This document shows, in pieces, positions 1-64,000 of a stretch of 64,000 nucleotides of DNA. Position 1 is the first letter of the stretch; each line of letters starts with the position of its first letter. Location of the stretch: positions 64,001 to 128,000 of the IMG/VR virus record IMGVR_UViG_3300037483_000453, one strand, 5' to 3'. The position numbers and the translations under genes were made by a program. The notes below the pieces were generated by a model that saw nothing but the letters and a program-made list of their open reading frames with translations, did not search any database and was not told the DNA's origin. This DNA comes from a virus.

Positions 1-2
1 AT

Positions 3-3000
3 CCGTCTCAGATGTTCAGCATCACTACCAACCTCATCCCATTCCTAGGCAACAACTCAGGTAATCGCGCTACGTATGCTGGACAGCATATTGAGCAGGC
101 AATCTCACTGAAGAATCGCGATGCCCCATTGGTACAGGTGGGGACCGGCTCAAGGCAAAAGGGCATTGAGACATTCGAGGGTATTCTGGGACGTCAATCT
201 GGGCACCAGACTGCTGTCAGCGGGAAAGTCGTCTCTGTCAAAGATGACGCTGTCATTGTCAAGGGCCGCGACGGCGACCATGAAGTTCAACTCTACAATA
301 ACTTCCCGTTGAACGATCCGAAAGCGATGTTGCATTCAACCCCGGTTGTCAAGGTAGGGCAGCTGGTCAAGGCGGGTGATACTGTAGCGGACACCAACTT
401 TAGCAAAGGTGGCACCCTCGCTTTGGGTGCAAACCTACGCGTCGCCTATATCCCGTATAAGGGCTACAACTTTGAAGATGGCGTAGTCATTAGTGAGAGT
501 GCCGCTAACAAGCTCACTAGCGAGCACATGCATAAGCCTGAGGTGACACTCGATAAAGGCGTAGTCACCAACCCACGTAAGTACCTTGTACAGCACCCAG
601 ACACCTACGGTAGGAGTCAGCTGGGCAAACTGGACGACGATGGTGTGGTGCGCGTTGGTCAAAAGGTAAAGACTGGAGACCCATTGGCCTTAGCTATGCG
701 CCCGTTCCAGGCTAAGGACCGTATGAGTCTCCAGGCTATTGGAAGGTCACTATCCGGTCGACACACTGACATCAGCATGCGGTGGCAGTCAGACCATGAC
801 GGTGAAGTTGTGGCCGTGCATAAGGACAAGGGCAAGACGACTGTCCATGTGCGCACTCTGGAGCCCATGCAGCTAGGTGACAAACTTTCAGGGCGGCACG
901 GTAACAAGGGTATTGTCACCAAGATTATCCCTGATAACAAGATGCCACAGACATCAGATGGTCGTCATATCGAGGTAGCCCTAAATCCTTCTGGCGTCCC
1001 AGGTCGTATGAACGTTGGGCAGGTTCTAGAGACCGCAGCCGGTAAGCTAGCCGAGCAGGCTGGTAGGCCTTACATCGTTCATAACTTCAGTGGTGAGGAC
1101 CAGCTTGCCAAGATCAAGCGCAAGTTGAAGCGTGCTGGGCTGTTAGACCAGGAGGAACTTAGGGACCCCATTACCGGTTTGACACTCGGCAAAGCGCTCG
1201 TGGGGCCGCAGCATATGCTCAAGCTTATGCACCAGATTGACAAGAAGAACACGGCACGCTCAGGTATGGCCTTGTCAGGCAGTGAGGAGGACCCCGAAGC
1301 GTACGACAGTAATCTCCTGCCGTCTCAGGGAGGTAAGACTGGTGGCCAGCGCGTGGGTTCTCTAGATCTGTACACACTGCTGGCACACGGGGCTAAGGCT
1401 AACATTCGGGAGATGCAGACGTGGAAGAGCGAGGGGCCCGACCCACAGGCAGACCCAGCCAAACGGTGGCCTTCGCAGCATAGTGACGTATGGGGCGCTA
1501 TCCAGATGGGCGAGTCTTTACCTCCCCCGAGGCCCACGTTCTCTTTTCATAAGTTCACGGACATGCTCAGGGCCACTGGCGTCAATGTAGAGAAGAAGGG
1601 GCACCAGATCAGGTTACTCCCGATGACTGACAACCAGGTACTGGCAATGTCATCTGGTGAGTTATCGAAGCCGGGTGAGGTGGTATACCCCTCGCTGGAT
1701 GCTAATGGTGAATACAAACCAAAGCCTGGCGGTCTTTTTGACACTAAGGTGACGGGTGGTCACAGTGGTAAAAAGTGGTCGCACGTCTCTTTGGCTGAAC
1801 CAATCCCCAATCCGGTTTTTGAGAAGGCTATCCAGCGTATTACTGGGCTCTCCGAGAAGGAGTATTTTGGAGTTGTTCATGGCAAGAAGGCGCTTGATAA
1901 GAACGGCCGTGTGGTCGACTTGGATACAAAGAACACGATGACGGGAGGTCCGGCTGTTGTGGGGCTCTTGGACCAGATTAATGTGCCTAAGGCATTGGCA
2001 GCAGCTGAGAAAGAGCTATCAGCCACCTCTATCCCCAGCGACTACGCTCACCGCGCAAGCACTCCTAAGATCGACAAGCTAGTCAAGAAGGTAAAGTATC
2101 TACGAGCTCTGGAACAAGCAGGTATTGCTCCTTCAGATGCTTATGTACTGAAGAACTTACCAGTCCTACCTCCTGCCATGCGCCCTATCGCCGTCCTTAA
2201 GGATGGGAGTATGCGAGGTGGCGACCTTAACGAGCTTTACAAGAACTTCGGGACCATCAACACAGCTATGAAGGACCCCAGTCAGCAGAAGTTAGGGGAC
2301 GACCAGAAACAAGACTTGCGTGAGAGCCTGTATGATGGCGTGCGTGCACTCACCGGAGTTGGAACACACACCGATCAAACTCATAAGGGCATCATCCACC
2401 AGATTGCTGGCGACCCTGCCAAGGAGGGTTACTTCCAAAATGTCCTCATGTCTCGGCGACAAGACATGTCTATGCGCTCTACTATTGTCCCTGAGCCCGC
2501 GCTAGACCTGGATGAAGTGGGCCTACCTCGAAGTAAGGCTCTCGCACTGTACAAGCCATTTGTGGTACGCAAACTGGTAGAGATGGGGGCAGCACCGCAT
2601 GTACCAGAAGCGCGTGCAATGATTCAGAGGCGGGATCCAGCTGTAAGCAAGGCTCTTGAGCTAGCCGTTGCAGAACGCCCTGTGTTACTGAAGCGTGACC
2701 CCGCATTGCACAGGCATTCGTTGCAGGCATTCAATCCAAGGTTGGTGGGTGGTAAGGCCATTCAGATACACCCCCTTGTGACCAGTGGCTACAACGCCGA
2801 TTTTGACGGCGACAGTTGTGATTTGGATACTCCACTACTTCTTCGTATTCGTGGTGAGATAACTGCTATGACTGGCCGGGAGCTTGAGGCGTTGCTTCAC
2901 CCTGGTGAGGGCAACTACATCCAGGAAGTGCAGGGTATTGAAACAGCTGTGCGGGGGACCTGGGCGCCAGTAAAGACTGTCTCGTTTCATGAAGTGCGAG

Positions 3001-6000
3001 ACAAGAAGCGCTACCGCGTTACTACAAAGAATGGCGCAGCCTTCGTTGTATCCGAGGACCACTCACTTATGGTGAGTGGGCGTGAAATAAAACCAGGGCA
3101 GCTAGAACTAGGCGTGAGGCTGGACACAACAGAGGTACGTGCGGAGGTTGGTGGTTCCTACGACCTAGGTGTGATTCTTGGGCACTATATGGGGGACGGC
3201 AGTGCTGATGAGCGTCGCGTGTCTATTGCGTGTAAGTCTAGGGAGGAGAAGGAGTATCTTATCCGCCTGTGGGAGCAGGAGATGGGGCATCACGTGTCCC
3301 GATGCGAAAACAACGATTACTTCCAGATTTACAATCGCGAAGTAGCTGCCAGGGTGCTCGAGGTAGCCGGCCGATACTGTGAAGGGAAGTTCGTTGGTCC
3401 CTCTCTTTTGTCTGGTGGTAGGGACACATTGTCAGGATTGCTATCTGGTTATATTTTGGCTGACGGCTCTGTAGAGGTTACGCATAGTGGCAGCTACCTA
3501 GTCCGTACTTGGTCACGGTCCAAGAAGCTTCGCGACGGCATGTATGCAGTTGCTTGTCTTCTCGGGGTGCCGTGCTCTGTACGTGAACGAGGGGACCAGC
3601 ACGGTAAGAGGAACTACATAATCTCATTTGGTAAAGAAGCCATAAAGCTCCTGGATTACCGGTGCCCCGGCAAGAAGGGCGAGCTAATCGCACGTGCACG
3701 ACAAGACTACATAGAGTCACGTAAAGATAATCGAGTATCGCAGAGTGCCCGTGGATATGAGGTGAGCGCTATAGAGCTCGCCGACGATGACGAGCGCATG
3801 CTTGACCTAGAAGTAGATCATGAAGAGCACGTGTTTTGTCTTGCCTCTGGAGTGCTGCTGCATAACACAATGAGCGCCTATGTGCCCATCTCAGATGAAG
3901 CTGTAGCTGAAGCACGAAATATGATGCCCAGTTCCAACTTGTATAGTGAAGCGTCAGGACGTGTTGTATACACTCCCACGCTCGAGAGTGCCCTCGGTAT
4001 CTACAAGTTGGGGCGCATTGATAAGACCACAAGTAAGAGCTTCAAGACTTCGATAGATGCACTGCAGGCTGTGAATGCAGGGAAGCTGGGGATCAATGAT
4101 GTGGCTGCAATTGGCGGGCTAAAGACAACTGCAGGTCGGGTGCTTCTAGCTAGTGCACTTCCAGAGCCCATGCAGAGCAAAATGCTGATGGCACACAAGC
4201 CTTTGGACAAGCGCGGCATGGGTAATCTATTTCGTGACCTGGCTGATAAGTTCAAGGGTGACTATGGGGAGACTGCAAACAAGCTAAAGGACATTGGTAA
4301 TGGGGCAGCCTCTGGTGCGGTGCCTGTGCTTCATGGGCGAAAGGGGCCAGCTGCCATTCGGCTAGCTGAGAACCCCAAAGATCTGAAGTATGTGTCGATC
4401 CCAGTGCACTCACTTAGCCTGGATGACTTCGAGCCTGACCGTCTGTCTCGCGACGCAGCGCTGCGCGTGGCCGAGCGCGAGGTAGCTGTCATCGAGAGGT
4501 CTTCACTACCCAAGCGAGAGAAAGACCGCCGGTCTATCGAGGCATGGGTAGGGGCATCCAAGAAAATGGACACCGCACACATGAAGAAGATGGATGCTAA
4601 CCCAACAAACTTGGCTATCATGCTGAAGGCAGGCGTGAAGCCGAGCTCCACACAATATAAGCAGATGGTCCTGTCGCCTGTGCTCATGTCTGATGCAGCT
4701 GGTAACCCCATCAACCAGCCCATCAAGAAGTCGTACTCCGAAGGTCTAGACTTGGCGAGTTACTGGACTCAGCAGCAGGGTGCCCGGCGTGGCACAGTCA
4801 TGAAGGTGCAGGAGGTGCGGGAGCCGGGCACCTTTACCAAGCGTATGATTCAAACAACCATGGGGTTGGTGGTGTCTGGTAATGACTGCGGTACCACCCG
4901 TGGTGTGGCCATGAGTATCGGTAACAAGAATGTCCATGACCGGCGCTTGGCGGCAGATGTGAGTGCCAAGGATGCGAAGTTTAGTGCGGGCACGCTGTTG
5001 ACACCTCAGATTGTCGATCAAATCAAAGCTGCGGATAAGGGGGCCACGGTGGTGGTTCGCAGCCCTTTGAAGTGTGAGCATGCGAAGGGTCTTTGCAAGA
5101 AGTGCGCGGGTCTTCGTCCCAACGGCGATGAGTATGACGAGGGAACAAATGTTGGTGTCATAGCTTCCCAAGCCCTGGGTGAGCGCTCTGTACAGTTGAC
5201 CATGAAAGCCTTCCACTGCCTGCATGGCCAGTCCATGATTTTGGTGCGACGTGGCGACATCATTGAGCACACAACCTTGGAAAGGCTGTTCAGCGTCTCT
5301 AAACCGCTAGGGACAGAGTTCGATGCCGACATCGGAGTGATGGAGGACGTCTCCAGTGTCAGCAGTGTGGAGGTTTGGGACCAAACAGGCTGGGTGACAA
5401 TCGAGAAAGTCATGCGACATATGCAGCAGCCTGGTACGGCGATGGCCGCTGTTCGGACGCGGTCTGGTTACATTTCTGTTAGCCAGGACAATCATCCGCA
5501 CATGCTTAGGGAAAATGAAGCGCTGTGTGCGCTCTGTGGAACAGTCCCGAAGTACTCCAATGGTGGGCGGCAGTACTACTGTCGAAAGTGCAGCAAAGTG
5601 TGGGTTGGGTTGCCAGCCGATACAGCTGAAAATCATATGATTGCACCCTCTGATATTGGGAAATCAACACACAGGGCAACTGTAGATTGTGGGCCAGAGC
5701 CGACTGCTACAGTCCCCGTAGTCGAGGACGGGTGGTTAGCGGGTATCTACTGTGCAGAGGGCTCTGTTCAGGTCCGCAACAAGGGTGGTAAGCCGTACCC
5801 ATGTGCTATTCAAATCTCGCAGCTGCCCGGTGAGATCTACACGAAGATTGGCGAAGCGTTGTACGCGGCTACAGGCAAACGTGGGGCACAACCTCGCTAC
5901 CACCAGGTGTACGGGGTAGACCTGGCAGAGAAGTGGCCGAGGTGGTTTGGCCGCTATTCGAACAGCAAAGGTCTGCCAGACGGCTGGAGCGGATATGGCC

Positions 6001-7259
6001 GCAAGTGGCTCGCTGATTTCGTGTCCGGTGTGATCGATGGTGACGGAACGCTAAAGGGCAATGATGATAGTGCGTGGATTACGTGTCGCATTGATACGAC
6101 TAGTTTCTTGGTGGCACAACAACTTCATTGGATCTTGCGGAGTCTGGGTGTGTTCTCTCGCGTAGTCCTCACCAAGTGGAGAGAGCGCTCGCTGAACCAG
6201 GGCTTGGCTGTATATTTTACAGTGACGGAGGAGGCTGTCGAGACACTCTCAGCTTCTATCAAGCTCAAGGGGGTACCAGGGAAGCCCCAGGCTAACTCGG
6301 AAAGGTTTGAGGATGTCGTCGACTATTTCAAGGCCTTCACGTTTCTCTCTCCGCCTGTCGTGTACGATATCAAGACTGCGAGTGGTACGTTCTTTGTGAA
6401 CGGTATCTTGACCCATAATTCGGGGGGCGTAGTTCAATCTGCCGGTACCTCTCGCGCAGTTAACGACTTTGAGCGAATAAAGCAGCTGACAGACTTGACC
6501 GAGAACATTCCCAACTCTGCAACTATAGCCATGCATTCAGGGACCATTGGCAAGGTAGAGAAAGACCGCACAGGCATGAATGTTTGGGTCGGTGGTCTAC
6601 GGCATCATGTTGGTAAGGACCCCACAGGCGCTGGGCTGCATGAAAATCTCCCACATGCTACCAAGTTTGAGGAGTATAAATCATGGCGTCCGCCTAAGGT
6701 CGGCATGCGAGTGCGAGCAGGGGAGACACTGTCCGATCCAAATCGCACGAACATAAATCCTAGGGATCTCTACAGGGCCACCAACGATATGGAAACAGTC
6801 CAGAACTTTCTCGTTGATGAGCTCGGGGGCATCTATGGAGATGACGTTCGAAGGCAGCATGTAGAAACTGTGGTTCGCGCGATGGGAAACTTGACTAAGG
6901 TTCGCGACCCAGGTGATGCAAAGGATGTTCTGCGTGGTGAGTTCCAGTCTGCTTCAGCAATCCGAGCCCAGAATAGGGAGCTTTCAAAGCAAGGGCTGAA
7001 GCCTATTGAACACTCGCCGGTGCTCAAGGGCGTAGATAGTATGCCCTTGTCTGTCCAGGAGGACTGGATGGCCAAGATGCAGCATATCAAGTTGAAGAGC
7101 ACGTTTATGGATGCTGCTGCTGTCGGTGCCCACTCCGACATACATGGGGTAAACCCAATCCCTGGGGTGGCCTATGGTGCAGAGTTTGGCCTGACGTCCA
7201 AGGACAGCCTCAAACCTGGCCTGGGCCACTTGAAGGATGTCCCCATCTATGCCTACTAG
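3..7259 (+). CDS. rpoBC: Phage-encoded multisubunit DNA-directed RNA polymerase, beta-beta' fusion, with two inteins; 5' end lies upstream of the window
   Basis: Beta motifs (PSQMFSITTNLIPFLGNNSGNRA, GYNFEDGVVISES, GDKLSGRHGNKG, LNPSGVPGRMNVGQ, GGQRVGSLD) and beta' motifs (LKRDPALHR, NADFDGD, bridge helix GARRG, QLTMKAFH trigger loop, DCGT...CEHAKGLCKKC Zn site) lie in one ORF. The frame is open back to position 3, so it is 5'-truncated. Confidence 0.96.
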   Translation, partial: PSQMFSITTNLIPFLGNNSGNRATYAGQHIEQAISLKNRDAPLVQVGTGSRQKGIETFEGILGRQSGHQTAVSGKVVSVKDDAVIVKGRDGDHEVQLYNNFPLNDPKAMLHSTPVVKVGQLVKAGDTVADTNFSKGGTLALGANLRVAYIPYKGYNFEDGVVISESAANKLTSEHMHKPEVTLDKGVVTNPRKYLVQHPDTYGRSQLGKLDDDGVVRVGQKVKTGDPLALAMRPFQAKDRMSLQAIGRSLSGRHTDISMRWQSDHDGEVVAVHKDKGKTTVHVRTLEPMQLGDKLSGRHGNKGIVTKIIPDNKMPQTSDGRHIEVALNPSGVPGRMNVGQVLETAAGKLAEQAGRPYIVHNFSGEDQLAKIKRKLKRAGLLDQEELRDPITGLTLGKALVGPQHMLKLMHQIDKKNTARSGMALSGSEEDPEAYDSNLLPSQGGKTGGQRVGSLDLYTLLAHGAKANIREMQTWKSEGPDPQADPAKRWPSQHSDVWGAIQMGESLPPPRPTFSFHKFTDMLRATGVNVEKKGHQIRLLPMTDNQVLAMSSGELSKPGEVVYPSLDANGEYKPKPGGLFDTKVTGGHSGKKWSHVSLAEPIPNPVFEKAIQRITGLSEKEYFGVVHGKKALDKNGRVVDLDTKNTMTGGPAVVGLLDQINVPKALAAAEKELSATSIPSDYAHRASTPKIDKLVKKVKYLRALEQAGIAPSDAYVLKNLPVLPPAMRPIAVLKDGSMRGGDLNELYKNFGTINTAMKDPSQQKLGDDQKQDLRESLYDGVRALTGVGTHTDQTHKGIIHQIAGDPAKEGYFQNVLMSRRQDMSMRSTIVPEPALDLDEVGLPRSKALALYKPFVVRKLVEMGAAPHVPEARAMIQRRDPAVSKALELAVAERPVLLKRDPALHRHSLQAFNPRLVGGKAIQIHPLVTSGYNADFDGDSCDLDTPLLLRIRGEITAMTGRELEALLHPGEGNYIQEVQGIETAVRGTWAPVKTVSFHEVRDKKRYRVTTKNGAAFVVSEDHSLMVSGREIKPGQLELGVRLDTTEVRAEVGGSYDLGVILGHYMGDGSADERRVSIACKSREEKEYLIRLWEQEMGHHVSRCENNDYFQIYNREVAARVLEVAGRYCEGKFVGPSLLSGGRDTLSGLLSGYILADGSVEVTHSGSYLVRTWSRSKKLRDGMYAVACLLGVPCSVRERGDQHGKRNYIISFGKEAIKLLDYRCPGKKGELIARARQDYIESRKDNRVSQSARGYEVSAIELADDDERMLDLEVDHEEHVFCLASGVLLHNTMSAYVPISDEAVAEARNMMPSSNLYSEASGRVVYTPTLESALGIYKLGRIDKTTSKSFKTSIDALQAVNAGKLGINDVAAIGGLKTTAGRVLLASALPEPMQSKMLMAHKPLDKRGMGNLFRDLADKFKGDYGETANKLKDIGNGAASGAVPVLHGRKGPAAIRLAENPKDLKYVSIPVHSLSLDDFEPDRLSRDAALRVAEREVAVIERSSLPKREKDRRSIEAWVGASKKMDTAHMKKMDANPTNLAIMLKAGVKPSSTQYKQMVLSPVLMSDAAGNPINQPIKKSYSEGLDLASYWTQQQGARRGTVMKVQEVREPGTFTKRMIQTTMGLVVSGNDCGTTRGVAMSIGNKNVHDRRLAADVSAKDAKFSAGTLLTPQIVDQIKAADKGATVVVRSPLKCEHAKGLCKKCAGLRPNGDEYDEGTNVGVIASQALGERSVQLTMKAFHCLHGQSMILVRRGDIIEHTTLERLFSVSKPLGTEFDADIGVMEDVSSVSSVEVWDQTGWVTIEKVMRHMQQPGTAMAAVRTRSGYISVSQDNHPHMLRENEALCALCGTVPKYSNGGRQYYCRKCSKVWVGLPADTAENHMIAPSDIGKSTHRATVDCGPEPTATVPVVEDGWLAGIYCAEGSVQVRNKGGKPYPCAIQISQLPGEIYTKIGEALYAATGKRGAQPRYHQVYGVDLAEKWPRWFGRYSNSKGLPDGWSGYGRKWLADFVSGVIDGDGTLKGNDDSAWITCRIDTTSFLVAQQLHWILRSLGVFSRVVLTKWRERSLNQGLAVYFTVTEEAVETLSASIKLKGVPGKPQANSERFEDVVDYFKAFTFLSPPVVYDIKTASGTFFVNGILTHNSGGVVQSAGTSRAVNDFERIKQLTDLTENIPNSATIAMHSGTIGKVEKDRTGMNVWVGGLRHHVGKDPTGAGLHENLPHATKFEEYKSWRPPKVGMRVRAGETLSDPNRTNINPRDLYRATNDMETVQNFLVDELGGIYGDDVRRQHVETVVRAMGNLTKVRDPGDAKDVLRGEFQSASAIRAQNRELSKQGLKPIEHSPVLKGVDSMPLSVQEDWMAKMQHIKLKSTFMDAAAVGAHSDIHGVNPIPGVAYGAEFGLTSKDSLKPGLGHLKDVPIYAY
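2814..3866 (+). mobile_element. Intein with LAGLIDADG homing endonuclease in RNAP beta', immediately after NADFDGD (351 aa)
   Basis: Starts S-C-D-L-D-T-P-L (block A-like) and ends VLLHN with +1 Thr. LAGLIDADG-like ILGHYMGDG and LLSGYILADG. Excision gives NADFDGD-TMSAYVP, colinear with bacterial NADFDGD-QMAVHVP. Confidence 0.92.
5217..6419 (+). mobile_element. Intein with LAGLIDADG endonuclease in the RNAP beta' trigger loop (401 aa)
   Basis: Starts CLHGQSMI, ends GILTHN, +1 Ser. LAGIYCAEG and FVSGVIDGDG motifs. Excision restores QLTMKAFH-SGG. Confidence 0.93.
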
Positions 7260-7265
7260 GAAAGC

Positions 7266-8534
7266 ATGTCGTCCCTCCCCGGCGTAGGCAGCGAGACACC
7301 GGACCCGAGCCAGCGATCCATGTTTAGGTCTTCCTGGACAACACAGGAGGGCGTGGGTACGGCCATGATCGTGGAGTGCAAAGTCGTTGACCTAAACCCC
7401 GTTCTATGGACGGTGGATTGCATCTCTCAGTTCGATCAAAAATGGTACCTCAACATACAAGTTGGGTCCCCCTACATGCATTCCAAGAGGGGTGAGGGCA
7501 TCTACGTAATGCCCGAGATCGGGGCCAAATGTCACGTATGCATACCCAGCGATAACTGCCCACCGTTTGTACTCGATTTCATTATGCCACAGGAATCAGT
7601 ACTTGATGCCACATCGGATGATGCACCAGAAGGTACAGAGAAACCTACGGACTCAACTTTTGCCGGCGGTCGTTTACGAGCCAAGCCAGGCGATATCATC
7701 ATGCGGGGCCGAGATGGCAATTTCGTGATCTTGCACCGAGGAGGTGTTCTGCAAGTTGGGTCAAGTGATCTGTCTCAGAGGATTTACATACCGTTGCGTA
7801 ACCTGGTGTGTGACATCAGTCAAAACTACCAGCATTACAACTCGGGTGGTTCAATCAACTGGTTTCTTGCATCGGGTGAATCAGATACCAATCCATCTAC
7901 TATTCGCAAGGAAACCTATAGGCTGTTGGCGGGTGATGCGAGGGCCACTATTCGAGTGGCCTACGGCCCTCTGAAGGACATGGTTCCAGAGCCCCAGAAC
8001 GGAGCACAGTCTGACCTGAGTCAGCTGGGTATCGGTACTGAGGAGGACGGGCCCGTTGTGGTTGAGGTGGTCATCGCTCCCGATGGTTTTAGCGCTGATA
8101 ACGGCTCACCTGATGGCAGCACACCAGATCAAACAGTTCTCAGGTATTTCTTCGACAAGAAAGGCAGCGTGTTCATGAGGAGTGAGGGCAGCGTCCTTCT
8201 CCACGTAAGGAGGAAGCTCCGGCTGGTAGTGGGGGACAACATTGACATCACAGCAAAGAAGAGCTTCACGTTGACTGTGTCTGACACAGCGAGAATCGAT
8301 GGTGGGAAGTTGTTAGAGCTCACGGGTAAAGTGACAAAGATCAACGGTGGTACGAAACCTTGTGCTCATGTAGGTTCCATTGTTGAATGTCACATTACAG
8401 TCCCGTGGGTAGTGGTAGCACCTGGCCTCCCACCAGCGGTAATCGGCACGGTCTTGCCTATCAATCCACTAACCGGGCAGCCACAGACGGTAAAGGGTAC
8501 TATTGTTAGTGGTAACCCAACGATCCAAGTATGA
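7266..8534 (+). CDS. Baseplate central spike (gpV/gp5-like OB fold, beta-helix, PAAR-like C-terminus)
   Basis: N-terminal VECKVVD...EGIYVMPEIGAKCHV resembles the gpV/gp5 OB fold. Beta-strand repeats follow, then a C-terminal INGGTKPCAHVGS...GTIVSGNPTIQV. Confidence 0.65.
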   Translation: MSSLPGVGSETPDPSQRSMFRSSWTTQEGVGTAMIVECKVVDLNPVLWTVDCISQFDQKWYLNIQVGSPYMHSKRGEGIYVMPEIGAKCHVCIPSDNCPPFVLDFIMPQESVLDATSDDAPEGTEKPTDSTFAGGRLRAKPGDIIMRGRDGNFVILHRGGVLQVGSSDLSQRIYIPLRNLVCDISQNYQHYNSGGSINWFLASGESDTNPSTIRKETYRLLAGDARATIRVAYGPLKDMVPEPQNGAQSDLSQLGIGTEEDGPVVVEVVIAPDGFSADNGSPDGSTPDQTVLRYFFDKKGSVFMRSEGSVLLHVRRKLRLVVGDNIDITAKKSFTLTVSDTARIDGGKLLELTGKVTKINGGTKPCAHVGSIVECHITVPWVVVAPGLPPAVIGTVLPINPLTGQPQTVKGTIVSGNPTIQV

Positions 8535-9175
8535 CGGCTACTCTCGATGAAGTCTTGGTGGGTACCCTGGGCGAGGCCAACATCGGCCTGGCTGCCGGTG
8601 TTGCTTCATTGAACCCTCTGGCGGCCCAGTTGGACGCCATGATCGCCTTTGGCTTGGGCCCTCTGCAGTCCGACATATCCGCCTCGTTGGACGCAAGCCT
8701 ATCGTTACAAGCCACCCTGGCGCTGACCCTGTCGGACCCTACCGCGAATATCCGGGCAGCTCTTCAGGCACTCATTGAGCTTACGGGCACCCTCACGGCA
8801 GCCTTGTCTCTGCCACCCACAGTCTTGGATGTAAGTGCGGAGCTTGGAGCATCAGCGGCTATCTCAGCGGCGCTAACGGCCAAGCTCGGTGCTATCAGCC
8901 TACTTCTGGATGCAGCTGTTTCAGTTAAGATCCCTGCTGTGCGCCTGGCAGCAGACCTCGCTGCGGCTATCAGTGCCGGCAGCATCGTGCTGCTCTCTTT
9001 CGATGGGTTTTCTGACCCTACTGACCTACAAACCATCGGTGGTCTCATCGACTCCAAGTTCAGCACTGGCATTGGGGGAGGTCTCATCGGGCCGACCGAC
9101 AGTGTGGCTGGTATCATCATGGTAGCCGAGAGCCCTTCGGTTTTTGCGTCTATGGGTGCGATAATCCAGACGTAG
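8531..9175 (+). CDS. Hypothetical Ala/Leu-rich helical virion-cluster protein
   Basis: 214-aa ORF, ATGA overlap with the spike gene. Confidence 0.6.
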   Translation: MTATLDEVLVGTLGEANIGLAAGVASLNPLAAQLDAMIAFGLGPLQSDISASLDASLSLQATLALTLSDPTANIRAALQALIELTGTLTAALSLPPTVLDVSAELGASAAISAALTAKLGAISLLLDAAVSVKIPAVRLAADLAAAISAGSIVLLSFDGFSDPTDLQTIGGLIDSKFSTGIGGGLIGPTDSVAGIIMVAESPSVFASMGAIIQT

Positions 9176-9183
9176 GAGAAACC

Positions 9184-11442
9184 ATGGAACTATTTCTGCA
9201 GCCACAAGACACGTTCGTGAAACTCGCTGGGACGAGGATGCCCGAGGACCCGAATGCGTGGCCCCAGGAGATTCTTCAGCAGCTCTACAAAGAAGTGCCC
9301 TATATGAGCGACTTCTCACCCCACGTCACCATGGATAAGGTTGACGGTGAGAAGGGCTACGCCTTTGGTCACGTTACCGTGATGAATCAATCGGAGATAC
9401 AGCTGGGAACGAGCACAGATGCACAGAAGGCAGGTGGGCTACGGCAGGTTCGCATCCCTGTTATTGTCAAGGATGGTGAGATGTCACCCTTGGACTTGCT
9501 CATCACAGACGACTCTAAAGTCCAACCACTTACTGAGTCACGTCTTCGTGCAGCAATCTTTCGCCCTCAGGCCTTCGACGTAACTGCCAGAACCCCAGGT
9601 GACCAGTCTATGATTGGGCAGCTATACCCCCCCTATCGTCAGAGCCAAGGTTTTGGTGGGGGTGGCCTAGCCATGGGTAAAGAGGGCTCTGTACTCGAGA
9701 GTTACCTTGAGAAGGAGGCTGGCCTTCTCAGCAGTGCAGCTAACAAGGCTGGTGAGGGGGCTGGGCGAGCTATGGCAACGGGGGCTGGCCAGCTCATCTC
9801 AGGGTCAGCCAAGAAGAACAAGGGTAAGCTTGTGGCAGGGGTTGCCGCTACTGCTGCTGGTAAGGGCGTGTATGATACACACCGTGACAAGCGCGTGGCT
9901 AAAAACATCGTGGCTGAGCTGCGTAAGCAGGGCAGCATGGTGGAGGTGCTTGCACCCACAATGAATCGACTCGACCTCGCTGCCTTCAAGGACGCAGTGC
10001 GAGACCCAAACACAAGACTAGCCTACGAAAAGAACGCAGCCGCGAACGCTATTCCGGTGCAAGTCATCTTGGGGCAAGGGGGGCCGCAACACGACCGTCC
10101 AAAACTGGCATCAGTGATGCATTCGCTACTTAAGCCCGATGTGACCCAGGTGATTCGTACTGCTGATGGCTACTCGGTGAAGACTGCAAATCACAGTTAC
10201 TGGGCACCTCATCTGGATATCCTTGATCGAGGTAGCGCAATACAGAAGTTGGGGTCACGCGTGGTTATAGCTGCGGATACTGCGGGTGCGGTGACTATCG
10301 CAGACGGGGTAGATGAGGGTGAGCCAGGTGTACCTGAGACTGGTGCGTTGGGTGCAGGCCCAATCTCAGATTTCGGGCTCTACAGGGTCCTGTCTGAGTC
10401 TGGTCAGGAGCTTACAGGCTTCGTTATCCCGGACTTGGTGGATGTGGATGGTAGAACTTCCCCTATCTCACTGTTCACAGACGGCACCCATGCAGCTATC
10501 CAGGGAGATATCATTGGCTCACCTGTGGAAGGTGGTTCTGAGGGGCTACCGGCGGGTGGCACCCCTAGTGGCTATGGGGCGTTCTTCTCAGCAGACAGCG
10601 GAGGCACGACAGCCACTATACCAATGAGGATAGCTGGTTCTTTTGAGCCAGCTCCTGGTGAGCCAGCCGTGCACCAAGCTGAGACCTATGACGGACGGCC
10701 CGTCGAAGTGTCGGTACAGCCCAACATTCAGGCGGTCGTAGCTATGGAGGAAGGGCGGATGCTTGTGCCCGCGCACTGGCAGTGGTTACCGCTAGGTCAG
10801 GCTGAAGCCGTAGCCTTGAAGAGTTCGGAGGAGGACACGCCAGCTGAGAAGGAGGCTGAGGCGCAGGGAATGTACACGTCGGTAGACGTAGTCTCAGGTG
10901 GGGAGCAGTTCTCTATTCGTGGTTACCCCGTGGAGAAGCTTGCTGCATCGGAACGCGAGTTTTTGAGCGTTGATGATGCCATGTTTCTGCTTGCTGGCTT
11001 GGGTGTAGAGCAGGGGTATGGTGTGCGCAAGCTGGCAGAATCTATGCTTGGGCGTGAGCCAGTACAGGTACGTATCGGCAGGTATATCAAGTTGGCAGAA
11101 GACCAGGAAAAAGAGGCGTCAGTTTCTGCCCGTGAGATGCTCGAGCGTATGCCCAGCCTCCGACAGAACTTGTTCAAAGAGGCTGCCTTCATCACAGATC
11201 CCGACGCTGTTGATACTGTGCTGTCGTTGAACTTCATCAATCCTGAGAACCTTCATACTTTTATAGCGTATCTGCCGGTGATTGATGAGACACAGGAGCG
11301 TCTCTGCAACTTGCTGTTCGCGGCACGTATGGGGCTGAGTGACATCCCTGAGTCCGCTTTGTCGACCTCGGTGAGGTCAACAGAGGAAGTCCTGGAGGGC
11401 CTTAAGACCATGGCGTTCCAGGGCCCGGCTTATCACAGCTAG
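9184..11442 (+). CDS. Large putative internal head/virion protein with many K-x-A motifs
   Basis: 752-aa ORF with AGGAG RBS. Contains KLAG, KEAG, KNAA, KLAS, KLAA, KLAE, KEAS, KEAA and a Gly/Ala-rich insert. Confidence 0.6.
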   Translation: MELFLQPQDTFVKLAGTRMPEDPNAWPQEILQQLYKEVPYMSDFSPHVTMDKVDGEKGYAFGHVTVMNQSEIQLGTSTDAQKAGGLRQVRIPVIVKDGEMSPLDLLITDDSKVQPLTESRLRAAIFRPQAFDVTARTPGDQSMIGQLYPPYRQSQGFGGGGLAMGKEGSVLESYLEKEAGLLSSAANKAGEGAGRAMATGAGQLISGSAKKNKGKLVAGVAATAAGKGVYDTHRDKRVAKNIVAELRKQGSMVEVLAPTMNRLDLAAFKDAVRDPNTRLAYEKNAAANAIPVQVILGQGGPQHDRPKLASVMHSLLKPDVTQVIRTADGYSVKTANHSYWAPHLDILDRGSAIQKLGSRVVIAADTAGAVTIADGVDEGEPGVPETGALGAGPISDFGLYRVLSESGQELTGFVIPDLVDVDGRTSPISLFTDGTHAAIQGDIIGSPVEGGSEGLPAGGTPSGYGAFFSADSGGTTATIPMRIAGSFEPAPGEPAVHQAETYDGRPVEVSVQPNIQAVVAMEEGRMLVPAHWQWLPLGQAEAVALKSSEEDTPAEKEAEAQGMYTSVDVVSGGEQFSIRGYPVEKLAASEREFLSVDDAMFLLAGLGVEQGYGVRKLAESMLGREPVQVRIGRYIKLAEDQEKEASVSAREMLERMPSLRQNLFKEAAFITDPDAVDTVLSLNFINPENLHTFIAYLPVIDETQERLCNLLFAARMGLSDIPESALSTSVRSTEEVLEGLKTMAFQGPAYHS

Positions 11443-11478
11443 TTGATTTTCTTCGAGAAGTAGGCCAAGTTCGGGTGA

Positions 11479-12393
11479 GTGGCCAGTCGCTCACCATGTG
11501 AGATATATCTCAAGTTCCTCATTGTACATCCGGACCAGTATGATGACGACGCTATCCGTGCGCTCGTCAAGATGCAGCAGCTGGACTACCCTGGAGGTAC
11601 CTACCTAAAGAGCCTGCGCTCTATCTGCACGGCGCCTATCCCCTTCTACCCAGAAGATAGGCTGCATGACAGGTCTCAGAAGTTTCTGCTCAGGGAGCGC
11701 CTTGAGGCTATTTTCCACCCAGATGACGCCATGATAGGCGCTAACGCCATCCTCGGGAACATTCGGGCCAAAGAGCTTGTCGAGACAATGCTCATGGGTT
11801 CGTCACATCCACAGTGGATCTGCACGGGGCTTCGGAGACAGGGTTTGGATGTTATCCCAGGGGCCATCACCAGATTCAAGCACTACTACTTCAACATAGA
11901 CCTAGTCGATTCATCAGAGCTCAAGGCACTGATGTCGGTGCGGTTGGCAGGAGCTGGCACAGACCCTGATGAGCTGCGGCTAAATGCAGCTCACTCTGCG
12001 GTGATGAAGAGTGATGCACGGCGCAATACGGCGATGGCATCAACACCTATCACAACCAACATCATGACCATGCTGCGGATGGGCTTACTACCGAGTTCAT
12101 TAGACATAGCCAGACTCGCTGAGGCAACGAGAGCAGCTGCACTGGCTGGTGGCCTAGACATGGCTGTACGTGGCCTCCCGACACAAGGTCGAGACTATGC
12201 TCTCATGGCCAAGATGATGACCGAGATATTGGAGTCTGTGGGCGACCCAGCTGGAGATCTACAAGATAGCCTGGCAAGGTTGACTATTGAGACAGACAAT
12301 ATGGAAGTCCCACACATCAACCAGCTCAGCGATGGGTCACATACGCTGGACTTGCAGCCTATAAGTGCATCTGAGGTGAAGGCCAATGAGTGA
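11479..12393 (+). CDS. Hypothetical protein (possible terminase small subunit or DNA-binding protein)
   Basis: 304-aa helical ORF a short distance upstream of TerL. Function is inferred from position only. Confidence 0.5.
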   Translation: MASRSPCEIYLKFLIVHPDQYDDDAIRALVKMQQLDYPGGTYLKSLRSICTAPIPFYPEDRLHDRSQKFLLRERLEAIFHPDDAMIGANAILGNIRAKELVETMLMGSSHPQWICTGLRRQGLDVIPGAITRFKHYYFNIDLVDSSELKALMSVRLAGAGTDPDELRLNAAHSAVMKSDARRNTAMASTPITTNIMTMLRMGLLPSSLDIARLAEATRAAALAGGLDMAVRGLPTQGRDYALMAKMMTEILESVGDPAGDLQDSLARLTIETDNMEVPHINQLSDGSHTLDLQPISASEVKANE

Positions 12394-12838
12394 AGTAGAA
12401 AAGAACATTGATATTTCAGGACCCAGTAGTGCCAGTGAGGCATTTGCTACGTATGGTACCCAGGGGAGCACGCGTTTGGATACTGTTACAAACTCAATCC
12501 CCGATTTCACAAAAGTCGAGTACAGCACATACAAGGCAGAGCACAGCTTCACGGGGAACGACATCGTTATCCACTTCTATCTGCCAACAAAACAGAAGGT
12601 AACTGAGGCGTACTGGAAGTCGCACTTTGCGGCTGCGTTGAATGATGTTGGACAGGAGCATTTTCAGGCCACCGCGCCCAGGTTGGTGGCCAAATACACT
12701 GATGAGTTGAACTCATGGTGGTTCAAGGCTCAAGGTTACGATCACATCATCGACCTCCCCAAGTACCTCTCCCGCTTTTTCGAGGCGTTGGAGGAGCGTA
12801 TGGCCCCAGTACTACAAACTCAATCGCGAACTTCCTGA
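12386..12838 (+). CDS. Hypothetical protein
   Basis: 150-aa ORF overlapping the previous stop. Confidence 0.55.
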   Translation: MSEVEKNIDISGPSSASEAFATYGTQGSTRLDTVTNSIPDFTKVEYSTYKAEHSFTGNDIVIHFYLPTKQKVTEAYWKSHFAAALNDVGQEHFQATAPRLVAKYTDELNSWWFKAQGYDHIIDLPKYLSRFFEALEERMAPVLQTQSRTS

Positions 12839-13052
12839 TTGACACGCGTACGTCCCAACCCTTTTCTTTAGCAAAGAGTTTGATGTAGATCCGCACTGCA
12901 GATCGGGCCTCCTTAGGAACTGAATGCCAGAGTCTAAACCCAACGAGGGTACCTTCGGGTTCCTCCTGTGTAACCGTGGCAGACCCAGGGACTATATGGC
13001 CGCCGGCACGATCAAGAGAGGCACGAAGTTCGTCTACCCAGGTTTGAATCAT
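12747..13052 (-). CDS. Hypothetical protein (uncertain)
   Basis: 101-aa ORF with protein-like composition, but it overlaps neighbours at both ends. Confidence 0.3.
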   Translation of the reverse strand: MIQTWVDELRASLDRAGGHIVPGSATVTQEEPEGTLVGFRLWHSVPKEARSAVRIYIKLFAKEKGWDVRVSIRKFAIEFVVLGPYAPPTPRKSGRGTWGGR

Positions 13053-15876
13053 GGCAGCTGAGGTTGCCTATCCTGGGTATACCGAGGAGGAGCTGGTTGA
13101 CAGAGAAATCTGGAAACCTGAGCCTGGCATCGAAGAGGACCCTATCTTGATTACCAGGGCACTCAAGGCCCTGCCAAAGATACCTAGAGTCCTGCCATCG
13201 CGGTTCACCACGTTTGCATTCAAGATGCCAGACGAGATTGGGCAGGGGTACTCTAGCTTCTCCTTCGAAGGTCGCCGCCATGTCAAGCGGATGTATGACA
13301 CGCCGGCAAAGCGGATCCTACTGTTCTGCGGGCGCCAGGTAGAAAAAAGCACGCTGCTCGGCAATATAGCGCTCTGCTACATGAGTATGGTGCAGTCGTA
13401 CAAGGTCCTGTACGTGTCCCCGTCGGCGACACAGACGAAGACTTTCAGCGCCGACCGCATCAAAGAACCGATTGAGACGAGCCCAATCCTCAAGAAGTTC
13501 ACAACGAGCATGCTCTCTGCCAACATTCTGGAGAAGCAGTTTGTCAATCGTTCGAAGATTACGATGCGGTATGCATTCCTCAATGCGGATCGAACACGCG
13601 GAATTCCAGCTTGGATGCTGCAGCTGGATGAGTTTCAAGACATCTTGTCTGACAACATACCGGTCATCGAGCAGTGCCTTTCTCACGCTCCTGAGAGATG
13701 GAAGCGCTTCCTATATGCAGGTACACCAAAGAGTCTAGACAATAACATCGAATACTACCGTGAACGGCTATCCACACAAGGTGAGTGGGTAGTGCCATGC
13801 GAGCGACACAAGCCGGCACACTGGAATATCCTGGGTGAAAAGAACATTGGTAAGAAGGGACTGACGTGTGAGAAGTGTGGTGAGCTCATAGACCCAATGG
13901 GGGCACGGGCACAGTGGGCCCGTATGGTTTACGAGGCGCCTTTTGAGAGTTATCGCATTCCTCAGCTGATGGTTCCATGGAAGCCGTGGAGCGATATACT
14001 TCTCGACTACGAAAGGTACCCAAGAGATAGGTTCTATAACGAGGTACTGGGCATCTCATACGATTCTGGGTTGCGGCCACTAACCACAGAGCATCTGAGG
14101 GCCGTGTGTAACCCCAACGTCCACATGGTCGACTTTGAGAGCTACCGAGATCTCTCGTTCAACCAGCCTATCTTTGCCGGGATTGATTGGGGCTGCCACG
14201 ATGAAGAGACGCGCATTCTTACGACTACAGGCTTCAAGCATTTTAGGGACTTGAAGGATACTGACCATGTGGCGCAGTGGGAACCCGACACTCGGACTAT
14301 GACGTTCGTGATACCCAAGGTTCGAACTGTCCGAGAATGGAAGAAGCCGTTGCTGCACTTTCAGACGAAGGGTGGCATGGACTTGATGGTCACAGACCCG
14401 CACCACATGAGGGTGGGCGTTCAACAAGGCAATCGTTGGATCACAGAATCGGCTGGTGAGACGGCTGCTCGCGGCGGCAATGTGAAGTTCGTCGGCTACG
14501 TGAACTGGGTTGGCGACGAGCGTGACTATTTCACGTTGCCAGGATCTCCGACGAGCCCAGGATATGAAGGCAGCAAGCCGACTACTATCAAGATGGATGA
14601 TTGGCTGGAGTTCCTTGGCTATTATCTGTCCGAGGGCGGACTATGTTTGAAGGAGCTCAAGAGTGGTGAGCTGAGTCCATACTGCATAAAGATGTCTCAG
14701 CGGGAGACTGTGAATGCCGAGTCCGCTGCCAAGATGATGGACTGCATGAGCCGGGCTGGAATACCGTTCTCCACATTCCCTAATCCAAAGACGGGCGACA
14801 TCAACTGGACGATTTGTGGCAAGCAGTATTGGTCTTGGTTCCAAGACAACGTTGGCATGACGGGTGATGTCAAGAGAATCCCACGCCAGTTCCTCGAGCT
14901 TGGTCAGCGTCAGCTTCAGATTCTGTTCGATGCCATGATGCTGGGTGACGGAAGCTACGATGAACGCGAAGGCTGTACTGGAGGTGCGTACTACTCCACG
15001 TCCAAGGGACTGTGCGAAGACTTCCAGGAGATTTGTATCAGACTCGGTCTTCGGTGCATCGTGCGCTTGCATAAACCAGCTGAGGGAAACCGCAAGACAC
15101 GTTGGCGAGTTCTCTGGTCAGAAGGACGAGACTTTCAATTGAACACGCCCAGCTCCCGTGTAGAGCGTGTGCCCTACGATGGCAAGGTGTACTGCTGCGC
15201 GGTCCCGTCAGGCTATATTGTGACGGAGCGTAATGGCTGCATTTCCTATCAAGGGAACACGGGTGAAAATACGTATACAGTGATAGTGCTAGGTACTTAC
15301 GTGGACATGAAGATGCGTACCTTTTATGCCCACCGCTTCACGGGTGAAGAGGTTGATCCTCCAATGCAGCTTGAGAGGATCTGTGAGCTTATCCGTTACT
15401 TCAATGTTCGTGTGGTTGGTACTGATTACGGGGGTGGCTTCGATCGCAATGATCATCTCATCCGTGCGTTCGGCCCCAAGCGCATTTGGAAGTATCAGTA
15501 CGTAGCCAAGACTACCCGTAAGGTCAACTGGGATGCCAAGCTTGGCCGGTTCTTAGCACACCGTACTGAGGTGATGAGTGACATCTTCAATGCCATCAAG
15601 CGCGGTAAAGATTGCGAGTTTCCACGTTGGGAAGACTGGCGCGATCCACATGGTCAAGACTTCTTGAACATCTTTAGTGAATACAGCAATACCTTGAAGA
15701 TGATTCAGTACAAGCATGGTGTGGATAAACCTGATGACACTTTCCATGCGTATGTGACTATGTGGCTAGCGTCTATGTTGGTTCAACCACGTGCTGACAT
15801 CATCCTTCCACGCCGTGTCTCAAAAGCGGGTGTGATGGAAGACATGTATCGTGGTCCTACAGAACAAGGACTTTAG
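13051..15876 (+). CDS. terL: Terminase large subunit with intein
   Basis: Walker A-like CGRQVEKST, Walker B LQLDEFQD, coupling motif YAGT, Cys/His Zn module (CERH...CEKC), nuclease motif FAGIDWG, C-terminal KPDDTFHA. Confidence 0.92.
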   Translation: MAAEVAYPGYTEEELVDREIWKPEPGIEEDPILITRALKALPKIPRVLPSRFTTFAFKMPDEIGQGYSSFSFEGRRHVKRMYDTPAKRILLFCGRQVEKSTLLGNIALCYMSMVQSYKVLYVSPSATQTKTFSADRIKEPIETSPILKKFTTSMLSANILEKQFVNRSKITMRYAFLNADRTRGIPAWMLQLDEFQDILSDNIPVIEQCLSHAPERWKRFLYAGTPKSLDNNIEYYRERLSTQGEWVVPCERHKPAHWNILGEKNIGKKGLTCEKCGELIDPMGARAQWARMVYEAPFESYRIPQLMVPWKPWSDILLDYERYPRDRFYNEVLGISYDSGLRPLTTEHLRAVCNPNVHMVDFESYRDLSFNQPIFAGIDWGCHDEETRILTTTGFKHFRDLKDTDHVAQWEPDTRTMTFVIPKVRTVREWKKPLLHFQTKGGMDLMVTDPHHMRVGVQQGNRWITESAGETAARGGNVKFVGYVNWVGDERDYFTLPGSPTSPGYEGSKPTTIKMDDWLEFLGYYLSEGGLCLKELKSGELSPYCIKMSQRETVNAESAAKMMDCMSRAGIPFSTFPNPKTGDINWTICGKQYWSWFQDNVGMTGDVKRIPRQFLELGQRQLQILFDAMMLGDGSYDEREGCTGGAYYSTSKGLCEDFQEICIRLGLRCIVRLHKPAEGNRKTRWRVLWSEGRDFQLNTPSSRVERVPYDGKVYCCAVPSGYIVTERNGCISYQGNTGENTYTVIVLGTYVDMKMRTFYAHRFTGEEVDPPMQLERICELIRYFNVRVVGTDYGGGFDRNDHLIRAFGPKRIWKYQYVAKTTRKVNWDAKLGRFLAHRTEVMSDIFNAIKRGKDCEFPRWEDWRDPHGQDFLNIFSEYSNTLKMIQYKHGVDKPDDTFHAYVTMWLASMLVQPRADIILPRRVSKAGVMEDMYRGPTEQGL
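14194..15258 (+). mobile_element. Intein with LAGLIDADG endonuclease in the TerL nuclease motif (355 aa)
   Basis: Starts CHDEETRILT, ends ISYQGN, +1 Thr. FLGYYLSEG and LFDAMMLGDG motifs. Excision gives GIDWG-TGENT. Confidence 0.9.
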
Positions 15877-15975
15877 TCATGAGCATGACGTGCATTCCGT
15901 CACGACTCATTGGGTAGGGGTTGAGTGGTGTGGTACCTGGTTGAACCCAACACGTGGCTAAAAAGCGTTAGCGCT

Positions 15976-16014
15976 AGGTCTACCACCCGACCCTGCGGGT
16001 CAGGTGGTAGACCT
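15976..16014. terminator. Long hairpin (18-bp stem, 1 mismatch) between convergent terL and island genes; probable terminator
   Basis: aggtctaccacccgaccc-tgc-gggtcaggtggtagacct. On the minus strand it is followed by a small agcg-ctaa-cgct hairpin and a T-run. Confidence 0.6.
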
Positions 16015-16019
16015 TGTGG

Positions 16020-16184
16020 TCAGTCGCCGGGTAGGTCTTCAAAGGGCACCTGGCATTCGCCGAGGCCGTCGCAGTTGTGGTCATCGCACTCGTGGCACAT
16101 CGCGGTGCCCGGCTGTCCGATTGCGATCTTGAAGCAGTCTCTGCATGCGCAGTGCGTGTAGCCTGAGGTGCAATGGGTCGGCAT
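16020..16184 (-). CDS. Cys/His-rich microprotein (54 aa), absent from the ORF track
   Basis: Manual translation MPTHCTSGYTHCACRDCFKIAIGQPGTAMCHECDDHNCDGLGECQVPFEDLPGD; weak RBS. Confidence 0.45.
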   Translation of the reverse strand: MPTHCTSGYTHCACRDCFKIAIGQPGTAMCHECDDHNCDGLGECQVPFEDLPGD

Positions 16185-16205
16185 TCTTGTGGCTGGGCGA
16201 ACCGC

Positions 16206-16601
16206 TCATGACGTGCCCTCGCTGAGATCACTTCTGCATCGAGCGCCGGTCACGAAAGCCCGTATGCCGTCGCGCGGGTCAGCATGGATCGGCAGTCCCA
16301 GCTCGCGGCACAGGATCACCAGTGCGGGCCGCGCCGCATCCATCCTATCCGCTTCGTGCCCGGCCTGCTGCGCGGTCATTGCATCGTGCAGCGTCGCGAT
16401 TTCGGCCCGCAGCTCCAGCACCATGGTCTGAAGCGCGATGGCGTCGAGGGTGCCGTGACCGAAGCAATCCGGGCACTCGCGCGGATGAAGCATTCCATCG
16501 CGCTCCACGCCGTCCTCTTCGTAGTCGTCCTGCCACCCGCCTTCGCCGCCGCAGGTTGGGCAGTCCGCACGCCCGTGCGCCGCTTCGTGCTGCCGGCTCA
16601 T
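16206..16601 (-). CDS. Hypothetical protein with DnaJ-type CxxCxGxG zinc-finger pair
   Basis: CPTCGGEGG and CPDCFGHG; ATGA overlap with the MTase stop. Confidence 0.6.
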   Translation of the reverse strand: MSRQHEAAHGRADCPTCGGEGGWQDDYEEDGVERDGMLHPRECPDCFGHGTLDAIALQTMVLELRAEIATLHDAMTAQQAGHEADRMDAARPALVILCRELGLPIHADPRDGIRAFVTGARCRSDLSEGTS

Positions 16602-17338
16602 CGATCACCCCCTGTTCGCACCCAAAGCGCCTCTCGTGAGACCTTGCCGCCGTGCTTCGCCTCGCTCGCCTTGATGTCTCGCCATGGCTGAAACGGCAAC
16701 CACTCCGCGCCCACGTTCTCGCAGGCCATCACCTGCCCGGGCCACAGGTTGCACCAATACGCGAGCCGCTCGTAGTCTACGTAGGAGCAACGGTAGTGCT
16801 TGCCGGCCCGCTGATAAGGAGGATCCACAAACCATGTGGCCATGACCAACGGTGCTTGCTCGTAACTACCCTCGATCAATCTCCAGTGGCGGATGCGTTC
16901 CACCTGTGACGCAATCCGCTCGCGAATAGCGGCACCCCACCACCCAGACGGCGGATCACCCTTCGTCAGCCCGGCCAGAGATCGGCGCATGTTGCTTCCG
17001 GGGCTGCGCTTAGGCGTCGCACTGCCCTTGTTGCACCACCACCCGATGAGTAGTTGCGCTTCCTCCACCACGCCCAAGGTATCAACCGGCTGCCCCGGCG
17101 CGATGTCCGGCAGCGCCAAGATTTCCCCGGGCGTCACGCGCAGCAGGTAACGCCACGTCGCCGCGATCGCAGGGTCCTTCTCCACGAGCACCACCCTACG
17201 ATCTGGGTACCGCATCGAGTAGCCGGCGCTGCCGGCGAAGGGCTCCACGATGGTGCCGTACATCGGAGCGGGGTAATGCGGTGCCGCGCGCCACTTGCCT
17301 CCGTAGAACGTGAAAAACGGTTTGAGGCTGTTAACCAC
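16598..17338 (-). CDS. DNA N6-adenine methyltransferase (Dam/D12 alpha class), orphan
   Basis: Motif X FFTFYGGKW, motif I VEPFAGSAG, motif IV FVDPPY, in alpha-class order. Confidence 0.88.
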   Translation of the reverse strand: MVNSLKPFFTFYGGKWRAAPHYPAPMYGTIVEPFAGSAGYSMRYPDRRVVLVEKDPAIAATWRYLLRVTPGEILALPDIAPGQPVDTLGVVEEAQLLIGWWCNKGSATPKRSPGSNMRRSLAGLTKGDPPSGWWGAAIRERIASQVERIRHWRLIEGSYEQAPLVMATWFVDPPYQRAGKHYRCSYVDYERLAYWCNLWPGQVMACENVGAEWLPFQPWRDIKASEAKHGGKVSREALWVRTGGDR

Positions 17339-17612
17339 GGTCGCCTCCTTCGGGGCTGTTAACCGTTTCGATCTTGGTTGCCCCGGACTCGGCCGCCCGG
17401 ATGATGGCGTGGAAGTCCACCGGATCGTCCGTCATGCCGGCCGCGAGATCGCGGATCTGCTTCGCCTGCACATCCGAATCGAAGTACCTACGCAGCCTAT
17501 GTTCCAGTATTCGTTGCTGATCCTGCCGTCCGAGCCGGTAGGCCAGACGCGCGGCCCGGTAGACGTCGGTGTCCATGCTGTTAACCTCGTCGGCTGTTAA
17601 ACGCTCAGTCAT
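17331..17612 (-). CDS. Hypothetical protein
   Basis: 93-aa ORF overlapping the MTase start. Confidence 0.55.
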   Translation of the reverse strand: MTERLTADEVNSMDTDVYRAARLAYRLGRQDQQRILEHRLRRYFDSDVQAKQIRDLAAGMTDDPVDFHAIIRAAESGATKIETVNSPEGGDRG

Positions 17613-17665
17613 TCAGGAATGCCTCATCGGTTGCTCGCTCCGTCGTGAGGGTTTGGCTCTCTCGC

Positions 17666-17917
17666 TTACTGAAGGTCCCGCAGTTGTGCGCGCTGCTCGG
17701 CGCTGAGTTCGGGGGAAGCGATTGCAAACTCGCAACGCCAGTAGTCGCTGCTCTCCATCAACATCGCGAATCGTGTGTCGGTGTTGAGGCGGAAGGCTGT
17801 GATTTGCTCGGCGGTGAGATTGACGTCTACGAAGTAGCATTCCTCTAGGAGTTCGTTGTCTAGGAGACCGCTGCCTAGAACGTAGCATCCATCGAGTATA
17901 GGCGTGGGTGTGGCCAT
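17666..17917 (-). CDS. Hypothetical acidic protein
   Basis: 83 aa with strong GAGGAG RBS, downstream of a repeated motif copy. Confidence 0.6.
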   Translation of the reverse strand: MATPTPILDGCYVLGSGLLDNELLEECYFVDVNLTAEQITAFRLNTDTRFAMLMESSDYWRCEFAIASPELSAEQRAQLRDLQ

Positions 17918-17963
17918 GATTACTCTCCTCTCCTGGGGTGAACGGGTGTGACTCCCTTTAGTA

Positions 17964-17975
17964 TTCTTATCCCTG
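17964..17975 (-). promoter_or_regulatory. Repeated motif copy 1 (CAGGGATAAGAA), candidate phage promoter
   Basis: + strand ttcttatccctg, 47 nt upstream of the minus-strand ATG at 17917; four related copies at 56.7-58.2 kb. Confidence 0.55.
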
Positions 17976-18010
17976 AAAACTCGGTCTATTTGTTATTGGG
18001 GCAGCCCCGC

Positions 18011-18703
18011 TTAGTCGACAATCATGGACACCATGGCCAGCACATCTTCATGAACATCACCGAGGGTTTCTGGAAACAGTTTGTATGCGATCCGTTTATT
18101 TGAGGTAGAGCGAACATAAAAGAACATTGTCTGCCGCATGCCTCGACGAGCCATCTCCAGAAAGTCGAGGGCTGTACTAAACTCAAGGTCATTTTTTAGC
18201 CGTTTGCGCTGCACACTTTGCAACAGCTGGTTGGAGAGACTTAGATAGGATGTCCAGGGTTCCTCTGTTCCGAACTCCTGCGCCACTACATGAAAGTACT
18301 CTTCGCTAAGTGATTGGAATACCTGCGCCCAGTACATGATGGTGTTAACAGTGGGGAGATCTGAAAGCTCTAGCTCTTGCTCTACCTTCAGGTGAAGTGC
18401 TACAACGGCTGACGGCTCAATATCAGCAGATGGAATGTCGGCACCGATGATATTGAGCAACTGAGTCACCTTTCTTTCGAGGCGGTACGCTGTCATCTCA
18501 GCTCGAGCAGCCCTGGCAGCCACGTTGATCAAGGTGGTGTTTGACTCCCGGATCTCCTTCAGTTGGTAAACCTCGTTGGGGTCGTACATGTTGGTGCCTC
18601 TTACAGACCGAGCTCGGATGAGGCCGTCATGTGCCATTTGGTTCAGTCGTCGTTTACTGACCTGTAAAATCTGAGAGGCTTCATCTGAGTTGATGAGTTC
18701 CAT
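18011..18703 (-). CDS. MerR/excisionase-like HTH DNA-binding protein
   Basis: N-terminal INSDEASQILQVSKRRLNQMAHDGLIRARSVRGTNMYDPNEV followed by a coiled coil. Confidence 0.7.
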   Translation of the reverse strand: MELINSDEASQILQVSKRRLNQMAHDGLIRARSVRGTNMYDPNEVYQLKEIRESNTTLINVAARAARAEMTAYRLERKVTQLLNIIGADIPSADIEPSAVVALHLKVEQELELSDLPTVNTIMYWAQVFQSLSEEYFHVVAQEFGTEEPWTSYLSLSNQLLQSVQRKRLKNDLEFSTALDFLEMARRGMRQTMFFYVRSTSNKRIAYKLFPETLGDVHEDVLAMVSMIVD

Positions 18704-18750
18704 ATTTCGCCATACTCCTGGGTGTGTGGTATTTTTGTACCGGAGGACTT

Positions 18751-19956
18751 ATGAACGATCTCCCATCGAGCCTGGCGCTACAACAGAACAACGCAAAGCC
18801 CAAGACTGGGGAAGAGCTAGAGGTACTTGGTAAGGAGGCTGCAACCCAGTTTCTGCGTGGAAACTATGGGTCTCTCACCGATGCAGTGGTTGGAACAGTC
18901 AAGACGTCTGGTCTCTCACCTGAGCAGGTGCGCAGGGTTGTTGAGTTCACTAACGTGGACGCATTCAATCAAGAGTTCAAGAAGGAGGGCTCGGGGCACA
19001 AGGTGGTCCAGTTTGAGGGTGGCCCGGCTGACTACCCAGAGGTCCTGCGTGAGCTCAATGACGGCAGTGGTGGGACGGTATTTGACAAGCACGCACACGA
19101 CTACTCCACACCTCCTCCAAACATGTCGCTTCTGGCGCTGCAGGATGAGGACAAGTTGGGTGTCGAAAATGAGAAGTTGGCAGCAGCCTTTGGGGTGGAG
19201 GGGTACCAGCTGCCCTTTGCTGATCCCTTGCGTGAGGCTCTCGACACCAAGGATAAGTTGGCTCGTGCTGAGGAGGACCTGGCCACTGAGCTCACACACC
19301 TTGAGGGCCAGTACCTCGATATCGTGGACAGCCTAAACCAAGAGGTGAAGCAAGCGTGTCTGGGTGGCATCGAGCTTGGGCAGGTAGTCCAAGCTTGGAG
19401 CACGGTTACCTCGAAGCCCGAGTTTATGAAGGCCGCGTTTGCCCAGCTGACCCCCCGGCTGTTGAAGGGTGAGGTGTACCCCTCAAAGGAAGCGATTGGT
19501 GAGTCACTGTTGAAGACGGCCAGCGCCGGGATGGTCAACCCTGAGCATCCGCTAGTGGTACGATTTCAGGATTTTTGTGAGACACTGACCAAGATGGCAG
19601 AGACCCGAGTCGCTCACGCTGGCGTAGGTGAGCAGATTGACCGACTGGGAACTTTCTTGAAGGCAGCAGCTGCCCCGGGCGAGTTGGCCGGGGCTGTCAA
19701 GGGGACCTGGGAAGCAGCCAAGTCTATGTCTCAGAAGGCGGCACCACTTGTGGGGAAGACTATCAGGGGGGTTGGGGGAGCGGCTGGGGATATTGCTGAG
19801 GTAGCCATTCCTTGGGTGCCAGAGGCTGCGCTAGCAGGCGGTGCCTACAAGGCTCATGACATGGCACAGCGCAGCCCTAGGGTGCAGCGGGCTCTTAGTT
19901 ATGTGCCTGGAACGAAGCAACAGAAGATTCGGCAGTACTACGAACGACAGAGGTGA
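18751..19956 (+). CDS. Putative head core/internal protein, K-x-A rich
   Basis: GGAGG RBS before ATG 18751. About 11 K-x-A motifs and a C-terminal Gly/Ala amphipathic segment. Confidence 0.6.
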   Translation: MNDLPSSLALQQNNAKPKTGEELEVLGKEAATQFLRGNYGSLTDAVVGTVKTSGLSPEQVRRVVEFTNVDAFNQEFKKEGSGHKVVQFEGGPADYPEVLRELNDGSGGTVFDKHAHDYSTPPPNMSLLALQDEDKLGVENEKLAAAFGVEGYQLPFADPLREALDTKDKLARAEEDLATELTHLEGQYLDIVDSLNQEVKQACLGGIELGQVVQAWSTVTSKPEFMKAAFAQLTPRLLKGEVYPSKEAIGESLLKTASAGMVNPEHPLVVRFQDFCETLTKMAETRVAHAGVGEQIDRLGTFLKAAAAPGELAGAVKGTWEAAKSMSQKAAPLVGKTIRGVGGAAGDIAEVAIPWVPEAALAGGAYKAHDMAQRSPRVQRALSYVPGTKQQKIRQYYERQR

Positions 19957-19959
19957 TGT

Positions 19960-20517
19960 GTGGGCAACCCAATAGACGACTACCTCGAGATCACCTCTCA
20001 GAAAACGGCCGGCCTTAGCCAGGCTGTACGTGGTTATCGTAGAGCGTTTGGTGCAGAACAGCTCGGTGGCTTGGCTGGCTCTGCGACCATGGTGGCCGGG
20101 GTTAGCATCCTTGCAGAGGCAGCACGCAGGGCCTACATGGCAGCCACAAAAAGCCTGGACCACAAGCTGATGCTCGAGGTGAATCCGGATTTGGTCGAAA
20201 ACCAGAGTGCCGATCCCAAGATGTTCAGCCAGCACTACAACTCGTTGCGGCGCATGAATCCCCACTTTGCACAGGACCCAGTTGTGGCAGGGGCTTACAT
20301 GCGTCGTATGAGTGAGTTCCCGCACAACGCGGGCTCCATCTTGGTTGAGTCACTAAAGGAAGCCCCGAAGTCCGAGGCCCTCAGAAACTTTAGTGCGGGG
20401 TTGGGCATTGCCCAGCAGGCTGCCGCACCTTCACCGATGGAACAAGCTAGGCTCGAAGAGCAACAGATGAAGCTGCACCGTGCAAAGAGTGAGTCGCAGG
20501 ACGACGCTGGATACTAG
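19960..20517 (+). CDS. Putative internal virion protein with one hydrophobic segment
   Basis: 185 aa; leader IDDYLEITSQKTAG; hydrophobic LGGLAGSATMVAGVSILA. Confidence 0.55.
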   Translation: MGNPIDDYLEITSQKTAGLSQAVRGYRRAFGAEQLGGLAGSATMVAGVSILAEAARRAYMAATKSLDHKLMLEVNPDLVENQSADPKMFSQHYNSLRRMNPHFAQDPVVAGAYMRRMSEFPHNAGSILVESLKEAPKSEALRNFSAGLGIAQQAAAPSPMEQARLEEQQMKLHRAKSESQDDAGY

Positions 20518-20520
20518 CAC

Positions 20521-23385
20521 GTGCTGAAGGTCAGCCATTTCCAGGGTCAGTCTGACTATGGCGTCACTGCTATCCCACTCTTTGGCAAGGCTGACAAAGA
20601 GTTTGAAAAGCATGCATCTTCTGGGCTGCTCCCTGATGTAGTTCGCTACATTGGGGCGTTACGCCCCAGCCAAAGCTCTCAGTATGTCTTGGTCAACGCC
20701 ATGGGCGCTGGCGAGTGGTACGGCAGTAATGTGAATGGAGATAATTTTCCTGAAGCTGGCCTTATCCACATGCCGCCCAACTGGACCGGTGTACCTGTCA
20801 TAGACATGGTTGTGGCTAAGAACTGGGCTTATGGTTTCCCGACGTTCTATAACGCGCATCCCTATGCGCACCACCGTAACAAAGACCCCGGGCGTGCATT
20901 CGGTAATGTGGAACTTGCCACGTGGAACCCACTCATGCGGCGTGTCGAGCTTGTGGTGCGCGTGGATCAGGATAAGTGCATGAGGTATGGGGGCGAGGGT
21001 GTCTGGGATAAGCTGCGTCTTGGGCAGCACCCCGATGTGTCCATGGGTACTCGAGTTCCTTATGACACATGTTTTCCAGCCGGGACCCTTGTCAGAACTG
21101 CCGAAGGCCACAAGGCCATAGAGGATTTGCAACGGGGCGAGTTTGTACTGACGCACACCGGTAAGCTGCTTCAGGTCACGGATACAATGCGGAGGGAGAC
21201 TCAGGATCTTCTTCGCGTACGCTGCTCTGGGCTACCAGATATAGATGTTACTGACAACCACGAGTTCTTGGTGCTGCGGAAAGAGCAGGCCAGGACGTGT
21301 AAAGGTTCGGCGAACGGGCAGAGAGTGCGGCACACGTTCCGGGACGAGTCTAGTACGTGTTCAAGATGCGGTCGTACCCAAGAGTATGAGTTGGACTGGG
21401 CAGCGGTGGAGACGTTGAAGCCAGGTGACTACGTTGCTGTCCCAGCCCATAGGAACAGCGGCTCCTTTGAAGTGTCACCAATCCGCGCTCGGGTAGCGGG
21501 GTATTACCTGGGTGACGGCTACATTCTCAAGCAGCGCACAGGTAAAAAGAAGGATGGTGATTACCGTGACATGGGCGTGGGCTTCTCTGTTGGAACGGTA
21601 GAGGAAGCCCACCTTCAGAGACTCTTGTCAGCTCTCTCTGAGCTAGGGAGCAAGAACGAAGCGCTAGTTTATGATGCTGGCTGCGGTAGGAAAGCGCATA
21701 TAGTCAGCTTGTTCGACCAGGGTCTAGCAGCCTGGCTACAACAGACAGTGGGGAGAACATCCCACGGCAAGCGCATCTCTTCAGAGGTGTACTGCTGGAA
21801 TGAGGAGGCCAGGCTAGAGCTTGTTGCTGGGTACATTGATACAGACGGCTCGTTTGACCTTGCCAGTGGGCAGCTAAGAGTTGCTTCGGTAAATAGGGGC
21901 TTGCTCCTTGATGTGCAGCGTCTGCTCCTGTCCCTTCGGATAACAGCTACTGTCTGCTACGGCGGATCATCCACTGGCTTCAGCGAAACTCCGGTAGTCT
22001 GCTGGTACCTAGTTCTGTCCGGAGCCCAGGCCCAGCGATTTCTTGGCCGTTCTGTGAAGGTCCAGAAGCGGGAAGTCTCCTGGGAGTCTCCGCAGTCATT
22101 CTTCTGGGGAGACTATTGGCTTACCCCAGTGAAGGCTATCGAAGAGCTCGACAAGGAGACCTCTGTCTTCAACATCAGCGTAGATCAGGACGAGAGCTAC
22201 GTGGCTGAGGGGCGGGTCGTCCACAACTGTTCTATCTGCCTTGACTGGGATCTTTACAAAGATGTGCAGTCTCGCCCAGGTAGCGAGGCATCGCCAGGGC
22301 GTAAAATCCTAGAGTTCCACAAACAGAAGAAGTCCAAGGACGGGGTGGGCATCCGAGGTCTATCTGTTACTCGAAAAGATTATTGTGAGCATGCCAAGAA
22401 TCAGATGAACAAGATCCTGCCCGATGGCAGGAAGGTCTGGGTCTACAACGACTACCCGCGTTTCTTTGACATCAGCTTTGTTTATATTGGAGCAGATAAG
22501 ACTGCGAAAGTGATGCTCTTTGTATTTCACAATGGGCAGGCCCATTCTGTGAAGTCTTCTGCCGAGGTGGCTGAGGCTATGGGTACCAAGGAGCCTGATG
22601 AGAAGATTGCCTCTGTGCCAGACGAGTTGCTAAAGTCTGCCTTTGGCAAGTTGGCCAGGCCGAAGAAAGCTGAGATCGACAAAAATACTGTTCCCAGCCA
22701 GTTCGCGGGAAAGGCTGTACCTTTGTTGACTGGGGGTGAGCCTGATGTGCCACGTGAAACTTTAGATGGGCTCGGGGCTCTGCCTATCAAAGATGTCTTG
22801 TCCACACTCACTGGCATGGGCATTGTGCTCAAACCACGGGAGTTTCAAAGGATTACGCTGGTTCATCTAGAAAACAGAGACTTAGCTGATGAACTGGATG
22901 ACAAGAATGAAGTGTTTCCTAGGTCAGGCGAGACTAGATGTATGGACCTTGACAAGGACTCGTACAGACCGGGGTTGGCCCGGTTGCTTCAGTCTCTGAT
23001 GTTTGCTCGCTCAGGCCTGGGCCCCCTAGTAGAGAAGCGGGTGCTAGTATCTACGGGTGGGTTTGAAAAGAAAGAAGCAAGCGTGCCTTCCCATCATGGG
23101 GAACTACTCGCTAAGATTGGCTCTGCTTATAACGGCTATCGGCAGAGCGTCATGACACTAGTAGCCCACACACAAGATCTTCTGGCAGCAAGTGGAACAA
23201 GTCCCGAGCTGAGCAAACTGGCGTGCGCCAGTCCAGAACAGATTTTTACCCCATTGTCTGTTGCCTACCTTCAGTGTGCCCATCTTGATGGGTTTGGGGT
23301 TCCAAGCAATGGGGTGGTAAAACTGTCAACAGACGTAAGTCAACGTGGAGAGGGGTCACCCCTTGAAGAACACGTGGCCAACTGA
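20521..23385 (+). CDS. Prohead maturation protease (HK97/assemblin-type fold) with intein and long C-terminal extension
   Basis: HPYAHHRN, GNVELA, VELVVRVD and DVSMG (candidate nucleophile Ser at 21040), located upstream of scaffold-like genes and the MCP. Confidence 0.75.
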   Translation: MLKVSHFQGQSDYGVTAIPLFGKADKEFEKHASSGLLPDVVRYIGALRPSQSSQYVLVNAMGAGEWYGSNVNGDNFPEAGLIHMPPNWTGVPVIDMVVAKNWAYGFPTFYNAHPYAHHRNKDPGRAFGNVELATWNPLMRRVELVVRVDQDKCMRYGGEGVWDKLRLGQHPDVSMGTRVPYDTCFPAGTLVRTAEGHKAIEDLQRGEFVLTHTGKLLQVTDTMRRETQDLLRVRCSGLPDIDVTDNHEFLVLRKEQARTCKGSANGQRVRHTFRDESSTCSRCGRTQEYELDWAAVETLKPGDYVAVPAHRNSGSFEVSPIRARVAGYYLGDGYILKQRTGKKKDGDYRDMGVGFSVGTVEEAHLQRLLSALSELGSKNEALVYDAGCGRKAHIVSLFDQGLAAWLQQTVGRTSHGKRISSEVYCWNEEARLELVAGYIDTDGSFDLASGQLRVASVNRGLLLDVQRLLLSLRITATVCYGGSSTGFSETPVVCWYLVLSGAQAQRFLGRSVKVQKREVSWESPQSFFWGDYWLTPVKAIEELDKETSVFNISVDQDESYVAEGRVVHNCSICLDWDLYKDVQSRPGSEASPGRKILEFHKQKKSKDGVGIRGLSVTRKDYCEHAKNQMNKILPDGRKVWVYNDYPRFFDISFVYIGADKTAKVMLFVFHNGQAHSVKSSAEVAEAMGTKEPDEKIASVPDELLKSAFGKLARPKKAEIDKNTVPSQFAGKAVPLLTGGEPDVPRETLDGLGALPIKDVLSTLTGMGIVLKPREFQRITLVHLENRDLADELDDKNEVFPRSGETRCMDLDKDSYRPGLARLLQSLMFARSGLGPLVEKRVLVSTGGFEKKEASVPSHHGELLAKIGSAYNGYRQSVMTLVAHTQDLLAASGTSPELSKLACASPEQIFTPLSVAYLQCAHLDGFGVPSNGVVKLSTDVSQRGEGSPLEEHVAN
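21070..22227 (+). mobile_element. Intein with LAGLIDADG endonuclease in the prohead protease (386 aa)
   Basis: Starts CFPAGTLV, ends RVVHN, +1 Cys. VAGYYLGDG and LVAGYIDTDG motifs. Excision gives VPYDT-CSIC. Confidence 0.93.
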
Positions 23386-23416
23386 GACAACCACGGATTC
23401 ATCAGGAGATAGCATC

Positions 23417-24085
23417 ATGTCAATGGACCAGGAACTCGCCGACATGTACGGCACCACCACGGAAGACCAGGAGAAGGTCGCGGAAGTAGCCTTGTTTGCC
23501 AAGCTGGCGGCAAAGCATGAGATCGATTTGAGCAAGTACAGTGACGAACAGGTCGTCGAGATGTACGAGGCCACTATGGGGAAAACCGCTGAAGAGGAGC
23601 TCCCTGATGATGAGCAGGAGGCCAAGTTGGCTGCGGCAGCTCAGGCTGAGTTTCAGGTGAAGCGCGAGTGGCAGGAAAAGGTCGCAGAGTGTGACAAGCT
23701 CGGCCGCGTCATGGCACATGCCTACGTGCAGGAGCTGGGATTGATCGAGAAGGCTGCGGGTGAGGTTCCTCCTCAGTTTGCCAAGAAGGACGAGGGGGAG
23801 AAGAAAGACAAAGAGTCCGAGGAACCCAAGGACGAGGAGGGCAAGGACGAGGAGAAGGAGGCATCGGCTGTCGATGTACTTGCTGCTCGTCATGCTGTGG
23901 AGCTGGCCAAAGAGGCTGGCATCGATCCCGCCATTGCTGCTCGGAAACTTGATGCGGTGCTGACCCTAGGGGGTCCTGGACCCAGTGAGAAGACCGCGTC
24001 GGCGAACTCCTTCGAGGAGTCCATTCACATCCGTGCGCTCGAGTTCCTCGAGACTGCGGGTTACCCAGTTGCTTGGGCGGAATAG
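23417..24085 (+). CDS. Acidic scaffold/core-like protein
   Basis: AGGAG RBS before ATG 23417; E/K-rich helical; 9 K-x-A motifs in 222 aa. Confidence 0.6.
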   Translation: MSMDQELADMYGTTTEDQEKVAEVALFAKLAAKHEIDLSKYSDEQVVEMYEATMGKTAEEELPDDEQEAKLAAAAQAEFQVKREWQEKVAECDKLGRVMAHAYVQELGLIEKAAGEVPPQFAKKDEGEKKDKESEEPKDEEGKDEEKEASAVDVLAARHAVELAKEAGIDPAIAARKLDAVLTLGGPGPSEKTASANSFEESIHIRALEFLETAGYPVAWAE

Positions 24086-24115
24086 ACCAGTAGGACCGAG
24101 GCATGGGCGACCAGG

Positions 24116-25495
24116 ATGAACAGAAAACTTGCAGAGTCAGCTGGATCGGCACCGCCCGATCCAGCGATGTCGCAAGCAGCTGCGTCGCCCATACCTTCTC
24201 CTGCGCTAGCGAACAAGACAGCCCCAGGGCAAACCGGTCCACGAGGGCTCTCACCCCGGACCACCTATTCCCGAGTGAACACTGGAACTCCTCCCCCTTC
24301 GATGGCGCTTGCCGGTCTCAAGGGCATGCCTGCACGGGGCTCTGAGTTCTTGCCTGCGAAAGTAGCCGAGGTACATACAATGAACATGGCAGAACGACCG
24401 ACCCTGCAGGATATGATCAAGTCTGCGATGGCTGGCACTGTTGCACGTGTCAACGTCAACGATGAGGCGGCACGACAACTGGCGGTTCACCAAGGGGAGG
24501 ACCCTGAGAAGGTGGCCAGTGTTGACGATCTACCGGACCACTACACAACCGACCATATCGAAAAGATGGCATCGGCCCTCGACTATATTGCGGGGGAGAT
24601 CAAAGTCGCCGATGAAGGCAACGTTCAGCAGCCGGGTCAGGGCCCTGGGGCCTTGGATGTTTTGGAAGCTACCTCGTCAGAGGAGAATATTGATGCAGGT
24701 GAGGCTGGCAGGGCTATCACTCAGCATCTACCCAAGGACGACCCACCCCAGCAGAAGGAGGAGGTCCAGGTGGGTAAGGCCAACACGGGCATGGAGACCA
24801 ATGATGGCACCATGCACCCGGAACAACCTGTCAAGCCCATCGTGAACCAGAACGCTAGCATCACTCCAGCGAACCCACTGTCAACTCCCACTACTCAGAC
24901 CAAAGAGTCTTCGGTCAACCTCGGGGTTGCCAACTTCGAGCGCCTGAAGAAGGTTAGTGAGCTCCACGGCAAGTACAGTAAGAACAAAGAGGCTGGTGTC
25001 AATGTGGCCCTCATTCGCAAGCTTGCAGAGGACGCACTCAGCCCTGCAGGTATCGAGGCAGGTAAGCAGGACATGCCCGATTACTCTGCATCGGAGCAGA
25101 GTGTTCCAGCGCAGCCTGCCGATGTGAAGCGGCAAGCACGTTCGATGCTCGGCAGCAACGAGGCTGCAATCGGCTACACCAAGCAGGAGGCAAAGGCCGA
25201 TCCCATTGGTGACGTCAATCAAGTACTTGCACAGCCTGCGATGACACGAAAGAACGATCCTGTTCTTCACAAGGTTCTCGACAATACAGGCGCAGCAGGT
25301 GTGAAGATTTCGTCTGTCAATGACTCGGTCAAAGTTGCTGCAGCACGCGCACTGTTGTCAAACATGATGGATAAGGCAGCGGCGGAAAAAGAAGAACAGA
25401 GTGAAGATAAAAAGAAGGAGAAGGCGTCACAGATGGGCGCTGCTCCCTCTTCTCCTTCCGCCGCTTCCGGTTTCACCGCTTCTAGTCTAAGCTGA
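24116..25495 (+). CDS. Scaffold/core-like protein, largely disordered (alternative start 24380)
   Basis: 459-aa P/E/Q/A-rich ORF with about 11 K-x-A motifs, in the head operon. Confidence 0.6.
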   Translation: MNRKLAESAGSAPPDPAMSQAAASPIPSPALANKTAPGQTGPRGLSPRTTYSRVNTGTPPPSMALAGLKGMPARGSEFLPAKVAEVHTMNMAERPTLQDMIKSAMAGTVARVNVNDEAARQLAVHQGEDPEKVASVDDLPDHYTTDHIEKMASALDYIAGEIKVADEGNVQQPGQGPGALDVLEATSSEENIDAGEAGRAITQHLPKDDPPQQKEEVQVGKANTGMETNDGTMHPEQPVKPIVNQNASITPANPLSTPTTQTKESSVNLGVANFERLKKVSELHGKYSKNKEAGVNVALIRKLAEDALSPAGIEAGKQDMPDYSASEQSVPAQPADVKRQARSMLGSNEAAIGYTKQEAKADPIGDVNQVLAQPAMTRKNDPVLHKVLDNTGAAGVKISSVNDSVKVAAARALLSNMMDKAAAEKEEQSEDKKKEKASQMGAAPSSPSAASGFTASSLS

Positions 25496-25502
25496 GGTAC
25501 AC

Positions 25503-25862
25503 ATGGCAGATCTCGACAAAGAGAAGGTAGCGAAGGTACTGGCGGATAGCGCACAGGCGCTCCGGTCTGTCACTGCAGAGCGCGACAAGCTGGCGGAACA
25601 GAACTACAGGATGAGCCGTCACTTTGAAGCACAGAAGCTCGCAGCCGTGATGCACGAGAAGGGCATCAACATGGATGTGGACACAGAGGCTCTCGTAGAC
25701 AAGCTCGAGAAGGCTGCGGAAGCTGGTCGGCTACCTGCGATTCAGGAAGCCATGGATATGATGGCGCCCAACATGGGCTTCACTGGAACACTCACGAATG
25801 ATGATGTCCACGGTAGTGGCGAAACGGCTTTCGAAAGCTTCATCATTGGTGGCGTTGGCTGA
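25503..25862 (+). CDS. Small coiled-coil scaffold-like protein
   Basis: 119 aa with KVAK, KLAE, KLAA, KAAE and C-terminal FESFII. Confidence 0.6.
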   Translation: MADLDKEKVAKVLADSAQALRSVTAERDKLAEQNYRMSRHFEAQKLAAVMHEKGINMDVDTEALVDKLEKAAEAGRLPAIQEAMDMMAPNMGFTGTLTNDDVHGSGETAFESFIIGGVG

Positions 25863-25886
25863 TAGGCCTAAAAGGAGAGCATTCAA

Positions 25887-26411
25887 ATGAGCACGGTTGA
25901 ACGAATCAACTTCGAGCCGGTCAGTGACATCCTGGCCACCCAGCGCCGGGACTTTGCGCTGGCCGACAAGGAACTGGCGGTTGCCCTGAACCCGGTGGCA
26001 CTCGTTGATGGCGAGTACATGGTTCTCAACAGCGCCTACAAGCTGGTGCGTGCATCGACCGTTGCCTCCCCTGGTGACTTGGCCACCCAGAACAGCTACA
26101 CGCTGTTCGCAGAGCGTGGTCGATACGATGTTCAAGCCATGGCCGAGAAGAAGATGCCAATCATCTGGATGGGTGACTTTGAGGCCGACACTCGCATCTT
26201 TGATGCGTCGGTGGCCCTAGGCTCAGGTGCGGCGATCACGTTCGCCGGACAGCCGCTGAAGGTGGCTACCATTACGCTCGGGTCTCGAAACTACAGTGGC
26301 CTTGTTGGTCACGGTGGTACCGCTGATACCGACCCGATTGTGGGTCGCGTTTCGCGTCTCCCTGCCAGTAACGGTGGGAAGCTGCGTTACGTGAGGGCGG
26401 CAACCATCTAA
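25887..26411 (+). CDS. Putative capsid decoration/cement protein
   Basis: 174-aa beta-rich ORF with AAGGAG RBS, immediately upstream of the MCP. Confidence 0.55.
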   Translation: MSTVERINFEPVSDILATQRRDFALADKELAVALNPVALVDGEYMVLNSAYKLVRASTVASPGDLATQNSYTLFAERGRYDVQAMAEKKMPIIWMGDFEADTRIFDASVALGSGAAITFAGQPLKVATITLGSRNYSGLVGHGGTADTDPIVGRVSRLPASNGGKLRYVRAATI

Positions 26412-26454
26412 TCCTCGGCTGGTCCGTAGGGAGAAGGGAAGAAGGCACAAGACC

Positions 26455-27573
26455 ATGAGCGTTTCACCACGCATGTTGAACGAACTCTTCGCCCAGAAGC
26501 TGAGCTCAGCTGAGGGTAAAGAAAAGGTCGCCGAGTACGGCGGTAGTTACATCCGAGATCGGCTTCGTGAAGTCAGCTTTGCGCGGAAGGTCATTCCACC
26601 TGAGCAGGTCACTCGCGCGGATTGCGAGCGCTCGGTGAACCATGACACCCTCGTGAAGATTGTCGATGTGGAGCCGAAGAGTCGGGCCGTGACGATGTCC
26701 TTCCGTGGGCAGCCGTCAGCACGCTTCATTCGTGGTTCCAGGGCAGAGGTTGCCTTCTACACCATCTCTTCAGAGATGTTTCAGAAGACGGAGCAGGAGC
26801 TTCTGGCCTACGAGATGCCCATCACCAAGATCATCGAAGAGAACGCGGTGAAGGACATCCAGGAGATCGAGGACCGCGAGTTCGTGATGCACATCGAGGC
26901 GGCTTGCCAGGCACTGCAGACTGAGGCGAATGGTGGGGTTTCGACCGCGCTGAACTTCACGGCTGTTGGTACCACGGTGGAGTTCTCGATTATCAAGGGC
27001 GAGCTTGCTCGTACCGCGGGTTCAGATGATGCGGTGGTTCGACCACTGCAGCGCCCTGACCTCGTGAACCTTTTTAAGCTGCTTGACGGTAACCGCCTGC
27101 GCACCGAGCGCCTGCTGTTCACCGAGGTGGACTGGGACGATCTTCTTCAGTGGACTGTTGAGGACTTTGGTGACCGCGTCCAGTCCGAGACATCGATCGA
27201 TGGCTACAAGTACAACACAGTCTTGGGCCGTCCGTATGTCCGGACCATCAAGACTGACATCCTGCGGCCTGGCAACGTGTATGCGTTCACCAAGCCTGAG
27301 TTCTTCGGTAGGTTCTTCGTTTTGAACAACACGAAGTTCTACATCGACAAGATCGCCAACACGATTACTTTCCAGGCTTGGGAAGACATTGGTATGTCGA
27401 TCATCAACATCGCGGCGGTTCGTAAGCTCGAGCTCTACTCGGGTGATGGTAACCCTTCGACGGACACGGACGGGCTGCTGTCCAACTTTGTCCCGGTGGA
27501 TGAAGACCAGCTTGGTGCTGTCAACAACAGGGTGGACCAGGGGCTCAAGTTCCCCCAGGTATCTCAGTATTAG
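26455..27573 (+). CDS. Major capsid protein (HK97-type inferred)
   Basis: 372 aa, strongly C/G-ending codons, follows protease/scaffold/cement genes and is followed by a strong terminator. Confidence 0.8.
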   Translation: MSVSPRMLNELFAQKLSSAEGKEKVAEYGGSYIRDRLREVSFARKVIPPEQVTRADCERSVNHDTLVKIVDVEPKSRAVTMSFRGQPSARFIRGSRAEVAFYTISSEMFQKTEQELLAYEMPITKIIEENAVKDIQEIEDREFVMHIEAACQALQTEANGGVSTALNFTAVGTTVEFSIIKGELARTAGSDDAVVRPLQRPDLVNLFKLLDGNRLRTERLLFTEVDWDDLLQWTVEDFGDRVQSETSIDGYKYNTVLGRPYVRTIKTDILRPGNVYAFTKPEFFGRFFVLNNTKFYIDKIANTITFQAWEDIGMSIINIAAVRKLELYSGDGNPSTDTDGLLSNFVPVDEDQLGAVNNRVDQGLKFPQVSQY

Positions 27574-27591
27574 CATCGGCATGCTCGACGG

Positions 27592-27628
27592 AAGGGGCGT
27601 CGGTGCCGGATGGCCCGGCGCCCTTTTT
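27592..27628 (+). terminator. Rho-independent terminator after the MCP
   Basis: aaggggcgtcgg-tgccggatggc-ccggcgccc-ttttt GC hairpin plus T5. Confidence 0.8.
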
Positions 27629-27688
27629 CGTGGGCAAGATTGAACATAGCGGGGGCGCTAAGGGCTCCAATAGTGAAGGAGGAATGAC

Positions 27689-28711
27689 ATGAGTAATGGA
27701 TCAGGATTGTTTGGGGACCAAGGCCCGATGAAGCCTCACCTGGTCCGTGGTAGCGGTGGTGTAGCAGGGGAGATCTCGGACCTTCGTGGGGACATTGGGC
27801 GCACCGTTGCTCCCATGGCGGCCATCACTGTGGACGAGTTCACCAACCCTGCTCAGCTTGCGGCAACAGCTGTAGATGCTGTTCTGGCTGCAACGGCCAC
27901 GGTGGCTGCGCCTGTTGCAGTACTGGCTGCTGGCATGATTGCTGCTGGTCTCGCTCGATTGAGTGTGTGGCCTCGGCCTCTGGTGTTCACTACAGCGGGT
28001 GTCACGGAGGCAGACGCACCAGCGACGGTTTTGGTCACCGGCACGGACCCTTACGGGGCTGCTCAGACTGAGACCCTGGCCTTGGCACAGACGGCAGCAG
28101 ATGCCACGACTGTGAAAGCATGGGGCAGTGTTACCCGTGTGGACTATCCCGCTGCGGATGGTACGGATGCCACGGTTGCCATTGGCCTTGGTGCCACCTA
28201 TGTGAAGGCGGCTACGGCTACAGTGGCGGCTGCGGTTGAGCTTGGCCCGACTGACCTCATTCAGACAGATCTGGCGAACAACCCTCGAGCTCTTGTCTTC
28301 ACCACCGCAGGAGCGACAGAGGCGGATGCTCCCGCCACTGCGACCATCGTGGGTGAGGATGCACAGGGTAAGAGGATCACCGAGGTCCTTGCCCTTGCAC
28401 AGACCGCCACGACTGCCACGACCGTCAACTTCTACAGCGAGATTATCAGCATCTCGTACCCTGCGGCTGATGGCACGGATGCCACCATTGCGATTACCCT
28501 ATCTGCGGAACTTGGCCTCAGCAGGAGCATTGCTGAGCGTGCCGGTTTGGTGGGAGCCATCAGGGAAATTGCCGCTGGGTCTCTGGTCACAAACGGCACA
28601 CTCCTGGCCCCAACGACCACCGACAAGCCCTACGGGTCGTATGCTCCGAACACGGCGGTGAACGACACCAACGACTACGCCATCTACTACGAGTACAGCC
28701 CACAAGCGTAG
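27689..28711 (+). CDS. Ala/Thr-rich surface/decoration protein with duplicated 104-aa domain
   Basis: PR(P/A)LVFTTAG.TEADAPAT...YPAADGTDAT occurs twice, 312 nt apart (27971, 28283). Confidence 0.65.
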   Translation: MSNGSGLFGDQGPMKPHLVRGSGGVAGEISDLRGDIGRTVAPMAAITVDEFTNPAQLAATAVDAVLAATATVAAPVAVLAAGMIAAGLARLSVWPRPLVFTTAGVTEADAPATVLVTGTDPYGAAQTETLALAQTAADATTVKAWGSVTRVDYPAADGTDATVAIGLGATYVKAATATVAAAVELGPTDLIQTDLANNPRALVFTTAGATEADAPATATIVGEDAQGKRITEVLALAQTATTATTVNFYSEIISISYPAADGTDATIAITLSAELGLSRSIAERAGLVGAIREIAAGSLVTNGTLLAPTTTDKPYGSYAPNTAVNDTNDYAIYYEYSPQA

Positions 28712-28737
28712 GCTACGAACAGCCTGGAGGAGCAACG

Positions 28738-29355
28738 ATGGCTTCAGAAGAACCGGTCTATAGGATTCACAGCTTGGTGCGGAAGGTGCAAACCCGCAAC
28801 CACCGTCAGAAGGCTGCGGGTAAGCATCGCTTTGTACAGCGCTTCGGGGGTGGCGACATCACCATTCGTCGCGCTAGGCCAGCCACGGTCACTAGGAGCA
28901 AACTCGAGAAGCATCTCGTGGAGATCAAGCGGGCTGTGCTTGAAGGGCGCGTTGTGGTCAAAACGGTCACCCATGAGGTAATCGATTTGGACACAATGTC
29001 CAGGGCGCCCGTGCCCAGTAGGACGAGCCCCACTCCTCAACCCCTACAGGACTCAGCTGTCAACGATAAAACCTACGGGGGTGGCGTCGGTGAACACAAG
29101 CCTATGTACCCAGATGGCAAAGCACAGACCGAGAAGGCTGATGCTCCGTCGGTTAGTTTACCCATGACTGCCGCCGACCATGCCCCAGTGAGGGGCGCAG
29201 GAGACCCGGCCAAGATTCGTGCTGCAGAGGGAGCTAAGGCAGAGGCAGCACCCGACGCTTCAGACGATCTTGAGCCCATGGCGGACGAAGTTCAGCCCAT
29301 GACCAAGGCAGAGAAGAAGGCGGCCAAGAAGGCTGCTAAGGACTCGGGACAGTGA
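28738..29355 (+). CDS. Hypothetical protein, basic N-domain and disordered tail
   Basis: 205 aa with GGAGGAG RBS. Confidence 0.6.
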   Translation: MASEEPVYRIHSLVRKVQTRNHRQKAAGKHRFVQRFGGGDITIRRARPATVTRSKLEKHLVEIKRAVLEGRVVVKTVTHEVIDLDTMSRAPVPSRTSPTPQPLQDSAVNDKTYGGGVGEHKPMYPDGKAQTEKADAPSVSLPMTAADHAPVRGAGDPAKIRAAEGAKAEAAPDASDDLEPMADEVQPMTKAEKKAAKKAAKDSGQ

Positions 29356-29756
29356 GGGTACACAACCTCACTGACGTACCAACCCAGGCGCTCAAGTGGG
29401 CTGGATTGGTCTGCGTTGCGCTCCGGGTGGGCGACACTATTGTTAGACCCGGCGAGAGTGAGGTTGTGCCTGCCCTAGGTACCGGCGCTGACCGGTATAT
29501 TCGGGTGGGGGCTCTTCATGTTGGGGACGATCCACCCAAGGGGTACACGCCAATCAAAAGGGTAGAGGCACCCCGACGTGTAACCCTTGAGGTTGACTCA
29601 CATGCGGCAGTGTCCAATGGCGCGACTGTGGTGCTTACCGGGGTCTCTGATTCTGATGTCAACATGCCTGATGCGCACCTGGAGACCAAAGCTGAACGAA
29701 AACGACGTATTAGGGCAGAGAAGCAGATAGAGAGCGGAGATAGCGAGGAACGGTAG
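29352..29756 (+). CDS. Hypothetical protein
   Basis: 134 aa, GTGA overlap. Confidence 0.5.
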   Translation: MRVHNLTDVPTQALKWAGLVCVALRVGDTIVRPGESEVVPALGTGADRYIRVGALHVGDDPPKGYTPIKRVEAPRRVTLEVDSHAAVSNGATVVLTGVSDSDVNMPDAHLETKAERKRRIRAEKQIESGDSEER

Positions 29757-30259
29757 TGGCCCAGCTACAGGGTATCGTAGGCATAACACCCACAATGCAG
29801 GCCTTTGTACAGGTCGTGCGGGACTACATGCGCGACCACGCTGAGCTCAACCGGCTCATTGCCGGGCAGGAGACTAACGACAGGCTGATTGCCTGGGCAG
29901 TGCTTGATGCCCTATCCGTCTTCAATGGGACACCACATCTCACAAACATGTCTCTTGATGACCTACTGCAGCGCAACCAGCATTCCTTGATGCTCAGGCT
30001 TACCGTCATCACTCTCCTTGAATCAGTTGGCCTCCTCCAGACACGCAACCACATCAACTACTCAAATGGGGGCTTGAACGTAGGGGTCAATGACAAGACG
30101 CCGCTCATACTGCAGTGGTTGCAGTACTACCAGGCGTCAACCAAGCAACTGATGTCACAGGTGAAGGTAGCGTTGAACATCGAGGGTATGCTGGGTTCTG
30201 GTGGCTCTGGTGTACATTCAGAACTGTGGGCAATAAATCAGTCTTACCAGGCTTACTGA
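29756..30259 (+). CDS. Putative head-tail adaptor (neck) protein
   Basis: 167-aa helical ORF (VRDYMRDHAELNRL...AVLDALSVFNGTP) downstream of the capsid genes. Confidence 0.55.
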   Translation: MAQLQGIVGITPTMQAFVQVVRDYMRDHAELNRLIAGQETNDRLIAWAVLDALSVFNGTPHLTNMSLDDLLQRNQHSLMLRLTVITLLESVGLLQTRNHINYSNGGLNVGVNDKTPLILQWLQYYQASTKQLMSQVKVALNIEGMLGSGGSGVHSELWAINQSYQAY

Positions 30260-30265
30260 GGGCAT

Positions 30266-30724
30266 ATGGCACTGCGAGTCAAAAAGATTGGTGAGATCGA
30301 AGAGCTCAGCACGCACCTGCGTGGTGGCATCATCGGTGGCCGTGACATCCGGAAGGGCATTGCCGGGAATATCGATGGGAAGACCCTCGATATCTCGGCT
30401 CCCTCAGGCACAGTTACCTTTGCAACCACCCCCTCAGGTGACCAGGTGGGCTTGTCCGCCAAGGATATCCTCACACAGATCAACACCGTTCATGCGGGGC
30501 TAGCGCACATAGATTCTCAAGGGCGCCTGGTCCTCGAGGTCGTAGCAGGAACGACAGCAGTTGCACTCGATGCGACTAGTACAGGGGCCACTCTCTTTGG
30601 ATTCAGTGAAAACGGAGAAACTGGTAAAATCTTCAGTAGGCCCGGTGGGACCGTACCATCACTTGTCAGTATCGGACAGGATGCCCTAGGTGGCGGCACA
30701 TATCTTTTAACCACGGATGAGTGA
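30266..30724 (+). CDS. Hypothetical virion protein (beta-rich)
   Basis: 152 aa; resembles the TVTF...ILTQIN insertion-domain pattern of the sheath. Confidence 0.5.
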   Translation: MALRVKKIGEIEELSTHLRGGIIGGRDIRKGIAGNIDGKTLDISAPSGTVTFATTPSGDQVGLSAKDILTQINTVHAGLAHIDSQGRLVLEVVAGTTAVALDATSTGATLFGFSENGETGKIFSRPGGTVPSLVSIGQDALGGGTYLLTTDE

Positions 30725-30727
30725 CCC

Positions 30728-32266
30728 ATGGCTGATTTTGAACGACAACTGATGGGTGATATCCCTCTCCATGAAGCGGCGAACTTCTTCACGTCCATGA
30801 AGCAGCCCCTGTCTACCGAGGGTGCTCAAGAGAAGTTGGCTGGTGCTGCCTCAGACATGATGGACCAGCTTGCACGTGGTGAGATGCCCGGAGGCAAGGC
30901 GGGCAAGTTCAAGCCAGTTGATGAGATCAAAGACTCCGAGAAGACAGCTGCTACCCTCCGCGAGGTTGAGGACAAAACCACCAAGAAAATGAAATCCCTC
31001 TACCGTGATGCAGGGGTTACACGAGGTGGTACAAAGGGCGGCATTATGGGTGCTGCAGCCGGCGCTGCAACTGGTGCCCTCAAGGGAGGCAAGCGCGGTG
31101 CCCTCAAGGGATTGGCGCTTGGCGGTACCAGTGGTGCTGGTCTGGGTGGGCTTGTTGGAGGTGTGAAGGGTACTCACAAGGGGAGGTATGTTGGTGAGCA
31201 CATCAACTCGATGCGTCGAGGTAGTATCATCAAGTCCCTCAAACTTCAGGCCATGGGGAATCGCCTGAAGCAAGCGGCGGCCAAGCTGGCCTTTGGTGAG
31301 GAGGTCCAGGAGGGTGGGGGGCCTAACATGGAGGGTGGTCAACCGGCTCCAGCACAGCAAGGTGCACCAGGTGAGCCTACCCCTCCAGTATCTACGGGAA
31401 TGGCACCGACCCAGGACCCTGAGGCGGCCAAGCCATCCACAGCCCCCACCATACCGGTAAACTACATGGCATCCGAGCTCATGGCGCACGCGGCCCAAGA
31501 GGCCAACGAGGTGGGCTTTCTACGTGAGCGTCTCAATGCAGCCACTGAACAGAACAACGCCATGCAACAGCAGGTGCAGGAAGCTCAGGCTCAGCTCGAG
31601 CAGCTTCAGGCCGACTCTGCCGCAACAGGCGATCAAATCATGTCGGCCACCAATGAGGCTGTGGCCGCGAGTGACCGGGCGCTGCAGCAGAGCCTGCAAG
31701 CAGCCAGCATGCGCATAGGCATCCAGAAGATGCGGGAGTCAATGTTGCAGCTCGCTTCTCAGGACCCAGAGTCCGTGGGGGCCATTGCCCAGCAAGAACA
31801 AGTCCAGGCTGAACAGCAGATGGCTGGTGCACCTGAACAAGCTGCTAGTCCTGCAGCTGTGGGTGACGAGTCGGCTGTCTCAGGGCCGGAGAGTGGCGCG
31901 CCTGCTGAACCCCCAACGGGCGGTGGTTCTAAGCCCAGCATCAACATCAAGACGGGAGGGGCAGCCCCGGGTGCACTGCCTGGTGCTGTAGCTGGCTTGG
32001 GCTTGGCGGCACTCCAGGGGTACCGCCAAAGTCAGGGAGTCGAAGGGGCTCAACAGAACGTGGATCAGCTTGAGCGGGAACAGACGGGTAGCTTTGGTAA
32101 GGCCCTAGATCTGGCCAAAGCCAAGAAGATCCTTGTCGAAAATGAGTTGGCGCAGGCTCACCCGGTGGCGTCCAACATCAAAAACCTGGTGGGTGGCGCC
32201 CTAGGTGGTGCTGCTGTTGGTACAGCTGTCAAGCGGCTCTATGACACCACACAGAGGGTGCTCTAA
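30728..32266 (+). CDS. Putative internal/ejection protein with glycine-zipper segments and coiled coil
   Basis: GxxxG-rich GGIMGAAAGAATGALKGG...GAGLGGLVGG, a Q/A coiled coil, and KLAG/KTAA/KQAA/KLAF motifs. Confidence 0.6.
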   Translation: MADFERQLMGDIPLHEAANFFTSMKQPLSTEGAQEKLAGAASDMMDQLARGEMPGGKAGKFKPVDEIKDSEKTAATLREVEDKTTKKMKSLYRDAGVTRGGTKGGIMGAAAGAATGALKGGKRGALKGLALGGTSGAGLGGLVGGVKGTHKGRYVGEHINSMRRGSIIKSLKLQAMGNRLKQAAAKLAFGEEVQEGGGPNMEGGQPAPAQQGAPGEPTPPVSTGMAPTQDPEAAKPSTAPTIPVNYMASELMAHAAQEANEVGFLRERLNAATEQNNAMQQQVQEAQAQLEQLQADSAATGDQIMSATNEAVAASDRALQQSLQAASMRIGIQKMRESMLQLASQDPESVGAIAQQEQVQAEQQMAGAPEQAASPAAVGDESAVSGPESGAPAEPPTGGGSKPSINIKTGGAAPGALPGAVAGLGLAALQGYRQSQGVEGAQQNVDQLEREQTGSFGKALDLAKAKKILVENELAQAHPVASNIKNLVGGALGGAAVGTAVKRLYDTTQRVL

Positions 32267-32284
32267 AACTCGCAGGAGACGGTT

Positions 32285-33184
32285 ATGCTGGACTCATTTT
32301 TGAAGGTTGCCTGTACAAACGAAGAGAAGACTGCCGAGCAGGCACGCCTCGTCGAAAAGATGAGGCAGCTACCTGAGGAGTATCTCCAGAAGCTTGCGTC
32401 AGGTGAGGAGAAGTTGGCCTTTGGCTTCGACAAATGCGACGGTGATTGGCTGAGCCGCTTTAAGGGCACACCGCTTTTTGAGCAGGCCATCGAGCTTGAG
32501 AAACAAGACCTGCAAGAGCAGATGGCCGAGCAGGCCCGATGGCGAGAAGACGACCTACTCCGGTCTCAGCGCAACGCTTCTCGCGATGAACTCAGTGTTC
32601 AGAGGAAGATGCTCGAGCTTCAACTGGCTGAAGCTGAGGTTGGCGGCGGTGGGGAAGAGGAACTGCAGCCAGAGGCAAGCGAGCCACTGCCTCAAGAACC
32701 AAGTGTGCAGGAGCCACCCGTATCGATACCTGTGGAAGAACCTGCAGAAGAAGCCGCAGGGCAGCCTCAGCCTGTGCAACAGCCTGCGCAGAACAACAAA
32801 CCCACGGTTGATGTAAAGGTGGCCGCAGCTCATATGCGCTCGTCACTGGCTCTGCAGAACCTAGTAGGGAAGGAAGACCCGATGAAGACGGCCGAGGAGC
32901 GCTTTTTAAAGCACGCCATAGGCCTCGGTATGCTGGCCAAGGGTGTCGGTGCCGCTGGTAAGAGTATCCTCGGAGCTGGTACCCAGGCTGCCAAGGCCAC
33001 CAAGGGCTTTGGTGGTTCGGGTGCACAGGCTGCCAAGATGGGCTTGGGTGCTGCCAAGGGTCAAGCAGGCAAGGTTCTACCTACAGTGGGCCGGGCAGCC
33101 AAGAGCTATGTGAAGTCCAATCCTATGCAGGCAGCTGGCATCGCAGGGGCGGCTGGCTTGGGAACGGGCTACGCATTGGGCTGA
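32285..33184 (+). CDS. Putative internal virion protein with C-terminal Gly/Ala/Lys amphipathic segment
   Basis: Leader MLDSFLKVA; 7 K-x-A motifs; C-terminal GLGMLAKGVGAAGK...GAAGLGTGYALG. Confidence 0.6.
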   Translation: MLDSFLKVACTNEEKTAEQARLVEKMRQLPEEYLQKLASGEEKLAFGFDKCDGDWLSRFKGTPLFEQAIELEKQDLQEQMAEQARWREDDLLRSQRNASRDELSVQRKMLELQLAEAEVGGGGEEELQPEASEPLPQEPSVQEPPVSIPVEEPAEEAAGQPQPVQQPAQNNKPTVDVKVAAAHMRSSLALQNLVGKEDPMKTAEERFLKHAIGLGMLAKGVGAAGKSILGAGTQAAKATKGFGGSGAQAAKMGLGAAKGQAGKVLPTVGRAAKSYVKSNPMQAAGIAGAAGLGTGYALG

Positions 33185-33185
33185 C

Positions 33186-34094
33186 ATGCCAGTTAACATC
33201 GATGTTCAACGACTGCGGGTGAGATCTCTCGATGTGGACTTTCATGAGATTTCTTGGGAACTCGCGTCAACGACAGAAGATGTTTTTGACTACACCTTTC
33301 AACTAACTCGGTCTGAAGGTCCCGAGGGCCCATATGAGCCCGTTACCCCAGAGCTCGAGGACAGCTACCTGTTCATCGACAACTTCATTCGACGTGACCA
33401 TGCGTATCGGAAGTTGTTCTATCGCATCCTTGTCAAGCACAAGGCGAGTGGTGACACCAAAGAATGGGGCCCTGTCACGCAGGAGGCAGAGGCAGACCTC
33501 ATAGCTACTGAGATCCGGAAGCACATGAACATCTTGTTCCGGGAGTTCGCTGGCCGTAGGTGCTGGGCGCTCCCTGCGCGTACCTTTGGGCAACGCTGTG
33601 CTGCTTGCTGGAATCCGACGCTACAAAAACGGAGGCACAGTGGTTGTGTCACATGCTATGACACAGGCTATACGCGGGGGTTCCACAGCCCCATAGAAGC
33701 GTGGGTGCAGTTCGATACGAATGCGAAGGCCGAACAGAACATGTCGGTAGGCCCCACCCAGCAGTCAAACACAACTGCGCGCCTTGGGTACTACCCACCT
33801 CTTAAGCCACGTGACATCATCATTGAAGGTGAGAACCGACGCTGGCGTGTGGTGCAAGTGAACATGACCGAGCAGCTACGGTCTACAATCCATCAAGAAG
33901 TTCAGCTGCATGAAATCCCCAAGTCTGACATCGAGTACAAGGTTAGCCTGGACTTGGGTACTGCCCTGAAGGATATGTGGCTGTCTCCTGCACGTAACTT
34001 CACCAACCCTCACAATCTGGGCAACTTCAAGAATGAAGAGATCCCAGACACCTTTGCAATCTACCCAACGTCTTACCCACCACGCAGAACATGA
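33186..34094 (+). CDS. Putative neck/head-closure protein with FN3-like N-domain and Cys4 zinc module
   Basis: CAACW...CVTCYDTGY and LKPRDIII...RWRVVQV, resembling head-tail joining proteins; positioned before the terminator and sheath genes. Confidence 0.55.
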   Translation: MPVNIDVQRLRVRSLDVDFHEISWELASTTEDVFDYTFQLTRSEGPEGPYEPVTPELEDSYLFIDNFIRRDHAYRKLFYRILVKHKASGDTKEWGPVTQEAEADLIATEIRKHMNILFREFAGRRCWALPARTFGQRCAACWNPTLQKRRHSGCVTCYDTGYTRGFHSPIEAWVQFDTNAKAEQNMSVGPTQQSNTTARLGYYPPLKPRDIIIEGENRRWRVVQVNMTEQLRSTIHQEVQLHEIPKSDIEYKVSLDLGTALKDMWLSPARNFTNPHNLGNFKNEEIPDTFAIYPTSYPPRRT

Positions 34095-34543
34095 AACTCA
34101 GTATCGAAATAGCGTGTGTTGGGCACATTGCCGACATGATAAAGCGGGCTCAACCAGGGTCTGCTGAGGTACCTACCGGTCCGAAAGAGCCGGACTACGC
34201 TCAGGTGCTGAAGAACATCGCCAAGCGTAAGGCCCTTGTGACGGCTAAGGAGGTTGGCGCCATCACACTGCCTATGGCTGCTGGCCTGGGGGCAGGTATG
34301 GGTTATGAGAAGTTCATGAAGAGCCGGGGGCGTAGCCCAGGTCCAGGTGCTCGCAAGATTATGGCTTTTGGGGCTCTCCCAATGGTTGGTTTTACTGCCG
34401 CAGCCGCCTACCGGGGTGCCAAAGACCTCAAGGAGAACGAGTTTACCAGGATTCGCGATGAAGAGATGGGTAAGTATGACCAGGCTATGCGCGACTACAA
34501 AGCCCAGTTGCAGCGCCGTCCTGATCCCGAGGGCCTGCCGTGA
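34091..34543 (+). CDS. Hypothetical protein with two hydrophobic Gly/Ala segments
   Basis: 150 aa, ATGA overlap. Confidence 0.55.
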   Translation: MKLSIEIACVGHIADMIKRAQPGSAEVPTGPKEPDYAQVLKNIAKRKALVTAKEVGAITLPMAAGLGAGMGYEKFMKSRGRSPGPGARKIMAFGALPMVGFTAAAAYRGAKDLKENEFTRIRDEEMGKYDQAMRDYKAQLQRRPDPEGLP

Positions 34544-35451
34544 GCTCAAGCATCAATGAGACAAGTAGCCGGGGGTTTGAGGGCAGTAGCTTTCGCCATA
34601 CGCCACTCGAGCAGGTTCGCACACTTGTCATTAGCTTTGTGCAGGGACTCTTCAATGGGTCACCAGTGGGTAGCTACCACTTTGAGTTCGATGAGGAGAA
34701 CACAGAGATCATCATTCGTGATGAGAACCCCATCAACGTGGAACAAATCGGGCAACGGCCAGCCGTTAACTTCACGATGGGACAAGTCAGCTTCTACAAC
34801 GTCGGCATGGACGACCTGATTGACTACGACTTTTCTATCGCCAAGAAGACCAAGGGAGTTTTGGTTCCCGGAACCATCAGTGTCAACGTAAGTTCTCGTT
34901 CGGATATCGAGGCCCATAACTTGGCCTGGGTTATTGGAGAACACATCTGGCTGCTACGTGAACTTCTGCTTAGGCAGGGATTCTTTGAGATTGGTCGTGG
35001 CATCAATATTACCCCCCCTACAGCTGCGGGTAGTATTGTGTCAGGAGACCAATCCGATGAGTGGGTTGTCTCCACCATCAGTGTGCCGTGGCAGTTTGCT
35101 CGCAAGTCCGCATTTACTCCGCTAGGCCAGAAGATTGTTGACAATATTGTGGCCTTTGTAGACGTGAACCCTGCGAAGCGAGTCGAGTCAGCAGGCTGGC
35201 CATACCACCCAAGCGGGATGCCCTATAGCATCCAAGAGTGCTTTCCACCGTCATTTGCACCCTTGGCTTCTGATGTGGGCAGTAGGGATAGATCACTGCC
35301 ACTTGTGCCACACCCACTGAACCCATCGAAAACAGTAACCATCAGAACTGTTCGTCCATACCGCGCAGGTTTGCGAATGTCTTCGGCTGGAAGAGCACCG
35401 GCGCTTCCCATAGATGGCCGCTGCGTGGAAGAATCTGAAGTCGCTACGTGA
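34540..35451 (+). CDS. Putative tail terminator/completion protein
   Basis: 303 aa directly upstream of the sheath; ISVNVSSRSDIEAHNLAWVIGEHI pattern resembles the gp15/gpU-like fold. Confidence 0.55.
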   Translation: MSSSINETSSRGFEGSSFRHTPLEQVRTLVISFVQGLFNGSPVGSYHFEFDEENTEIIIRDENPINVEQIGQRPAVNFTMGQVSFYNVGMDDLIDYDFSIAKKTKGVLVPGTISVNVSSRSDIEAHNLAWVIGEHIWLLRELLLRQGFFEIGRGINITPPTAAGSIVSGDQSDEWVVSTISVPWQFARKSAFTPLGQKIVDNIVAFVDVNPAKRVESAGWPYHPSGMPYSIQECFPPSFAPLASDVGSRDRSLPLVPHPLNPSKTVTIRTVRPYRAGLRMSSAGRAPALPIDGRCVEESEVAT

Positions 35452-35466
35452 TGAAAGGGGCCCGAG

Positions 35467-38400
35467 ATGGCTGCTGAGCTTCCACAACCCGGGGTTGAGA
35501 TTATCCAGGAGTTTCGTTCGGTTACCCCGACGATTCTCACTCCTACTCTTGTCCCCTGCACCATCGGCGTCGCAAAGCAGATCGTGGACCTTCTGGTCGA
35601 CGACGGTTCTGGCTCATCGTCGCTGAATACTGACGCAATTGTCTCGATGCCCGGCTCTATCGTGTCTCTGCCAGGCGCTGGGGACCCGGTCGTCTATGGC
35701 GGCCTAGATGGGCTAACCCTTGCGGTGTCCATCAATAATGGGCCAGCGGTGAGCACGGTGTTTGCAGATCCTACTGCATCTGGACTCACGCCAGCTACTA
35801 TCGTCTCTCAAATCTCGGCTGCATTCACTGCTGCAGGAGTGACCGCGGCACTCGTTGAAGTGGTCGGTGACACCACCTGGCAGATGCGCACCGTGGGTGT
35901 AGGAGAGTTCCAGTTCATCGACGTTGCCTCTACCACAGGTGCTGCAGTTGCCAGCGCCTTTGGTATCGGCATTGGCAGGCGCTACCAGGGCATCAGCAAC
36001 TACAACAACCTCATCGTAGTAGTTCCTCAGGCTGCTTTTCCTGACCCGCGAGGTAACCTCGACGAGCTAGCCATTGAGAATAGTACTATCCAGGTTTTCG
36101 TTGGCGTGGGTAACGGTGGCTTCCGTGAGGCACTTAGGGATTCAGCATTCCTTAGCAACGGCTCAGCGCAAGTCCCTGCAGTGACCACCGAAGGCACCGT
36201 CGATTTGGTGCTAGCTTTTCCGGCTATTACAACGGAGACACTCGAGGTCAAAGTTAACGGTGGCGCCACCCAGACTGTGACGTTCTCTACTCCTGCGAAC
36301 GCAGCAGCGGTGCTTTCTCAGATTACCGGCCAGGTCACCGGCCTAGTCCCAACGCTCGGCACGGGTACCCCTGATGGGTTGGTACTGACAAGCGTTGTTT
36401 TGGGTGCTGCTGCGAGCATTGAGATTGTGGGTGGTACCGCCTTGACTCCGCTTGGCCTGATCGCAGAGACCGTGGTGGGTACATCTCTTGAAGCTATCGA
36501 TGATGGCAATGGTGACGCGGTTACCAGCCTGGTGCGCTTCGAGGGAGCAGACTTCACCGCTGCCCCAACGGCAGCGGTGGTTACCGGTTCTGGCGGCACC
36601 TTTGTGTTGGTCACCGGTGGTACGCTGATTGTGAGCGATGGTAACCAGATTCAAACCATCACACTTGTGGCCGGGGACGCACTGGCGGCTGTTGTTACCA
36701 AGATCAATGCTGTCATGGGGGCTGGTGCTGGCGGCCGATTGGTTGCAGCAGATGCTGGCGGTGAGCTTGAGCTGACTCACACCATCTTGGGTACCGACTC
36801 CTACATCGACATTCGTGGTGGCACGGCTGTGACCGAGCTTGGGCTGACCGTGGGTGTTACCTACGGCCCTACCCCTTCACTACCCAAGCCCGGCGACGAG
36901 CTGTGGATAGACGGTATCTTCCTTGGAGAGGTTTCCGAGGTGGCACCGGGTGGCGACGTGGACGTGCTGAGAGTCTCTGTTCAGAGCACCATTACGGCCA
37001 ACCTGGGAACCTACTATCACTTGGTTGCCAAGCGCTTGGATGGGCTTGATCCTTTGCGCCCGGCAGCCGACCTCATCGTGGACGGTAATGGTAACGCAGT
37101 TCTCAAGCACGAGCAGCTGCGCAACACGCCCCAGGGCGACGCTATTACGGCAACTGGTCCGATCTACCTCTCGTATGTTGCTGTCCGTAAAGACGTCACT
37201 TCAAGTGCGAAGCAGCCAGGTCTACTTCGTTTTGATGATACGACGCAGCTTGAGGCAGCCTTGTCGCCCATCAATGCCGAGAACCCCTTGGCTCTAGGCT
37301 TGTTTTTCTCGTTGCTCGGTGCTCCGGGTATCCAGTGTACCGGGCTTGGTGTTGATGCGGTGAGTGCCGACTCTCCCTTTGGTACGGTGGAGGCATTCAC
37401 GCGGGCTGCCGAGTATCTCGAGGGTTACGAGGTCTACGCGCTAGCGCCGCTGTCTCATGAAGAGACTGTTCACCAGGTCTTTGCGTCACACGTCTCTGCC
37501 CTCAGTTCTCCTGAACTCAAGGGCGAGCGTGTGGTTCTCGTCAACCCGTCGGTCCCCACCTACCGTGTGGATACCTTGGTCGCTTCGGGGACCGACGGGG
37601 CTACCGTGGGCCCAACAGGGCTGTCTTTTGATACCAAGGTGGCCAACCTCAGCGCGCTTATTCAAGCACAAGGGATTAGCCCTGTTGGCACCATCCCAGC
37701 TAGCAAGAACCTGTTCCTTGATATTGGTAGTGACGCAAAGCACTACTCCATAGCGACGGTGACAGGCTCTATCGTGGGCCTCCGGGTCACTTTCGCCTCG
37801 GGCGAGAATGACGATGCATATTTCTCCACCACAGATCTCAATGACCCACCATTGGGTGCAGCTCTTGTAGATGAGGCGTTCTCGATCAAGGTGCGTGGGT
37901 TGCCTCTGCAGACGGCGGCAGGCAAAGACTTTACGGGTATCGCGGAAACTGTGGCGGCCGTCGGTAGGAGTTATAGCAACCGCCGTCTATGGATGACTTT
38001 TCCAGATCAGTGTGCTGCGTCCATTGGGGGCATTGAGCAGATCATCGATGGGTTCTACATCAACGCGGCTGTAGCCGGGATGATCGGCCAGAACCCGCCC
38101 CAGCAGTCATTCACCAACTTTCCAATCCCAGGCTTCACCCGGGTTTTGGGATCGAATGATACCTTCAATGCAAGCCAGCTGAATATCATGGCTGGTGGTG
38201 GTAGCTGGATCTATGTACAGGAGGCTCAAGGAGCCCCCTTGCTTTCACGGATGGCACTAACTACCGACCTGACATCCATTGAGACTCGAACTGACTCCAT
38301 TACCAAGGTGGTGGACTACGCGGCGAAGTTCATGCGTGCGTCGCTACGTAACTTCATCGGTCGATTCAACATTACCCAGGGCTTCTTGGACTCGCTTGGG

Positions 38401-38568
38401 GCAGTCATCCAAGGCGTGCTCGGGCTGCTCGTTGAAACAGGTGTGCTTATTGGCGGCACCCTCAACAACATCATCCAGGACGAAGACGCACCAGACACGG
38501 TGCTTATCGACGTTACTCTGGATGTTCCGTTCCCCGCAAACTACATTAGGCTCACGTTGGTTATCTGA
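35467..38568 (+). CDS. Contractile tail sheath protein with large insertion domains
   Basis: N-terminal PGVEIIQE; C-terminal VVDYAAKFMRASLRNFIG...DTVLIDVTLDVPFPANYIRLTL, typical of the sheath C-domain. Confidence 0.9.
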   Translation: MAAELPQPGVEIIQEFRSVTPTILTPTLVPCTIGVAKQIVDLLVDDGSGSSSLNTDAIVSMPGSIVSLPGAGDPVVYGGLDGLTLAVSINNGPAVSTVFADPTASGLTPATIVSQISAAFTAAGVTAALVEVVGDTTWQMRTVGVGEFQFIDVASTTGAAVASAFGIGIGRRYQGISNYNNLIVVVPQAAFPDPRGNLDELAIENSTIQVFVGVGNGGFREALRDSAFLSNGSAQVPAVTTEGTVDLVLAFPAITTETLEVKVNGGATQTVTFSTPANAAAVLSQITGQVTGLVPTLGTGTPDGLVLTSVVLGAAASIEIVGGTALTPLGLIAETVVGTSLEAIDDGNGDAVTSLVRFEGADFTAAPTAAVVTGSGGTFVLVTGGTLIVSDGNQIQTITLVAGDALAAVVTKINAVMGAGAGGRLVAADAGGELELTHTILGTDSYIDIRGGTAVTELGLTVGVTYGPTPSLPKPGDELWIDGIFLGEVSEVAPGGDVDVLRVSVQSTITANLGTYYHLVAKRLDGLDPLRPAADLIVDGNGNAVLKHEQLRNTPQGDAITATGPIYLSYVAVRKDVTSSAKQPGLLRFDDTTQLEAALSPINAENPLALGLFFSLLGAPGIQCTGLGVDAVSADSPFGTVEAFTRAAEYLEGYEVYALAPLSHEETVHQVFASHVSALSSPELKGERVVLVNPSVPTYRVDTLVASGTDGATVGPTGLSFDTKVANLSALIQAQGISPVGTIPASKNLFLDIGSDAKHYSIATVTGSIVGLRVTFASGENDDAYFSTTDLNDPPLGAALVDEAFSIKVRGLPLQTAAGKDFTGIAETVAAVGRSYSNRRLWMTFPDQCAASIGGIEQIIDGFYINAAVAGMIGQNPPQQSFTNFPIPGFTRVLGSNDTFNASQLNIMAGGGSWIYVQEAQGAPLLSRMALTTDLTSIETRTDSITKVVDYAAKFMRASLRNFIGRFNITQGFLDSLGAVIQGVLGLLVETGVLIGGTLNNIIQDEDAPDTVLIDVTLDVPFPANYIRLTLVI

Positions 38569-38632
38569 AATGATACTTCGTATGTAAAGTGAAAATGAGG
38601 GCCTACTCAACGTTGTTGGAACGGCTTAAGCC

Positions 38633-39073
38633 ATGAACATAGGATACATACGGAAGGTAGCTGAGCTAGAACGAGGCAGGAGTGCGCTTGATGAGCTCAC
38701 TGCTGGGCCGACTACCCCTCTCGATGACGTGTTTTTGCACAAGGCTGCCAGTGCCGAAGACCCTGAGTTGCTTCGTATCGCTGAGCACATGGGTGGGGAC
38801 CCCCTTGCCAACTATGAAAACCTAGGTGGCACGTTCAAAAAGCAAGCGTTCGGTACGCCGATGTTCCAGGCATCTGCTGCACCAGATCCGGTTGTTCAAG
38901 CTGCCGGTGTAACAGCAGGGCTAAAGAGCCCCACATCTGCGCCGTCAGGGCCCAGACCACCTTCATCTAGGGGCTCTGCCATGGGTGGTGGTTCAAGCGT
39001 GCCGAGTTCGGTGCCGCAGCCAAGTGCACCCAGTATTTCAGGTGCGGCTGGCCAGGGTGCAGGGAGCCAGTAG
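38633..39073 (+). CDS. Small K-x-A protein with Pro/Ser/Gly-rich tail, between sheath and tube
   Basis: 146 aa with KVAE, KAAS, KQAF. Confidence 0.5.
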   Translation: MNIGYIRKVAELERGRSALDELTAGPTTPLDDVFLHKAASAEDPELLRIAEHMGGDPLANYENLGGTFKKQAFGTPMFQASAAPDPVVQAAGVTAGLKSPTSAPSGPRPPSSRGSAMGGGSSVPSSVPQPSAPSISGAAGQGAGSQ

Positions 39074-39101
39074 GGTATACTTACCCTGAGGAGATCGGAT
39101 C

Positions 39102-39887
39102 ATGGCAGGCAACTTCAGCGAATGGGCGCCCTATACCAACTATGTGCAGTCGGGCATGGTGGATGGAGCGTACGCCAATGCGGGCTTCACGATGTTGGCA
39201 GCGGGCCCCCCTCGCATTGCGAATATCGGGGGAGCAGCTAACCTGGCTTCTGCCACGAGTGGGGCTGGCACGGGGGCCGATCAAATCGTGCATCCCATCG
39301 GTATTGTGCAGAACTTCAATCTGTCACATACGCGCCAGTTCAGCCGAATCTTTGAGATTGGCTCAGAGCGTAGTTACTTCATCTCTGGTAGGGCTGTGGG
39401 CCAGCTTGGCCTAGCACGTATCTACTATCATGGTGCGTCGCTGTTGCGCGTCTTGTATGCGTATTACCAAGACTTGATCCCACCTACGCTGGTGCCAGCT
39501 ATGTGGCCCAACAGTGGTGCTGCAACGCAGAGCAATCCACACGATGTCATCATTCCACCGGGCTATGAGAACATCTACCTCAACTTGGCATCCGACCTGT
39601 TTGCACAGCCCATTGGCATCATGATGTACATCCGTGACATCAACCAGGACACCCTGGGTGCGATGTACTTTGAGGCGTGCTACCTGCCCAACCATTCGTG
39701 GCAGACCGATAGTCAAGGTGTGCTGATCCAGGAATCGGTGGCCGTACAGTTCGAGCGGGGGGTGCCTGTAGGTGTAAGCGCCCTGAGCCTTATTGGTGCT
39801 GCGGACCCCAACGCAGGTGGTGCGAATATCGCCGACACCTTCTTGCCATCAGGCGAGCAGAAGTTCGCTCTACCGAATGCAGGCTAG
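39102..39887 (+). CDS. Tail tube protein
   Basis: PIGIVQNFNLSHTRQFSRIFEIGS...YFEACY...ESVAVQFE tube-fold pattern, after the sheath; GAGGAG RBS. Confidence 0.82.
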   Translation: MAGNFSEWAPYTNYVQSGMVDGAYANAGFTMLAAGPPRIANIGGAANLASATSGAGTGADQIVHPIGIVQNFNLSHTRQFSRIFEIGSERSYFISGRAVGQLGLARIYYHGASLLRVLYAYYQDLIPPTLVPAMWPNSGAATQSNPHDVIIPPGYENIYLNLASDLFAQPIGIMMYIRDINQDTLGAMYFEACYLPNHSWQTDSQGVLIQESVAVQFERGVPVGVSALSLIGAADPNAGGANIADTFLPSGEQKFALPNAG

Positions 39888-39890
39888 TAG

Positions 39891-40259
39891 ATGGCTACTG
39901 CATTCTCATTGCAAGGCTCTTTCGATTACCCGCCTGATGATGGGGAGCCAGTTGCTAAGCGTCCCTACAGCCAGTCGGGTAGCTTCGACTCGAAGTCTGA
40001 GCAGGACCTCGATCTAACCGGCAGTGGTACCGTGGCAGTTGGTTTTGGTACCGTGGCTGCTGCCAAGGCTATGGTTGTTGAAGTGGCTACGACATCACTG
40101 GGGCCAGTCAATCTTCGCGTCAACGGTGGCTCGGATGACATCGAGGTGGCCCCGGGTGGCTTTTGGGCCTACTCAAATCCAGCACCAAGCGCCGGTGTTA
40201 CCTCTATGAGTATCGTCCACACGACGGATGCAAGGGTACAGGTTCGACTTCTAGGGTAG
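39891..40259 (+). CDS. Hypothetical beta-rich virion protein
   Basis: 122 aa following the tube gene. Confidence 0.55.
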   Translation: MATAFSLQGSFDYPPDDGEPVAKRPYSQSGSFDSKSEQDLDLTGSGTVAVGFGTVAAAKAMVVEVATTSLGPVNLRVNGGSDDIEVAPGGFWAYSNPAPSAGVTSMSIVHTTDARVQVRLLG

Positions 40260-40266
40260 GTGCAGT

Positions 40267-40647
40267 ATGCCGTTGCTGTTGGATGGAGGAGCGGCAGGGA
40301 CCGCACTAAGCGTCGTCCAACCGGCACTGTCTATGTTGGAGAAGTCTGTCATTGGCTCGGTCTTACTGCTTGCATTGGCAGCTGCTGTTGCTTCCATCAC
40401 GCTAGCTTTGCGCGTCCAAAATGCACGTGTGGCTGACCAGAAGGAAGCGTCTGAGCGCCTCGAGAAGACGCATACCAAGATGGTGGAAGCGTTTGGCAAG
40501 TTCAAGGGTACGCTTGAGTCTCTAGAGAAGTCAGAGGCGACGAGTCAGCAGGTACTGACATCGTTGGGCCGGGAGGTCTCCGGCTTGTCTGGCAGGGTGG
40601 ACCTGATGATTGCGATTAACGGTCAACAGCGGGGAGGTGGCACATGA
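40267..40647 (+). CDS. Membrane protein, holin-like (TM plus coiled coil)
   Basis: Hydrophobic VIGSVLLLALAAAVASITLAL followed by a heptad helix. Confidence 0.45.
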   Translation: MPLLLDGGAAGTALSVVQPALSMLEKSVIGSVLLLALAAAVASITLALRVQNARVADQKEASERLEKTHTKMVEAFGKFKGTLESLEKSEATSQQVLTSLGREVSGLSGRVDLMIAINGQQRGGGT

Positions 40648-40889
40648 TCGACGTAGTCCCCTCGTTCATTCTACGGTTGATGGGGAAAGCCCCTGAGCAG
40701 AAGGAGGCAGAGCGGCAGTTTCGCCGAAGTCTCGAGCAGCATGAGCAGTCCGAAAAAGACTTGGATGACATTCTAGGTAGGCTGCACAGCCTCAATATAT
40801 GGGCTAAGAAGAGTGTTGAGCACAACAGGTCCCTTGTGCCGCCAAGGTCCGACCACACCCCTATCCCTGGGTCCGTTACGGGTGGATGA
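40644..40889 (+). CDS. Small hypothetical protein
   Basis: 81 aa, ATGA overlap with GGAGG RBS. Confidence 0.45.
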   Translation: MIDVVPSFILRLMGKAPEQKEAERQFRRSLEQHEQSEKDLDDILGRLHSLNIWAKKSVEHNRSLVPPRSDHTPIPGSVTGG

Positions 40890-40925
40890 CTGGGCATGTG
40901 CTGAGTATTAAGGCACACTATTGCT

Positions 40926-41597
40926 ATGCCCTCTGACAGCAAACGGCCACCGCCTACTCCACTGCGGCCCAGCCAGCTGCAGCTAGCTAACAAGACCATG
41001 TCTCAGACGTTGGAGGACCTAACCGATCCCCACGGTCCCCTCTACCTGCTAGTTGCTGAAGTTAGGGCAGGCAACCAGCTCACAGTTGAGAGCAACAGGT
41101 TGGCTCTCTCCAATCAACGCCGGCTAAGCTTTGCCCAGGTTGGTCTGTTGCTATGCCTATGCGGTATTGGGTTGAGTGCTTGGTATGTGGACGAGACAGT
41201 GGTGAAGCTCAAGGAGCTGCAGGAGCTACAGGACCAGCAGGCCGAGGTGACCATGTCCTTTGTGAACCTGATTCAAGAAACTGAGGCTAAAGTTGAGGCT
41301 ACCCAGAAGTTGATCAACAGTGCCCCAAAGGTTATTTCAGATAACAAGGGCGGTCTCGTTGTGGTGGCCACTATTGCAGACTCTACCTCTATCGAGGTGG
41401 TAGATGTGCCCAAGGCTCCTAGGGGCCCAGTCAAGCGTACTACTGCTGGTGCTGCCAGGGCAGCTAACGGGTGGGATGAGGTACAGGATATGATTGACAA
41501 CACCGCCAGGGCGAAGAGCATCAGTGCGGGTAAGCCTCAGCTTGAGCAGCAGCTTCTTGAGATCCCGCTGCAGGTGAAAAAGGCTCAGATGAGATGA
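40926..41597 (+). CDS. Membrane-anchored coiled-coil protein
   Basis: TM FAQVGLLLCLCGIGLSAWYV followed by a coiled coil. Confidence 0.5.
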   Translation: MPSDSKRPPPTPLRPSQLQLANKTMSQTLEDLTDPHGPLYLLVAEVRAGNQLTVESNRLALSNQRRLSFAQVGLLLCLCGIGLSAWYVDETVVKLKELQELQDQQAEVTMSFVNLIQETEAKVEATQKLINSAPKVISDNKGGLVVVATIADSTSIEVVDVPKAPRGPVKRTTAGAARAANGWDEVQDMIDNTARAKSISAGKPQLEQQLLEIPLQVKKAQMR

Positions 41598-42118
41598 GAG
41601 CGCCTGATGCCGAACTCTTGGAGATCTACGGTACGGTCAAGGAGGCTGATGCCACAGTTTTGGCCGCCCGTATTGCTGCGGCTGTGCTGGGTCTTGGCCT
41701 CATGGAGGCTGACCGCGAGCATGTAGAAGAGCAGCGTGAAGAGGCAGCGATGCTGAATGACCTAGCGCGATACCAGGAAGCCAAGAAGATGAGGGCTATG
41801 GTCAGCGCTATGGAGATGGCTAAGTCTGCTGGTGTCACCATGGCGAGTATGCACAAGGAGGCTTTTGGAGCCTTCGTCGGTAAGGGCCTACAGAACGTGG
41901 CCAAAGCAAACAAGTCAGGGCCGTCTCTCGGCTCAGCGGCCGTCGGGGTAGTGAAGAAGGTGGCGCCAACGGTCGCTGTCCTAGGTGCCGGCTTGGCCGG
42001 GTACAAGGGGTTGTCTGCTCTACGCGACTATGCCAACACCCCGAAGAGCTCGGGCACGTGGGGCACCAAGCGCAGCTTGCGCCATAATGTCAATGAGTAT
42101 GGGCAACCTGCTTTGTAA
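41594..42118 (+). CDS. Putative internal virion protein with K-x-A sites and amphipathic C-terminal segment
   Basis: ELLEIYGTVKEAD...KSAG...KEAFGAFVGK...VLGAGLAGYK. Confidence 0.55.
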   Translation: MRAPDAELLEIYGTVKEADATVLAARIAAAVLGLGLMEADREHVEEQREEAAMLNDLARYQEAKKMRAMVSAMEMAKSAGVTMASMHKEAFGAFVGKGLQNVAKANKSGPSLGSAAVGVVKKVAPTVAVLGAGLAGYKGLSALRDYANTPKSSGTWGTKRSLRHNVNEYGQPAL

Positions 42119-42130
42119 CCTCGCTGTGGG

Positions 42131-42625
42131 TTACTTCAGCCACCAATAGGGCTCCATCCCATTCAGGGAAGGAGCTGCTGTGTCCGTGTCACGTTCTACC
42201 TTGGGTGCCTCTGCCCTCTGCACGGAAGGTGGAACTACCTCCCTACGACGTGCCACTTGACTGAAATCCAAAGTGGCACGGTCTAGTAACTCCATCTCAT
42301 TAGAGTTCAGGTCGTCCAGGCCGCGATTACTTGACACCAGTTCCTGGACTAGGCTTGCTACGCCGTCTTCGTACTTTTCTGGGTTTACCAGCAGGTCTTG
42401 CAGCAGTATTTTTGGATCTCGTAACAACGCGCTGAAGAGTCCGTCTCGCTTTGTCTCGTTCGGCGGCTGACTGACCCTTGCTACCAATGCGGAAAACGTC
42501 GGGAATGTCGGAGCGAGAAGCGCTAGAGATGGCGGCAAGTTGTTCGGAGGTGCAGAAGTTGGAGAGTGCACCCTTGACGGCAGCAAGCCGAACTTCCTCT
42601 GTAGCTCTTCGTATTTCATGGGCAT
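42131..42625 (-). CDS. Hypothetical protein
   Basis: 164 aa, convergent with the virion operon. Confidence 0.5.
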   Translation of the reverse strand: MPMKYEELQRKFGLLPSRVHSPTSAPPNNLPPSLALLAPTFPTFSALVARVSQPPNETKRDGLFSALLRDPKILLQDLLVNPEKYEDGVASLVQELVSSNRGLDDLNSNEMELLDRATLDFSQVARRREVVPPSVQRAEAPKVERDTDTAAPSLNGMEPYWWLK

Positions 42626-42797
42626 GTTCTATCAAAAATCTGGCTAATACAGCACTTGCAACCTGGGTGCAGCTTACCCTGCTTTGACCCCTGGTGTCTC
42701 GGTCATAGTCTATAACAACGAGATACTCACCCAGTAGCCGCCATGCTACGAGAGGCATGGTCAGTCGCTGGCGCCTTGTGACTGTATTCTCACTCAT
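42327..42797 (-). CDS. Hypothetical protein (possible ribbon-helix-helix N-terminus); overlaps the next gene by ~300 nt
   Basis: GGAGG RBS before ATG 42797; RQRLTMPLVAWRLL strand-helix pattern. Confidence 0.35.
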   Translation of the reverse strand: MSENTVTRRQRLTMPLVAWRLLGEYLVVIDYDRDTRGQSRVSCTQVASAVLARFLIEHAHEIRRATEEVRLAAVKGALSNFCTSEQLAAISSASRSDIPDVFRIGSKGQSAAERDKARRTLQRVVTRSKNTAARPAGKPRKVRRRRSKPSPGTGVK

Positions 42798-42915
42798 CGG
42801 GCCTCCAAAAAAAAATACAACTACATGCAGAGAGAAGAACACCGGGTCTTGATCTACGTATGACAGTGTCCTATAGGGTGTAGTTCACTACAACTCCCTT
42901 CGAAAGGAAACCAGG

Positions 42916-43596
42916 ATGGCATATACCAAGATGACGGTTACTGAGTTCAAGAAGAGGCTCAACAGTGGCCTCTATGAGGCCCCGGGCGGTGCCCGCCGTG
43001 CAATCGGCAAGGCTGACTTCGACGATGACACGAAAACCAAGTGTCACAAGGCAATCCTCAAGCACTTCGGTGAGGGGGCAGTCAAGCCAAAGGCGGCTAA
43101 GAAAGAGACCAAGAAGACCGCGGCAAAGGCGGTCAAGTCGGTAAAAAAGGCAGCCGCCAAACCAGTTGAGGCTGAAGCCCCAGCGTCCAAAAAGAAAGCT
43201 GCCAAGGGGACGCCCCGCGTGAAGAGGGCTGCAGCTTCTGTGCTGACGGTAGATGCAGCAGCTCTCGCAGACCTGCACCTGGCCAACGAGCGCATTGGCA
43301 CCATCATGCAGGCCATCGAAACCATGAAGGCCGCCAAAGAGGCTTACCCGGAACTTGATACCAGTGAGGGTGCTGCCGTTGCTGGTGCTGCTCTGACAGA
43401 TATCATGCAGAGTGTGCATAAGACCGTGAGGGGTGAGCAGCTGGAGCTGCCAGACCCTACCGTGCTGGAGAACCTGGCAAAGACTGCCCCGGCAGCACAG
43501 GGCCTGCCTGGGCATGAAAGCCCTGTGCGGGTGCCGGACAACTCAACGCCTGTTGTCCTACCTGCGGTCCGGCCCAGTCTCACGGGAGCTAGCTAG
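42916..43596 (+). CDS. Putative DNA-binding protein with histone H1-like K/A-rich linker
   Basis: AVKPKAAKKETKKTAAKAVKSVKKAAAKP...KKKAAK between folded N- and C-segments. Confidence 0.6.
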   Translation: MAYTKMTVTEFKKRLNSGLYEAPGGARRAIGKADFDDDTKTKCHKAILKHFGEGAVKPKAAKKETKKTAAKAVKSVKKAAAKPVEAEAPASKKKAAKGTPRVKRAAASVLTVDAAALADLHLANERIGTIMQAIETMKAAKEAYPELDTSEGAAVAGAALTDIMQSVHKTVRGEQLELPDPTVLENLAKTAPAAQGLPGHESPVRVPDNSTPVVLPAVRPSLTGAS

Positions 43597-44044
43597 CTCG
43601 AGCACCCGGGCGCCACAGTAGTCCCACGTGTTCCTCGTCAACTGAAATCTTGGGTTTACCCAGCACGTAGACATCACCACTTCTGGTGATTGGCAGTGTC
43701 CAACAACGTGCTCCGTGCTGGGATTCCAAGATAATCCGCACATAGTCTTCGCCCTGCTGTGCCCGCAGTAGGGCGTAAGCATTTGTGAGTTTGACCGCCT
43801 CAATGGTTGCCTGTTCCCAGGTGCCTGGGTCGACATCGAGCTCCCGTAAGACTGGGCCGGACACGTCAGTACCTCGGCTGTCTTGTACAGTGTCTGCAGG
43901 CCAGACGATAATGAAGGGATCGATGCGCTTCGTGCGCTTCCACGTCTCAGTTAGGCCCCGTACGCCCTTCTCAGCTTGTCGTATTAGGGCATCCCATATG
44001 AAGCGCTCTGATGTGTAGTACTCTTTGTCGTGCATGCGAGTCAC
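43589..44044 (-). CDS. Hypothetical protein
   Basis: 151 aa with globular composition. Confidence 0.55.
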   Translation of the reverse strand: MTRMHDKEYYTSERFIWDALIRQAEKGVRGLTETWKRTKRIDPFIIVWPADTVQDSRGTDVSGPVLRELDVDPGTWEQATIEAVKLTNAYALLRAQQGEDYVRIILESQHGARCWTLPITRSGDVYVLGKPKISVDEEHVGLLWRPGARAS

Positions 44045-44354
44045 TATGCTTCAGATGGCTATACCTTTTCAAGGGTTGCAAGAGGCCATACTATGCCGTG
44101 CTGACAGGATACGGCGTGGATGCATGTCTAACTCAGCCGTGGTCGGGCCAATAAATGGAGACCGCTTTGTTGTCACGGTCCGATGGACGAATCGCGACAA
44201 GAGTGAGGGCATGCACAGTGTAACACTGGCAGCAGCATCAGTGTTTATTCTCAATGGCCCCTTGGGGGCTAAACTGAAGAGGCCACCATGTCGGATCGTA
44301 GACAGCATCATCCAAGAGGTCCTCAAGAAGCGCGGACTCTCGAGGAGTTCATAG
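44025..44354 (+). CDS. Hypothetical protein (start uncertain)
   Basis: 109-aa ORF filling the gap before the kinase cluster. Confidence 0.35.
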   Translation: MSCMRVTMLQMAIPFQGLQEAILCRADRIRRGCMSNSAVVGPINGDRFVVTVRWTNRDKSEGMHSVTLAAASVFILNGPLGAKLKRPPCRIVDSIIQEVLKKRGLSRSS

Positions 44355-44524
44355 ACGACTTTGCGTCATTCATACGAGGCCAGCGTAGCGAGTATAGGTA
44401 TGACTCAGTAGCTGTAGATGACCCCATGCTAAGGGCAAGACTTCAAGGTCAGATTGCCACATGCAGAATTATGATGGCGTATCTGAACGACGCCAGAAAA
44501 CAGATCAAGGAGGGTACATGCTGA
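44288..44524 (+). CDS. Small hypothetical protein
   Basis: 78 aa, overlapping the kinase start. Confidence 0.4.
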   Translation: MSDRRQHHPRGPQEARTLEEFIDDFASFIRGQRSEYRYDSVAVDDPMLRARLQGQIATCRIMMAYLNDARKQIKEGTC

Positions 44525-45252
44525 TTGGCATCTCAGGGCCTTCGGGCTCAGGCAAAGATACGGCCGCCCAGTTTCTTGTCAAAAACCTCAACTTCGGGCG
44601 TATAGGCCTAGCTGACAGACTCAAGCGCGTTTGTAGAGATGTTTTTGAGTTCACGGATGAGCAGCTGTGGGGACCTAGCTCTTGTCGTAACGCGACCGAT
44701 GCACGTTACCCCCGTGACCACACCTACAGGAACTCCACAGTGTGCAGTTGCTGCGGGCTAAGTAGTAGCTGTCCTAAGCAGTGCTATCTCACACCCAGGT
44801 ACGCACTGCAGCAGCTAGGTACGGGATGGGGACGAGACTGCTATAGCACCTTATGGATAGAGGATGCTATGCGTGTTGCAAACACCCTCCTACAACATGG
44901 CGAATACACCTACTCTGCCCAGCAAGGACTGCAGGTCATGGGTGACACCTGTGGCAGTGACAGCCCCTGTTACCACGGAGTTAGTGGTGTAGCCTTTTCA
45001 GACATACGCTTTGACAATGAGATGAAGTCGATAAAGGCCGCAGGTGGTATGCTAATCCGACTGAAGAGGGCCACATCTTTGGCCGCCGATGCCGCCTTAC
45101 ATCAAAGCGAGATTGAGATGGCTAGCATACCTGATGCATACTTTGACGCGGTCATAGATAACCGCTCAAGTTCCACACTTGAGTATCTAGAGGCCACGGT
45201 GACTGAGGCTGTGGCAGCCTGGGCCGCACTGCAGTCTGGGGCATTCTTGTAG
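44518..45252 (+). CDS. Deoxynucleoside monophosphate kinase (T4 gp1-like)
   Basis: MLIGISGPSGSGKDTAA P-loop, LADRLK, TPRYALQQLGT..GRD, FSDIRFDNE, LHQSE; GGAGG RBS before ATG 44518. Confidence 0.88.
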   Translation: MLIGISGPSGSGKDTAAQFLVKNLNFGRIGLADRLKRVCRDVFEFTDEQLWGPSSCRNATDARYPRDHTYRNSTVCSCCGLSSSCPKQCYLTPRYALQQLGTGWGRDCYSTLWIEDAMRVANTLLQHGEYTYSAQQGLQVMGDTCGSDSPCYHGVSGVAFSDIRFDNEMKSIKAAGGMLIRLKRATSLAADAALHQSEIEMASIPDAYFDAVIDNRSSSTLEYLEATVTEAVAAWAALQSGAFL

Positions 45253-45292
45253 CTCTGGTAGTATCTTTCTGTAATCAACCCCGGCCTACACG

Positions 45293-45670
45293 ATGAACTT
45301 CACACTTACTCAAGAACAGTACGAGGCTCTCATTTTCCTGGCTCGCAAGGGCGCAGGCAGCAATGGGGCCAAGCAGTTGGAACTTGATTTCTTTCTGAAG
45401 GATATCGAGAAAACCAACGGCATTACACGCAGCTTCCTCTGGGTGCAGTGGCAAGAGTTGTCTGCTCCAGTACCAGCAGGTACAAGCTTTCCTACAAAGT
45501 GGCCCCCAGAGCTGCGAAGGGCTATCGAGTTCATTGCCCGGCCTGTTGCCAAGGTAGATGTAGAGCAGGTTCTAGAGAAATACGCGCAGCAGCCCACCAT
45601 TGTGCTGGTTACCAAGGACCCAGCAGCGCTCGTGGGGTGGACGCCCATTGATGACTTCTTCATCACATGA
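45293..45670 (+). CDS. Hypothetical protein
   Basis: 125 aa. Confidence 0.55.
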   Translation: MNFTLTQEQYEALIFLARKGAGSNGAKQLELDFFLKDIEKTNGITRSFLWVQWQELSAPVPAGTSFPTKWPPELRRAIEFIARPVAKVDVEQVLEKYAQQPTIVLVTKDPAALVGWTPIDDFFIT

Positions 45671-45683
45671 CTTGGAGCTCCCT

Positions 45684-46034
45684 ATGAAGTGCACAAACGT
45701 AGGTTGTGATACACAGGTGCAGCAGGATGACATGCGATTGGTGGTCAAAGCGATGCTCTGCCTTGGGTGCGCCAAAAGAGTGTTGGCATTTAGAGACCGG
45801 GTTCGCAGCGAGCTAGAGGTGACTCTTGCTACACTTGATGACACACTCAGGTACATCCTGACATCAGACATGCAGTTCCCATCTGACGCCGGTGCAACTC
45901 CGCTCGAGTTCATCGCTAAGGCACAAAGATGCCGCAGTACCCCCAAGACGACAACCTCTTCAAAGAACACGAGGCCAGGTGCACCCACTGTGGTTGGGAG
46001 CGTAGGTTCACCCAAGCCATCAGTGCCGGCTTGA
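45684..46034 (+). CDS. Cys4 zinc-binding hypothetical protein
   Basis: GGAG RBS; CTNVGC...CLGC. Confidence 0.45.
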   Translation: MKCTNVGCDTQVQQDDMRLVVKAMLCLGCAKRVLAFRDRVRSELEVTLATLDDTLRYILTSDMQFPSDAGATPLEFIAKAQRCRSTPKTTTSSKNTRPGAPTVVGSVGSPKPSVPA

Positions 46035-46183
46035 GGGTGGGAGATCTACTGGGCTCGGTTGCAGAGGACCCTAACTTCAACAGGTGCAACCGATGCAAGA
46101 GACAAAAGATGCTCGTGACCAAGGTACCCGAGTACCTCACGGAGTCGAGGACCCAGGGTTTTTGGAAGGTACCCGAGAAGTAG
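45929..46183 (+). CDS. Zinc-ribbon protein
   Basis: CTHCGW...CNRCKR. Confidence 0.55.
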   Translation: MPQYPQDDNLFKEHEARCTHCGWERRFTQAISAGLRVGDLLGSVAEDPNFNRCNRCKRQKMLVTKVPEYLTESRTQGFWKVPEK

Positions 46184-46551
46184 GCCCTCGCCATCCAATT
46201 AAGAATCAGGGGATTGTGGTGGCTTATCTGTATGAGCTGGGTCGCCAAGTTGGCAGCGTTGCTACGACAGACAGCAAGTGTCTCCATATCTCCGCACCAA
46301 CTGGGCTCATGGTGCAAGTCTACGCAGCGCGCTGGATGTGCTGGTCCCATGCAGGAGCTATGCGGCTCCTGCATGGTGTGCATCCGAGGGATATCCTGGG
46401 CCCGGAATGGCTGCTCATCAGGGGCTCGCATAGGGTAACTGGGCATCCCAGTCCCGGTGTGGATGCGCCTGTTCTGGCAAAAGTGTTACAGAACCCCTCT
46501 GACCTCCCACCCGAGGAAGTTTTCAAAGTGGTCTGGCAGGCTATTGCCTGA
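46084..46551 (+). CDS. Hypothetical protein (true start probably downstream)
   Basis: 155-aa ORF filling the gap. Confidence 0.4.
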   Translation: MQPMQETKDARDQGTRVPHGVEDPGFLEGTREVGPRHPIKNQGIVVAYLYELGRQVGSVATTDSKCLHISAPTGLMVQVYAARWMCWSHAGAMRLLHGVHPRDILGPEWLLIRGSHRVTGHPSPGVDAPVLAKVLQNPSDLPPEEVFKVVWQAIA

Positions 46552-46651
46552 CCAGGCTACTTGACCCCTCTTGCTTCTAGCATCAGGTTGGGTGTACAAC
46601 GTGTGTACAGCTGGCTAAGAGGGACACACGTCTAGAGTTCCTAGGAGGGCT

Positions 46652-47869
46652 ATGTCCGATAATGAGAAGCGAGAGGTGCGCCTGCCACCTTATGTGCACC
46701 CCGATGCTACACAAGGGGCTGTAGACCAGGCTGCGGTGTTCCGGGCTACCCGGAACGCGAAGAGGGCTGCCAACCCCCTTCCCAAGACAACGGCACCGGT
46801 GGCCGGTGGCCCGGGTCCCCAGATACCCCATCTTGCTGGTGGGCCCCAGGGAGCTGGAACCATGGCTCAGCAGGCGGCAGCTGAGCGTACGCCACATCAA
46901 CAGTATGGGGTGCCACAGCAGCCACAGGGCTTTGTGGAGCCGCCTACGCCTGGCTCTATGGGCATGGGGTCTAACCAAGCCCCTCCTAGCCCCGCACAGC
47001 TAGGTATTTTGCCCATGGATGAGCTGCCCAAGGAGGCACAGCAAGATCTCAACTTCATTCAGGGCCAAGGCAGCATGTTTGCTGCTAACCAGCCTCAGCT
47101 GGCTTTGAAGTATGGGATTATCCGGCGAGGCAAACATATTCCTCCACAGCAGCTGTTGGAGGGCTCTCCGACAGCTACAGGGCAGCGTAGGTTGAGCGAA
47201 AAGACTGTGCATGACCTGGAGGAACTTGCCGCGCTGCAGAAACGGCAAGAGAGATCGGTAGCTCCACAAGAGACCGTACCATCTGAAATGGGTGTCGCAG
47301 CCGGCAACGTCGGTGTCCCAGCCTTGACTGATGAGGATAAAAGGGACATCGAGAAGACCGTCCAGAATCTCGATGAGTTCGACTTTGATCGTTGGCGCCA
47401 GTCAATGATGAAGGACCTCCTCAACAACGAGAGTCAGAAGAAGATCGTTGAGTCACGCTTGTCTGCACTGGATATTGGTGACTTGGTCACCCAGGGCTAT
47501 CTCATCCAGCGCGTAGACATCATTCCTGGGAAGTTCTGGGTTCATTTCAAAATGCTGGATGGCGAAACTGACCTGGCACTCAAGCGCTTGATCATGGAGG
47601 ACTCGCAGAGTATCGAGGTAAGCGATCGATATTTCCTCGACAAGTTTGGTTTGATGTCCATCGCCGCTGTCCTCCACAAGGTCAATGACAAACCTTATGA
47701 AGACTTCATGGATGGCAACGGTGACTTCGATGACGAAAAGTTCAAAAGAAAGTTTCGTCGGGTGTTGAAGCTTCCTATGCCAATGTTGGCTAGCCTAGGT
47801 GCTAATGCACTTTGGTTTGATATTCGGGTACGAAAGCTCTTCGTAGCGGAGAGCTTGGGAAATGGCTAA
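46652..47869 (+). CDS. Tail assembly chaperone (gpG-like) with long P/Q/G-rich N-terminus
   Basis: AGGAGG RBS; helical C-domain ending at a G GGA AAT slippery heptamer just before the stop. Confidence 0.65.
   Translation: MSDNEKREVRLPPYVHPDATQGAVDQAAVFRATRNAKRAANPLPKTTAPVAGGPGPQIPHLAGGPQGAGTMAQQAAAERTPHQQYGVPQQPQGFVEPPTPGSMGMGSNQAPPSPAQLGILPMDELPKEAQQDLNFIQGQGSMFAANQPQLALKYGIIRRGKHIPPQQLLEGSPTATGQRRLSEKTVHDLEELAALQKRQERSVAPQETVPSEMGVAAGNVGVPALTDEDKRDIEKTVQNLDEFDFDRWRQSMMKDLLNNESQKKIVESRLSALDIGDLVTQGYLIQRVDIIPGKFWVHFKMLDGETDLALKRLIMEDSQSIEVSDRYFLDKFGLMSIAAVLHKVNDKPYEDFMDGNGDFDDEKFKRKFRRVLKLPMPMLASLGANALWFDIRVRKLFVAESLGNG
47857..47863 (+). other. -1 programmed ribosomal frameshift heptamer G GGA AAT
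   Basis: In-frame X XXY YYZ (ttG GGA AAT ggc taa). The -1 frame is open from 47857 into ORF 47920..48285 with no stop. Confidence 0.75.
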
Positions 47870-48285
47870 GGACTTCCGAAGGATGGGCTCGAGCGAATCT
47901 GCTGCTCAGAACCCTGCGTGTGCCGCCCTTGAAGGGCAGCCTTCGGGAGTCCGCCCTAATCCTGCTTCTAATGAGGCTGGAGAACATCGAACACGCGAAG
48001 TTCAGGGCACAGGCACAGATTCATTTGGATCCCGAGAAGGGTGTAGAGGTTTTCGAGGAGTACATGAAGGTAGCCTTTCCATACCTGGAGTCGGCCAAGA
48101 AGCAGGAGAAGGCAGACCACATCAAGGCACTTGAAGCGTGGACGAAGCAAGGGCCCATGGTGGTTACACCAATGCTTTCGCCCAAGCTACAAAGTAGGAT
48201 GAAGCACAGAATCATCGACAGAGATGTGAAGCCAAATCCTGAGAGGGCAGATCGACTCTACAAGAAGATGGGCAGCACAATATGA
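47857..48285 (+). CDS. Frameshift extension (gpT-like) of the tail assembly chaperone
   Basis: -1 frame reads GKWLRTSEGWARANLLLRTLRVPPLKGSLRES...; no clear RBS at the GTG 47920. Confidence 0.65.
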   Translation, partial: GKWLRTSEGWARANLLLRTLRVPPLKGSLRESALILLLMRLENIEHAKFRAQAQIHLDPEKGVEVFEEYMKVAFPYLESAKKQEKADHIKALEAWTKQGPMVVTPMLSPKLQSRMKHRIIDRDVKPNPERADRLYKKMGSTI

Positions 48286-48695
48286 ACGACAGTATCTACA
48301 CAGGGCAGGAGACAGAGGCGGCGGTATACCTTTGTCCTGAGTGTGGCAGCCCGGCCATTATTGAGGCCGCGGGGGTTGCCTTACTTATTTTGAGCAAGGA
48401 AGGGGTGTACTGCCGGGCTTGTGGTTGGGGGGGTGAGAGAGCCGATTTGCTTACTCAAAAGTTCAAGCATGAGATGGGCAGTGATGAGAAACTCGTACAA
48501 ACCATGGTGGAGGACCTGCGTAATGTGCTGGCCGGCAACTTCGCTAAATCGTTTGGAGGTTTCCTTATGAAGTGGGGCTTCATAGGTTCAAACGTCACGC
48601 CCAAAGAGCTCAGTCAGTACGTAGTTGCGATCGCACAAGCTACCATGCAGGCAATCCTGGATACACGTAGGAAGATCGTACAGGAGAGACAATGA
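48282..48695 (+). CDS. Zinc-ribbon protein
   Basis: CPECG...CRACGW; ATGA overlap. Confidence 0.6.
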   Translation: MNDSIYTGQETEAAVYLCPECGSPAIIEAAGVALLILSKEGVYCRACGWGGERADLLTQKFKHEMGSDEKLVQTMVEDLRNVLAGNFAKSFGGFLMKWGFIGSNVTPKELSQYVVAIAQATMQAILDTRRKIVQERQ

Positions 48696-49000
48696 GCGAA
48701 CTAGACGATGAGGTCCCTCATATTGAGGTGCCAGATGAGCTGGATGATGACCATGAACGTAACGGTTTGGTCTGCTTTATGAACATGGACAGGCAGTGTG
48801 GTGCAGACTGCATGGCGTACACAACGCACCCGTCCGAGTCGAAGTATCTGAACGATCAGCAGGGCCACTGTGTAGCCATCGTAGGTGTCGAGCGCCTCGG
48901 TCGCTATGTTGGCGGGGTCTTGTCATTGCTCAGCAAAAAGAATGCTGACGATGCCAGGTCCCGCGTACAGCCTCCACCCAGCCCTACGGGGGGTGCATGA
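48692..49000 (+). CDS. Cys-containing hypothetical protein
   Basis: CF...CGADCMAY...HC. Confidence 0.55.
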   Translation: MSELDDEVPHIEVPDELDDDHERNGLVCFMNMDRQCGADCMAYTTHPSESKYLNDQQGHCVAIVGVERLGRYVGGVLSLLSKKNADDARSRVQPPPSPTGGA

Positions 49001-49593
49001 TGTATGTTGAGGTTGAGTCTATCGATCAGAAGATGCTGCTCGAGACTGGAGCCCTTACAACATTCCTCACACTGAAGCTGCCAGATGGTAGCCGTGTGAG
49101 CACTCAGATCGAATCTGAGGTAGCCCAGGCACTTATCAACATCGCAGCTCAAAAGGAGTACAAGGATACGCCCCGAGAGGAGCCCTCACTGAATCTGAAT
49201 GATCTTGACATGGATGACAGCGTGTCAGAGATCTTTAGTGCATCTGAGGCCACACCCGAGCCTGATGATAATGTCTCCTGGGCCGACCTACCTGAGGAGC
49301 ACCTGTCTACAAGGATGAAGGGCATCCTGACAAACATGGGCACGGCCCCCGTTCTACCTATGTCGTCTCTTGTGACACTGGTAGACCAGCTGACTGAGGA
49401 TATGCTTAATGCCAAGGCTGCCCAACAGGCTCAGGTGGGCGTTGTCCAACGTCCCAGTCAGCTACGTGTGACTAGAGCCAAGACAGTTCCTAAGGACGCC
49501 TATGGCTACCCGGTTGTGCCTGGGTCTAACGACAGAGACCCGGGTGAGGTGGCTCAGGCGGATACTGATGAGGATGGGGTACCTCAGTTGTGA
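48997..49593 (+). CDS. Hypothetical acidic protein
   Basis: 198 aa, coupled overlap. Confidence 0.55.
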   Translation: MMYVEVESIDQKMLLETGALTTFLTLKLPDGSRVSTQIESEVAQALINIAAQKEYKDTPREEPSLNLNDLDMDDSVSEIFSASEATPEPDDNVSWADLPEEHLSTRMKGILTNMGTAPVLPMSSLVTLVDQLTEDMLNAKAAQQAQVGVVQRPSQLRVTRAKTVPKDAYGYPVVPGSNDRDPGEVAQADTDEDGVPQL

Positions 49594-50063
49594 TCATCAT
49601 CGCTTGCCAAGACTGTGCAACTGCTGTGCGTGTGACGGGGGAGCATGAGGAGCTCAACCACCTCTTGGGTGAAATGAACACTGAGTGGTACCCCAATAAA
49701 TACCCGTGCCCCACCTCAGGGTGCAAAGGCAAAGCAGAGTTTGTGGAGGGTGTAGAGCCAGTGGCTCTGCGGGCTATGACCCTGTACGACTTGACGCCTC
49801 ACGAGGCCTTCGGGGCCTTCCATGGTCTAGGCTTCCCGGAAGAGCGTGACTGTGGTCGTACTGCCGTAGAGAAGGCTTTGCTGGAAAACCGTGTGGTAGG
49901 CGTTGGCTGCGCCCTTGTACGCGGGGCCAACCGCTCCGTGGTTTATCACCTTAAGCTGGACAATGGGATGACTGTTTACTTTGGCTCAAGTCCCTTTGGT
50001 GCTGTCGTGTACCGCATTGGCAAAACAGAGTCTGCTGTGGATAGGATTGATGATGCCCGGTAG
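49590..50063 (+). CDS. Zinc-binding hypothetical protein
   Basis: CQDC...CPTSGC. Confidence 0.55.
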   Translation: MIIIACQDCATAVRVTGEHEELNHLLGEMNTEWYPNKYPCPTSGCKGKAEFVEGVEPVALRAMTLYDLTPHEAFGAFHGLGFPEERDCGRTAVEKALLENRVVGVGCALVRGANRSVVYHLKLDNGMTVYFGSSPFGAVVYRIGKTESAVDRIDDAR

Positions 50064-50754
50064 TCCTACCATCAAGCTTGCGTACGCTTTAGCAGGCGAT
50101 CTGTACTATGGGTCATTTTCCTTCTGTATTGATGGCGAAGACACAAAGGTGGAGTTTGACCAGCACACCTTTCCCAGGATGATGTCCCGTTTAGCCCAAC
50201 ACCTACGAGAACAAAGTGAAGTCACAGGGGTTGTTCTCACCCGCTTGGAGTTAGGTCAATCTGAGTACACATTAGACTTGGATACGGTAGAGCTGCTGCG
50301 CAAAGATCCTGCGGCAGCCATCAGCTCTATGATGCACGAAAGCCGAACGGTACACATTGGAAGGCATAGAAGTGCGTCTAGCCCTCCTAACCTTCTTCGT
50401 GCAGGCCACGACACTGTGGCAGCTGCTTTTGGTGATGAGGTTTACCTAGCCATAGATAACCAGGGCAGGCATGAGTGCCCCGGTTGTGGTCGCTGGAGTC
50501 CCCGCAGAACACACGGGACGGTCTGCTGCGACAAGCTAGAGTGTCAGCTAGCGCTTTCGGGTGTGACACATGGTGGGCGTTGGTTTTCAGCTGCAACGCA
50601 GCAGCTGTTAGATGCCCACAGGCCCCGGTATTACCTGCCACGGGCTTGGAACCCCAGTGGTGGCTGGATTAGTTACGAGGACCTAAATGTGTTGTTTAGG
50701 GACTACAGCAAGGAGAGAGATACATGCAACCAGGTGAACGACCACACGGGGTAA
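50050..50754 (+). CDS. Hypothetical protein with C-terminal Cys module
   Basis: CPGCG...CCDKLEC. Confidence 0.55.
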   Translation: MMPGSPTIKLAYALAGDLYYGSFSFCIDGEDTKVEFDQHTFPRMMSRLAQHLREQSEVTGVVLTRLELGQSEYTLDLDTVELLRKDPAAAISSMMHESRTVHIGRHRSASSPPNLLRAGHDTVAAAFGDEVYLAIDNQGRHECPGCGRWSPRRTHGTVCCDKLECQLALSGVTHGGRWFSAATQQLLDAHRPRYYLPRAWNPSGGWISYEDLNVLFRDYSKERDTCNQVNDHTG

Positions 50755-51080
50755 CGCTTCCTCAGCAACAGAGGCAGAGTGGTGAGACCGGCACACCCAA
50801 TACGATTCAGCACGTTGTGCCGATGCATCCGTATGCGGTGCAGTACTATGATGAGAACGGTCGTGAGTGCAACACCATCGTCTACAAGATGGGCGATACG
50901 GTGTACTTCGACCGTAACGCAGAGCGCTGGGCAGCTGGCCTTGCTCGAGCGGCGGCCTACATCAAGGACGCAGTGAATGCTGAGCACGCAGCCTTCTTGG
51001 CGCCTACCACTCCAGGTGATGATGGTGTTGATATCCTCGCTCAGGAGGAAGCCGATGCGCAGGATCCAACGACTCCGTAG
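50724..51080 (+). CDS. Hypothetical protein
   Basis: 118 aa with GGAGAG RBS. Confidence 0.5.
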   Translation: MQPGERPHGVTLPQQQRQSGETGTPNTIQHVVPMHPYAVQYYDENGRECNTIVYKMGDTVYFDRNAERWAAGLARAAAYIKDAVNAEHAAFLAPTTPGDDGVDILAQEEADAQDPTTP

Positions 51081-51402
51081 CGACTACATGCTGGTCGAGC
51101 TCGATGCCATCCCTGAGAGAACAGCAGGTGGGATCATTCGAGTTGGTTCACTGGACCGGGGCAAAGAGCCAATCCGTACTGGCGTGGTTCTTATGGCGGG
51201 CCCTGGTCGACGCTACACCGACAAGTTCGTGCCTATGCCTAACGACGTCATCGGTATGCGTGTGGCATTCATGATCGCTGCGGCACAGACAAAGGGTGGG
51301 AGGGTCCTTCGAGATACCCTTGCGCTTGATAACGACCATGAAATCATTCGTTTGGGTGATGTCCTTTTTGACGTCGATGAGGATGTTGAGGTGTCAAGGT
51401 GA
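51055..51402 (+). CDS. groES: Co-chaperonin GroES (Cpn10)
   Basis: RLRSDYMLVE...ERTAGGIIRVG...TGVVLMAGPG...HEIIRLGDVL matches the Cpn10 pattern; AGGAGG RBS before ATG 51055. Confidence 0.85.
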   Translation: MRRIQRLRSDYMLVELDAIPERTAGGIIRVGSLDRGKEPIRTGVVLMAGPGRRYTDKFVPMPNDVIGMRVAFMIAAAQTKGGRVLRDTLALDNDHEIIRLGDVLFDVDEDVEVSR

Positions 51403-51659
51403 GGTTGATCACAGTAAATAGCGGCACGGTGGAACTGAACTACATGTGGCTTCCTACGTTCATCGGGCAGAATGCCACGTTCAAGAAAAAGCTTGAAGAG
51501 GACTTGCGTGACAAGATTGAGGGGCGTGAGGTCACCCCAGCTAACTTAGATGACATCAACAGTCTGGTACTCAGCTACATCTGTGAAACTTTCAAGTTTA
51601 CGGGGCTCAACGACTACCTGGATGGGTTGAAGTTTGTACTGGAAGGGACCAATGGCTAG
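51399..51659 (+). CDS. Hypothetical protein
   Basis: 86 aa, GTGA overlap. Confidence 0.55.
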   Translation: MRLITVNSGTVELNYMWLPTFIGQNATFKKKLEEDLRDKIEGREVTPANLDDINSLVLSYICETFKFTGLNDYLDGLKFVLEGTNG

Positions 51660-51822
51660 TCGAGATGCACGCGTGTCGATCAGGGTGCCTGACACGCTCA
51701 AGCAGTGGGCAGTGGGTTATGCCAAGGAGCACAACACCACTGTCACTGCCTTGGTTACAAGGTTTCTCACACGGCTGCACCAAGAGGACGCCAAGCGCCA
51801 AGCTGACGCGGAGCAAGTCTAG
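51652..51822 (+). CDS. Ribbon-helix-helix (CopG/Arc-like) DNA-binding protein
   Basis: RVSIRVPDTLKQWAVGYAKEHNTTVTALVTRFL. Confidence 0.75.
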   Translation: MASRDARVSIRVPDTLKQWAVGYAKEHNTTVTALVTRFLTRLHQEDAKRQADAEQV

Positions 51823-52394
51823 TGTCAGAGCTGCATCTAGTCACCCATTCCATCGATGTGCCCAAGAACACTGGTATCGAAGGGTTCATGCTCACTATAC
51901 GCGAGCTTCTCAAGCTTGCTAGGCTGCAGTCCATCAGCATTGATGCCAAGGGCAAGGTTACCTACAAGAGGTATGTGGAGGAGGGTGAGAAGCAGAAAAT
52001 CGGTGTGGACTATGAAGGCGTTGAGCCATGGCACATCACACGTAATGCCCCCGATGGTGTGGAGGAGTTGATGCTCAACACTCCTAACGCCGCTGTTACC
52101 CTAGCTGGGGTTCTGGACCGGTCGTCCCAGGAGAAGCTGCACCCAACGGCATTTGTGGTTAGCCCCAATACCACCCTGTGGTGGTGGTACCAGCACACAA
52201 CTGGTTTTTCCCTGGGCTCTCATAAGCACCTGTGTGGCCTACCTATCTACTTTGATAGGCACATCCCAGACACGGCACTCATCTTGTGCTCATCGTTTGT
52301 GAGAGACGGGGCCCTTGTAGATACACAAAAGGCGTTCAAGATAGAGATGGGTTACTCCGTGGCACCAGCAATAGATATGGAGATACAAGTATGA
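51822..52394 (+). CDS. Hypothetical protein
   Basis: 190 aa. Confidence 0.55.
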   Translation: MSELHLVTHSIDVPKNTGIEGFMLTIRELLKLARLQSISIDAKGKVTYKRYVEEGEKQKIGVDYEGVEPWHITRNAPDGVEELMLNTPNAAVTLAGVLDRSSQEKLHPTAFVVSPNTTLWWWYQHTTGFSLGSHKHLCGLPIYFDRHIPDTALILCSSFVRDGALVDTQKAFKIEMGYSVAPAIDMEIQV

Positions 52395-52885
52395 CTAAGC
52401 CAGTAACCAAGGCAGTTGTGAGTGCGGGAATCGTGGATGGTGATGCTCTGGCCCAGATCCAACGATGGATTCAGCCGGGCTTAACCATGGATAACTGGGT
52501 CGAAGATGGGGAGGCTGTCGTGTCAGCTGCAGCCGTGGCACAAAAGATCATGGAAGCGGTGGAGTCTGAGGAGGCTATAGAGATTCGGTCTACTGACCTG
52601 GACATCATCTCGCAGTACCTGGCATCTAGGAGGAGAGCCAAACTGCATGTGCCTAATCCTGATAATCCTGAGAAGACTGTGGGCATCCCGGTTGAGTACT
52701 GTAAGACCCGCTTGGGTGAGATTGTGATCCCATGGACCTCAGAATCTATCAACGATACTATTCTTGACGATCGCACGTACCTCAAGCCCGTAGGTGAAGA
52801 TCGGATCTACTTTGCAGATGTACGTGAGTTGTTTCATGGAGGGCACAAGGCATTCATGGTCTGCGAGCCGGCGAAGGGGAAGTAA
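52391..52885 (+). CDS. Hypothetical protein
   Basis: ATG 52391 overlaps the previous stop, GGAG RBS. Confidence 0.55.
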   Translation: MTKPVTKAVVSAGIVDGDALAQIQRWIQPGLTMDNWVEDGEAVVSAAAVAQKIMEAVESEEAIEIRSTDLDIISQYLASRRRAKLHVPNPDNPEKTVGIPVEYCKTRLGEIVIPWTSESINDTILDDRTYLKPVGEDRIYFADVRELFHGGHKAFMVCEPAKGK

Positions 52886-52887
52886 GC

Positions 52888-53325
52888 GTGACTCACGATA
52901 CACTGAAAAGGGTGCTCGCATCCAAAGCCGGTTTCGAGCCCATCGAGGAACAGGTAGGTGACAACCGTATTCGATATTTTGGCCGGGTGCGCCCGCACAA
53001 CATGGGTACTTGGTTGGAGACTATGCGAAGTTTGCTAGTTGCCTCTGGCCAGTCCCAGTGGACAGCAGACTTGTCAAAGCAGTACTTCCTGCGGGGAGAT
53101 AAAGTTTTCTTCGGGTGGCGTATTATCATCCAAGGTCCTGACGTAGCCCAGCACCTGGCCCACATCGTGCAAGTGGTCAACGCAGCCAAGATTGTGGAGC
53201 ACCAGCTCGATGAGGTATCCCTGCATGCGCCTCCTAACCGTAATGCTTTGCATAACGGTAAAGGTGCTCAGGGCATGCTCAATGCAGTGGTTGGTCCAAG
53301 GGCCAAAGCGCAAATGGGGCTGTAA
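52888..53325 (+). CDS. Hypothetical protein
   Basis: 145 aa. Confidence 0.55.
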   Translation: MTHDTLKRVLASKAGFEPIEEQVGDNRIRYFGRVRPHNMGTWLETMRSLLVASGQSQWTADLSKQYFLRGDKVFFGWRIIIQGPDVAQHLAHIVQVVNAAKIVEHQLDEVSLHAPPNRNALHNGKGAQGMLNAVVGPRAKAQMGL

Positions 53326-53981
53326 TGGCCACTGTAACCCCACTGGCTGATCCATTAGGACTTGCACCATCCAATCCTTTTATGGATGCGGAGGAGAAAG
53401 AGGTCCTTGAGAAGCGGAAGTCTGCGCTCGACAAGTTGCTCGAGGAGCAGAACATTGCGAAGTACAAGATCGAGATCTTGTTCGCCAAAAACTACTCCCC
53501 TAGCAAACCATCAGCTGGCATTATGTCGTTCTGGGAGAGTGGTACCAAACTTCATGGAGGGGGGGATACCATCCTTCACATGTGCCCAGGCAAGGACCTA
53601 GGGAAGAACAACTGTGATGCCTTCATACCTGACGCTTCCCACGGTTACGAGTTCCTGGTCTGCCCGGTATGTCATGTAGTCTGGGAAGGGGCACAGGTTT
53701 CTGGTCAGATAGCCTATAGGCTCACAGCCCAGGATTGGGCTAAGGTTGTGCTAAAGTACTATCAGAAGTTGGAGATGAGAGCGGACATCTACATGAAGTA
53801 CCACCCACAAGATATCCGTACTGCTGCCGCGCTAGAGCAATCGAAGCAGCATATGGGTGATATGCTCCTTGGTGCTCGCCGCAGTCGTCGTCCACGCATA
53901 TATCCTCTGTCCAATATCCTCAAAGACACAAGCGCAGGGGCCGACCTTGAAGCTCGCTTCCTTGCATTCCTGAGGGCATGA
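53325..53981 (+). CDS. Hypothetical protein with Cys4 zinc module
   Basis: CPGKDLGKNNC...CPVCH. Confidence 0.6.
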   Translation: MATVTPLADPLGLAPSNPFMDAEEKEVLEKRKSALDKLLEEQNIAKYKIEILFAKNYSPSKPSAGIMSFWESGTKLHGGGDTILHMCPGKDLGKNNCDAFIPDASHGYEFLVCPVCHVVWEGAQVSGQIAYRLTAQDWAKVVLKYYQKLEMRADIYMKYHPQDIRTAAALEQSKQHMGDMLLGARRSRRPRIYPLSNILKDTSAGADLEARFLAFLRA

Positions 53982-54301
53982 TGAGCTCAGTGAGAACAAA
54001 CCCTGCATACGCATCTTTGGCCTACCGCAGAACCATCATCCACCAGGCCATCACGTACCTGAAGCGTGAGTTTGTGGGGGTAGACGAGGACCCTAAGCAG
54101 AGAATGGTCTGCGAGGAGGTTCTTGCAGTTGATGCAGAAGTGCCCATCGAGGAGGTAGCCAGCTACCTACAGGAGCTCGAGCGGGAAAAACACGAACTAA
54201 CACTGGAACTCGGTAAGTTCGAGTTCACTAGGCGGAATCAGAATGATGACCAAAAGCAGCCAAAAGCGAAGAGTCAAGCGCGGCATAAAAACCGCAAGTA
54301 A
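53978..54301 (+). CDS. Hypothetical protein
   Basis: 107 aa. Confidence 0.5.
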   Translation: MMSSVRTNPAYASLAYRRTIIHQAITYLKREFVGVDEDPKQRMVCEEVLAVDAEVPIEEVASYLQELEREKHELTLELGKFEFTRRNQNDDQKQPKAKSQARHKNRK

Positions 54302-54749
54302 AAAGACCGCTCAAGCCATTGCCAAGAATAACGGTTTGGATATCTCCATGGAGGTTTCGGCCGATCCACTGGTGCAGGGAGCTAAAATTTCAGCTCTTGA
54401 GAAGGCTCTGGAGCGTGTCGTTCACATGTCACAGGTTAACCAGGCCGAGCTCATCAGAGCTTTCCAACTCACCGATGCCCATCTCTGGGTACTTCGTCAA
54501 CTTTGCAAAGACATCGTCACTGACACCGTTATGCTTGTGGACTCGGAAACCCCTGCGGTGAACATGGATGCCTACTACAGCCTTTTCAACGCGAAGCAGC
54601 GGCAGGAGGCTGAGGCCGAGGCCGCTGCGAAGGCGCTCAAAGATGCTGGTGTGACACCTTTGGAGTCTGATAGTCCGGAGGTCTTCGGGGGTACCCCTGC
54701 GGGTCACACCGCAGTACCAACGGAGGAGACCAATGGCGCGCATCCGTAA
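54243..54749 (+). CDS. Hypothetical protein
   Basis: 168 aa. Confidence 0.5.
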   Translation: MMTKSSQKRRVKRGIKTASKKTAQAIAKNNGLDISMEVSADPLVQGAKISALEKALERVVHMSQVNQAELIRAFQLTDAHLWVLRQLCKDIVTDTVMLVDSETPAVNMDAYYSLFNAKQRQEAEAEAAAKALKDAGVTPLESDSPEVFGGTPAGHTAVPTEETNGAHP

Positions 54750-54924
54750 AGGCACTCAGTCCCTGGGCAATGGCAAGGTCATGATCAAAACCAACTCAGC
54801 CAAGGGCGTTAGGAAGATCCGGTGTATGAGGTGTAAGAATCTCGTTGCGCCTTCCCAGGGTAACGACGGTAAGCCGGTCTATCGTTGCATCTGTGGTAGG
54901 TCGTTCCGCAGCACTACAATGTAG
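54733..54924 (+). CDS. Small basic zinc-ribbon protein
   Basis: CMRC...CICG; GGAGGAG RBS. Confidence 0.6.
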   Translation: MARIRKGTQSLGNGKVMIKTNSAKGVRKIRCMRCKNLVAPSQGNDGKPVYRCICGRSFRSTTM

Positions 54925-55306
54925 AGCGGTGCATCAACCAACTCTTCTTCAGCTGCCCTATGATCCTGAAGTGATGCCCGAGATACATCCGGACGGCCCG
55001 ACTGTTCGTCTTCTCCACGCACAGGATGGTGTCCAGCTTGGTGCTTCCGAGCACATCAAGCAGCATTCGGTTCCCCAGGCCTCTGCCTTGGTGAGATGGC
55101 CTCACTCCGAAACGGGTGATGTCCATGATTTCCCAGTCCCAGCGGGCCAGCAGGTAGCTTACGAGCTCGCCTTTTTCATAGATGACAATGCCACCACCGG
55201 CATCGACTTCTCGAGCTAGTGTGCGTTCATTGAAGCTATTGTTGGGGAATAGCTCCATGTCCAGTGCGGCAATGGCCTGGACGTCTGCACTGGTAACGCT
55301 TTGCAT
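54914..55306 (-). CDS. GNAT (RimI-like) acetyltransferase
   Basis: ITRFGVRPSHQGRGLG acetyl-CoA motif and LCVEKTNSRAVRMYLGHHF. Confidence 0.85.
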   Translation of the reverse strand: MQSVTSADVQAIAALDMELFPNNSFNERTLAREVDAGGGIVIYEKGELVSYLLARWDWEIMDITRFGVRPSHQGRGLGNRMLLDVLGSTKLDTILCVEKTNSRAVRMYLGHHFRIIGQLKKSWLMHRSTL

Positions 55307-55344
55307 GACTGGATAGTAACAAAAGATTGTGTTAGGAGGAGCCC

Positions 55345-55596
55345 ATGGAGAGACTCAGCAAAGTTCAGGTGCTCATCAATGGTAAAGGGACTCTCGAGAA
55401 GGAGGTTGATGAGGACATCGCCGCCTTCGCACAGTATTTCTGTGGAGAACTGAAGAATGCTTCACTCTCGAGGCCAGAGCGGGCGATACTGAAGACATAT
55501 CTGTTTTACAAGACACGGGTGTGTGTCTGTGGAGAAGATGATAACAGGGACCCGAGTAAGTCCCTTCCTCATAAGACCTGGTGCCCGCTGGGCTAG
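55345..55596 (+). CDS. Hypothetical protein with C-terminal CxC...H..C
   Basis: AGGAGGAG RBS, 83 aa. Confidence 0.55.
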   Translation: MERLSKVQVLINGKGTLEKEVDEDIAAFAQYFCGELKNASLSRPERAILKTYLFYKTRVCVCGEDDNRDPSKSLPHKTWCPLG

Positions 55597-56021
55597 GCAT
55601 CAGTGTGTTTAAGCTAACTAGGCCCACCTTTGGTGGAAGGCTCATTAGGAGGATCCCAGTGGCAAAGAAGAACGTAGTTGAGATCACTTGTGACCGTTGT
55701 GACCGAACTGAATACGTGGATCCCAGCACGTACAACGTACATGCGGACCTGGAGCTGTACTTTGGACCTAGAAAGGGGGAGCACGAGGCGGATGACATCG
55801 CCGGTCATTCAACATGCGAGATTCTGGCTCATTTCAATGACCTGTGCTCGAGCTGCCGAAAAACGGTAAAGAACCTGTCCGAGCAGATCGCCAAGAAAAT
55901 CTCCTGGAAGCGCAACAAAGGCGGCGAGGAGGAACTCGATGATAAAAAAGGAGGACCAGCGGTCCCCCCTTCTACCCCTACGCTGCGTCTCGAGACTGAC
56001 GGTCAGGTGCCCTCAGTTTGA
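55581..56021 (+). CDS. Zinc-finger protein (true start probably near 55659)
   Basis: ITCDRCD...DLCSSC pattern. Confidence 0.55.
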   Translation: MPAGLGISVFKLTRPTFGGRLIRRIPVAKKNVVEITCDRCDRTEYVDPSTYNVHADLELYFGPRKGEHEADDIAGHSTCEILAHFNDLCSSCRKTVKNLSEQIAKKISWKRNKGGEEELDDKKGGPAVPPSTPTLRLETDGQVPSV

Positions 56022-56628
56022 TGAGGTTTGGCCTCATCCCCGAGGGTGTCAGCCGGTACATTACAAAGGGTGGCTCGGAGCCCCTGGGTAAAGCCACCCG
56101 GAAGGCGGCCCCTGGGTGCATGATGAACAGAGCACCGCCTGCGACCTCCGCTACCATCTCGATACCCACCACTTCATCTAGTGGGGGGTAGTTGCGGATT
56201 ACCTTGAGACCGTCCGTGCCCCTGGCACTTACGCTCTCCACTTTGTAGCACCCCGTAGCCCGGTAGCCCTGGGGCTGTGGTCGCATCAGGTGCACCAGGG
56301 CACGCCGGTCCAGGTCATTGCCTGGGCGACTGACAAGGCAGCATTTTGCCAAGTCCTTCAAGTGTCCCGTTGGCTGGGTTACCAGCCCTTCTTCAGTGAA
56401 CTCAGTATTCATGAGGGTTGGCAAAGCCAACTGCTTGCCCTTTAGGGCTGGCAGTTCCAATGCTTTTTGGTCCAGATTGATCATCTGGTCAAACCAGTCC
56501 TGGGACACAGCCAGAAACGTCTCAGTGTCACCAACGCTAACCCCTGGACAGCTGGCTGGTACCGAGGAGTTCTTGATGCGGATGCCCCGCTCGACTTCGC
56601 TACCCGCGACTAATGTGAAGCAGTACAT
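55978..56628 (-). CDS. Hypothetical protein
   Basis: 216 aa, downstream of a motif copy. Confidence 0.55.
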   Translation of the reverse strand: MYCFTLVAGSEVERGIRIKNSSVPASCPGVSVGDTETFLAVSQDWFDQMINLDQKALELPALKGKQLALPTLMNTEFTEEGLVTQPTGHLKDLAKCCLVSRPGNDLDRRALVHLMRPQPQGYRATGCYKVESVSARGTDGLKVIRNYPPLDEVVGIEMVAEVAGGALFIMHPGAAFRVALPRGSEPPFVMYRLTPSGMRPNLIKLRAPDRQSRDAA

Positions 56629-56678
56629 ACATCTCCCGTCTGTGCGATGTTGAACCGTAGGATGCTTGTCCTACAGCT

Positions 56679-56690
56679 TTCTTATCACCG
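56679..56690 (-). promoter_or_regulatory. Repeated motif copy 2 (CGGTGATAAGAA)
   Basis: + strand ttcttatcaccg, 51 nt upstream of ATG 56628. Confidence 0.45.
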
Positions 56691-56711
56691 CACAGACGGG
56701 AGGCTTTGCGT

Positions 56712-56984
56712 TCAGCCAGCGCAGGCCAGTGGTGCCTCTAGCGTCAAGGACTCTAGAAGAGCGGTGGTATGTCGAACTGCACTGTCGATGACCTCGGTAC
56801 CCGTAGGCTCTACATGGTGGAGGGTCGTGAGGGCACACAGGGCGTCAGTCACAGAGAAGACTTCCAGCCCGCGGAGCTGGGCAGCCTCATCCTCGAAGCC
56901 GCCCCGTATCATCTCCGTGCAACACATTTCGATCATGACTGTCGCGTCACCAAAGCTTGTAGGTTCTAGGAATGTAGTCCGCAT
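56712..56984 (-). CDS. Hypothetical protein
   Basis: 90 aa, AAGGAG RBS. Confidence 0.55.
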   Translation of the reverse strand: MRTTFLEPTSFGDATVMIEMCCTEMIRGGFEDEAAQLRGLEVFSVTDALCALTTLHHVEPTGTEVIDSAVRHTTALLESLTLEAPLACAG

Positions 56985-57068
56985 GGTATTACTCCTTTTT
57001 GCGGGAGCTATTGACAGAACACTAATGCACTGAGAGTAGAAAGTCCAATGGTCAATAAATGCGGAGGT

Positions 57069-57278
57069 CTAGTCTGGGATGATGGCGTCACAAGTGTACC
57101 CACAGTTAGTACATTTGCAGTTGTACCATTGTCCCACAACTTCTGATGGTCCAGCCTGCCGCGCATCGAGCTTACGCTCGAGCGTTCCTTTGCAGTTAGG
57201 GCATATACCAGATCGAATAAGGGCGTTTTCGGCCTTGATAGCCTTCAGGTGCTGTAGATACCCGAGTTGTTCCTTCAT
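57069..57278 (-). CDS. Zinc-ribbon protein
   Basis: GGAG RBS before ATG 57278; CPNCKG...CTNCGY. Confidence 0.6.
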   Translation of the reverse strand: MKEQLGYLQHLKAIKAENALIRSGICPNCKGTLERKLDARQAGPSEVVGQWYNCKCTNCGYTCDAIIPD

Positions 57279-57361
57279 AGTTTCTCCGTGGGGCTGGGGC
57301 GCACAAGGGCAGTCACCATTGGAAGCTAAAAGAGAGGGCAAAAGCCCTCCCTCTACACTCT

Positions 57362-57754
57362 TCACCCGATCCAGCGCTTCAACCCGATCCAGCTCAGCTG
57401 GCTCGCGATCATGACGACGAGGCCAGTTGTTCCGACCTTCGCGCACTTCATGTTGAAGGTCTCATCCACCTGGTTGTTGGTGCGGCCCACCCCTGGCTTC
57501 GCGCTTGCATGGGTCTGGTTTTGTGTCTGCTCGGTCATCCTGCTCTCCGTTTTGTTTGAGGCGAATCGCCTCGGGACATTTTTCTTATCACTGTGTTTCT
57601 GCGATTTTGCTAGCTCTGGGCGCATCAACCCACTTTTGTAGTAGGCATTCATGAGCGCCTCCGCGCTCATGTGGTGCACCAGGGGCCTTGGTGGTTTTCG
57701 TGACCTCTTGGACCCCTCTTTTACTGCCACTTCCTTTGCTGTGCCATCCTCCAT
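57362..57754 (-). CDS. Hypothetical protein with C-terminal hydrophobic segment (internal start at 57538 also plausible)
   Basis: 130 aa; internal GGAG RBS and ATG at 57538. Confidence 0.4.
   Translation of the reverse strand: MEDGTAKEVAVKEGSKRSRKPPRPLVHHMSAEALMNAYYKSGLMRPELAKSQKHSDKKNVPRRFASNKTESRMTEQTQNQTHASAKPGVGRTNNQVDETFNMKCAKVGTTGLVVMIASQLSWIGLKRWIG
57582..57593 (-). promoter_or_regulatory. Repeated motif copy 3 (CAGTGATAAGAA)
   Basis: + strand ttcttatcactg, 44 nt upstream of ATG 57538. Confidence 0.45.
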
Positions 57755-57764
57755 GGGGTCTCCT

Positions 57765-58004
57765 TCACTCGGCCCTATGTGACTGCTTGCGCTGCAACCC
57801 CCGCCTGAAGGCGGACACTTTGTCTTCGTTGGTCATGGTGTCCCACAACCGAAGGTCATCCTCGGTCACTACGACTTTGATGTCCTTCTCCACAAATGAC
57901 CGCCCAGGTCTTTTGTGGAGTATGTCCTTCAAGTAGCAGTGCTGGACCAGTACTTCATCGATGGCCAGGAGGCACGCTGCAACTCCTATAAGTGCTGTAA
58001 CCAT
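57765..58004 (-). CDS. Small hypothetical protein
   Basis: 79 aa, AAGGAG RBS. Confidence 0.55.
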   Translation of the reverse strand: MVTALIGVAACLLAIDEVLVQHCYLKDILHKRPGRSFVEKDIKVVVTEDDLRLWDTMTNEDKVSAFRRGLQRKQSHRAE

Positions 58005-58023
58005 ATTCGTCTCCTTCCATGTG

Positions 58024-58034
58024 TCTTATCCCTG
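58024..58034 (-). promoter_or_regulatory. Repeated motif copy 4 (CAGGGATAAGA)
   Basis: + strand tcttatccctg, 20 nt upstream of ATG 58004. Confidence 0.55.
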
Positions 58035-58058
58035 GCTGTTACACGTTTTTTCATAGGT

Positions 58059-58229
58059 AAAAAGGCGCCGGGCGGCGCCAAGAACCCGGTGCCTACTAAG
58101 ACACCGGGTCCTCTCGGAGAGAGATGTTGAAGGAGACCCCTCGACAAGGTGCCCCACCCGGCGACTCGAACCCACTGGGGCTCTTAACAACAGCAGCTGC
58201 CACCCAGAGCTTGCTACTCCTGTCCATGG
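58059..58229 (-). ncRNA. Candidate ~170-nt structured small RNA
   Basis: Lies between motif copy 5 and a ggcgcc-gggc-ggcgcc hairpin plus T5. Contains hairpins 58084-58109 and 58111-58123 and a tRNA T-loop-like GGTTCGAGTC. Confidence 0.4.
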
Positions 58230-58241
58230 TTCTTATCCCTG
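58230..58241 (-). promoter_or_regulatory. Repeated motif copy 5 (CAGGGATAAGAA)
   Basis: + strand ttcttatccctg, identical to copy 1. Confidence 0.55.
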
Positions 58242-58313
58242 CAAACACCATAGTTTTGTATGCCCGTGATAAAGTAGAAGGGCACAGCAGGGTAAACAGT
58301 AATAGGTCAAATC

Positions 58314-61300
58314 ATGGTTATGACGAGCGCGCAGATTGCCCAAATGAATGGAGCCTTTCAGGGGCAATCCATGAATCAGATGGCATACTCGGGCATGATC
58401 GCCCAGCAGTCTCCCTACTCGGGAGAACGCATGGCCGGCAGCACTATGAATACACTGGGTGCCCTCGCTTCCCCAGTTGCCATGGGGGGCATGGCACTCG
58501 CTGGCCTTGACCCGATTTCCATGGGTATACGGGGCGGCATGGCCGGAGCGGGCATGGGTACCGCTGGTATGGCTGCTGGAGCGATTGGGGGAGCAGCCAT
58601 GGTTGCAGCCCCGTTGATGGCTGCCCAGTATATGGGTGGGCAGTTTATGCAGGGCGCTCAGCAACACCAACAGCTGGGTGGACAGCTTCGCTCGAGTTTC
58701 GGTTTTCAGAATCAGTTTGGTGGCAATGGCTTTACCGGTGGCCAGGTGGGTCAGATTGGTTCCGCGATGCGCGGGATGGTTGGAGAGCAAGGCCCCGGCG
58801 GTGAGATGGTCAGTTTTGATGAACTCGGACGACTAGCGTCAAACATGGGGCGCATGGGGATGGGCCAAGGCGTCCGCAATGCCAAGGATTTCACTGATAA
58901 GTTCAAGACGATGGTGAAGTCTCTAAAGGAGATTGCCTCTGAGATGGGCACGTCACTTGAGGAAGCTCAGAAGATGATGGCCGGCATGAAGCAATCCGGT
59001 GTCTTCGGTAATGCGAACCAGGTCGCGATGTCTCGTCAAATCCGTATTGGTGCCCAGGCTGGTGGATTAGCCACCTCTGAGCTCACGGGCATGGCTTCTG
59101 TGGGTTCACAGATTTCTCGTATGGTGGGCGGACGTGGTGCCGCCGGCGCCGCTGGTGGCGTAGAGACCATTACCAATATAGGGGTGGCCCAACAGATGGG
59201 CATTCTCAGCGAGGAGGACATCTACAACCAAACCGGAGAGGTTGGGGCCATGGGCCGGCGATCAATGGCCGTGGGCGGTATGGAACGCGCGGCCCGTTTC
59301 TACAAGAGTGGTATGGGCCGTAGGATGCTTGCTGCAATGGCCGGTAAGAACGGGCAGCTTGATGAGTCTGACGCTGAAGAGATCGCTGAGGGTGGTGTGA
59401 GCGTAAACAGAACGCGCCAGATGTGGAAAGAAAACCTAGCGGGAGTAGGGCAGGCTAACTTTATCCGAAACGAGGGCAAGTTACGGGGCGAAGCGCTGAA
59501 GCGCTTTGGGGCCCTGGGGCCAGCTATGTGGATGAAGTCACTGATGGAACAAAAGGGCATCGATGTAAATGAGGACAACGACCGTGCCATGCTGTTCCTG
59601 CAGCGCCGGATGAAGATGGGGGTTGATGAGGCTAGTAATGAACTGAAAATGATCCAGAACCTTCCAGCTATCCTCAAGGAACGTAAGGTCGTTGGCCAAG
59701 AGGAGAGCATGGCTCAGCGTATGAAGGCGCGTCAGCAGACGACAGGTATTGAAGGGTTGAAGCGCAAGCTTGACCGGGCTGTTACCGAAGTGAATGGTGA
59801 TATCCAGCAGGCTGGAGCAGGCTTCATGCAAAACCTTGAGAACGAGTTTGAAGGCATGGTCAACTGGTTGACCGAAACACGTGTGAAAGAGTTTCGACGT
59901 GATGTTGTGCGTGCCCTAGACCGGGGGCGAGGTGGGGGTAGCTCAGGTAATGCGGCCATGGCCCAGACATTCGGTGTTGGAGGGGGTGTTGCATCCAACC
60001 TACGTCAAGTGGCCGGTAAGGTAGGTGGAGGGGATGTTGCATTCAACCTGTCAGAGTTGCAGGAGAACAGTAGGGTCGGCCGTGGCATTGTGAGTAAGGC
60101 CATGGGTATGGGAGGTGGCTTTGTAAATGAGTTCAACCGCGTAGACCGTGAACGACTGTCAAAGTCAGGTTACTCAGTCGGTGAGAACTTGGACAAGGCT
60201 GGCATACAGGCACGTCTGAAGGAAATACAGTCATTCGCTGGTGCAGCCACTGGTCGTGGCATTGACGTCAGTCTCACCAAAGACGCGCGGTCGAGTATGC
60301 GTGAGGCATTTGCCAACCAGGTAACAGGTACCGGTGAGGCCCGGGCGCGGAGTGTGCAAAAGATGCTTTTGTCTTCAGGTGACCCAGAAATGAAGAAGCT
60401 GGGCGAACAGATGGGAAATGCGACACCCAGCGAGAAGGGCAACATTATTGCTGGTGTGAACCGTGCCCTGGGGATCTCTGATGAGAGTAAGCTCTACGCA
60501 ACTGGTGACTCCCTCGGAGTCTACAATACATCCGAATACCTAACTGTTAGAGACCAGTCAGAGGCAATCGGCGGGAGCTTACTAGGGTCCAGGGACGAGG
60601 GTCTGATTACCTCTGCAGCTCGGGCTGGGCTTTCGGGGTTCAAAAAGGGGGGAAGCGTATGGGGCGCCTCGGCTATGGTGGGTGATATTGGCAAGCGCTT
60701 GTTTGGGCTTGATGAGGCCACCAACCTCCGGGCAGATGTCGGAAGATTTGCGAGAACAGAAGAGGCACGGGGACTGGCAGCCAGGGCTATCGGGACTGAT
60801 GCAGGAGCGAGGGAGGCTGCACGTGGCGAAGTCACCAGCAAGATGATCGCTCTCAAGCAGAAGCAAGCAGAAGCTGAACGCTCAGGCGGTGAGTTCAGTA
60901 GTAAGGGGGAGCTCGAGTACCTTCGAAGTGTCCAGGCAGCCCAAAAAATGCAGAGTATTGGTGGTGCCGGCGCTTCTAAGAAGGCAGTGGCAGCAGCCGC
61001 CAAGTCAATGGGCATGACCCCTGACGAGTTTAGTAATCGAGTGGGCGGTGTCGTAGGCGTTGTCATGAACGACCAGCGTGAAGCTGTGATGGCGCTTGAT
61101 GGTGTTCAGTCGAAGGCCCGCATGACAAGCATGACCGATAGTGGGCTGGTTGTAATTGGCAAGGATGGTAAGGCCGAACTTAGGGGTGAGGTGGCTGATG
61201 CCCTAGGCGATATACCAGGCGGTAAGTTTCTAAAAGCGATGATTGAGGAGGAGAGCAAGCTTGCCGGCCTTGAGGAGGGTAACCTAGCTGGTAATCAGGC

Positions 61301-61883
61301 TATTCTTGAAGACGTGGGGGGCAGGGGCGGTGCCATTGAGCGCAGGAACGAGGCTCTTGGGCAAATGTCGGTGTCTGGCATGCGCAGTGCGGCTGATACC
61401 CTGCGTGGGAAGGGTGCGCCTGAGATTCGCCAGATGCTCCTACATAAAGCAGGCCTGCGTGATCGCCTCGCCAAGGGTGGCAAGTCTCACATACTTCGTA
61501 ACCTGTCCGGTGCACTGGGTGCAGGGCTGGATAAGGATGAACTGTTGGCAGCTCTTAAGGGCGGTGGTGAGGCTGGTGTCGTAGAGGCTCTTGTGGGTGG
61601 TACTGGTATTGAGTCAGAAGCCGGTAAGACAGCCATCAAGGAAGCAACCGCAGCGATGCAGAAGGGTGATATTGCCACTGCCGAGGAGAAGATTTCTGGC
61701 CTGGGTGGAGAGCTGCAGGAGGCTAGGAAAAAGAAGACCCTGGCAGCACAGAAGGACTCTAACCCGCTGCAGGTGGAGGCCAATCAGTTCCTGAAGGGCA
61801 TTGAGGAAGTGCTGAAGGAGCAGAAGACCACAATGACGAGGATTGCGTCAAATACGGAGCCAATCTTTGGCTCATCTGAATAG
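58314..61883 (+). CDS. Probable tail tape measure protein
   Basis: 1189-aa Gly/Ala/Met-rich, helical, low-aromatic protein with hydrophobic N-terminal segments, upstream of baseplate-like genes. Confidence 0.75.
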   Translation: MVMTSAQIAQMNGAFQGQSMNQMAYSGMIAQQSPYSGERMAGSTMNTLGALASPVAMGGMALAGLDPISMGIRGGMAGAGMGTAGMAAGAIGGAAMVAAPLMAAQYMGGQFMQGAQQHQQLGGQLRSSFGFQNQFGGNGFTGGQVGQIGSAMRGMVGEQGPGGEMVSFDELGRLASNMGRMGMGQGVRNAKDFTDKFKTMVKSLKEIASEMGTSLEEAQKMMAGMKQSGVFGNANQVAMSRQIRIGAQAGGLATSELTGMASVGSQISRMVGGRGAAGAAGGVETITNIGVAQQMGILSEEDIYNQTGEVGAMGRRSMAVGGMERAARFYKSGMGRRMLAAMAGKNGQLDESDAEEIAEGGVSVNRTRQMWKENLAGVGQANFIRNEGKLRGEALKRFGALGPAMWMKSLMEQKGIDVNEDNDRAMLFLQRRMKMGVDEASNELKMIQNLPAILKERKVVGQEESMAQRMKARQQTTGIEGLKRKLDRAVTEVNGDIQQAGAGFMQNLENEFEGMVNWLTETRVKEFRRDVVRALDRGRGGGSSGNAAMAQTFGVGGGVASNLRQVAGKVGGGDVAFNLSELQENSRVGRGIVSKAMGMGGGFVNEFNRVDRERLSKSGYSVGENLDKAGIQARLKEIQSFAGAATGRGIDVSLTKDARSSMREAFANQVTGTGEARARSVQKMLLSSGDPEMKKLGEQMGNATPSEKGNIIAGVNRALGISDESKLYATGDSLGVYNTSEYLTVRDQSEAIGGSLLGSRDEGLITSAARAGLSGFKKGGSVWGASAMVGDIGKRLFGLDEATNLRADVGRFARTEEARGLAARAIGTDAGAREAARGEVTSKMIALKQKQAEAERSGGEFSSKGELEYLRSVQAAQKMQSIGGAGASKKAVAAAAKSMGMTPDEFSNRVGGVVGVVMNDQREAVMALDGVQSKARMTSMTDSGLVVIGKDGKAELRGEVADALGDIPGGKFLKAMIEEESKLAGLEEGNLAGNQAILEDVGGRGGAIERRNEALGQMSVSGMRSAADTLRGKGAPEIRQMLLHKAGLRDRLAKGGKSHILRNLSGALGAGLDKDELLAALKGGGEAGVVEALVGGTGIESEAGKTAIKEATAAMQKGDIATAEEKISGLGGELQEARKKKTLAAQKDSNPLQVEANQFLKGIEEVLKEQKTTMTRIASNTEPIFGSSE

Positions 61884-61899
61884 CATTGAGGACAAGTCG

Positions 61900-62169
61900 A
61901 TGAAATCTTTGTTGTTCCAGGAAGGTGCGTCTTTTAGTGAGCCGCCGGGATGCTCTGCCCTGCCCTGCAGGCAGGAGGCTACGGTCAATCTGAAGAAGAA
62001 CGGGCGTATCTATCGATTTGTGGTTCGAGATCGGATTGTGCCCGAGGACCCCCTGCTCATGTTAACAAAGGCCATTGCTTTCTCTATCCAGACGGGTGAG
62101 GCGTACAATGGAACTTCTCCTAGCCGTGCGCTAAAGGACTTTCTCATCAAGGACAGCGTGGTTATCTAA
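61900..62169 (+). CDS. Small hypothetical protein
   Basis: GAGG RBS before ATG 61900. Confidence 0.5.
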   Translation: MKSLLFQEGASFSEPPGCSALPCRQEATVNLKKNGRIYRFVVRDRIVPEDPLLMLTKAIAFSIQTGEAYNGTSPSRALKDFLIKDSVVI

Positions 62170-63905
62170 TGGCCGTGTTCATAGAAGTGGTAACCGACCC
62201 ATTTGAGGAGAACCGTAGCCAGGAGGTCAGTATCCAACGTGGTGGTGACGATTCTCGTACTGTGGGTGGTCGTCGTATTGCTCGTCGCCCCCTACGAGGT
62301 CTCGAGATAAAGGAAGACCGGGTAGCTGCCATAAAGGTAGTTCAGTCTGATGGCACAGAGATCCCACTAGTGGATGCGGGCAGCCCTTATGGTGACGGCC
62401 AAACACAGGCAGGTTACACCAACTTCATCATCCAGAGTGTGACAGAGGCACGGATGGAGAAGCACCAGATTGTCGAGACGTTTGGTGAGTCCTACATCTT
62501 CTTTTTCGGCGAGGCTCCACGTTTTTTAGATGTGCAGATGGTCGTCATTAACTCTCACGACTTCAACTGGGAGGCCGAATGGTGGGAGAACTACGAGCGT
62601 CATTTCCGTGGCACGCGCCTGGTGGAGATGGGGGCACGGTTGTACATGTTCTATGACGATAACATCGTCGAGGGTTACATGCTCAACTCGCAAGCGTCAA
62701 AGATGTCTGACCAACCGCTTATGGTTCAGATGAACTTCCGGCTGTTCCTCACTGGATATCGGAACATCACTTTTGTGGGCAACCCTCAGTACCCTATTCG
62801 AGCGAGTGTGGTTTTGCCGGATGGCGTCAACCTTAGAGATCCCAGCGCCACCGACAGTATCGTTTCAAACTTGCGAGACTTGGCACGTAATGACGCCTTG
62901 GCCGTGGGGGCAGCAGATGCAGAAAGTGTACTAGCTTCACAGTCTAGTGGTTTCTCTGACAGAACACGCTTGCGAAACTACCTTCGGTCAGCACCTGCTA
63001 CAGGGGCAGTGTCTCCTAGCACCGTACAGTTGATTGAGCGCTTAGGCGGTGTAGATGAGATTACCATCACAAACCGAGGGGGAGCCCTGAGAGGAAAGAT
63101 CTCTGAGAACTTGGATGAGTACCTGGGTGTGTCCAGTGAGGGCGTAGGTTCTACGAGCTTTGAGCATGGCACTTTGGGCATACCTCCTCTCCAGGCGCAG
63201 ACAGTGCGTTCCCAGCAAGAGGTGGATGACTTGTGGCAAGAATCCATTAGACGCATAGGGCTGCTTGGGGCAGACATCAACAACCCACAGGCCCTGAATG
63301 ACCTTGGGCTTATGCCAATCGTCGCAGGTGGTATTGGGCCAGGTGTGGGAGGAGCCAGTGGGTTTGGTAGGGGTTTCTCCTTCACTCCTAGTGCAGGGGC
63401 ATCTTATGGGGACAGCCTAACCAGTTCATTGGTGCCAGCCAACGCTGCCTATGATCAACAGAGTAGAGATCCTTTGGGCGCGGTGTTTGGTGGTGGTGCA
63501 AGTGCCCAGATTAGCTCGAGGTTCACTATCCAGGGCGGTGGAGACCGGGAATATGGATACGAGAGTTCCTTTGCGTCGGGACCTGGCTATGGCAAACCGG
63601 GTTACGGGGACTACGGAGGTAACGGTTACGGCAGCGGCCAGGGCGCAGGTGGAGACCCGGGCTTTAGAAGCCCAGACCTCTTCAGCTACGAGGGGGTATC
63701 TGACAATGTGGCGGCATTCAACCGATTCAATAAGCCAAAGAGGAACAATACGGTGTTTGGGTCAGCTAGTGCCAGGATAGGTCTAGGAGCGAGCAGTACC
63801 GGCTCTGCTGGTGGTGCCAGCTCGAATATCTCAGGACGTCCATCAGCCTTTGCCATCATCTCCACCGATGGCGAGGCTGTTTGGGCTGAGAGCATCGACT
63901 TCTAG
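62169..63905 (+). CDS. Putative baseplate/tube-initiator protein with Gly/Ser-rich C-terminal half
   Basis: N-terminal EKHQIVETFGESYIFFFGEAPR...VEGYMLN tube-like pattern; located after the TMP. Confidence 0.55.
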   Translation: MAVFIEVVTDPFEENRSQEVSIQRGGDDSRTVGGRRIARRPLRGLEIKEDRVAAIKVVQSDGTEIPLVDAGSPYGDGQTQAGYTNFIIQSVTEARMEKHQIVETFGESYIFFFGEAPRFLDVQMVVINSHDFNWEAEWWENYERHFRGTRLVEMGARLYMFYDDNIVEGYMLNSQASKMSDQPLMVQMNFRLFLTGYRNITFVGNPQYPIRASVVLPDGVNLRDPSATDSIVSNLRDLARNDALAVGAADAESVLASQSSGFSDRTRLRNYLRSAPATGAVSPSTVQLIERLGGVDEITITNRGGALRGKISENLDEYLGVSSEGVGSTSFEHGTLGIPPLQAQTVRSQQEVDDLWQESIRRIGLLGADINNPQALNDLGLMPIVAGGIGPGVGGASGFGRGFSFTPSAGASYGDSLTSSLVPANAAYDQQSRDPLGAVFGGGASAQISSRFTIQGGGDREYGYESSFASGPGYGKPGYGDYGGNGYGSGQGAGGDPGFRSPDLFSYEGVSDNVAAFNRFNKPKRNNTVFGSASARIGLGASSTGSAGGASSNISGRPSAFAIISTDGEAVWAESIDF

Positions 63906-63907
63906 TC

Positions 63908-64000
63908 ATGCCGGGGTTTGGGCAGCGCTTACGCCTTAGGCTTTTCTTGGAGGGCATAGAGATTCCCGTCATCTCGGCGAACGTGCAGGCGGCGCCAAAC
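63908..64000 (+). CDS. Start of the next gene (probable baseplate hub), truncated by the window end
   Basis: MPGFGQRLRLRLFLEGIEIPVISANVQAAPN, open to the end. Confidence 0.45.
   Translation, partial: MPGFGQRLRLRLFLEGIEIPVISANVQAAPN

Follow-up and report, generated by a model that had tools for sequence, protein, structure and literature searches.

A single-chain bacterial-type beta-beta' RNA polymerase, interrupted by three inteins, and a co-occurring sigma70-family gene in a large uncultured phage

The left edge of the window, the 64,000-nucleotide stretch of DNA that was analysed, raises the question of how a phage comes to encode beta and beta' of a bacterial-type RNA polymerase (RNAP) in one chain, with which partners such an enzyme would work, and whether it travels in the virion. 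The window belongs to the 185-kb, 99%-complete genome of an uncultured phage. A + strand frame is open without interruption from window position 3 to a TAG stop at 7257-7259, and the window edge cuts the gene, which starts 2,490 nt upstream of the window (G000 61510). The full ORF encodes 3,249 aa in a 9.75-kb open frame, and removal of three inteins leaves a spliced RNAP of 2,149 aa. Pfam domains of both large subunits were detected in this one protein, namely Rpb2_6 (beta, E 5e-61), Rpb1_2 (beta', E 2e-23), Rpb1_5 and Rpb1_1, with Rpb2_6, Rpb1_2 and Rpb1_5 above the Pfam cut-off. The features of this gene and of the gene that follows it are listed below in window coordinates.

Upstream of the window, + strand: intein 1, 348 aa, inserted between DPVRTPE and SEKSG
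1-1604, + strand: last 534 residues of beta (Pfam Rpb2_6, E 5e-61)
1593-1607, + strand: beta/beta' junction, KKGH followed by Q, a direct, linker-free fusion
1605-2813, + strand: N-terminal part of beta', ending in the catalytic NADFDGD at 2793-2813 (Pfam Rpb1_1 and Rpb1_2; alignment to Salmonella beta')
2814-3866, + strand: intein 2, 351 aa, SCDLDT...VLLHN, with Thr at +1 (Pfam LAGLIDADG_3, E 7e-16)
3867-5216, + strand: middle part of beta', TMSAYVP...TMKAFH, with the cysteines of the second zinc site and the trigger-loop His (Pfam Rpb1_5)
5217-6419, + strand: intein 3, 401 aa, CLHGQS...ILTHN, with Ser at +1 (Pfam Hom_end; VSGVIDGDG motif)
6420-7259, + strand: C-terminal part of beta', 279 aa, plus the TAG stop, with the SI3 insertion absent
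7266-8534, + strand: 422-aa gene for a probable gpV/gp5/VgrG-like central baseplate spike (synteny and profile hints)

The initial annotation of this DNA had described a beta C-terminus that runs into a beta' N-terminus through KKGHQ without a stop, and KKGHQ was found exactly at 1593-1607, where TFSFHKFTDMLRATGVNVEKKGHQIRLLPMTDNQVLAMSSGEL reads across the junction with zero stops. By alignment, the natural C-terminus of beta (GINIELEDE of Salmonella aligns with GVNVEKKGH of the window) is joined to a full-length beta' that is entered near position 19 in Salmonella/E. coli numbering, and the length of the junction is identical in 10 family members. In an AF2 model, query strands 524-529 and 532-537 are two residues apart (local pLDDT ~70-75), which suggests that the junction forms a tight hairpin. 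This model, which covers a 959-aa fragment around the junction, was of moderate quality (pLDDT 65), and a Foldseek search with it matched only bacterial beta chains.

Colinearity with cellular enzymes, also proposed at the outset, was borne out by end-to-end alignment to bacterial beta and beta', including those of Salmonella. In L010, a relative that is 75% identical and encodes an intein-free 2,160-aa ORF, residues 6-1007 of beta correspond to residues 19-1044 of cyanobacterial beta 8gzg_C (E 3e-77), and beta' aligns to residues 170-1162 of the solved bacterial beta' 6wvj_D (E 4e-101); a MAFFT alignment of the window's spliced protein with Salmonella beta and beta' confirms the colinearity seen with L010. 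The window protein retains NADFDGD, the Mg-binding motif of beta', and the second zinc site of beta' is conserved. The catalytic lysines of beta (K1065 and K1073, E. coli numbering) do not vary among the 11 family sequences aligned. The enzyme is indeed streamlined, with 2,149 aa after splicing, whereas beta and beta' of Salmonella add up to 2,749 aa, and it is without SI1 and SI2 of beta and without the Cys4 zinc-binding domain and SI3 of beta'. The rifampicin pocket carries D516S, H526G, R529Q and S531T (E. coli numbering), and H526 is kept in none of the 11 aligned family sequences. We conclude that the ORF almost certainly encodes a complete bacterial-type RNAP catalytic core, with both double-psi beta-barrels, in one polypeptide.

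The RNAP precursor contains three LAGLIDADG inteins, one upstream of the window and two inside it. Their insertion sites are the ETPE loop of beta, the position that directly follows the Mg-binding NADFDGD, and the trigger loop. Because L010 encodes the same protein without inteins, every intein boundary could be fixed, and all four exteins abut exactly in that relative. Intein 1 begins with Cys and ends in GN before a Ser. Intein 2, which carries a LAGLIDADG homing endonuclease, ends in HN before Thr and is absent from L010 and most relatives; its first residue was set as Ser, rather than the Cys that follows, by the family consensus DGD-T. Intein 3 follows the residue that corresponds to E. 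coli TFH in the alignment, contains a homing endonuclease, begins with Cys and ends in HN before Ser, and is likewise absent from L010 with exactly abutting flanks. The inteins thus show the features of class 1 inteins, which are a Cys or Ser at position 1, a C-terminal Asn, a Ser or Thr at +1 and precise absence in close homologues. For an active 2,149-aa enzyme to form, all three would have to splice out.

Cultivated relatives provide a point of reference for the remaining questions. Salmonella phage Arash (gp206 and gp216) and Vibrio phages D69, D148 and D181 encode RNAPs of the same family, with 34-35% identity over beta and the N-terminal part of beta', and their beta-beta' junction is fused as in the window phage. 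Arash and the window phage also share homologous portal, terminase, capsid and tail genes, with the portal close upstream of the RNAP gene in both. In Arash and the Vibrio isolates, however, beta' is broken ~83 aa after NADFDGD and continues in a C-terminal gene 0.6-4.7 kb downstream, whereas beta' of the window phage and most uncultured relatives is unbroken, in one chain. In the Arash paper, gp206 is annotated simply as 'beta', and the fusion is not noted (PMC10585845).

The RNAP gene opens a + strand morphogenesis run that continues into the spike-like gene, terminase, capsid and tail genes, and phage portal and terminase genes flank it, which agrees with the initial description of an RNAP within a virion operon. 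The 6-nt spacing to the next gene was also confirmed (ORF start at 7266 after the stop at 7259), and a spike-like gene directly follows the RNAP gene in 48 of the best 80 of 147 related loci. The call of this neighbour as a baseplate spike was softened to a probable one, since it draws on hints in the form of weak profile E-values and ESM Atlas neighbours. The window's 422-aa protein had no Pfam or PHROG match, and its AF2 model was poor (pLDDT 51); in the PDB, the family profile matched best a Gp5/Vgr OB-fold spike (E 0.029), followed by VgrG (E 0.048), one family member matched Phage_base_V (E 0.022), and the ESM Atlas neighbours carried Phage_base_V, Gp5_OB, Phage_spike and Mu_Gp45. A 123-aa + strand ORF just upstream (L002:7137-7508) was rejected as spurious, being conserved in no relative.

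Because the RNAP gene heads a late morphogenesis block and the Arash homologues and their sigma are abundant in virions, we consider it somewhat more probable than the contrary that the enzyme is packaged and delivered with the DNA. An injected enzyme would read early genes from phage-specific promoters, free of host RNAP and rifampicin. The proteomic evidence comes from Arash, a distant relative at 35% identity, whose RNAP and sigma were detected by virion mass spectrometry (PMC10585845). In that data set, gp206 ranked first among all proteins by spectral count (3,516), above the major capsid protein, and gp216 and sigma gp10 had counts of 1,210 and 467 (PMC10585845). The alternative that survives best, although it is unlikely, is that the enzyme acts only inside the cell, with host RNAP reading the early genes and the phage RNAP the middle and late genes, and that the Arash virion signal is carry-over. 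The Arash preparation contained 116 proteins, among them many enzymes such as ribonucleotide reductase and ligases, and its authors allow for carry-over of proteins that are abundant during infection (PMC10585845). The genome also encodes a single RNAP, with one beta-barrel match at one locus and no second enzyme, so a two-enzyme scheme like that of phiKZ is impossible, and the RNAP shows no excess of the putative head-protease tag K-x-A (10 copies observed versus 15.3 +/- 3.6 expected). A search of the genome for a T7-like RNAP (PF00940), run without a positive control, gave no match and is thus uninformative. However, a place at the head of the late run, 6 nt from the spike-like gene here and beside the portal in Arash, is odd for an enzyme whose activity would be required ahead of late gene expression, and a spectral count that tops even the major capsid protein speaks against carry-over. 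The intergenic regions of the leftward genes, moreover, contain a private GATAAGA-type motif in place of a sigma70 consensus, which also counts against this alternative.

We also asked with which partners the single chain would initiate transcription. The absence of alpha, omega and sigma genes noted initially holds for the window, and for alpha and omega it extends to the genome: across the 185 kb (99% complete), PF01000, PF01193 and PF01192 found no match at a threshold of E<=1, while positive controls were detected in 14 of 14 genomes. The initial description of the RNAP as alpha-independent therefore stands in the sense that the phage encodes neither alpha nor omega. The covalent beta-beta' link would replace the assembly role of the alpha dimer, although the phage enzyme may use host alpha or omega. 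In contrast, a sigma70-family gene is present outside the window, at G000 136634-137419. This gene was first found by tblastn to Arash gp10 (7e-15), which belongs to the same sigma family, and the family profile A2 matches RpoS and SigA across regions 2-4 (E 3e-16). Because the Pfam sigma models miss the sigma of the window phage, the family assignment rests on the profile search; Pfam models of sigma regions 2 and 4 found nothing significant in the whole genome, and the sigma ORF searched by itself gave only region 3 (E 0.15). A verdict of 'no sigma' from Pfam scans alone was consequently rejected as wrong, given the gp10 match and the family profile. A sigma70-family gene is encoded in 10 of 10 complete relatives. 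The second Arash sigma, gp196, has no detectable counterpart in the window phage, and no further sigma emerged when gp196 and the sigma of D69 were used as phmmer queries.

Based on this co-occurrence, we consider it likely that promoters are recognized by the phage's own sigma70-family factor, which spans regions 2-4, although this factor could instead redirect host RNAP. Independence from sigma, as proposed in the initial annotation, is not upheld. A single chain that reads promoters alone or through a non-sigma factor, in the manner of the phiKZ and AR9 enzymes, would be in keeping with a window devoid of a sigma gene, with the silence of the Pfam region 2 and 4 models and with the deletion of the beta' zinc-binding domain. 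Such a mode is nevertheless improbable, because the sigma70-family gene accompanies the RNAP in all 10 complete relatives and in Arash, and because the beta flap-tip and beta' clamp-helix regions are present and align with their Salmonella counterparts. In bacterial enzymes, the beta flap tip and the beta' clamp helices are the docking sites of sigma. The Arash orthologue of the sigma also accompanies the RNAP in virion preparations (PMC10585845).

A further consideration is whether the chain remains intact, as a protease such as the head protease might process it as a polyprotein, releasing beta and beta' as individual subunits or yielding smaller ones. In favour of such processing, Arash-type relatives do function with the beta' C-terminus in a gene of its own. 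However, processing is very improbable, given a linker-free junction of invariant length across the family that forms a two-residue gap between two strands in the model, an under-representation of K-x-A with the sole fully conserved copy inside a conserved beta helix (GKLAE), and peptides that span 100% of the fusion of beta with the beta' N-terminal part in Arash gp206 (PMC10585845).

To place the enzyme among its relatives, we surveyed related stretches in IMG/VR, of which there are 147. Among the best 80 of these 147 loci, the RNAP occupies a single ORF in 68; in 8 the beta' portion is divided, and the remaining 4 run off the end of their contig. The best 150 representatives of 50% clusters all matched at E<1e-183 (150 of 150), with lengths of 2.0-4.7 kaa. 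The single-ORF form spans many samples and includes some complete genomes with terminal repeats. The phylogenetic comparison with cellular and phage enzymes that the initial annotation had suggested placed the family outside the bacterial clade, which covers 22 phyla: the family and the bacteria (78 or 41 of them) lie on opposite sides of a branch with support of 99-100. The other phage RNAPs sampled, which were those of Carin-5, YerA41, Staphylococcus phage DC4, Rhizobium phage TM21B and two Vibrio phages, phiKZ and AR9 not being among them, fall outside the family. The trees consist of three monophyletic groups without an archaeal or eukaryotic outgroup, so that either Bacteria or the other phage RNAPs could be the sister of the family, and long-branch attraction may have influenced where this fast-evolving viral clade falls beside long phage branches. 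In a scan that covered genomes from 185,579 species of bacteria and archaea, the best 80 of the 600 matches listed were all cellular rpoBC and gave no hint of a host. A mis-assembly or a recent capture of rpoBC from a host could appeal to the adjacency of bacterial rpoB and rpoC, which would let a mis-join mimic a fusion, and to a bacterial identity of at best only ~27-33%. Both are refuted by the identical single-ORF layout shared by 68 independent viral contigs that stem from many samples, by the monophyly of the family outside the bacterial clade, by flanks of phage genes such as portal and terminase, and by identities of <=33% for the best 80 listed matches from the species scan; the chimeric assembly considered initially is thereby disposed of as well. 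The single chain is therefore the normal state of a large and old lineage of phages of roughly 160-230 kb and does not reflect recent capture from a host.

Fusion of rpoB and rpoC has precedents in bacteria. Natural fusions occur in Helicobacter and Wolbachia, where the beta C-terminus continues in frame into the beta' N-terminus, as in the phage, and the fused enzymes work with alpha2 and omega. Read-through was seen in Wolbachia (L149) and in one Paceibacterota MAG (L090) among 80 bacterial loci sampled; L149 falls inside the bacterial clade, and the phages, a separate lineage, acquired their fusion independently. YerA41, Cobetia phage Carin-5 and the Rhizobium Kleczkowskaviridae also have a beta or beta' of near-cellular length that is not finely split, but their subunits are encoded in separate genes, share only 24-26% identity with the family and fall outside it in the trees. 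Phage N4 follows the same proposed logic, in which a giant, late-encoded polymerase is packaged and injected to serve early promoters. The N4 virion RNAP, however, has a T7-like single-subunit fold that is unrelated to the two-barrel enzymes.

Among phage-encoded enzymes of the cellular two-barrel type, those of phiKZ and AR9 likewise lack alpha and omega. They consist of 4-5 polypeptides in two paralogous sets (vRNAP and nvRNAP), with no sigma70 homologue, and one set is packaged in the virion for early, rifampicin-resistant transcription (PMC7598289, PMC7824862). The window phage, in contrast, has one polypeptide, one set and a canonical sigma70-family gene. Both barrels are also combined in one polypeptide in the virion RNAP of crAss-like phage phi14:2, in YonO and in the tape-measure-fused RNAP of P23-45, and some such single-chain enzymes are delivered by the virion for early transcription (PMC10770324). 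By published descriptions, those three enzymes are highly diverged from cellular RNAPs, whereas the window enzyme is colinear with full-length beta and beta'.

Taken together, the best overall explanation, which we hold with somewhat better than even confidence, is a single-chain RNAP that is freed of its inteins by splicing, works with its own sigma and is delivered by the virion. The fully specified version, which we offer tentatively and at less than even confidence, is a sigma-dependent machine of two polypeptides, the 2,149-aa beta-beta' chain and a sigma of ~260 aa, without alpha or omega, that would be carried in the virion, co-injected with the DNA and insensitive to rifampicin, in a large, deep-branching lineage outside all sampled bacterial phyla. 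No description of a fused phage beta-beta' enzyme was found in the literature searched. Reviews of phage transcription up to 2026 present cellular-type phage RNAPs as finely split and sigma-less, and a 2021 review presents sigma-encoding jumbo phages as having no RNAP of their own. The lineage described here breaks both generalizations, as it combines the least fragmented form possible with a canonical sigma, and it may represent the simplest cellular-type transcription machine. With three inteins in its catalytic loops, the enzyme would also be a naturally occurring example of an essential polymerase whose activity hinges on protein splicing, and Arash and the Vibrio phages offer a cultivable entry point to virion delivery of such an enzyme. 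If the beta-beta' chain and sigma suffice, the alpha dimer and omega would be dispensable for core assembly once beta and beta' are tethered. The enzyme would then be a minimal model of bacterial-type initiation and a new data point on the evolution of the beta/beta' core, and it would provide a two-gene, orthogonal and probably rifampicin-insensitive sigma-dependent system for structural and synthetic biology.

The initial annotation had described a single-chain beta-beta' RNA polymerase (RNAP) in a frame at window positions 3-7259. The frame is real, but its left end is only the window edge, and the true start lies upstream in the IMG/VR virus record, which is 184,901 bp long (bases 64001-128000 form the window) and rated 99% complete by CheckV. 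The encoded protein (P0002) matches Pfam RNA_pol_Rpb2_6 (beta, E 7e-61), Rpb1_1, Rpb1_2 (E 5e-23) and Rpb1_5 (beta'), together with the homing-endonuclease domains LAGLIDADG_3 and Hom_end. Three insertions break the RNAP sequence, and their splicing would leave a protein of 2,149 aa. In the coordinates below, G000 denotes the whole record and L002 a stretch of it.

G000 61510 (L002:7510, ATG) to window 7257-7259 (TAG), + strand: beta-beta' RNAP ORF, 3,249 aa, read from the whole record
P0002 residues 395-742, upstream of the window, + strand: intein 1, ending C...GN before S
P0002 residues 1769-2119, window 2814-3866, + strand: intein 2, ending S(C)...HN before T
P0002 residues 2570-2970, window 5217-6419, + strand: intein 3, ending C...HN before S

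The intein boundaries are not guesses, because the four flanking segments join to the nucleotide in the intein-free 2,160-aa ORF of a relative (L010, 75% identical), and most other relatives match L010 in these abutting flanks. The inteins occupy the beta loop after ...ETPE, the site directly after NADFDGD and the trigger loop after ...TFH, which suggests that the unspliced precursor should be inactive.

The claimed fusion is correct: the quoted peptides are present, KKGHQ lies at window 1593-1607, and beta passes into beta' in a single reading frame with no linker. When the spliced protein was aligned to Salmonella beta (1,342 aa) and beta' (1,407 aa), whose lengths equal those of the E. coli subunits, beta reached its natural C-terminus (Salmonella GINIELEDE opposite GVNVEKKGH) and beta' entered at about residue 19. 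Junction length is identical in ten family members. An AF2 model of a 959-aa junction fragment (pLDDT 65 overall, about 70-75 locally) leaves a gap of two residues between the final strand of beta (524-529) and the opening strand of beta' (532-537), which suggests that the junction may form a tight hairpin.

The enzyme is also colinear with cellular RNAPs and streamlined, as proposed. L010 beta residues 6-1007 align with residues 19-1044 of cyanobacterial beta 8gzg_C (E 3e-77), and for its beta' part the alignment is with residues 170-1162 of B. subtilis beta' (E 4e-101). Relative to Salmonella, the window's protein lacks beta SI1, SI2 and a further beta insertion (~1126-1180) and, in beta', both SI3 and the Cys4 zinc-binding domain (~65-96). 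It keeps NADFDGD, beta K1065 and K1073 and the cysteines of the second zinc site, and its beta flap-tip and beta' clamp-helix regions align with Salmonella. Within the rifampicin pocket, the substitutions D516S, H526G, R529Q and S531T fall at established resistance positions, and H526 is retained in none of 11 aligned family sequences. Because of these changes, the RNAP is predicted to be insensitive to rifampicin.

We also examined the genome for other subunits. Neither alpha (PF01000, PF01193) nor omega (PF01192) gave a match at E<=1 across the whole genome, while the same search was positive in 14 of 14 control genomes, which extends the reported lack of both from the window to the genome. 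Only one beta-barrel locus is present. Sigma independence, however, is not supported, as the genome encodes the following gene outside the window (L009 is a further stretch of the record).

G000 136634-137419 (L009:2634-3419): sigma70-family gene, matching gp10 of Salmonella phage Arash, which is annotated as a sigma factor, at 7e-15

The neighbours of this gene belong to the structural module, and its relative position is that of Arash gp10. It matches PHROG 351 (sigma factor) at E 0.002 and is not recognised by Pfam alone; Pfam Sigma70_r3 is matched by 8 of 11 members of this sigma family, and across regions 2-4 the profile of these proteins matches chains of RpoS, SigA, HrdB and sigma-F (E 3e-16). 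Homologues occur in all 10 near-complete related genomes (163-226 kb). Arash has a second sigma, gp196, whereas no second sigma was detectable in the window phage's genome.

In purified Arash virions, the RNAP homologue gp206 gave the most spectra (3,516; 100% coverage), with 1,210 for the homologue gp216 and 467 for sigma gp10 (PMC10585845). Those virions contained 116 detected proteins, including metabolic enzymes, and the authors offer carry-over as an alternative (PMC10585845). By our sequence comparison, gp206 corresponds to beta plus beta'N. The K-x-A motif, a putative head-processing tag, is not enriched in the RNAP sequence. It is reasonable to infer that the RNAP would be delivered in the virion, as the initial annotation had raised. 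Five intergenic leftward sites (window 17965, 56680, 57583, 58024 and 58231) share C(A/G)G(G/T)GATAAGA. A promoter-like ATGAAA-18-GATAAT element at L002:7425-7460 (- strand), ~50-85 nt upstream of the RNAP start and facing leftward MoxR/VWA genes, has the context GGGGATAATAA, which resembles this motif. The shared GATAAGA-type sites are compatible with a putative private phage promoter.

The RNAP is the first gene of a tightly packed + strand run, followed by a 422-aa gene, four ORFs of unknown function, the large terminase, a homologue of Arash gp222, then the major capsid protein, and finally homologues of gp233-gp237; gp222 and gp233-gp237 are structural proteins in Arash. Features of this neighbourhood are as follows.

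L002:47-3331 (G000 54047-57331), upstream of the window: portal gene, 1,094 aa, with two Arash-portal blocks ~1.15 kb apart
L002:3389-6072, - strand: conserved pair of MoxR-like AAA_5 ATPase and DUF2201 metallopeptidase/VWA genes, between portal and RNAP
Window 13051-15876, + strand: large terminase (PHROG 675, E 1e-46; Arash TerL blocks at aa 71-379 and 732-903)
Window 20521-23385, + strand: 954-aa ORF, matching Arash gp222 at aa 18-194 and 618-703, with ~420 unmatched residues between

The MoxR/DUF2201 pair, with homologues in 16-17 related loci, is among four leftward genes between portal and RNAP. A 123-aa ORF just upstream of the RNAP (L002:7137-7508, + strand) is without a counterpart in all 80 relatives, and most likely it is not a real gene. 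The portal gene also has an intein, as indicated by LAGLIDADG_3 and Hint_2 matches. A weak LAGLIDADG_3 match lies between the two TerL blocks, and the large terminase probably holds a further intein; the middle of the 954-aa ORF could be another insertion or intein. With that one included, as many as six inteins may interrupt essential genes of this genome.

The 422-aa ORF begins 6 nt past the RNAP stop, as claimed, and directly follows the RNAP in 48 of the 80 best related loci. Its family profile has its best PDB matches in a Gp5/Vgr OB-fold spike and VgrG (E 0.03-0.05), one member matches Phage_base_V at E 0.022, and in the ESM Atlas it neighbours clusters of Phage_base_V, Gp5_OB, Phage_spike and Mu gp45. 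Because these signals are coherent but weak, its proposed identity as a baseplate spike is plausible rather than established.

Tblastn-confirmed scans identified 147 related stretches in IMG/VR, of which the best 80 share 34-75% identity across the beta to beta' junction. The whole enzyme occupies one ORF in 68 of these 80 (about 13 with inteins), a recurrence that led us to reject an assembly artefact; beta' is split in eight and four are truncated by contig ends. When 1.84 billion cluster representatives were searched exhaustively with HMMER, all 150 top matches had E<1e-183; 61 of them span 1,900-2,200 aa, and the greater length of another 77 (2.2-4.7 kaa) fits the presence of added inteins. 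Among the matches listed from genomes of 185,579 bacterial and archaeal species, only cellular rpoBC appeared, at <=33% identity.

In INPHARED, the family's only cultured representatives are Arash and the Vibrio phages D69, D148 and D181. Two of these, Arash and D69, were examined, and both encode the C-terminal part of beta' in a gene of its own, in contrast to the single chain here. Wherever placeable (loci L068, L069, L070, L073, L074, L077, L080 and L085, Arash and D69), the break lies ~83 aa (about 75-91) past NADFDGD. Sampled split forms fall into two groups in the beta tree that are not clearly sisters. The history would be either a single old split with later re-fusions or two occurrences of that split.

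We also assessed phylogeny, with FastTree for beta and for beta' (34 rows from the family, 78 from bacteria and 3 from other phages) and with IQ-TREE under LG+C20 for beta (17 rows from the family, 41 from bacteria of 22 phyla and 3 from other phages). The resulting trees are unrooted and carry the tool's long-branch warnings. In all three, the family forms one group (support 99, 100 and 91) and bacteria form one group excluding it (100, 99 and 99). The RNAP therefore does not nest inside a bacterial clade and is not a recent capture from any sampled phylum. Only 2 of 80 bacterial loci show rpoBC read-through, those of Wolbachia (L149) and a Paceibacterota MAG (L090), and since both lie inside Bacteria, the phage fusion is independent of cellular fusions. 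The latter (Candidatus Paceibacterota, DATJQA010000074.1) has rpoB-rpoC in one frame in a CPR bacterium and is maybe a further natural cellular fusion.

Reviews from 2020, 2021 and 2026 describe phage cellular-type RNAPs only as split and sigma-less, and the 2021 review states that jumbo phages encoding sigma factors have no RNAP of their own. In our full-text literature searches, no publication described a phage RNAP of bacterial type that forms one chain and comes with a sigma factor of its own. Taken together, the initial observation is confirmed and extended: fusion, colinearity, streamlining and lack of alpha stand, but sigma independence does not. Separately, in the cultured phages Cobetia Carin-5, YerA41, Rhizobium RHph_TM21B and Vibrio Va2 (L173, L174, L176 and L177), the beta or beta' genes are unfused and close to full length (927-1,192 aa); they are neither phiKZ-like fragments nor members of the family described here. 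Cellular-type phage RNAPs are more diverse than reviews suggest.

Follow-up and report, generated by a model that had tools for sequence, protein, structure and literature searches.

The sequence evidence identifies the GATAAGA signal of this uncultured phage as a genuine two-part promoter that precedes small leftward genes, with a predicted start, and we lean with modest confidence towards these sites being the early promoters of a phage holoenzyme that would be delivered in the virion. The window, i.e., the whole stretch of DNA that was analysed, is a 64-kb part of the 184,901 bp (184.9 kb) source genome; positions below are those of the window unless marked as genome positions.

Distribution of the motif

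In the window the pattern CRGKGATAAGA matches exactly five times, each time on the minus strand, against 0.09 expected, and 0/100 shuffles reached five. The original prediction had reported five minus-strand copies, and these proved real, although their positions were off by one.

17965-17975, 56680-56690, 57583-57593, 58024-58034 and 58231-58241, minus strand: copies of CRGKGATAAGA found by pattern scan

Over the 184,901-bp genome the same pattern has 10 matches (10/10 minus), while the shorter G[GT]GATAAGA occurs 14 times on the minus strand and never on the plus strand. A matrix scan of the whole genome at a score of at least 14 returned 19 minus-strand against three plus-strand sites, with 0.2 in shuffles; the strand and intergenic bias for which a genome-wide scan had been proposed is present. 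GATAAGA was also the most enriched k-mer 5' of minus-strand genes (15 of its 25 genome copies; 33-fold; P=3e-18), and nothing comparable emerged 5' of plus-strand genes.

The sites are strand-specific and intergenic, standing 20-60 nt before start codons. In the window the motif-to-start distances are 47 nt (ATG 17917), 51 nt (ATG 56628), 44 nt (ATG 57538) and 19 nt (ATG 58004), in agreement with the spacing originally claimed, although one of the four copies said to lie upstream of gene starts, that at 57583, is possibly inside a 130-aa ORF. The motif is confined to leftward units of small genes, which are presumed early operons. It had been reported as not seen before plus-strand virion genes; within the window no copy stands ahead of any plus-strand gene, but a few plus-strand genes outside the window are preceded by it (genome 135037, 164445). 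Inverted repeats of the form TTATC-N(6-10)-GATAA occur at three sites outside the window (genome 162669, 164428 and 180774), the last of which has no plus-strand gene nearby. A nucleotide search with the promoter cluster against known phages gave no match, and a literature search with the motif strings returned unrelated primers only and no published description of the promoter.

Promoter architecture

We aligned 49 intergenic sites from four genomes, with counts given at positions unused for site picking. The consensus reads G-34 C-33 A-32 A-31, an 18-nt stretch including C-16 and an invariant G-14, GATAAGA, T-1 and a purine at +1. The register, with its invariant A at -11, was set by the conserved T/purine 7 nt 3' of the hexamer; this makes the -10 element G-12 A-11 T-10 A-9 A-8 G-7 A-6, with GATAAG as the hexamer. 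In the -35-like GCAA box (-34 to -31) A-32 is found in 41/49 sites and A-31 in 44/49, C-16 is found in 38/49, and at the predicted start T-1 is found in 36/49 and a purine at +1 in 49/49. The upstream box lies in the interval typical of a sigma-70-family promoter (16-18 bp 5' of the -10 hexamer), and (G/T)ATAAG places an A at -11 of the hexamer, as in that family. The T that primary-sigma TATAAT has at -7 gives way to G: of 352 intergenic sites (12 genomes), 248 have G at this position and only 32 have T, with no T enrichment over background in any of the 12 genomes, including that of phage Arash, whose host is Salmonella. The absence of sigma70 -35/-10 pairs, as first asserted, stands insofar as no canonical TTGACA/TATAAT pair was found near the window copies, but the motif itself has a conserved upstream box. 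Because -7 is mostly G rather than T and TTGACA/TATAAT pairs were not found, the signal is very unlikely to be one for the host primary sigma.

On this alignment GATAAGA is the core element of a sigma-type promoter that has two boxes rather than one. The original prediction of a promoter-like signal is upheld by its strand-specific, intergenic occurrence and its conservation in 12 related genomes; the phiKZ-style single box has to be abandoned, given the GCAA box 18 nt 5', the invariant G-14 and the T/purine at the predicted start. No conserved inverted repeat, such as would form a hairpin as in N4-type virion RNAP promoters, is present in the aligned sites.

Window sites and their transcription units

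15980..17917, minus strand: operon 3' of promoter A, five small genes in a 62% GC island
17959..17993, minus strand: promoter A, matrix score 37.1 (the genome's best), predicted start 17959
55978..58004, minus strand: small ORFan genes under promoters B-D (79, 130, ~68, 90 and 216 aa)
56674..56708, minus strand: promoter B, GCAAA box and CGGTGATAAGA, score 26.3, predicted start G 56674
57577..57611, minus strand: site C, the weakest copy, score 11.4 vs 26-37 for the other four
58018..58052, minus strand: promoter D, directly after a terminator, score 33.9, predicted start G 58018
58050..58224, minus strand: short unit from promoter E to the terminator, strong folding (MFE -85.9 kcal/mol, z=-4.7)
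58064..58079, minus strand: intrinsic terminator (GGCGCC-GCCC-GGCGCC then TTTTT) that ends unit E just ahead of promoter D
58225..58259, minus strand: promoter E, ACAAAA box and CAGGGATAAGA, score 33.4, predicted start G 58225

Promoter A has ACAA at -34 to -31, C-16, G-14 and GATAAG at -12 to -7 (17971-17966), and its operon encodes 83-aa and 93-aa ORFans, a 246-aa DNA methyltransferase (phrog_56), a 131-aa CxxC protein and an 83-aa ORF. A MerR/HTH protein is encoded at 18011-18703, adjoining promoter A. From the predicted start of promoter B, the RNA would open exactly on a 6-bp hairpin read from the sequence (GUAGGA-caagca-UCCUAC). Site C falls inside the 130-aa ORF 57362-57754 if the upstream ATG of that ORF, which has a ribosome-binding site, is used, and it stands 44 nt 5' of ATG 57538, which is internal and in frame; this copy could be an internal promoter or have arisen by chance. 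At promoter D a Shine-Dalgarno GGAG lies 3 nt past the predicted start, with the ATG at 58004. None of the ORFans at 55978..58004 had a family match.

The copy originally said to precede a structured RNA candidate, that at 58231, does so: the next ~170 nt fold strongly and end in the intrinsic terminator. The unit at 58050..58224 encodes either this structured ~170-nt RNA candidate or a doubtful 43-aa ORF, the ATG of which the predicted start would cut; the RNA had no Rfam match, was not a tRNA and is not conserved in relatives. Searches of the window for tRNAs, tmRNA and Rfam families returned nothing, and a T-loop-like GGTTCGAGTC does not belong to a tRNA.

A phage sigma factor and a fused RNA polymerase

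Genome 136634-137422, outside the window: sigma-70-family factor gene, homologue of Arash gp10
3..7259, plus strand: C-terminal 2,418 codons of the fused β-β' RNAP gene, candidate core enzyme

The sigma gene was invisible to the original prediction, since it lies outside the window. Its family profile matched solved sigma factors (E=4e-12), and the fold matches listed for its structure model (pLDDT 88.9) were all sigma factors, B. subtilis SigD being first, with SigB, SigA and WhiG among others. Members of the family match the FliA/WhiG and SigB/F/G models (best E 3e-11 and 2.6e-11), but with bit scores far below the curated cut-offs (190-234). This phage's own sigma scores weakly against curated sigma models (E=0.006-0.15 only) and is identified as a sigma from its family profile and fold; it is divergent and group-3-like, a member of neither the FliA/WhiG nor the SigB/F/G subfamily. 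The gene is present in 13/13 relatives that are at least 90% complete, and its locus is the sole sigma-like one in this genome: gp196, the second sigma of Arash, is absent here and in almost every relative, no match to the Sigma70_r2 or ECF profiles turned up, and the sole Sigma70_r4 match (genome 5208-5324) was rejected as a sigma, its ORF resembling by eye an HNH homing endonuclease. When the positions of the sigma that correspond to E. coli R436, Q437 and T440 were compared with the -12 base of each lineage, no clean partition emerged (11 sequences). PHROG annotation told nothing useful about the genes flanking the sigma gene.

The RNAP is encoded by one fused, bacterial-type β-β' gene that, like its Arash counterpart, sits between portal and terminase; its open frame of 3,259 codons starts before the window and holds inteins. 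A fused RNAP had been named at the outset, correctly, with the virion RNAPs of phiKZ-like phages as the known precedent; the enzyme is not of the split phiKZ type. The β' N-terminal clamp domains (Rpb1 domains 1 and 2) are retained, so β-β' could plausibly bind a sigma, and the genome encodes no alpha homologue. Sigma and fused RNAP genes co-occur in every complete relative. In proteomics of Arash particles β gp206 had the most spectra, with β' gp216 and sigma gp10 found as well (PMC10585845); that particle proteome comprises 116 proteins, including metabolic enzymes, and its authors noted that abundant infection proteins may have co-purified (PMC10585845). By analogy with Arash, although the two phages have only 16 of ~240 genes in common, we infer virion delivery of RNAP and sigma in this phage.

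Conservation across the phage lineage

The (G/T)ATAAG class ranks first among 5' signals both in the 11 metagenomic relatives (GC 54-64%) and in the cultured Salmonella phage Arash, and GNNATAAG shows minus-strand and intergenic bias in 11/11 IMG/VR relatives examined (RNAP 43-75% identical) as well as in Arash. The -12 base varies by lineage (G, T, or T/C), while ATAAG and G-14 are constant. Arash has the class in the form tGGTATAAG(T/A) at ~30 intergenic minus-strand sites; exact GATAAGA is not enriched there but the lineage variant TATAAG is. A second motif, CTAAAAT(a), stands out clearly ahead of the structural genes of Arash. We looked for a second promoter class in front of the plus-strand genes (RNAP and virion) of this genome and of five close relatives, counting exact words of 6-8 nt and 8-nt words with a single mismatch; only Shine-Dalgarno words emerged, plus the weak words GG(G/C)TATAC (P=4e-6, of borderline significance given multiple testing) and CCTAAA.

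Proposed mechanism and alternatives

In RNAP-encoding jumbo phages the promoter of the virion RNAP is a conserved motif of ~10 nt, centred near -10 and standing ahead of early operons, and middle and late promoters escape prediction (PMC7598289); this phage shows a like pattern, with no clear second promoter class detected. Most likely the early class is served by the phage's own polymerase. The reader would be the divergent group-3-like sigma (genome 136634-137422) acting on the single-chain β-β' RNAP; if Arash is a guide, the virion would bring both into the cell, so that these promoters would fire first, without the host enzyme. Transcription would start 7 nt past the hexamer, often just 10-19 nt ahead of the start codon, and would drive short leftward units comprising ORFans, a DNA methyltransferase, a small structured RNA and probably a tmRNA, the small accessory genes being of a presumed early/host-takeover class. 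We infer the start site, the early timing and the identity of sigma and core at these sites from sequence. More tentatively, but as a serious possibility, we propose that the particle of this large, scarcely studied lineage carries a minimal, stand-alone transcription machine of bacterial type (one β-β' chain and a group-3-like sigma, with no alpha) that reads a private G-7 promoter. If this is true, transcription start would be independent of the host, and the sigma should have an altered -7 pocket, given the G at -7 in place of the flipped-out T of cellular sigma-70-family promoters.

We consider it unlikely that the phage sigma reads these sites on the host core RNAP while the phage β-β' serves another gene class, a sigma appropriation of which T4 gp55 and SPO1 gp28 are examples. 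The promoter geometry is fully bacterial, the phage is without an alpha homologue, and the reader is a sigma-70-family protein, such phage sigmas normally redirecting the host core (PMC7598289, PMC7824862), all of which would suit a host core, and by sequence the phage sigma could act on either core; against this, the sigma and fused RNAP genes occur together in every complete relative, both products were detected in Arash particles, a bacterial-type β-β' with clamp domains could plausibly bind sigma, and no second promoter class is detectable for the phage enzyme. Reading by an unmodified host holoenzyme, either sigma-28/FliA or the primary sigma on an extended -10, seems to us quite improbable: G-7 is selected and T is not in 12/12 genomes, including that of the Salmonella phage, the phage sites have C-16 and G-14 where sigma-28 promoters have the extended -10 GC (-15/-14), T-type lineages are without the CGA core of GCCGATAA, and the motif is constant over phages of 54-64% GC from unrelated samples, with the phage sigma travelling along, even though the register agrees with sigma-28 promoters (GATAA, AA box) and the Arash motif TGGTATAAG is one base off the extended -10 consensus TGnTATAAT.

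It is highly improbable that the motif is instead an operator or binding site of a phage regulator, e.g., the MerR/HTH protein at 18011-18703. The encoding of this HTH protein beside promoter A and the three inverted repeats outside the window speak for such a role, but the repeats at genome 162669 and 164428 look like back-to-back promoter pairs, as they lie in divergent intergenic regions with each half facing its own gene; most sites are non-palindromic, and strict orientation, fixed -35/-10 spacing and a T/purine 7 nt 3' are properties of promoters.

If reading by the phage's own holoenzyme is correct, the motif would be the recognition sequence for a phage sigma working with a phage single-chain bacterial-type RNAP, a combination that would be unusual, since "own RNAP" and "own sigma" figure as alternative strategies in reviews of large phages. 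The invariant G-7 would be a natural experiment on the capture of the -10 element by sigma region 2, and the occurrence of this promoter class in the cultured Salmonella phage Arash makes the model testable. The motif would also be a practical marker for early-gene annotation in this metagenomic phage lineage.

Comparison with known systems

The early promoters of phiKZ/AR9-type virion RNAPs (PMC7598289) likewise have a short, highly conserved motif near -10 that is detectable only before presumed early operons, with middle/late promoters invisible, and both systems have a phage multisubunit-type RNAP, its detection in virions here being confined to the cultured relative Arash. The phiKZ/AR9 type has a single ~10-nt AT-rich box with no -35 and no sigma, whereas this phage adds a -35-like box and an extended -10 G; the enzymes of the former have four or five split subunits, that of the latter is a single fused bacterial-type β-β' (one RNAP set), and phiKZ-like phages lack a sigma-70-family factor (PMC7824862), while this phage encodes one.

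Sigma-28 (FliA) promoters, TAAA-N15-GCCGATAA (PMC12784957), share GATAA at -12 to -8, an AA box at -32/-31 and the 18-nt gap, and have in common an implied extended -10 contact and, on our reading, a group-3-type sigma reader; in the P. aeruginosa fliC promoter the elements are (-36)TCTAAAG(-30) and (-15)GCCGATAA(-8), with A-11 flipped out (PMC12784957). Within the -35 TAAA(G), which spans about -34 to -30, the AA at -32/-31 coincide, but the phage flanks are G and C vs T and A. The extended -10 of sigma-28 is G-15 C-14 where the phage has C-16 and G-14 (-15/-14 being n/G), the usual T at -7 is G in the phage, which additionally conserves G-7 and A-6, sister phage lineages have T or C at -12 (TATAAG in the former case), and the phage sigma scores far under the FliA family cut-offs. 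With extended -10 sigma-70 promoters (TGnTATAAT) the phage sites share G-14, A-11, T-10, A-9 and A-8 and a predicted start ~7 nt 3' at a purine after a pyrimidine; they differ in the G that replaces the near-universal T-7, in the G at -12 of this phage in place of T, and in GCAA in place of TTGACA. The Arash paper reports no promoters ('promoter' has 0 occurrences; PMC10585845). The Arash RNAP gp206/gp216, sigma gp10, portal and terminase are homologous to those of this phage, but Arash has split β/β', the second sigma gp196 and a second motif, where this phage has a fused polymerase and one sigma.

Distribution of the motif

A search of the window with CRGKGATAAGA identified five matches, all on the minus strand as originally noted (0.09 expected by chance; no shuffled sequence had five).

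Matches to CRGKGATAAGA in the window
17965-17975, minus strand, promoter A
56680-56690, minus strand, promoter B
57583-57593, minus strand, site C
58024-58034, minus strand, promoter D
58231-58241, minus strand, promoter E

Over the whole IMG/VR phage contig (184,901 bp, 99% complete, 55% GC; the window spans bases 64001–128000) this sequence occurs 10 times, 10/10 on the minus strand, and all 14 copies of G[GT]GATAAGA are likewise confined to that strand. With genes called by a simple ORF model made for this analysis, GATAAGA was the top enriched 7-mer upstream of minus-strand genes (15 of its 25 genome copies lie in the ~7 kb upstream of such genes, P=3e-18), and the genome-wide scan proposed earlier revealed both a strong minus-strand bias and upstream enrichment; ahead of plus-strand genes, enrichment was limited to ribosome-binding words. 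When the genome was scored with a position matrix derived from the informative columns, 19 minus-strand and 3 plus-strand matches reached at least 14, against 0.2 in shuffles. Most of the few plus-strand sites are paired back to back with another site between divergent genes.

The sites head clusters of small genes and are absent before the replication block (31.9–49.1 kb) and before virion genes, in keeping with the earlier observation that it was not seen ahead of plus-strand virion genes. Downstream of the window sites are ORFans and one DNA methyltransferase. The distances to start codons (47, 51, 44 and 19 nt) were close to those first reported. A correction concerns the 57583 copy, the weakest, which lies within a 130-aa ORF when the upstream ATG of that ORF is taken as the start.

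Several neighboring features were recorded. The promoter-A operon, which encodes a DNA methyltransferase (phrog_56) and a CxxC-rich protein, is on a 62% GC island (window 16000–18000; genome 55%), and looks like an acquired anti-restriction cassette put under the lineage promoter. Promoter E is followed by a ~170-nt unit (58050–58224, minus strand), bounded at its other end by an intrinsic terminator, that folds strongly (z=-4.7 vs shuffles), which agrees with the structured RNA candidate noted behind one motif copy. It is either a strongly folding RNA or a doubtful 43-aa ORF, whose ATG would be lost if the predicted start holds; it contains a T-loop-like GGTTCGAGTC, it is not a tRNA, and it had no Rfam match and no conservation among 11 relatives. 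Inverted pairs TTATC-N(6–10)-GATAA occur at three places in two other stretches of sequence: those at L006:14669–14675 and L006:16428–16451 each lie between divergent genes and resemble promoters placed back to back with shared -10 regions, and that at L007:15774–15793 has no plus-strand gene close by. The promoter at genome 162669 is followed by a phage tmRNA (tag ANDNGTVAQRLAA) and, next to it, a tRNA-Thr(CGT) call (L006:13047–13510, minus strand), which may be part of its transcription unit.

Architecture of the probable promoter

We aligned 16 intergenic minus-strand copies from this genome and, separately, a set of 49 intergenic copies that also drew on three relatives. As the sites were selected by G-n-GATAAGA alone, the other conserved columns are independent evidence.

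Conserved columns in the 49-site alignment (G of GATAAGA = 0)
-22, G, 33/49 sites
-21, C, 34/49 sites
-20, A, 41/49 sites
-19, A, 44/49 sites
-4, C, 38/49 sites
+11, T, 36/49 sites
+12, purine, 49/49 sites
+14, A, 41/49 sites

A purine-rich Shine-Dalgarno stretch follows. In promoter numbering, with the GATAAG hexamer at -12 to -7, the order is GCAA (-34 to -31), an 18-nt stretch, C-16, G-14, GATAAG-A, T-1 and a purine at +1, the predicted start. Judged from the aligned sequences, this is the layout of sigma-70-family promoters, with a -35 box, extended -10, -10 hexamer and start site. The original prediction of a lone-box, phiKZ-style motif therefore has to be abandoned, given the second conserved box, GCAA. 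Its statement that sigma70 -35/-10 pairs are absent was upheld, as a simple consensus scan of the motif loci detected no canonical TTGACA/TATAAT pair; the scan found none because -12 and -7 are G in the phage motif. The motif is in the same register as the solved sigma-28 promoter of P. aeruginosa, (-36)TCTAAAG(-30) and (-15)GCCGATAA(-8), whose A-11 base is flipped out (PMC12784957).

RNA from the predicted start at promoter B would open exactly with a 6-bp hairpin, as read from the sequence, and several sites are directly 3' of intrinsic terminators (e.g., terminator 58079–58064 ahead of the 58034 site; others are outside the window); both would be consistent with the predicted start. A 13-bp inverted repeat (TCCCGTCTGTGCG ... 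CGCACAGACGGGA; window 56634–56701, minus strand) flanks promoter B, with its upstream arm in the promoter spacer and its downstream arm over the ribosome-binding site of a 216-aa gene. Since transcription would cover the downstream arm but not the upstream one, the repeat may be a DNA-level regulatory site.

RNA polymerase and sigma factor

The 2,418-codon ORF at the window start is part of a 3,259-codon open frame that encodes beta then beta' in one chain, with inteins. No other RNAP and no alpha homolog was found in the genome. The closest cultured relatives of the fused RNAP (~35% identity) are those of Salmonella phage Arash (OQ632216) and Vibrio phages D69, D148 and D181. Like the RNA polymerase, the portal protein and a 954-aa protein from the virion region carry intein-type insertions (Hint, Intein_splicing, LAGLIDADG, Hom_end) (window 3–7259 and 20521–23385; L003:14047–17331, in another stretch of the sequence).

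Arash is annotated with two sigma factors, gp10 and gp196. In its purified particles RNAP beta (gp206) had the most spectra, and beta' (gp216) and gp10 were also present; the authors warn that proteins abundant during infection may have co-purified (PMC10585845). We identified a gp10 homolog beyond the window, at genome 136634–137422 (plus strand). Alone it scored weakly against sigma models; its family includes >100 metagenomic homologs, many with Pfam Sigma70_r3, and the family profile matched solved sigma factors over regions 2 to 4 (E=4e-12). Its AlphaFold model (mean pLDDT 88.9) had only sigma factors among the Foldseek matches listed, B. subtilis SigD first and SigB, SigA and WhiG too. 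Family members matched SigB/F/G models in 30/39 cases and FliA/WhiG models in 19/39, always under the curated cut-offs. From the profile, the predicted fold and these subfamily matches, we take the gp10 homolog to be a divergent group-3-like sigma. No further sigma-like loci were found in this genome; the ORF with the sole Sigma70_r4 match resembles an HNH homing endonuclease in sequence.

The sigma gene is the last of a four-gene plus-strand block that begins 21 nt after a plus-strand promoter-like site of this class (genome 135037, L005:7037) with a GCAA box and GTGATAAGC (score 21.7), and could be transcribed from its own promoter class.

Conservation in related phages

An IMG/VR scan for RNAP relatives returned 147 loci. 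The sigma is present in 20 of the 22 long relatives (13/13 of those at least 90% complete). We reran the unbiased k-mer test on ten full relatives and Arash, and in each genome the top word upstream of genes opposite in strand to the RNAP gene was a version of the same element.

Top upstream word in each genome (G numbers, IMG/VR relatives)
GGGATAAGA: G003, G004, G005, G014, G024
GGAATAAGA or GATAAGA: G026
(T/C)ATAAGA: G002
GGTATAAG: G006, G007, G021
TGGTATAAG(T/A): Arash

In Arash, 21 of 31 GGTATAAG copies are in upstream regions (P=4e-24). A minus-strand and intergenic bias of GNNATAAG was seen in 12/12 genomes, and the GCAA/GAAA box and downstream T/purine are likewise retained across the genomes compared. 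Since GC content in these phages spans 54% to 64% and their source samples are unrelated, and since the sigma-70 and sigma-28 consensus of Salmonella, the host of Arash, differ from TGGTATAAG, promoter specificity appears to travel with the phage. The gp10-type sigma is the only one accompanying the motif; gp196 has no homolog in this phage, and G014 encodes just a partial one. We looked for sigma–promoter co-variation and found none that was convincing.

Other candidate promoters

A search for a second promoter class in this phage found none. One weak candidate, GG(G/C)TATAC (genome 14535, 77075, 103073 and 108057, the last three at window 13075, 39073 and 44057), occurs 25–70 nt ahead of plus-strand virion genes (a tail-fibre-like gene, terminase) and is borderline (P=4e-6 before multiple-test correction). 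Arash has a second conserved motif, CTAAAAT(a) (stretches L189–L197; e.g., record 128083, 137630, 139406, 142676), mostly 20–55 nt ahead of plus-strand genes, including that of the portal, with 7 of the 13 TAAAATA copies in the genome falling in such upstream DNA (P=4e-12). This motif is likely a late promoter, and two of its sites directly adjoin the early-type GGTATAAG in reverse complement. In L007 (~4700–5100, upstream of genome 169722 and 170052) a repeated word, AGATCGTGTAG(C/T)CAGCACAAAT, followed by a CA-rich run, directly precedes two neighboring minus-strand genes that have no GATAAGA motif, and may be another regulatory or promoter element.

Function of the motif

We consider it very probable that the motif is a promoter; orientation and geometry are fixed across the sites, which does not suit an operator. 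The class is probably early, because the genes behind it are small accessory genes and a methyltransferase of the anti-restriction type, and because the genes for sigma and RNAP are located among those of the virion and the Arash homologs of both proteins were detected in virions. Delivery of the phage RNAP and sigma in the virion would be an extrapolation from Arash, which shares only 16 of ~240 genes with this phage.

The promoter is most likely read by the phage's own sigma bound to its beta-beta' core, or possibly by that sigma on the host core instead. At intergenic sites of 12 genomes, position -7 is G in 248/352 and T in 32/352 (compared with 34% G and 13% T elsewhere in these genomes), and this G makes recognition by an unmodified host holoenzyme unlikely.

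Comparison with known systems

A literature string search for the motif returned nothing relevant, and the Arash paper does not mention promoters (PMC10585845). The phage signal would work like early promoters read by the virion RNAPs of phiKZ/AR9; however, its two boxes, together with a true sigma factor and a core that is fused and bacterial-type, place it outside that family. In layout it is similar to sigma-28 and extended -10 promoters, but it has neither the GC at -15/-14 that defines the former nor the T at -7 that defines the latter. While reviews describe phiKZ-like phages as having an RNAP without sigma and other jumbo phages as having sigmas without an RNAP (PMC7824862), this lineage has both.
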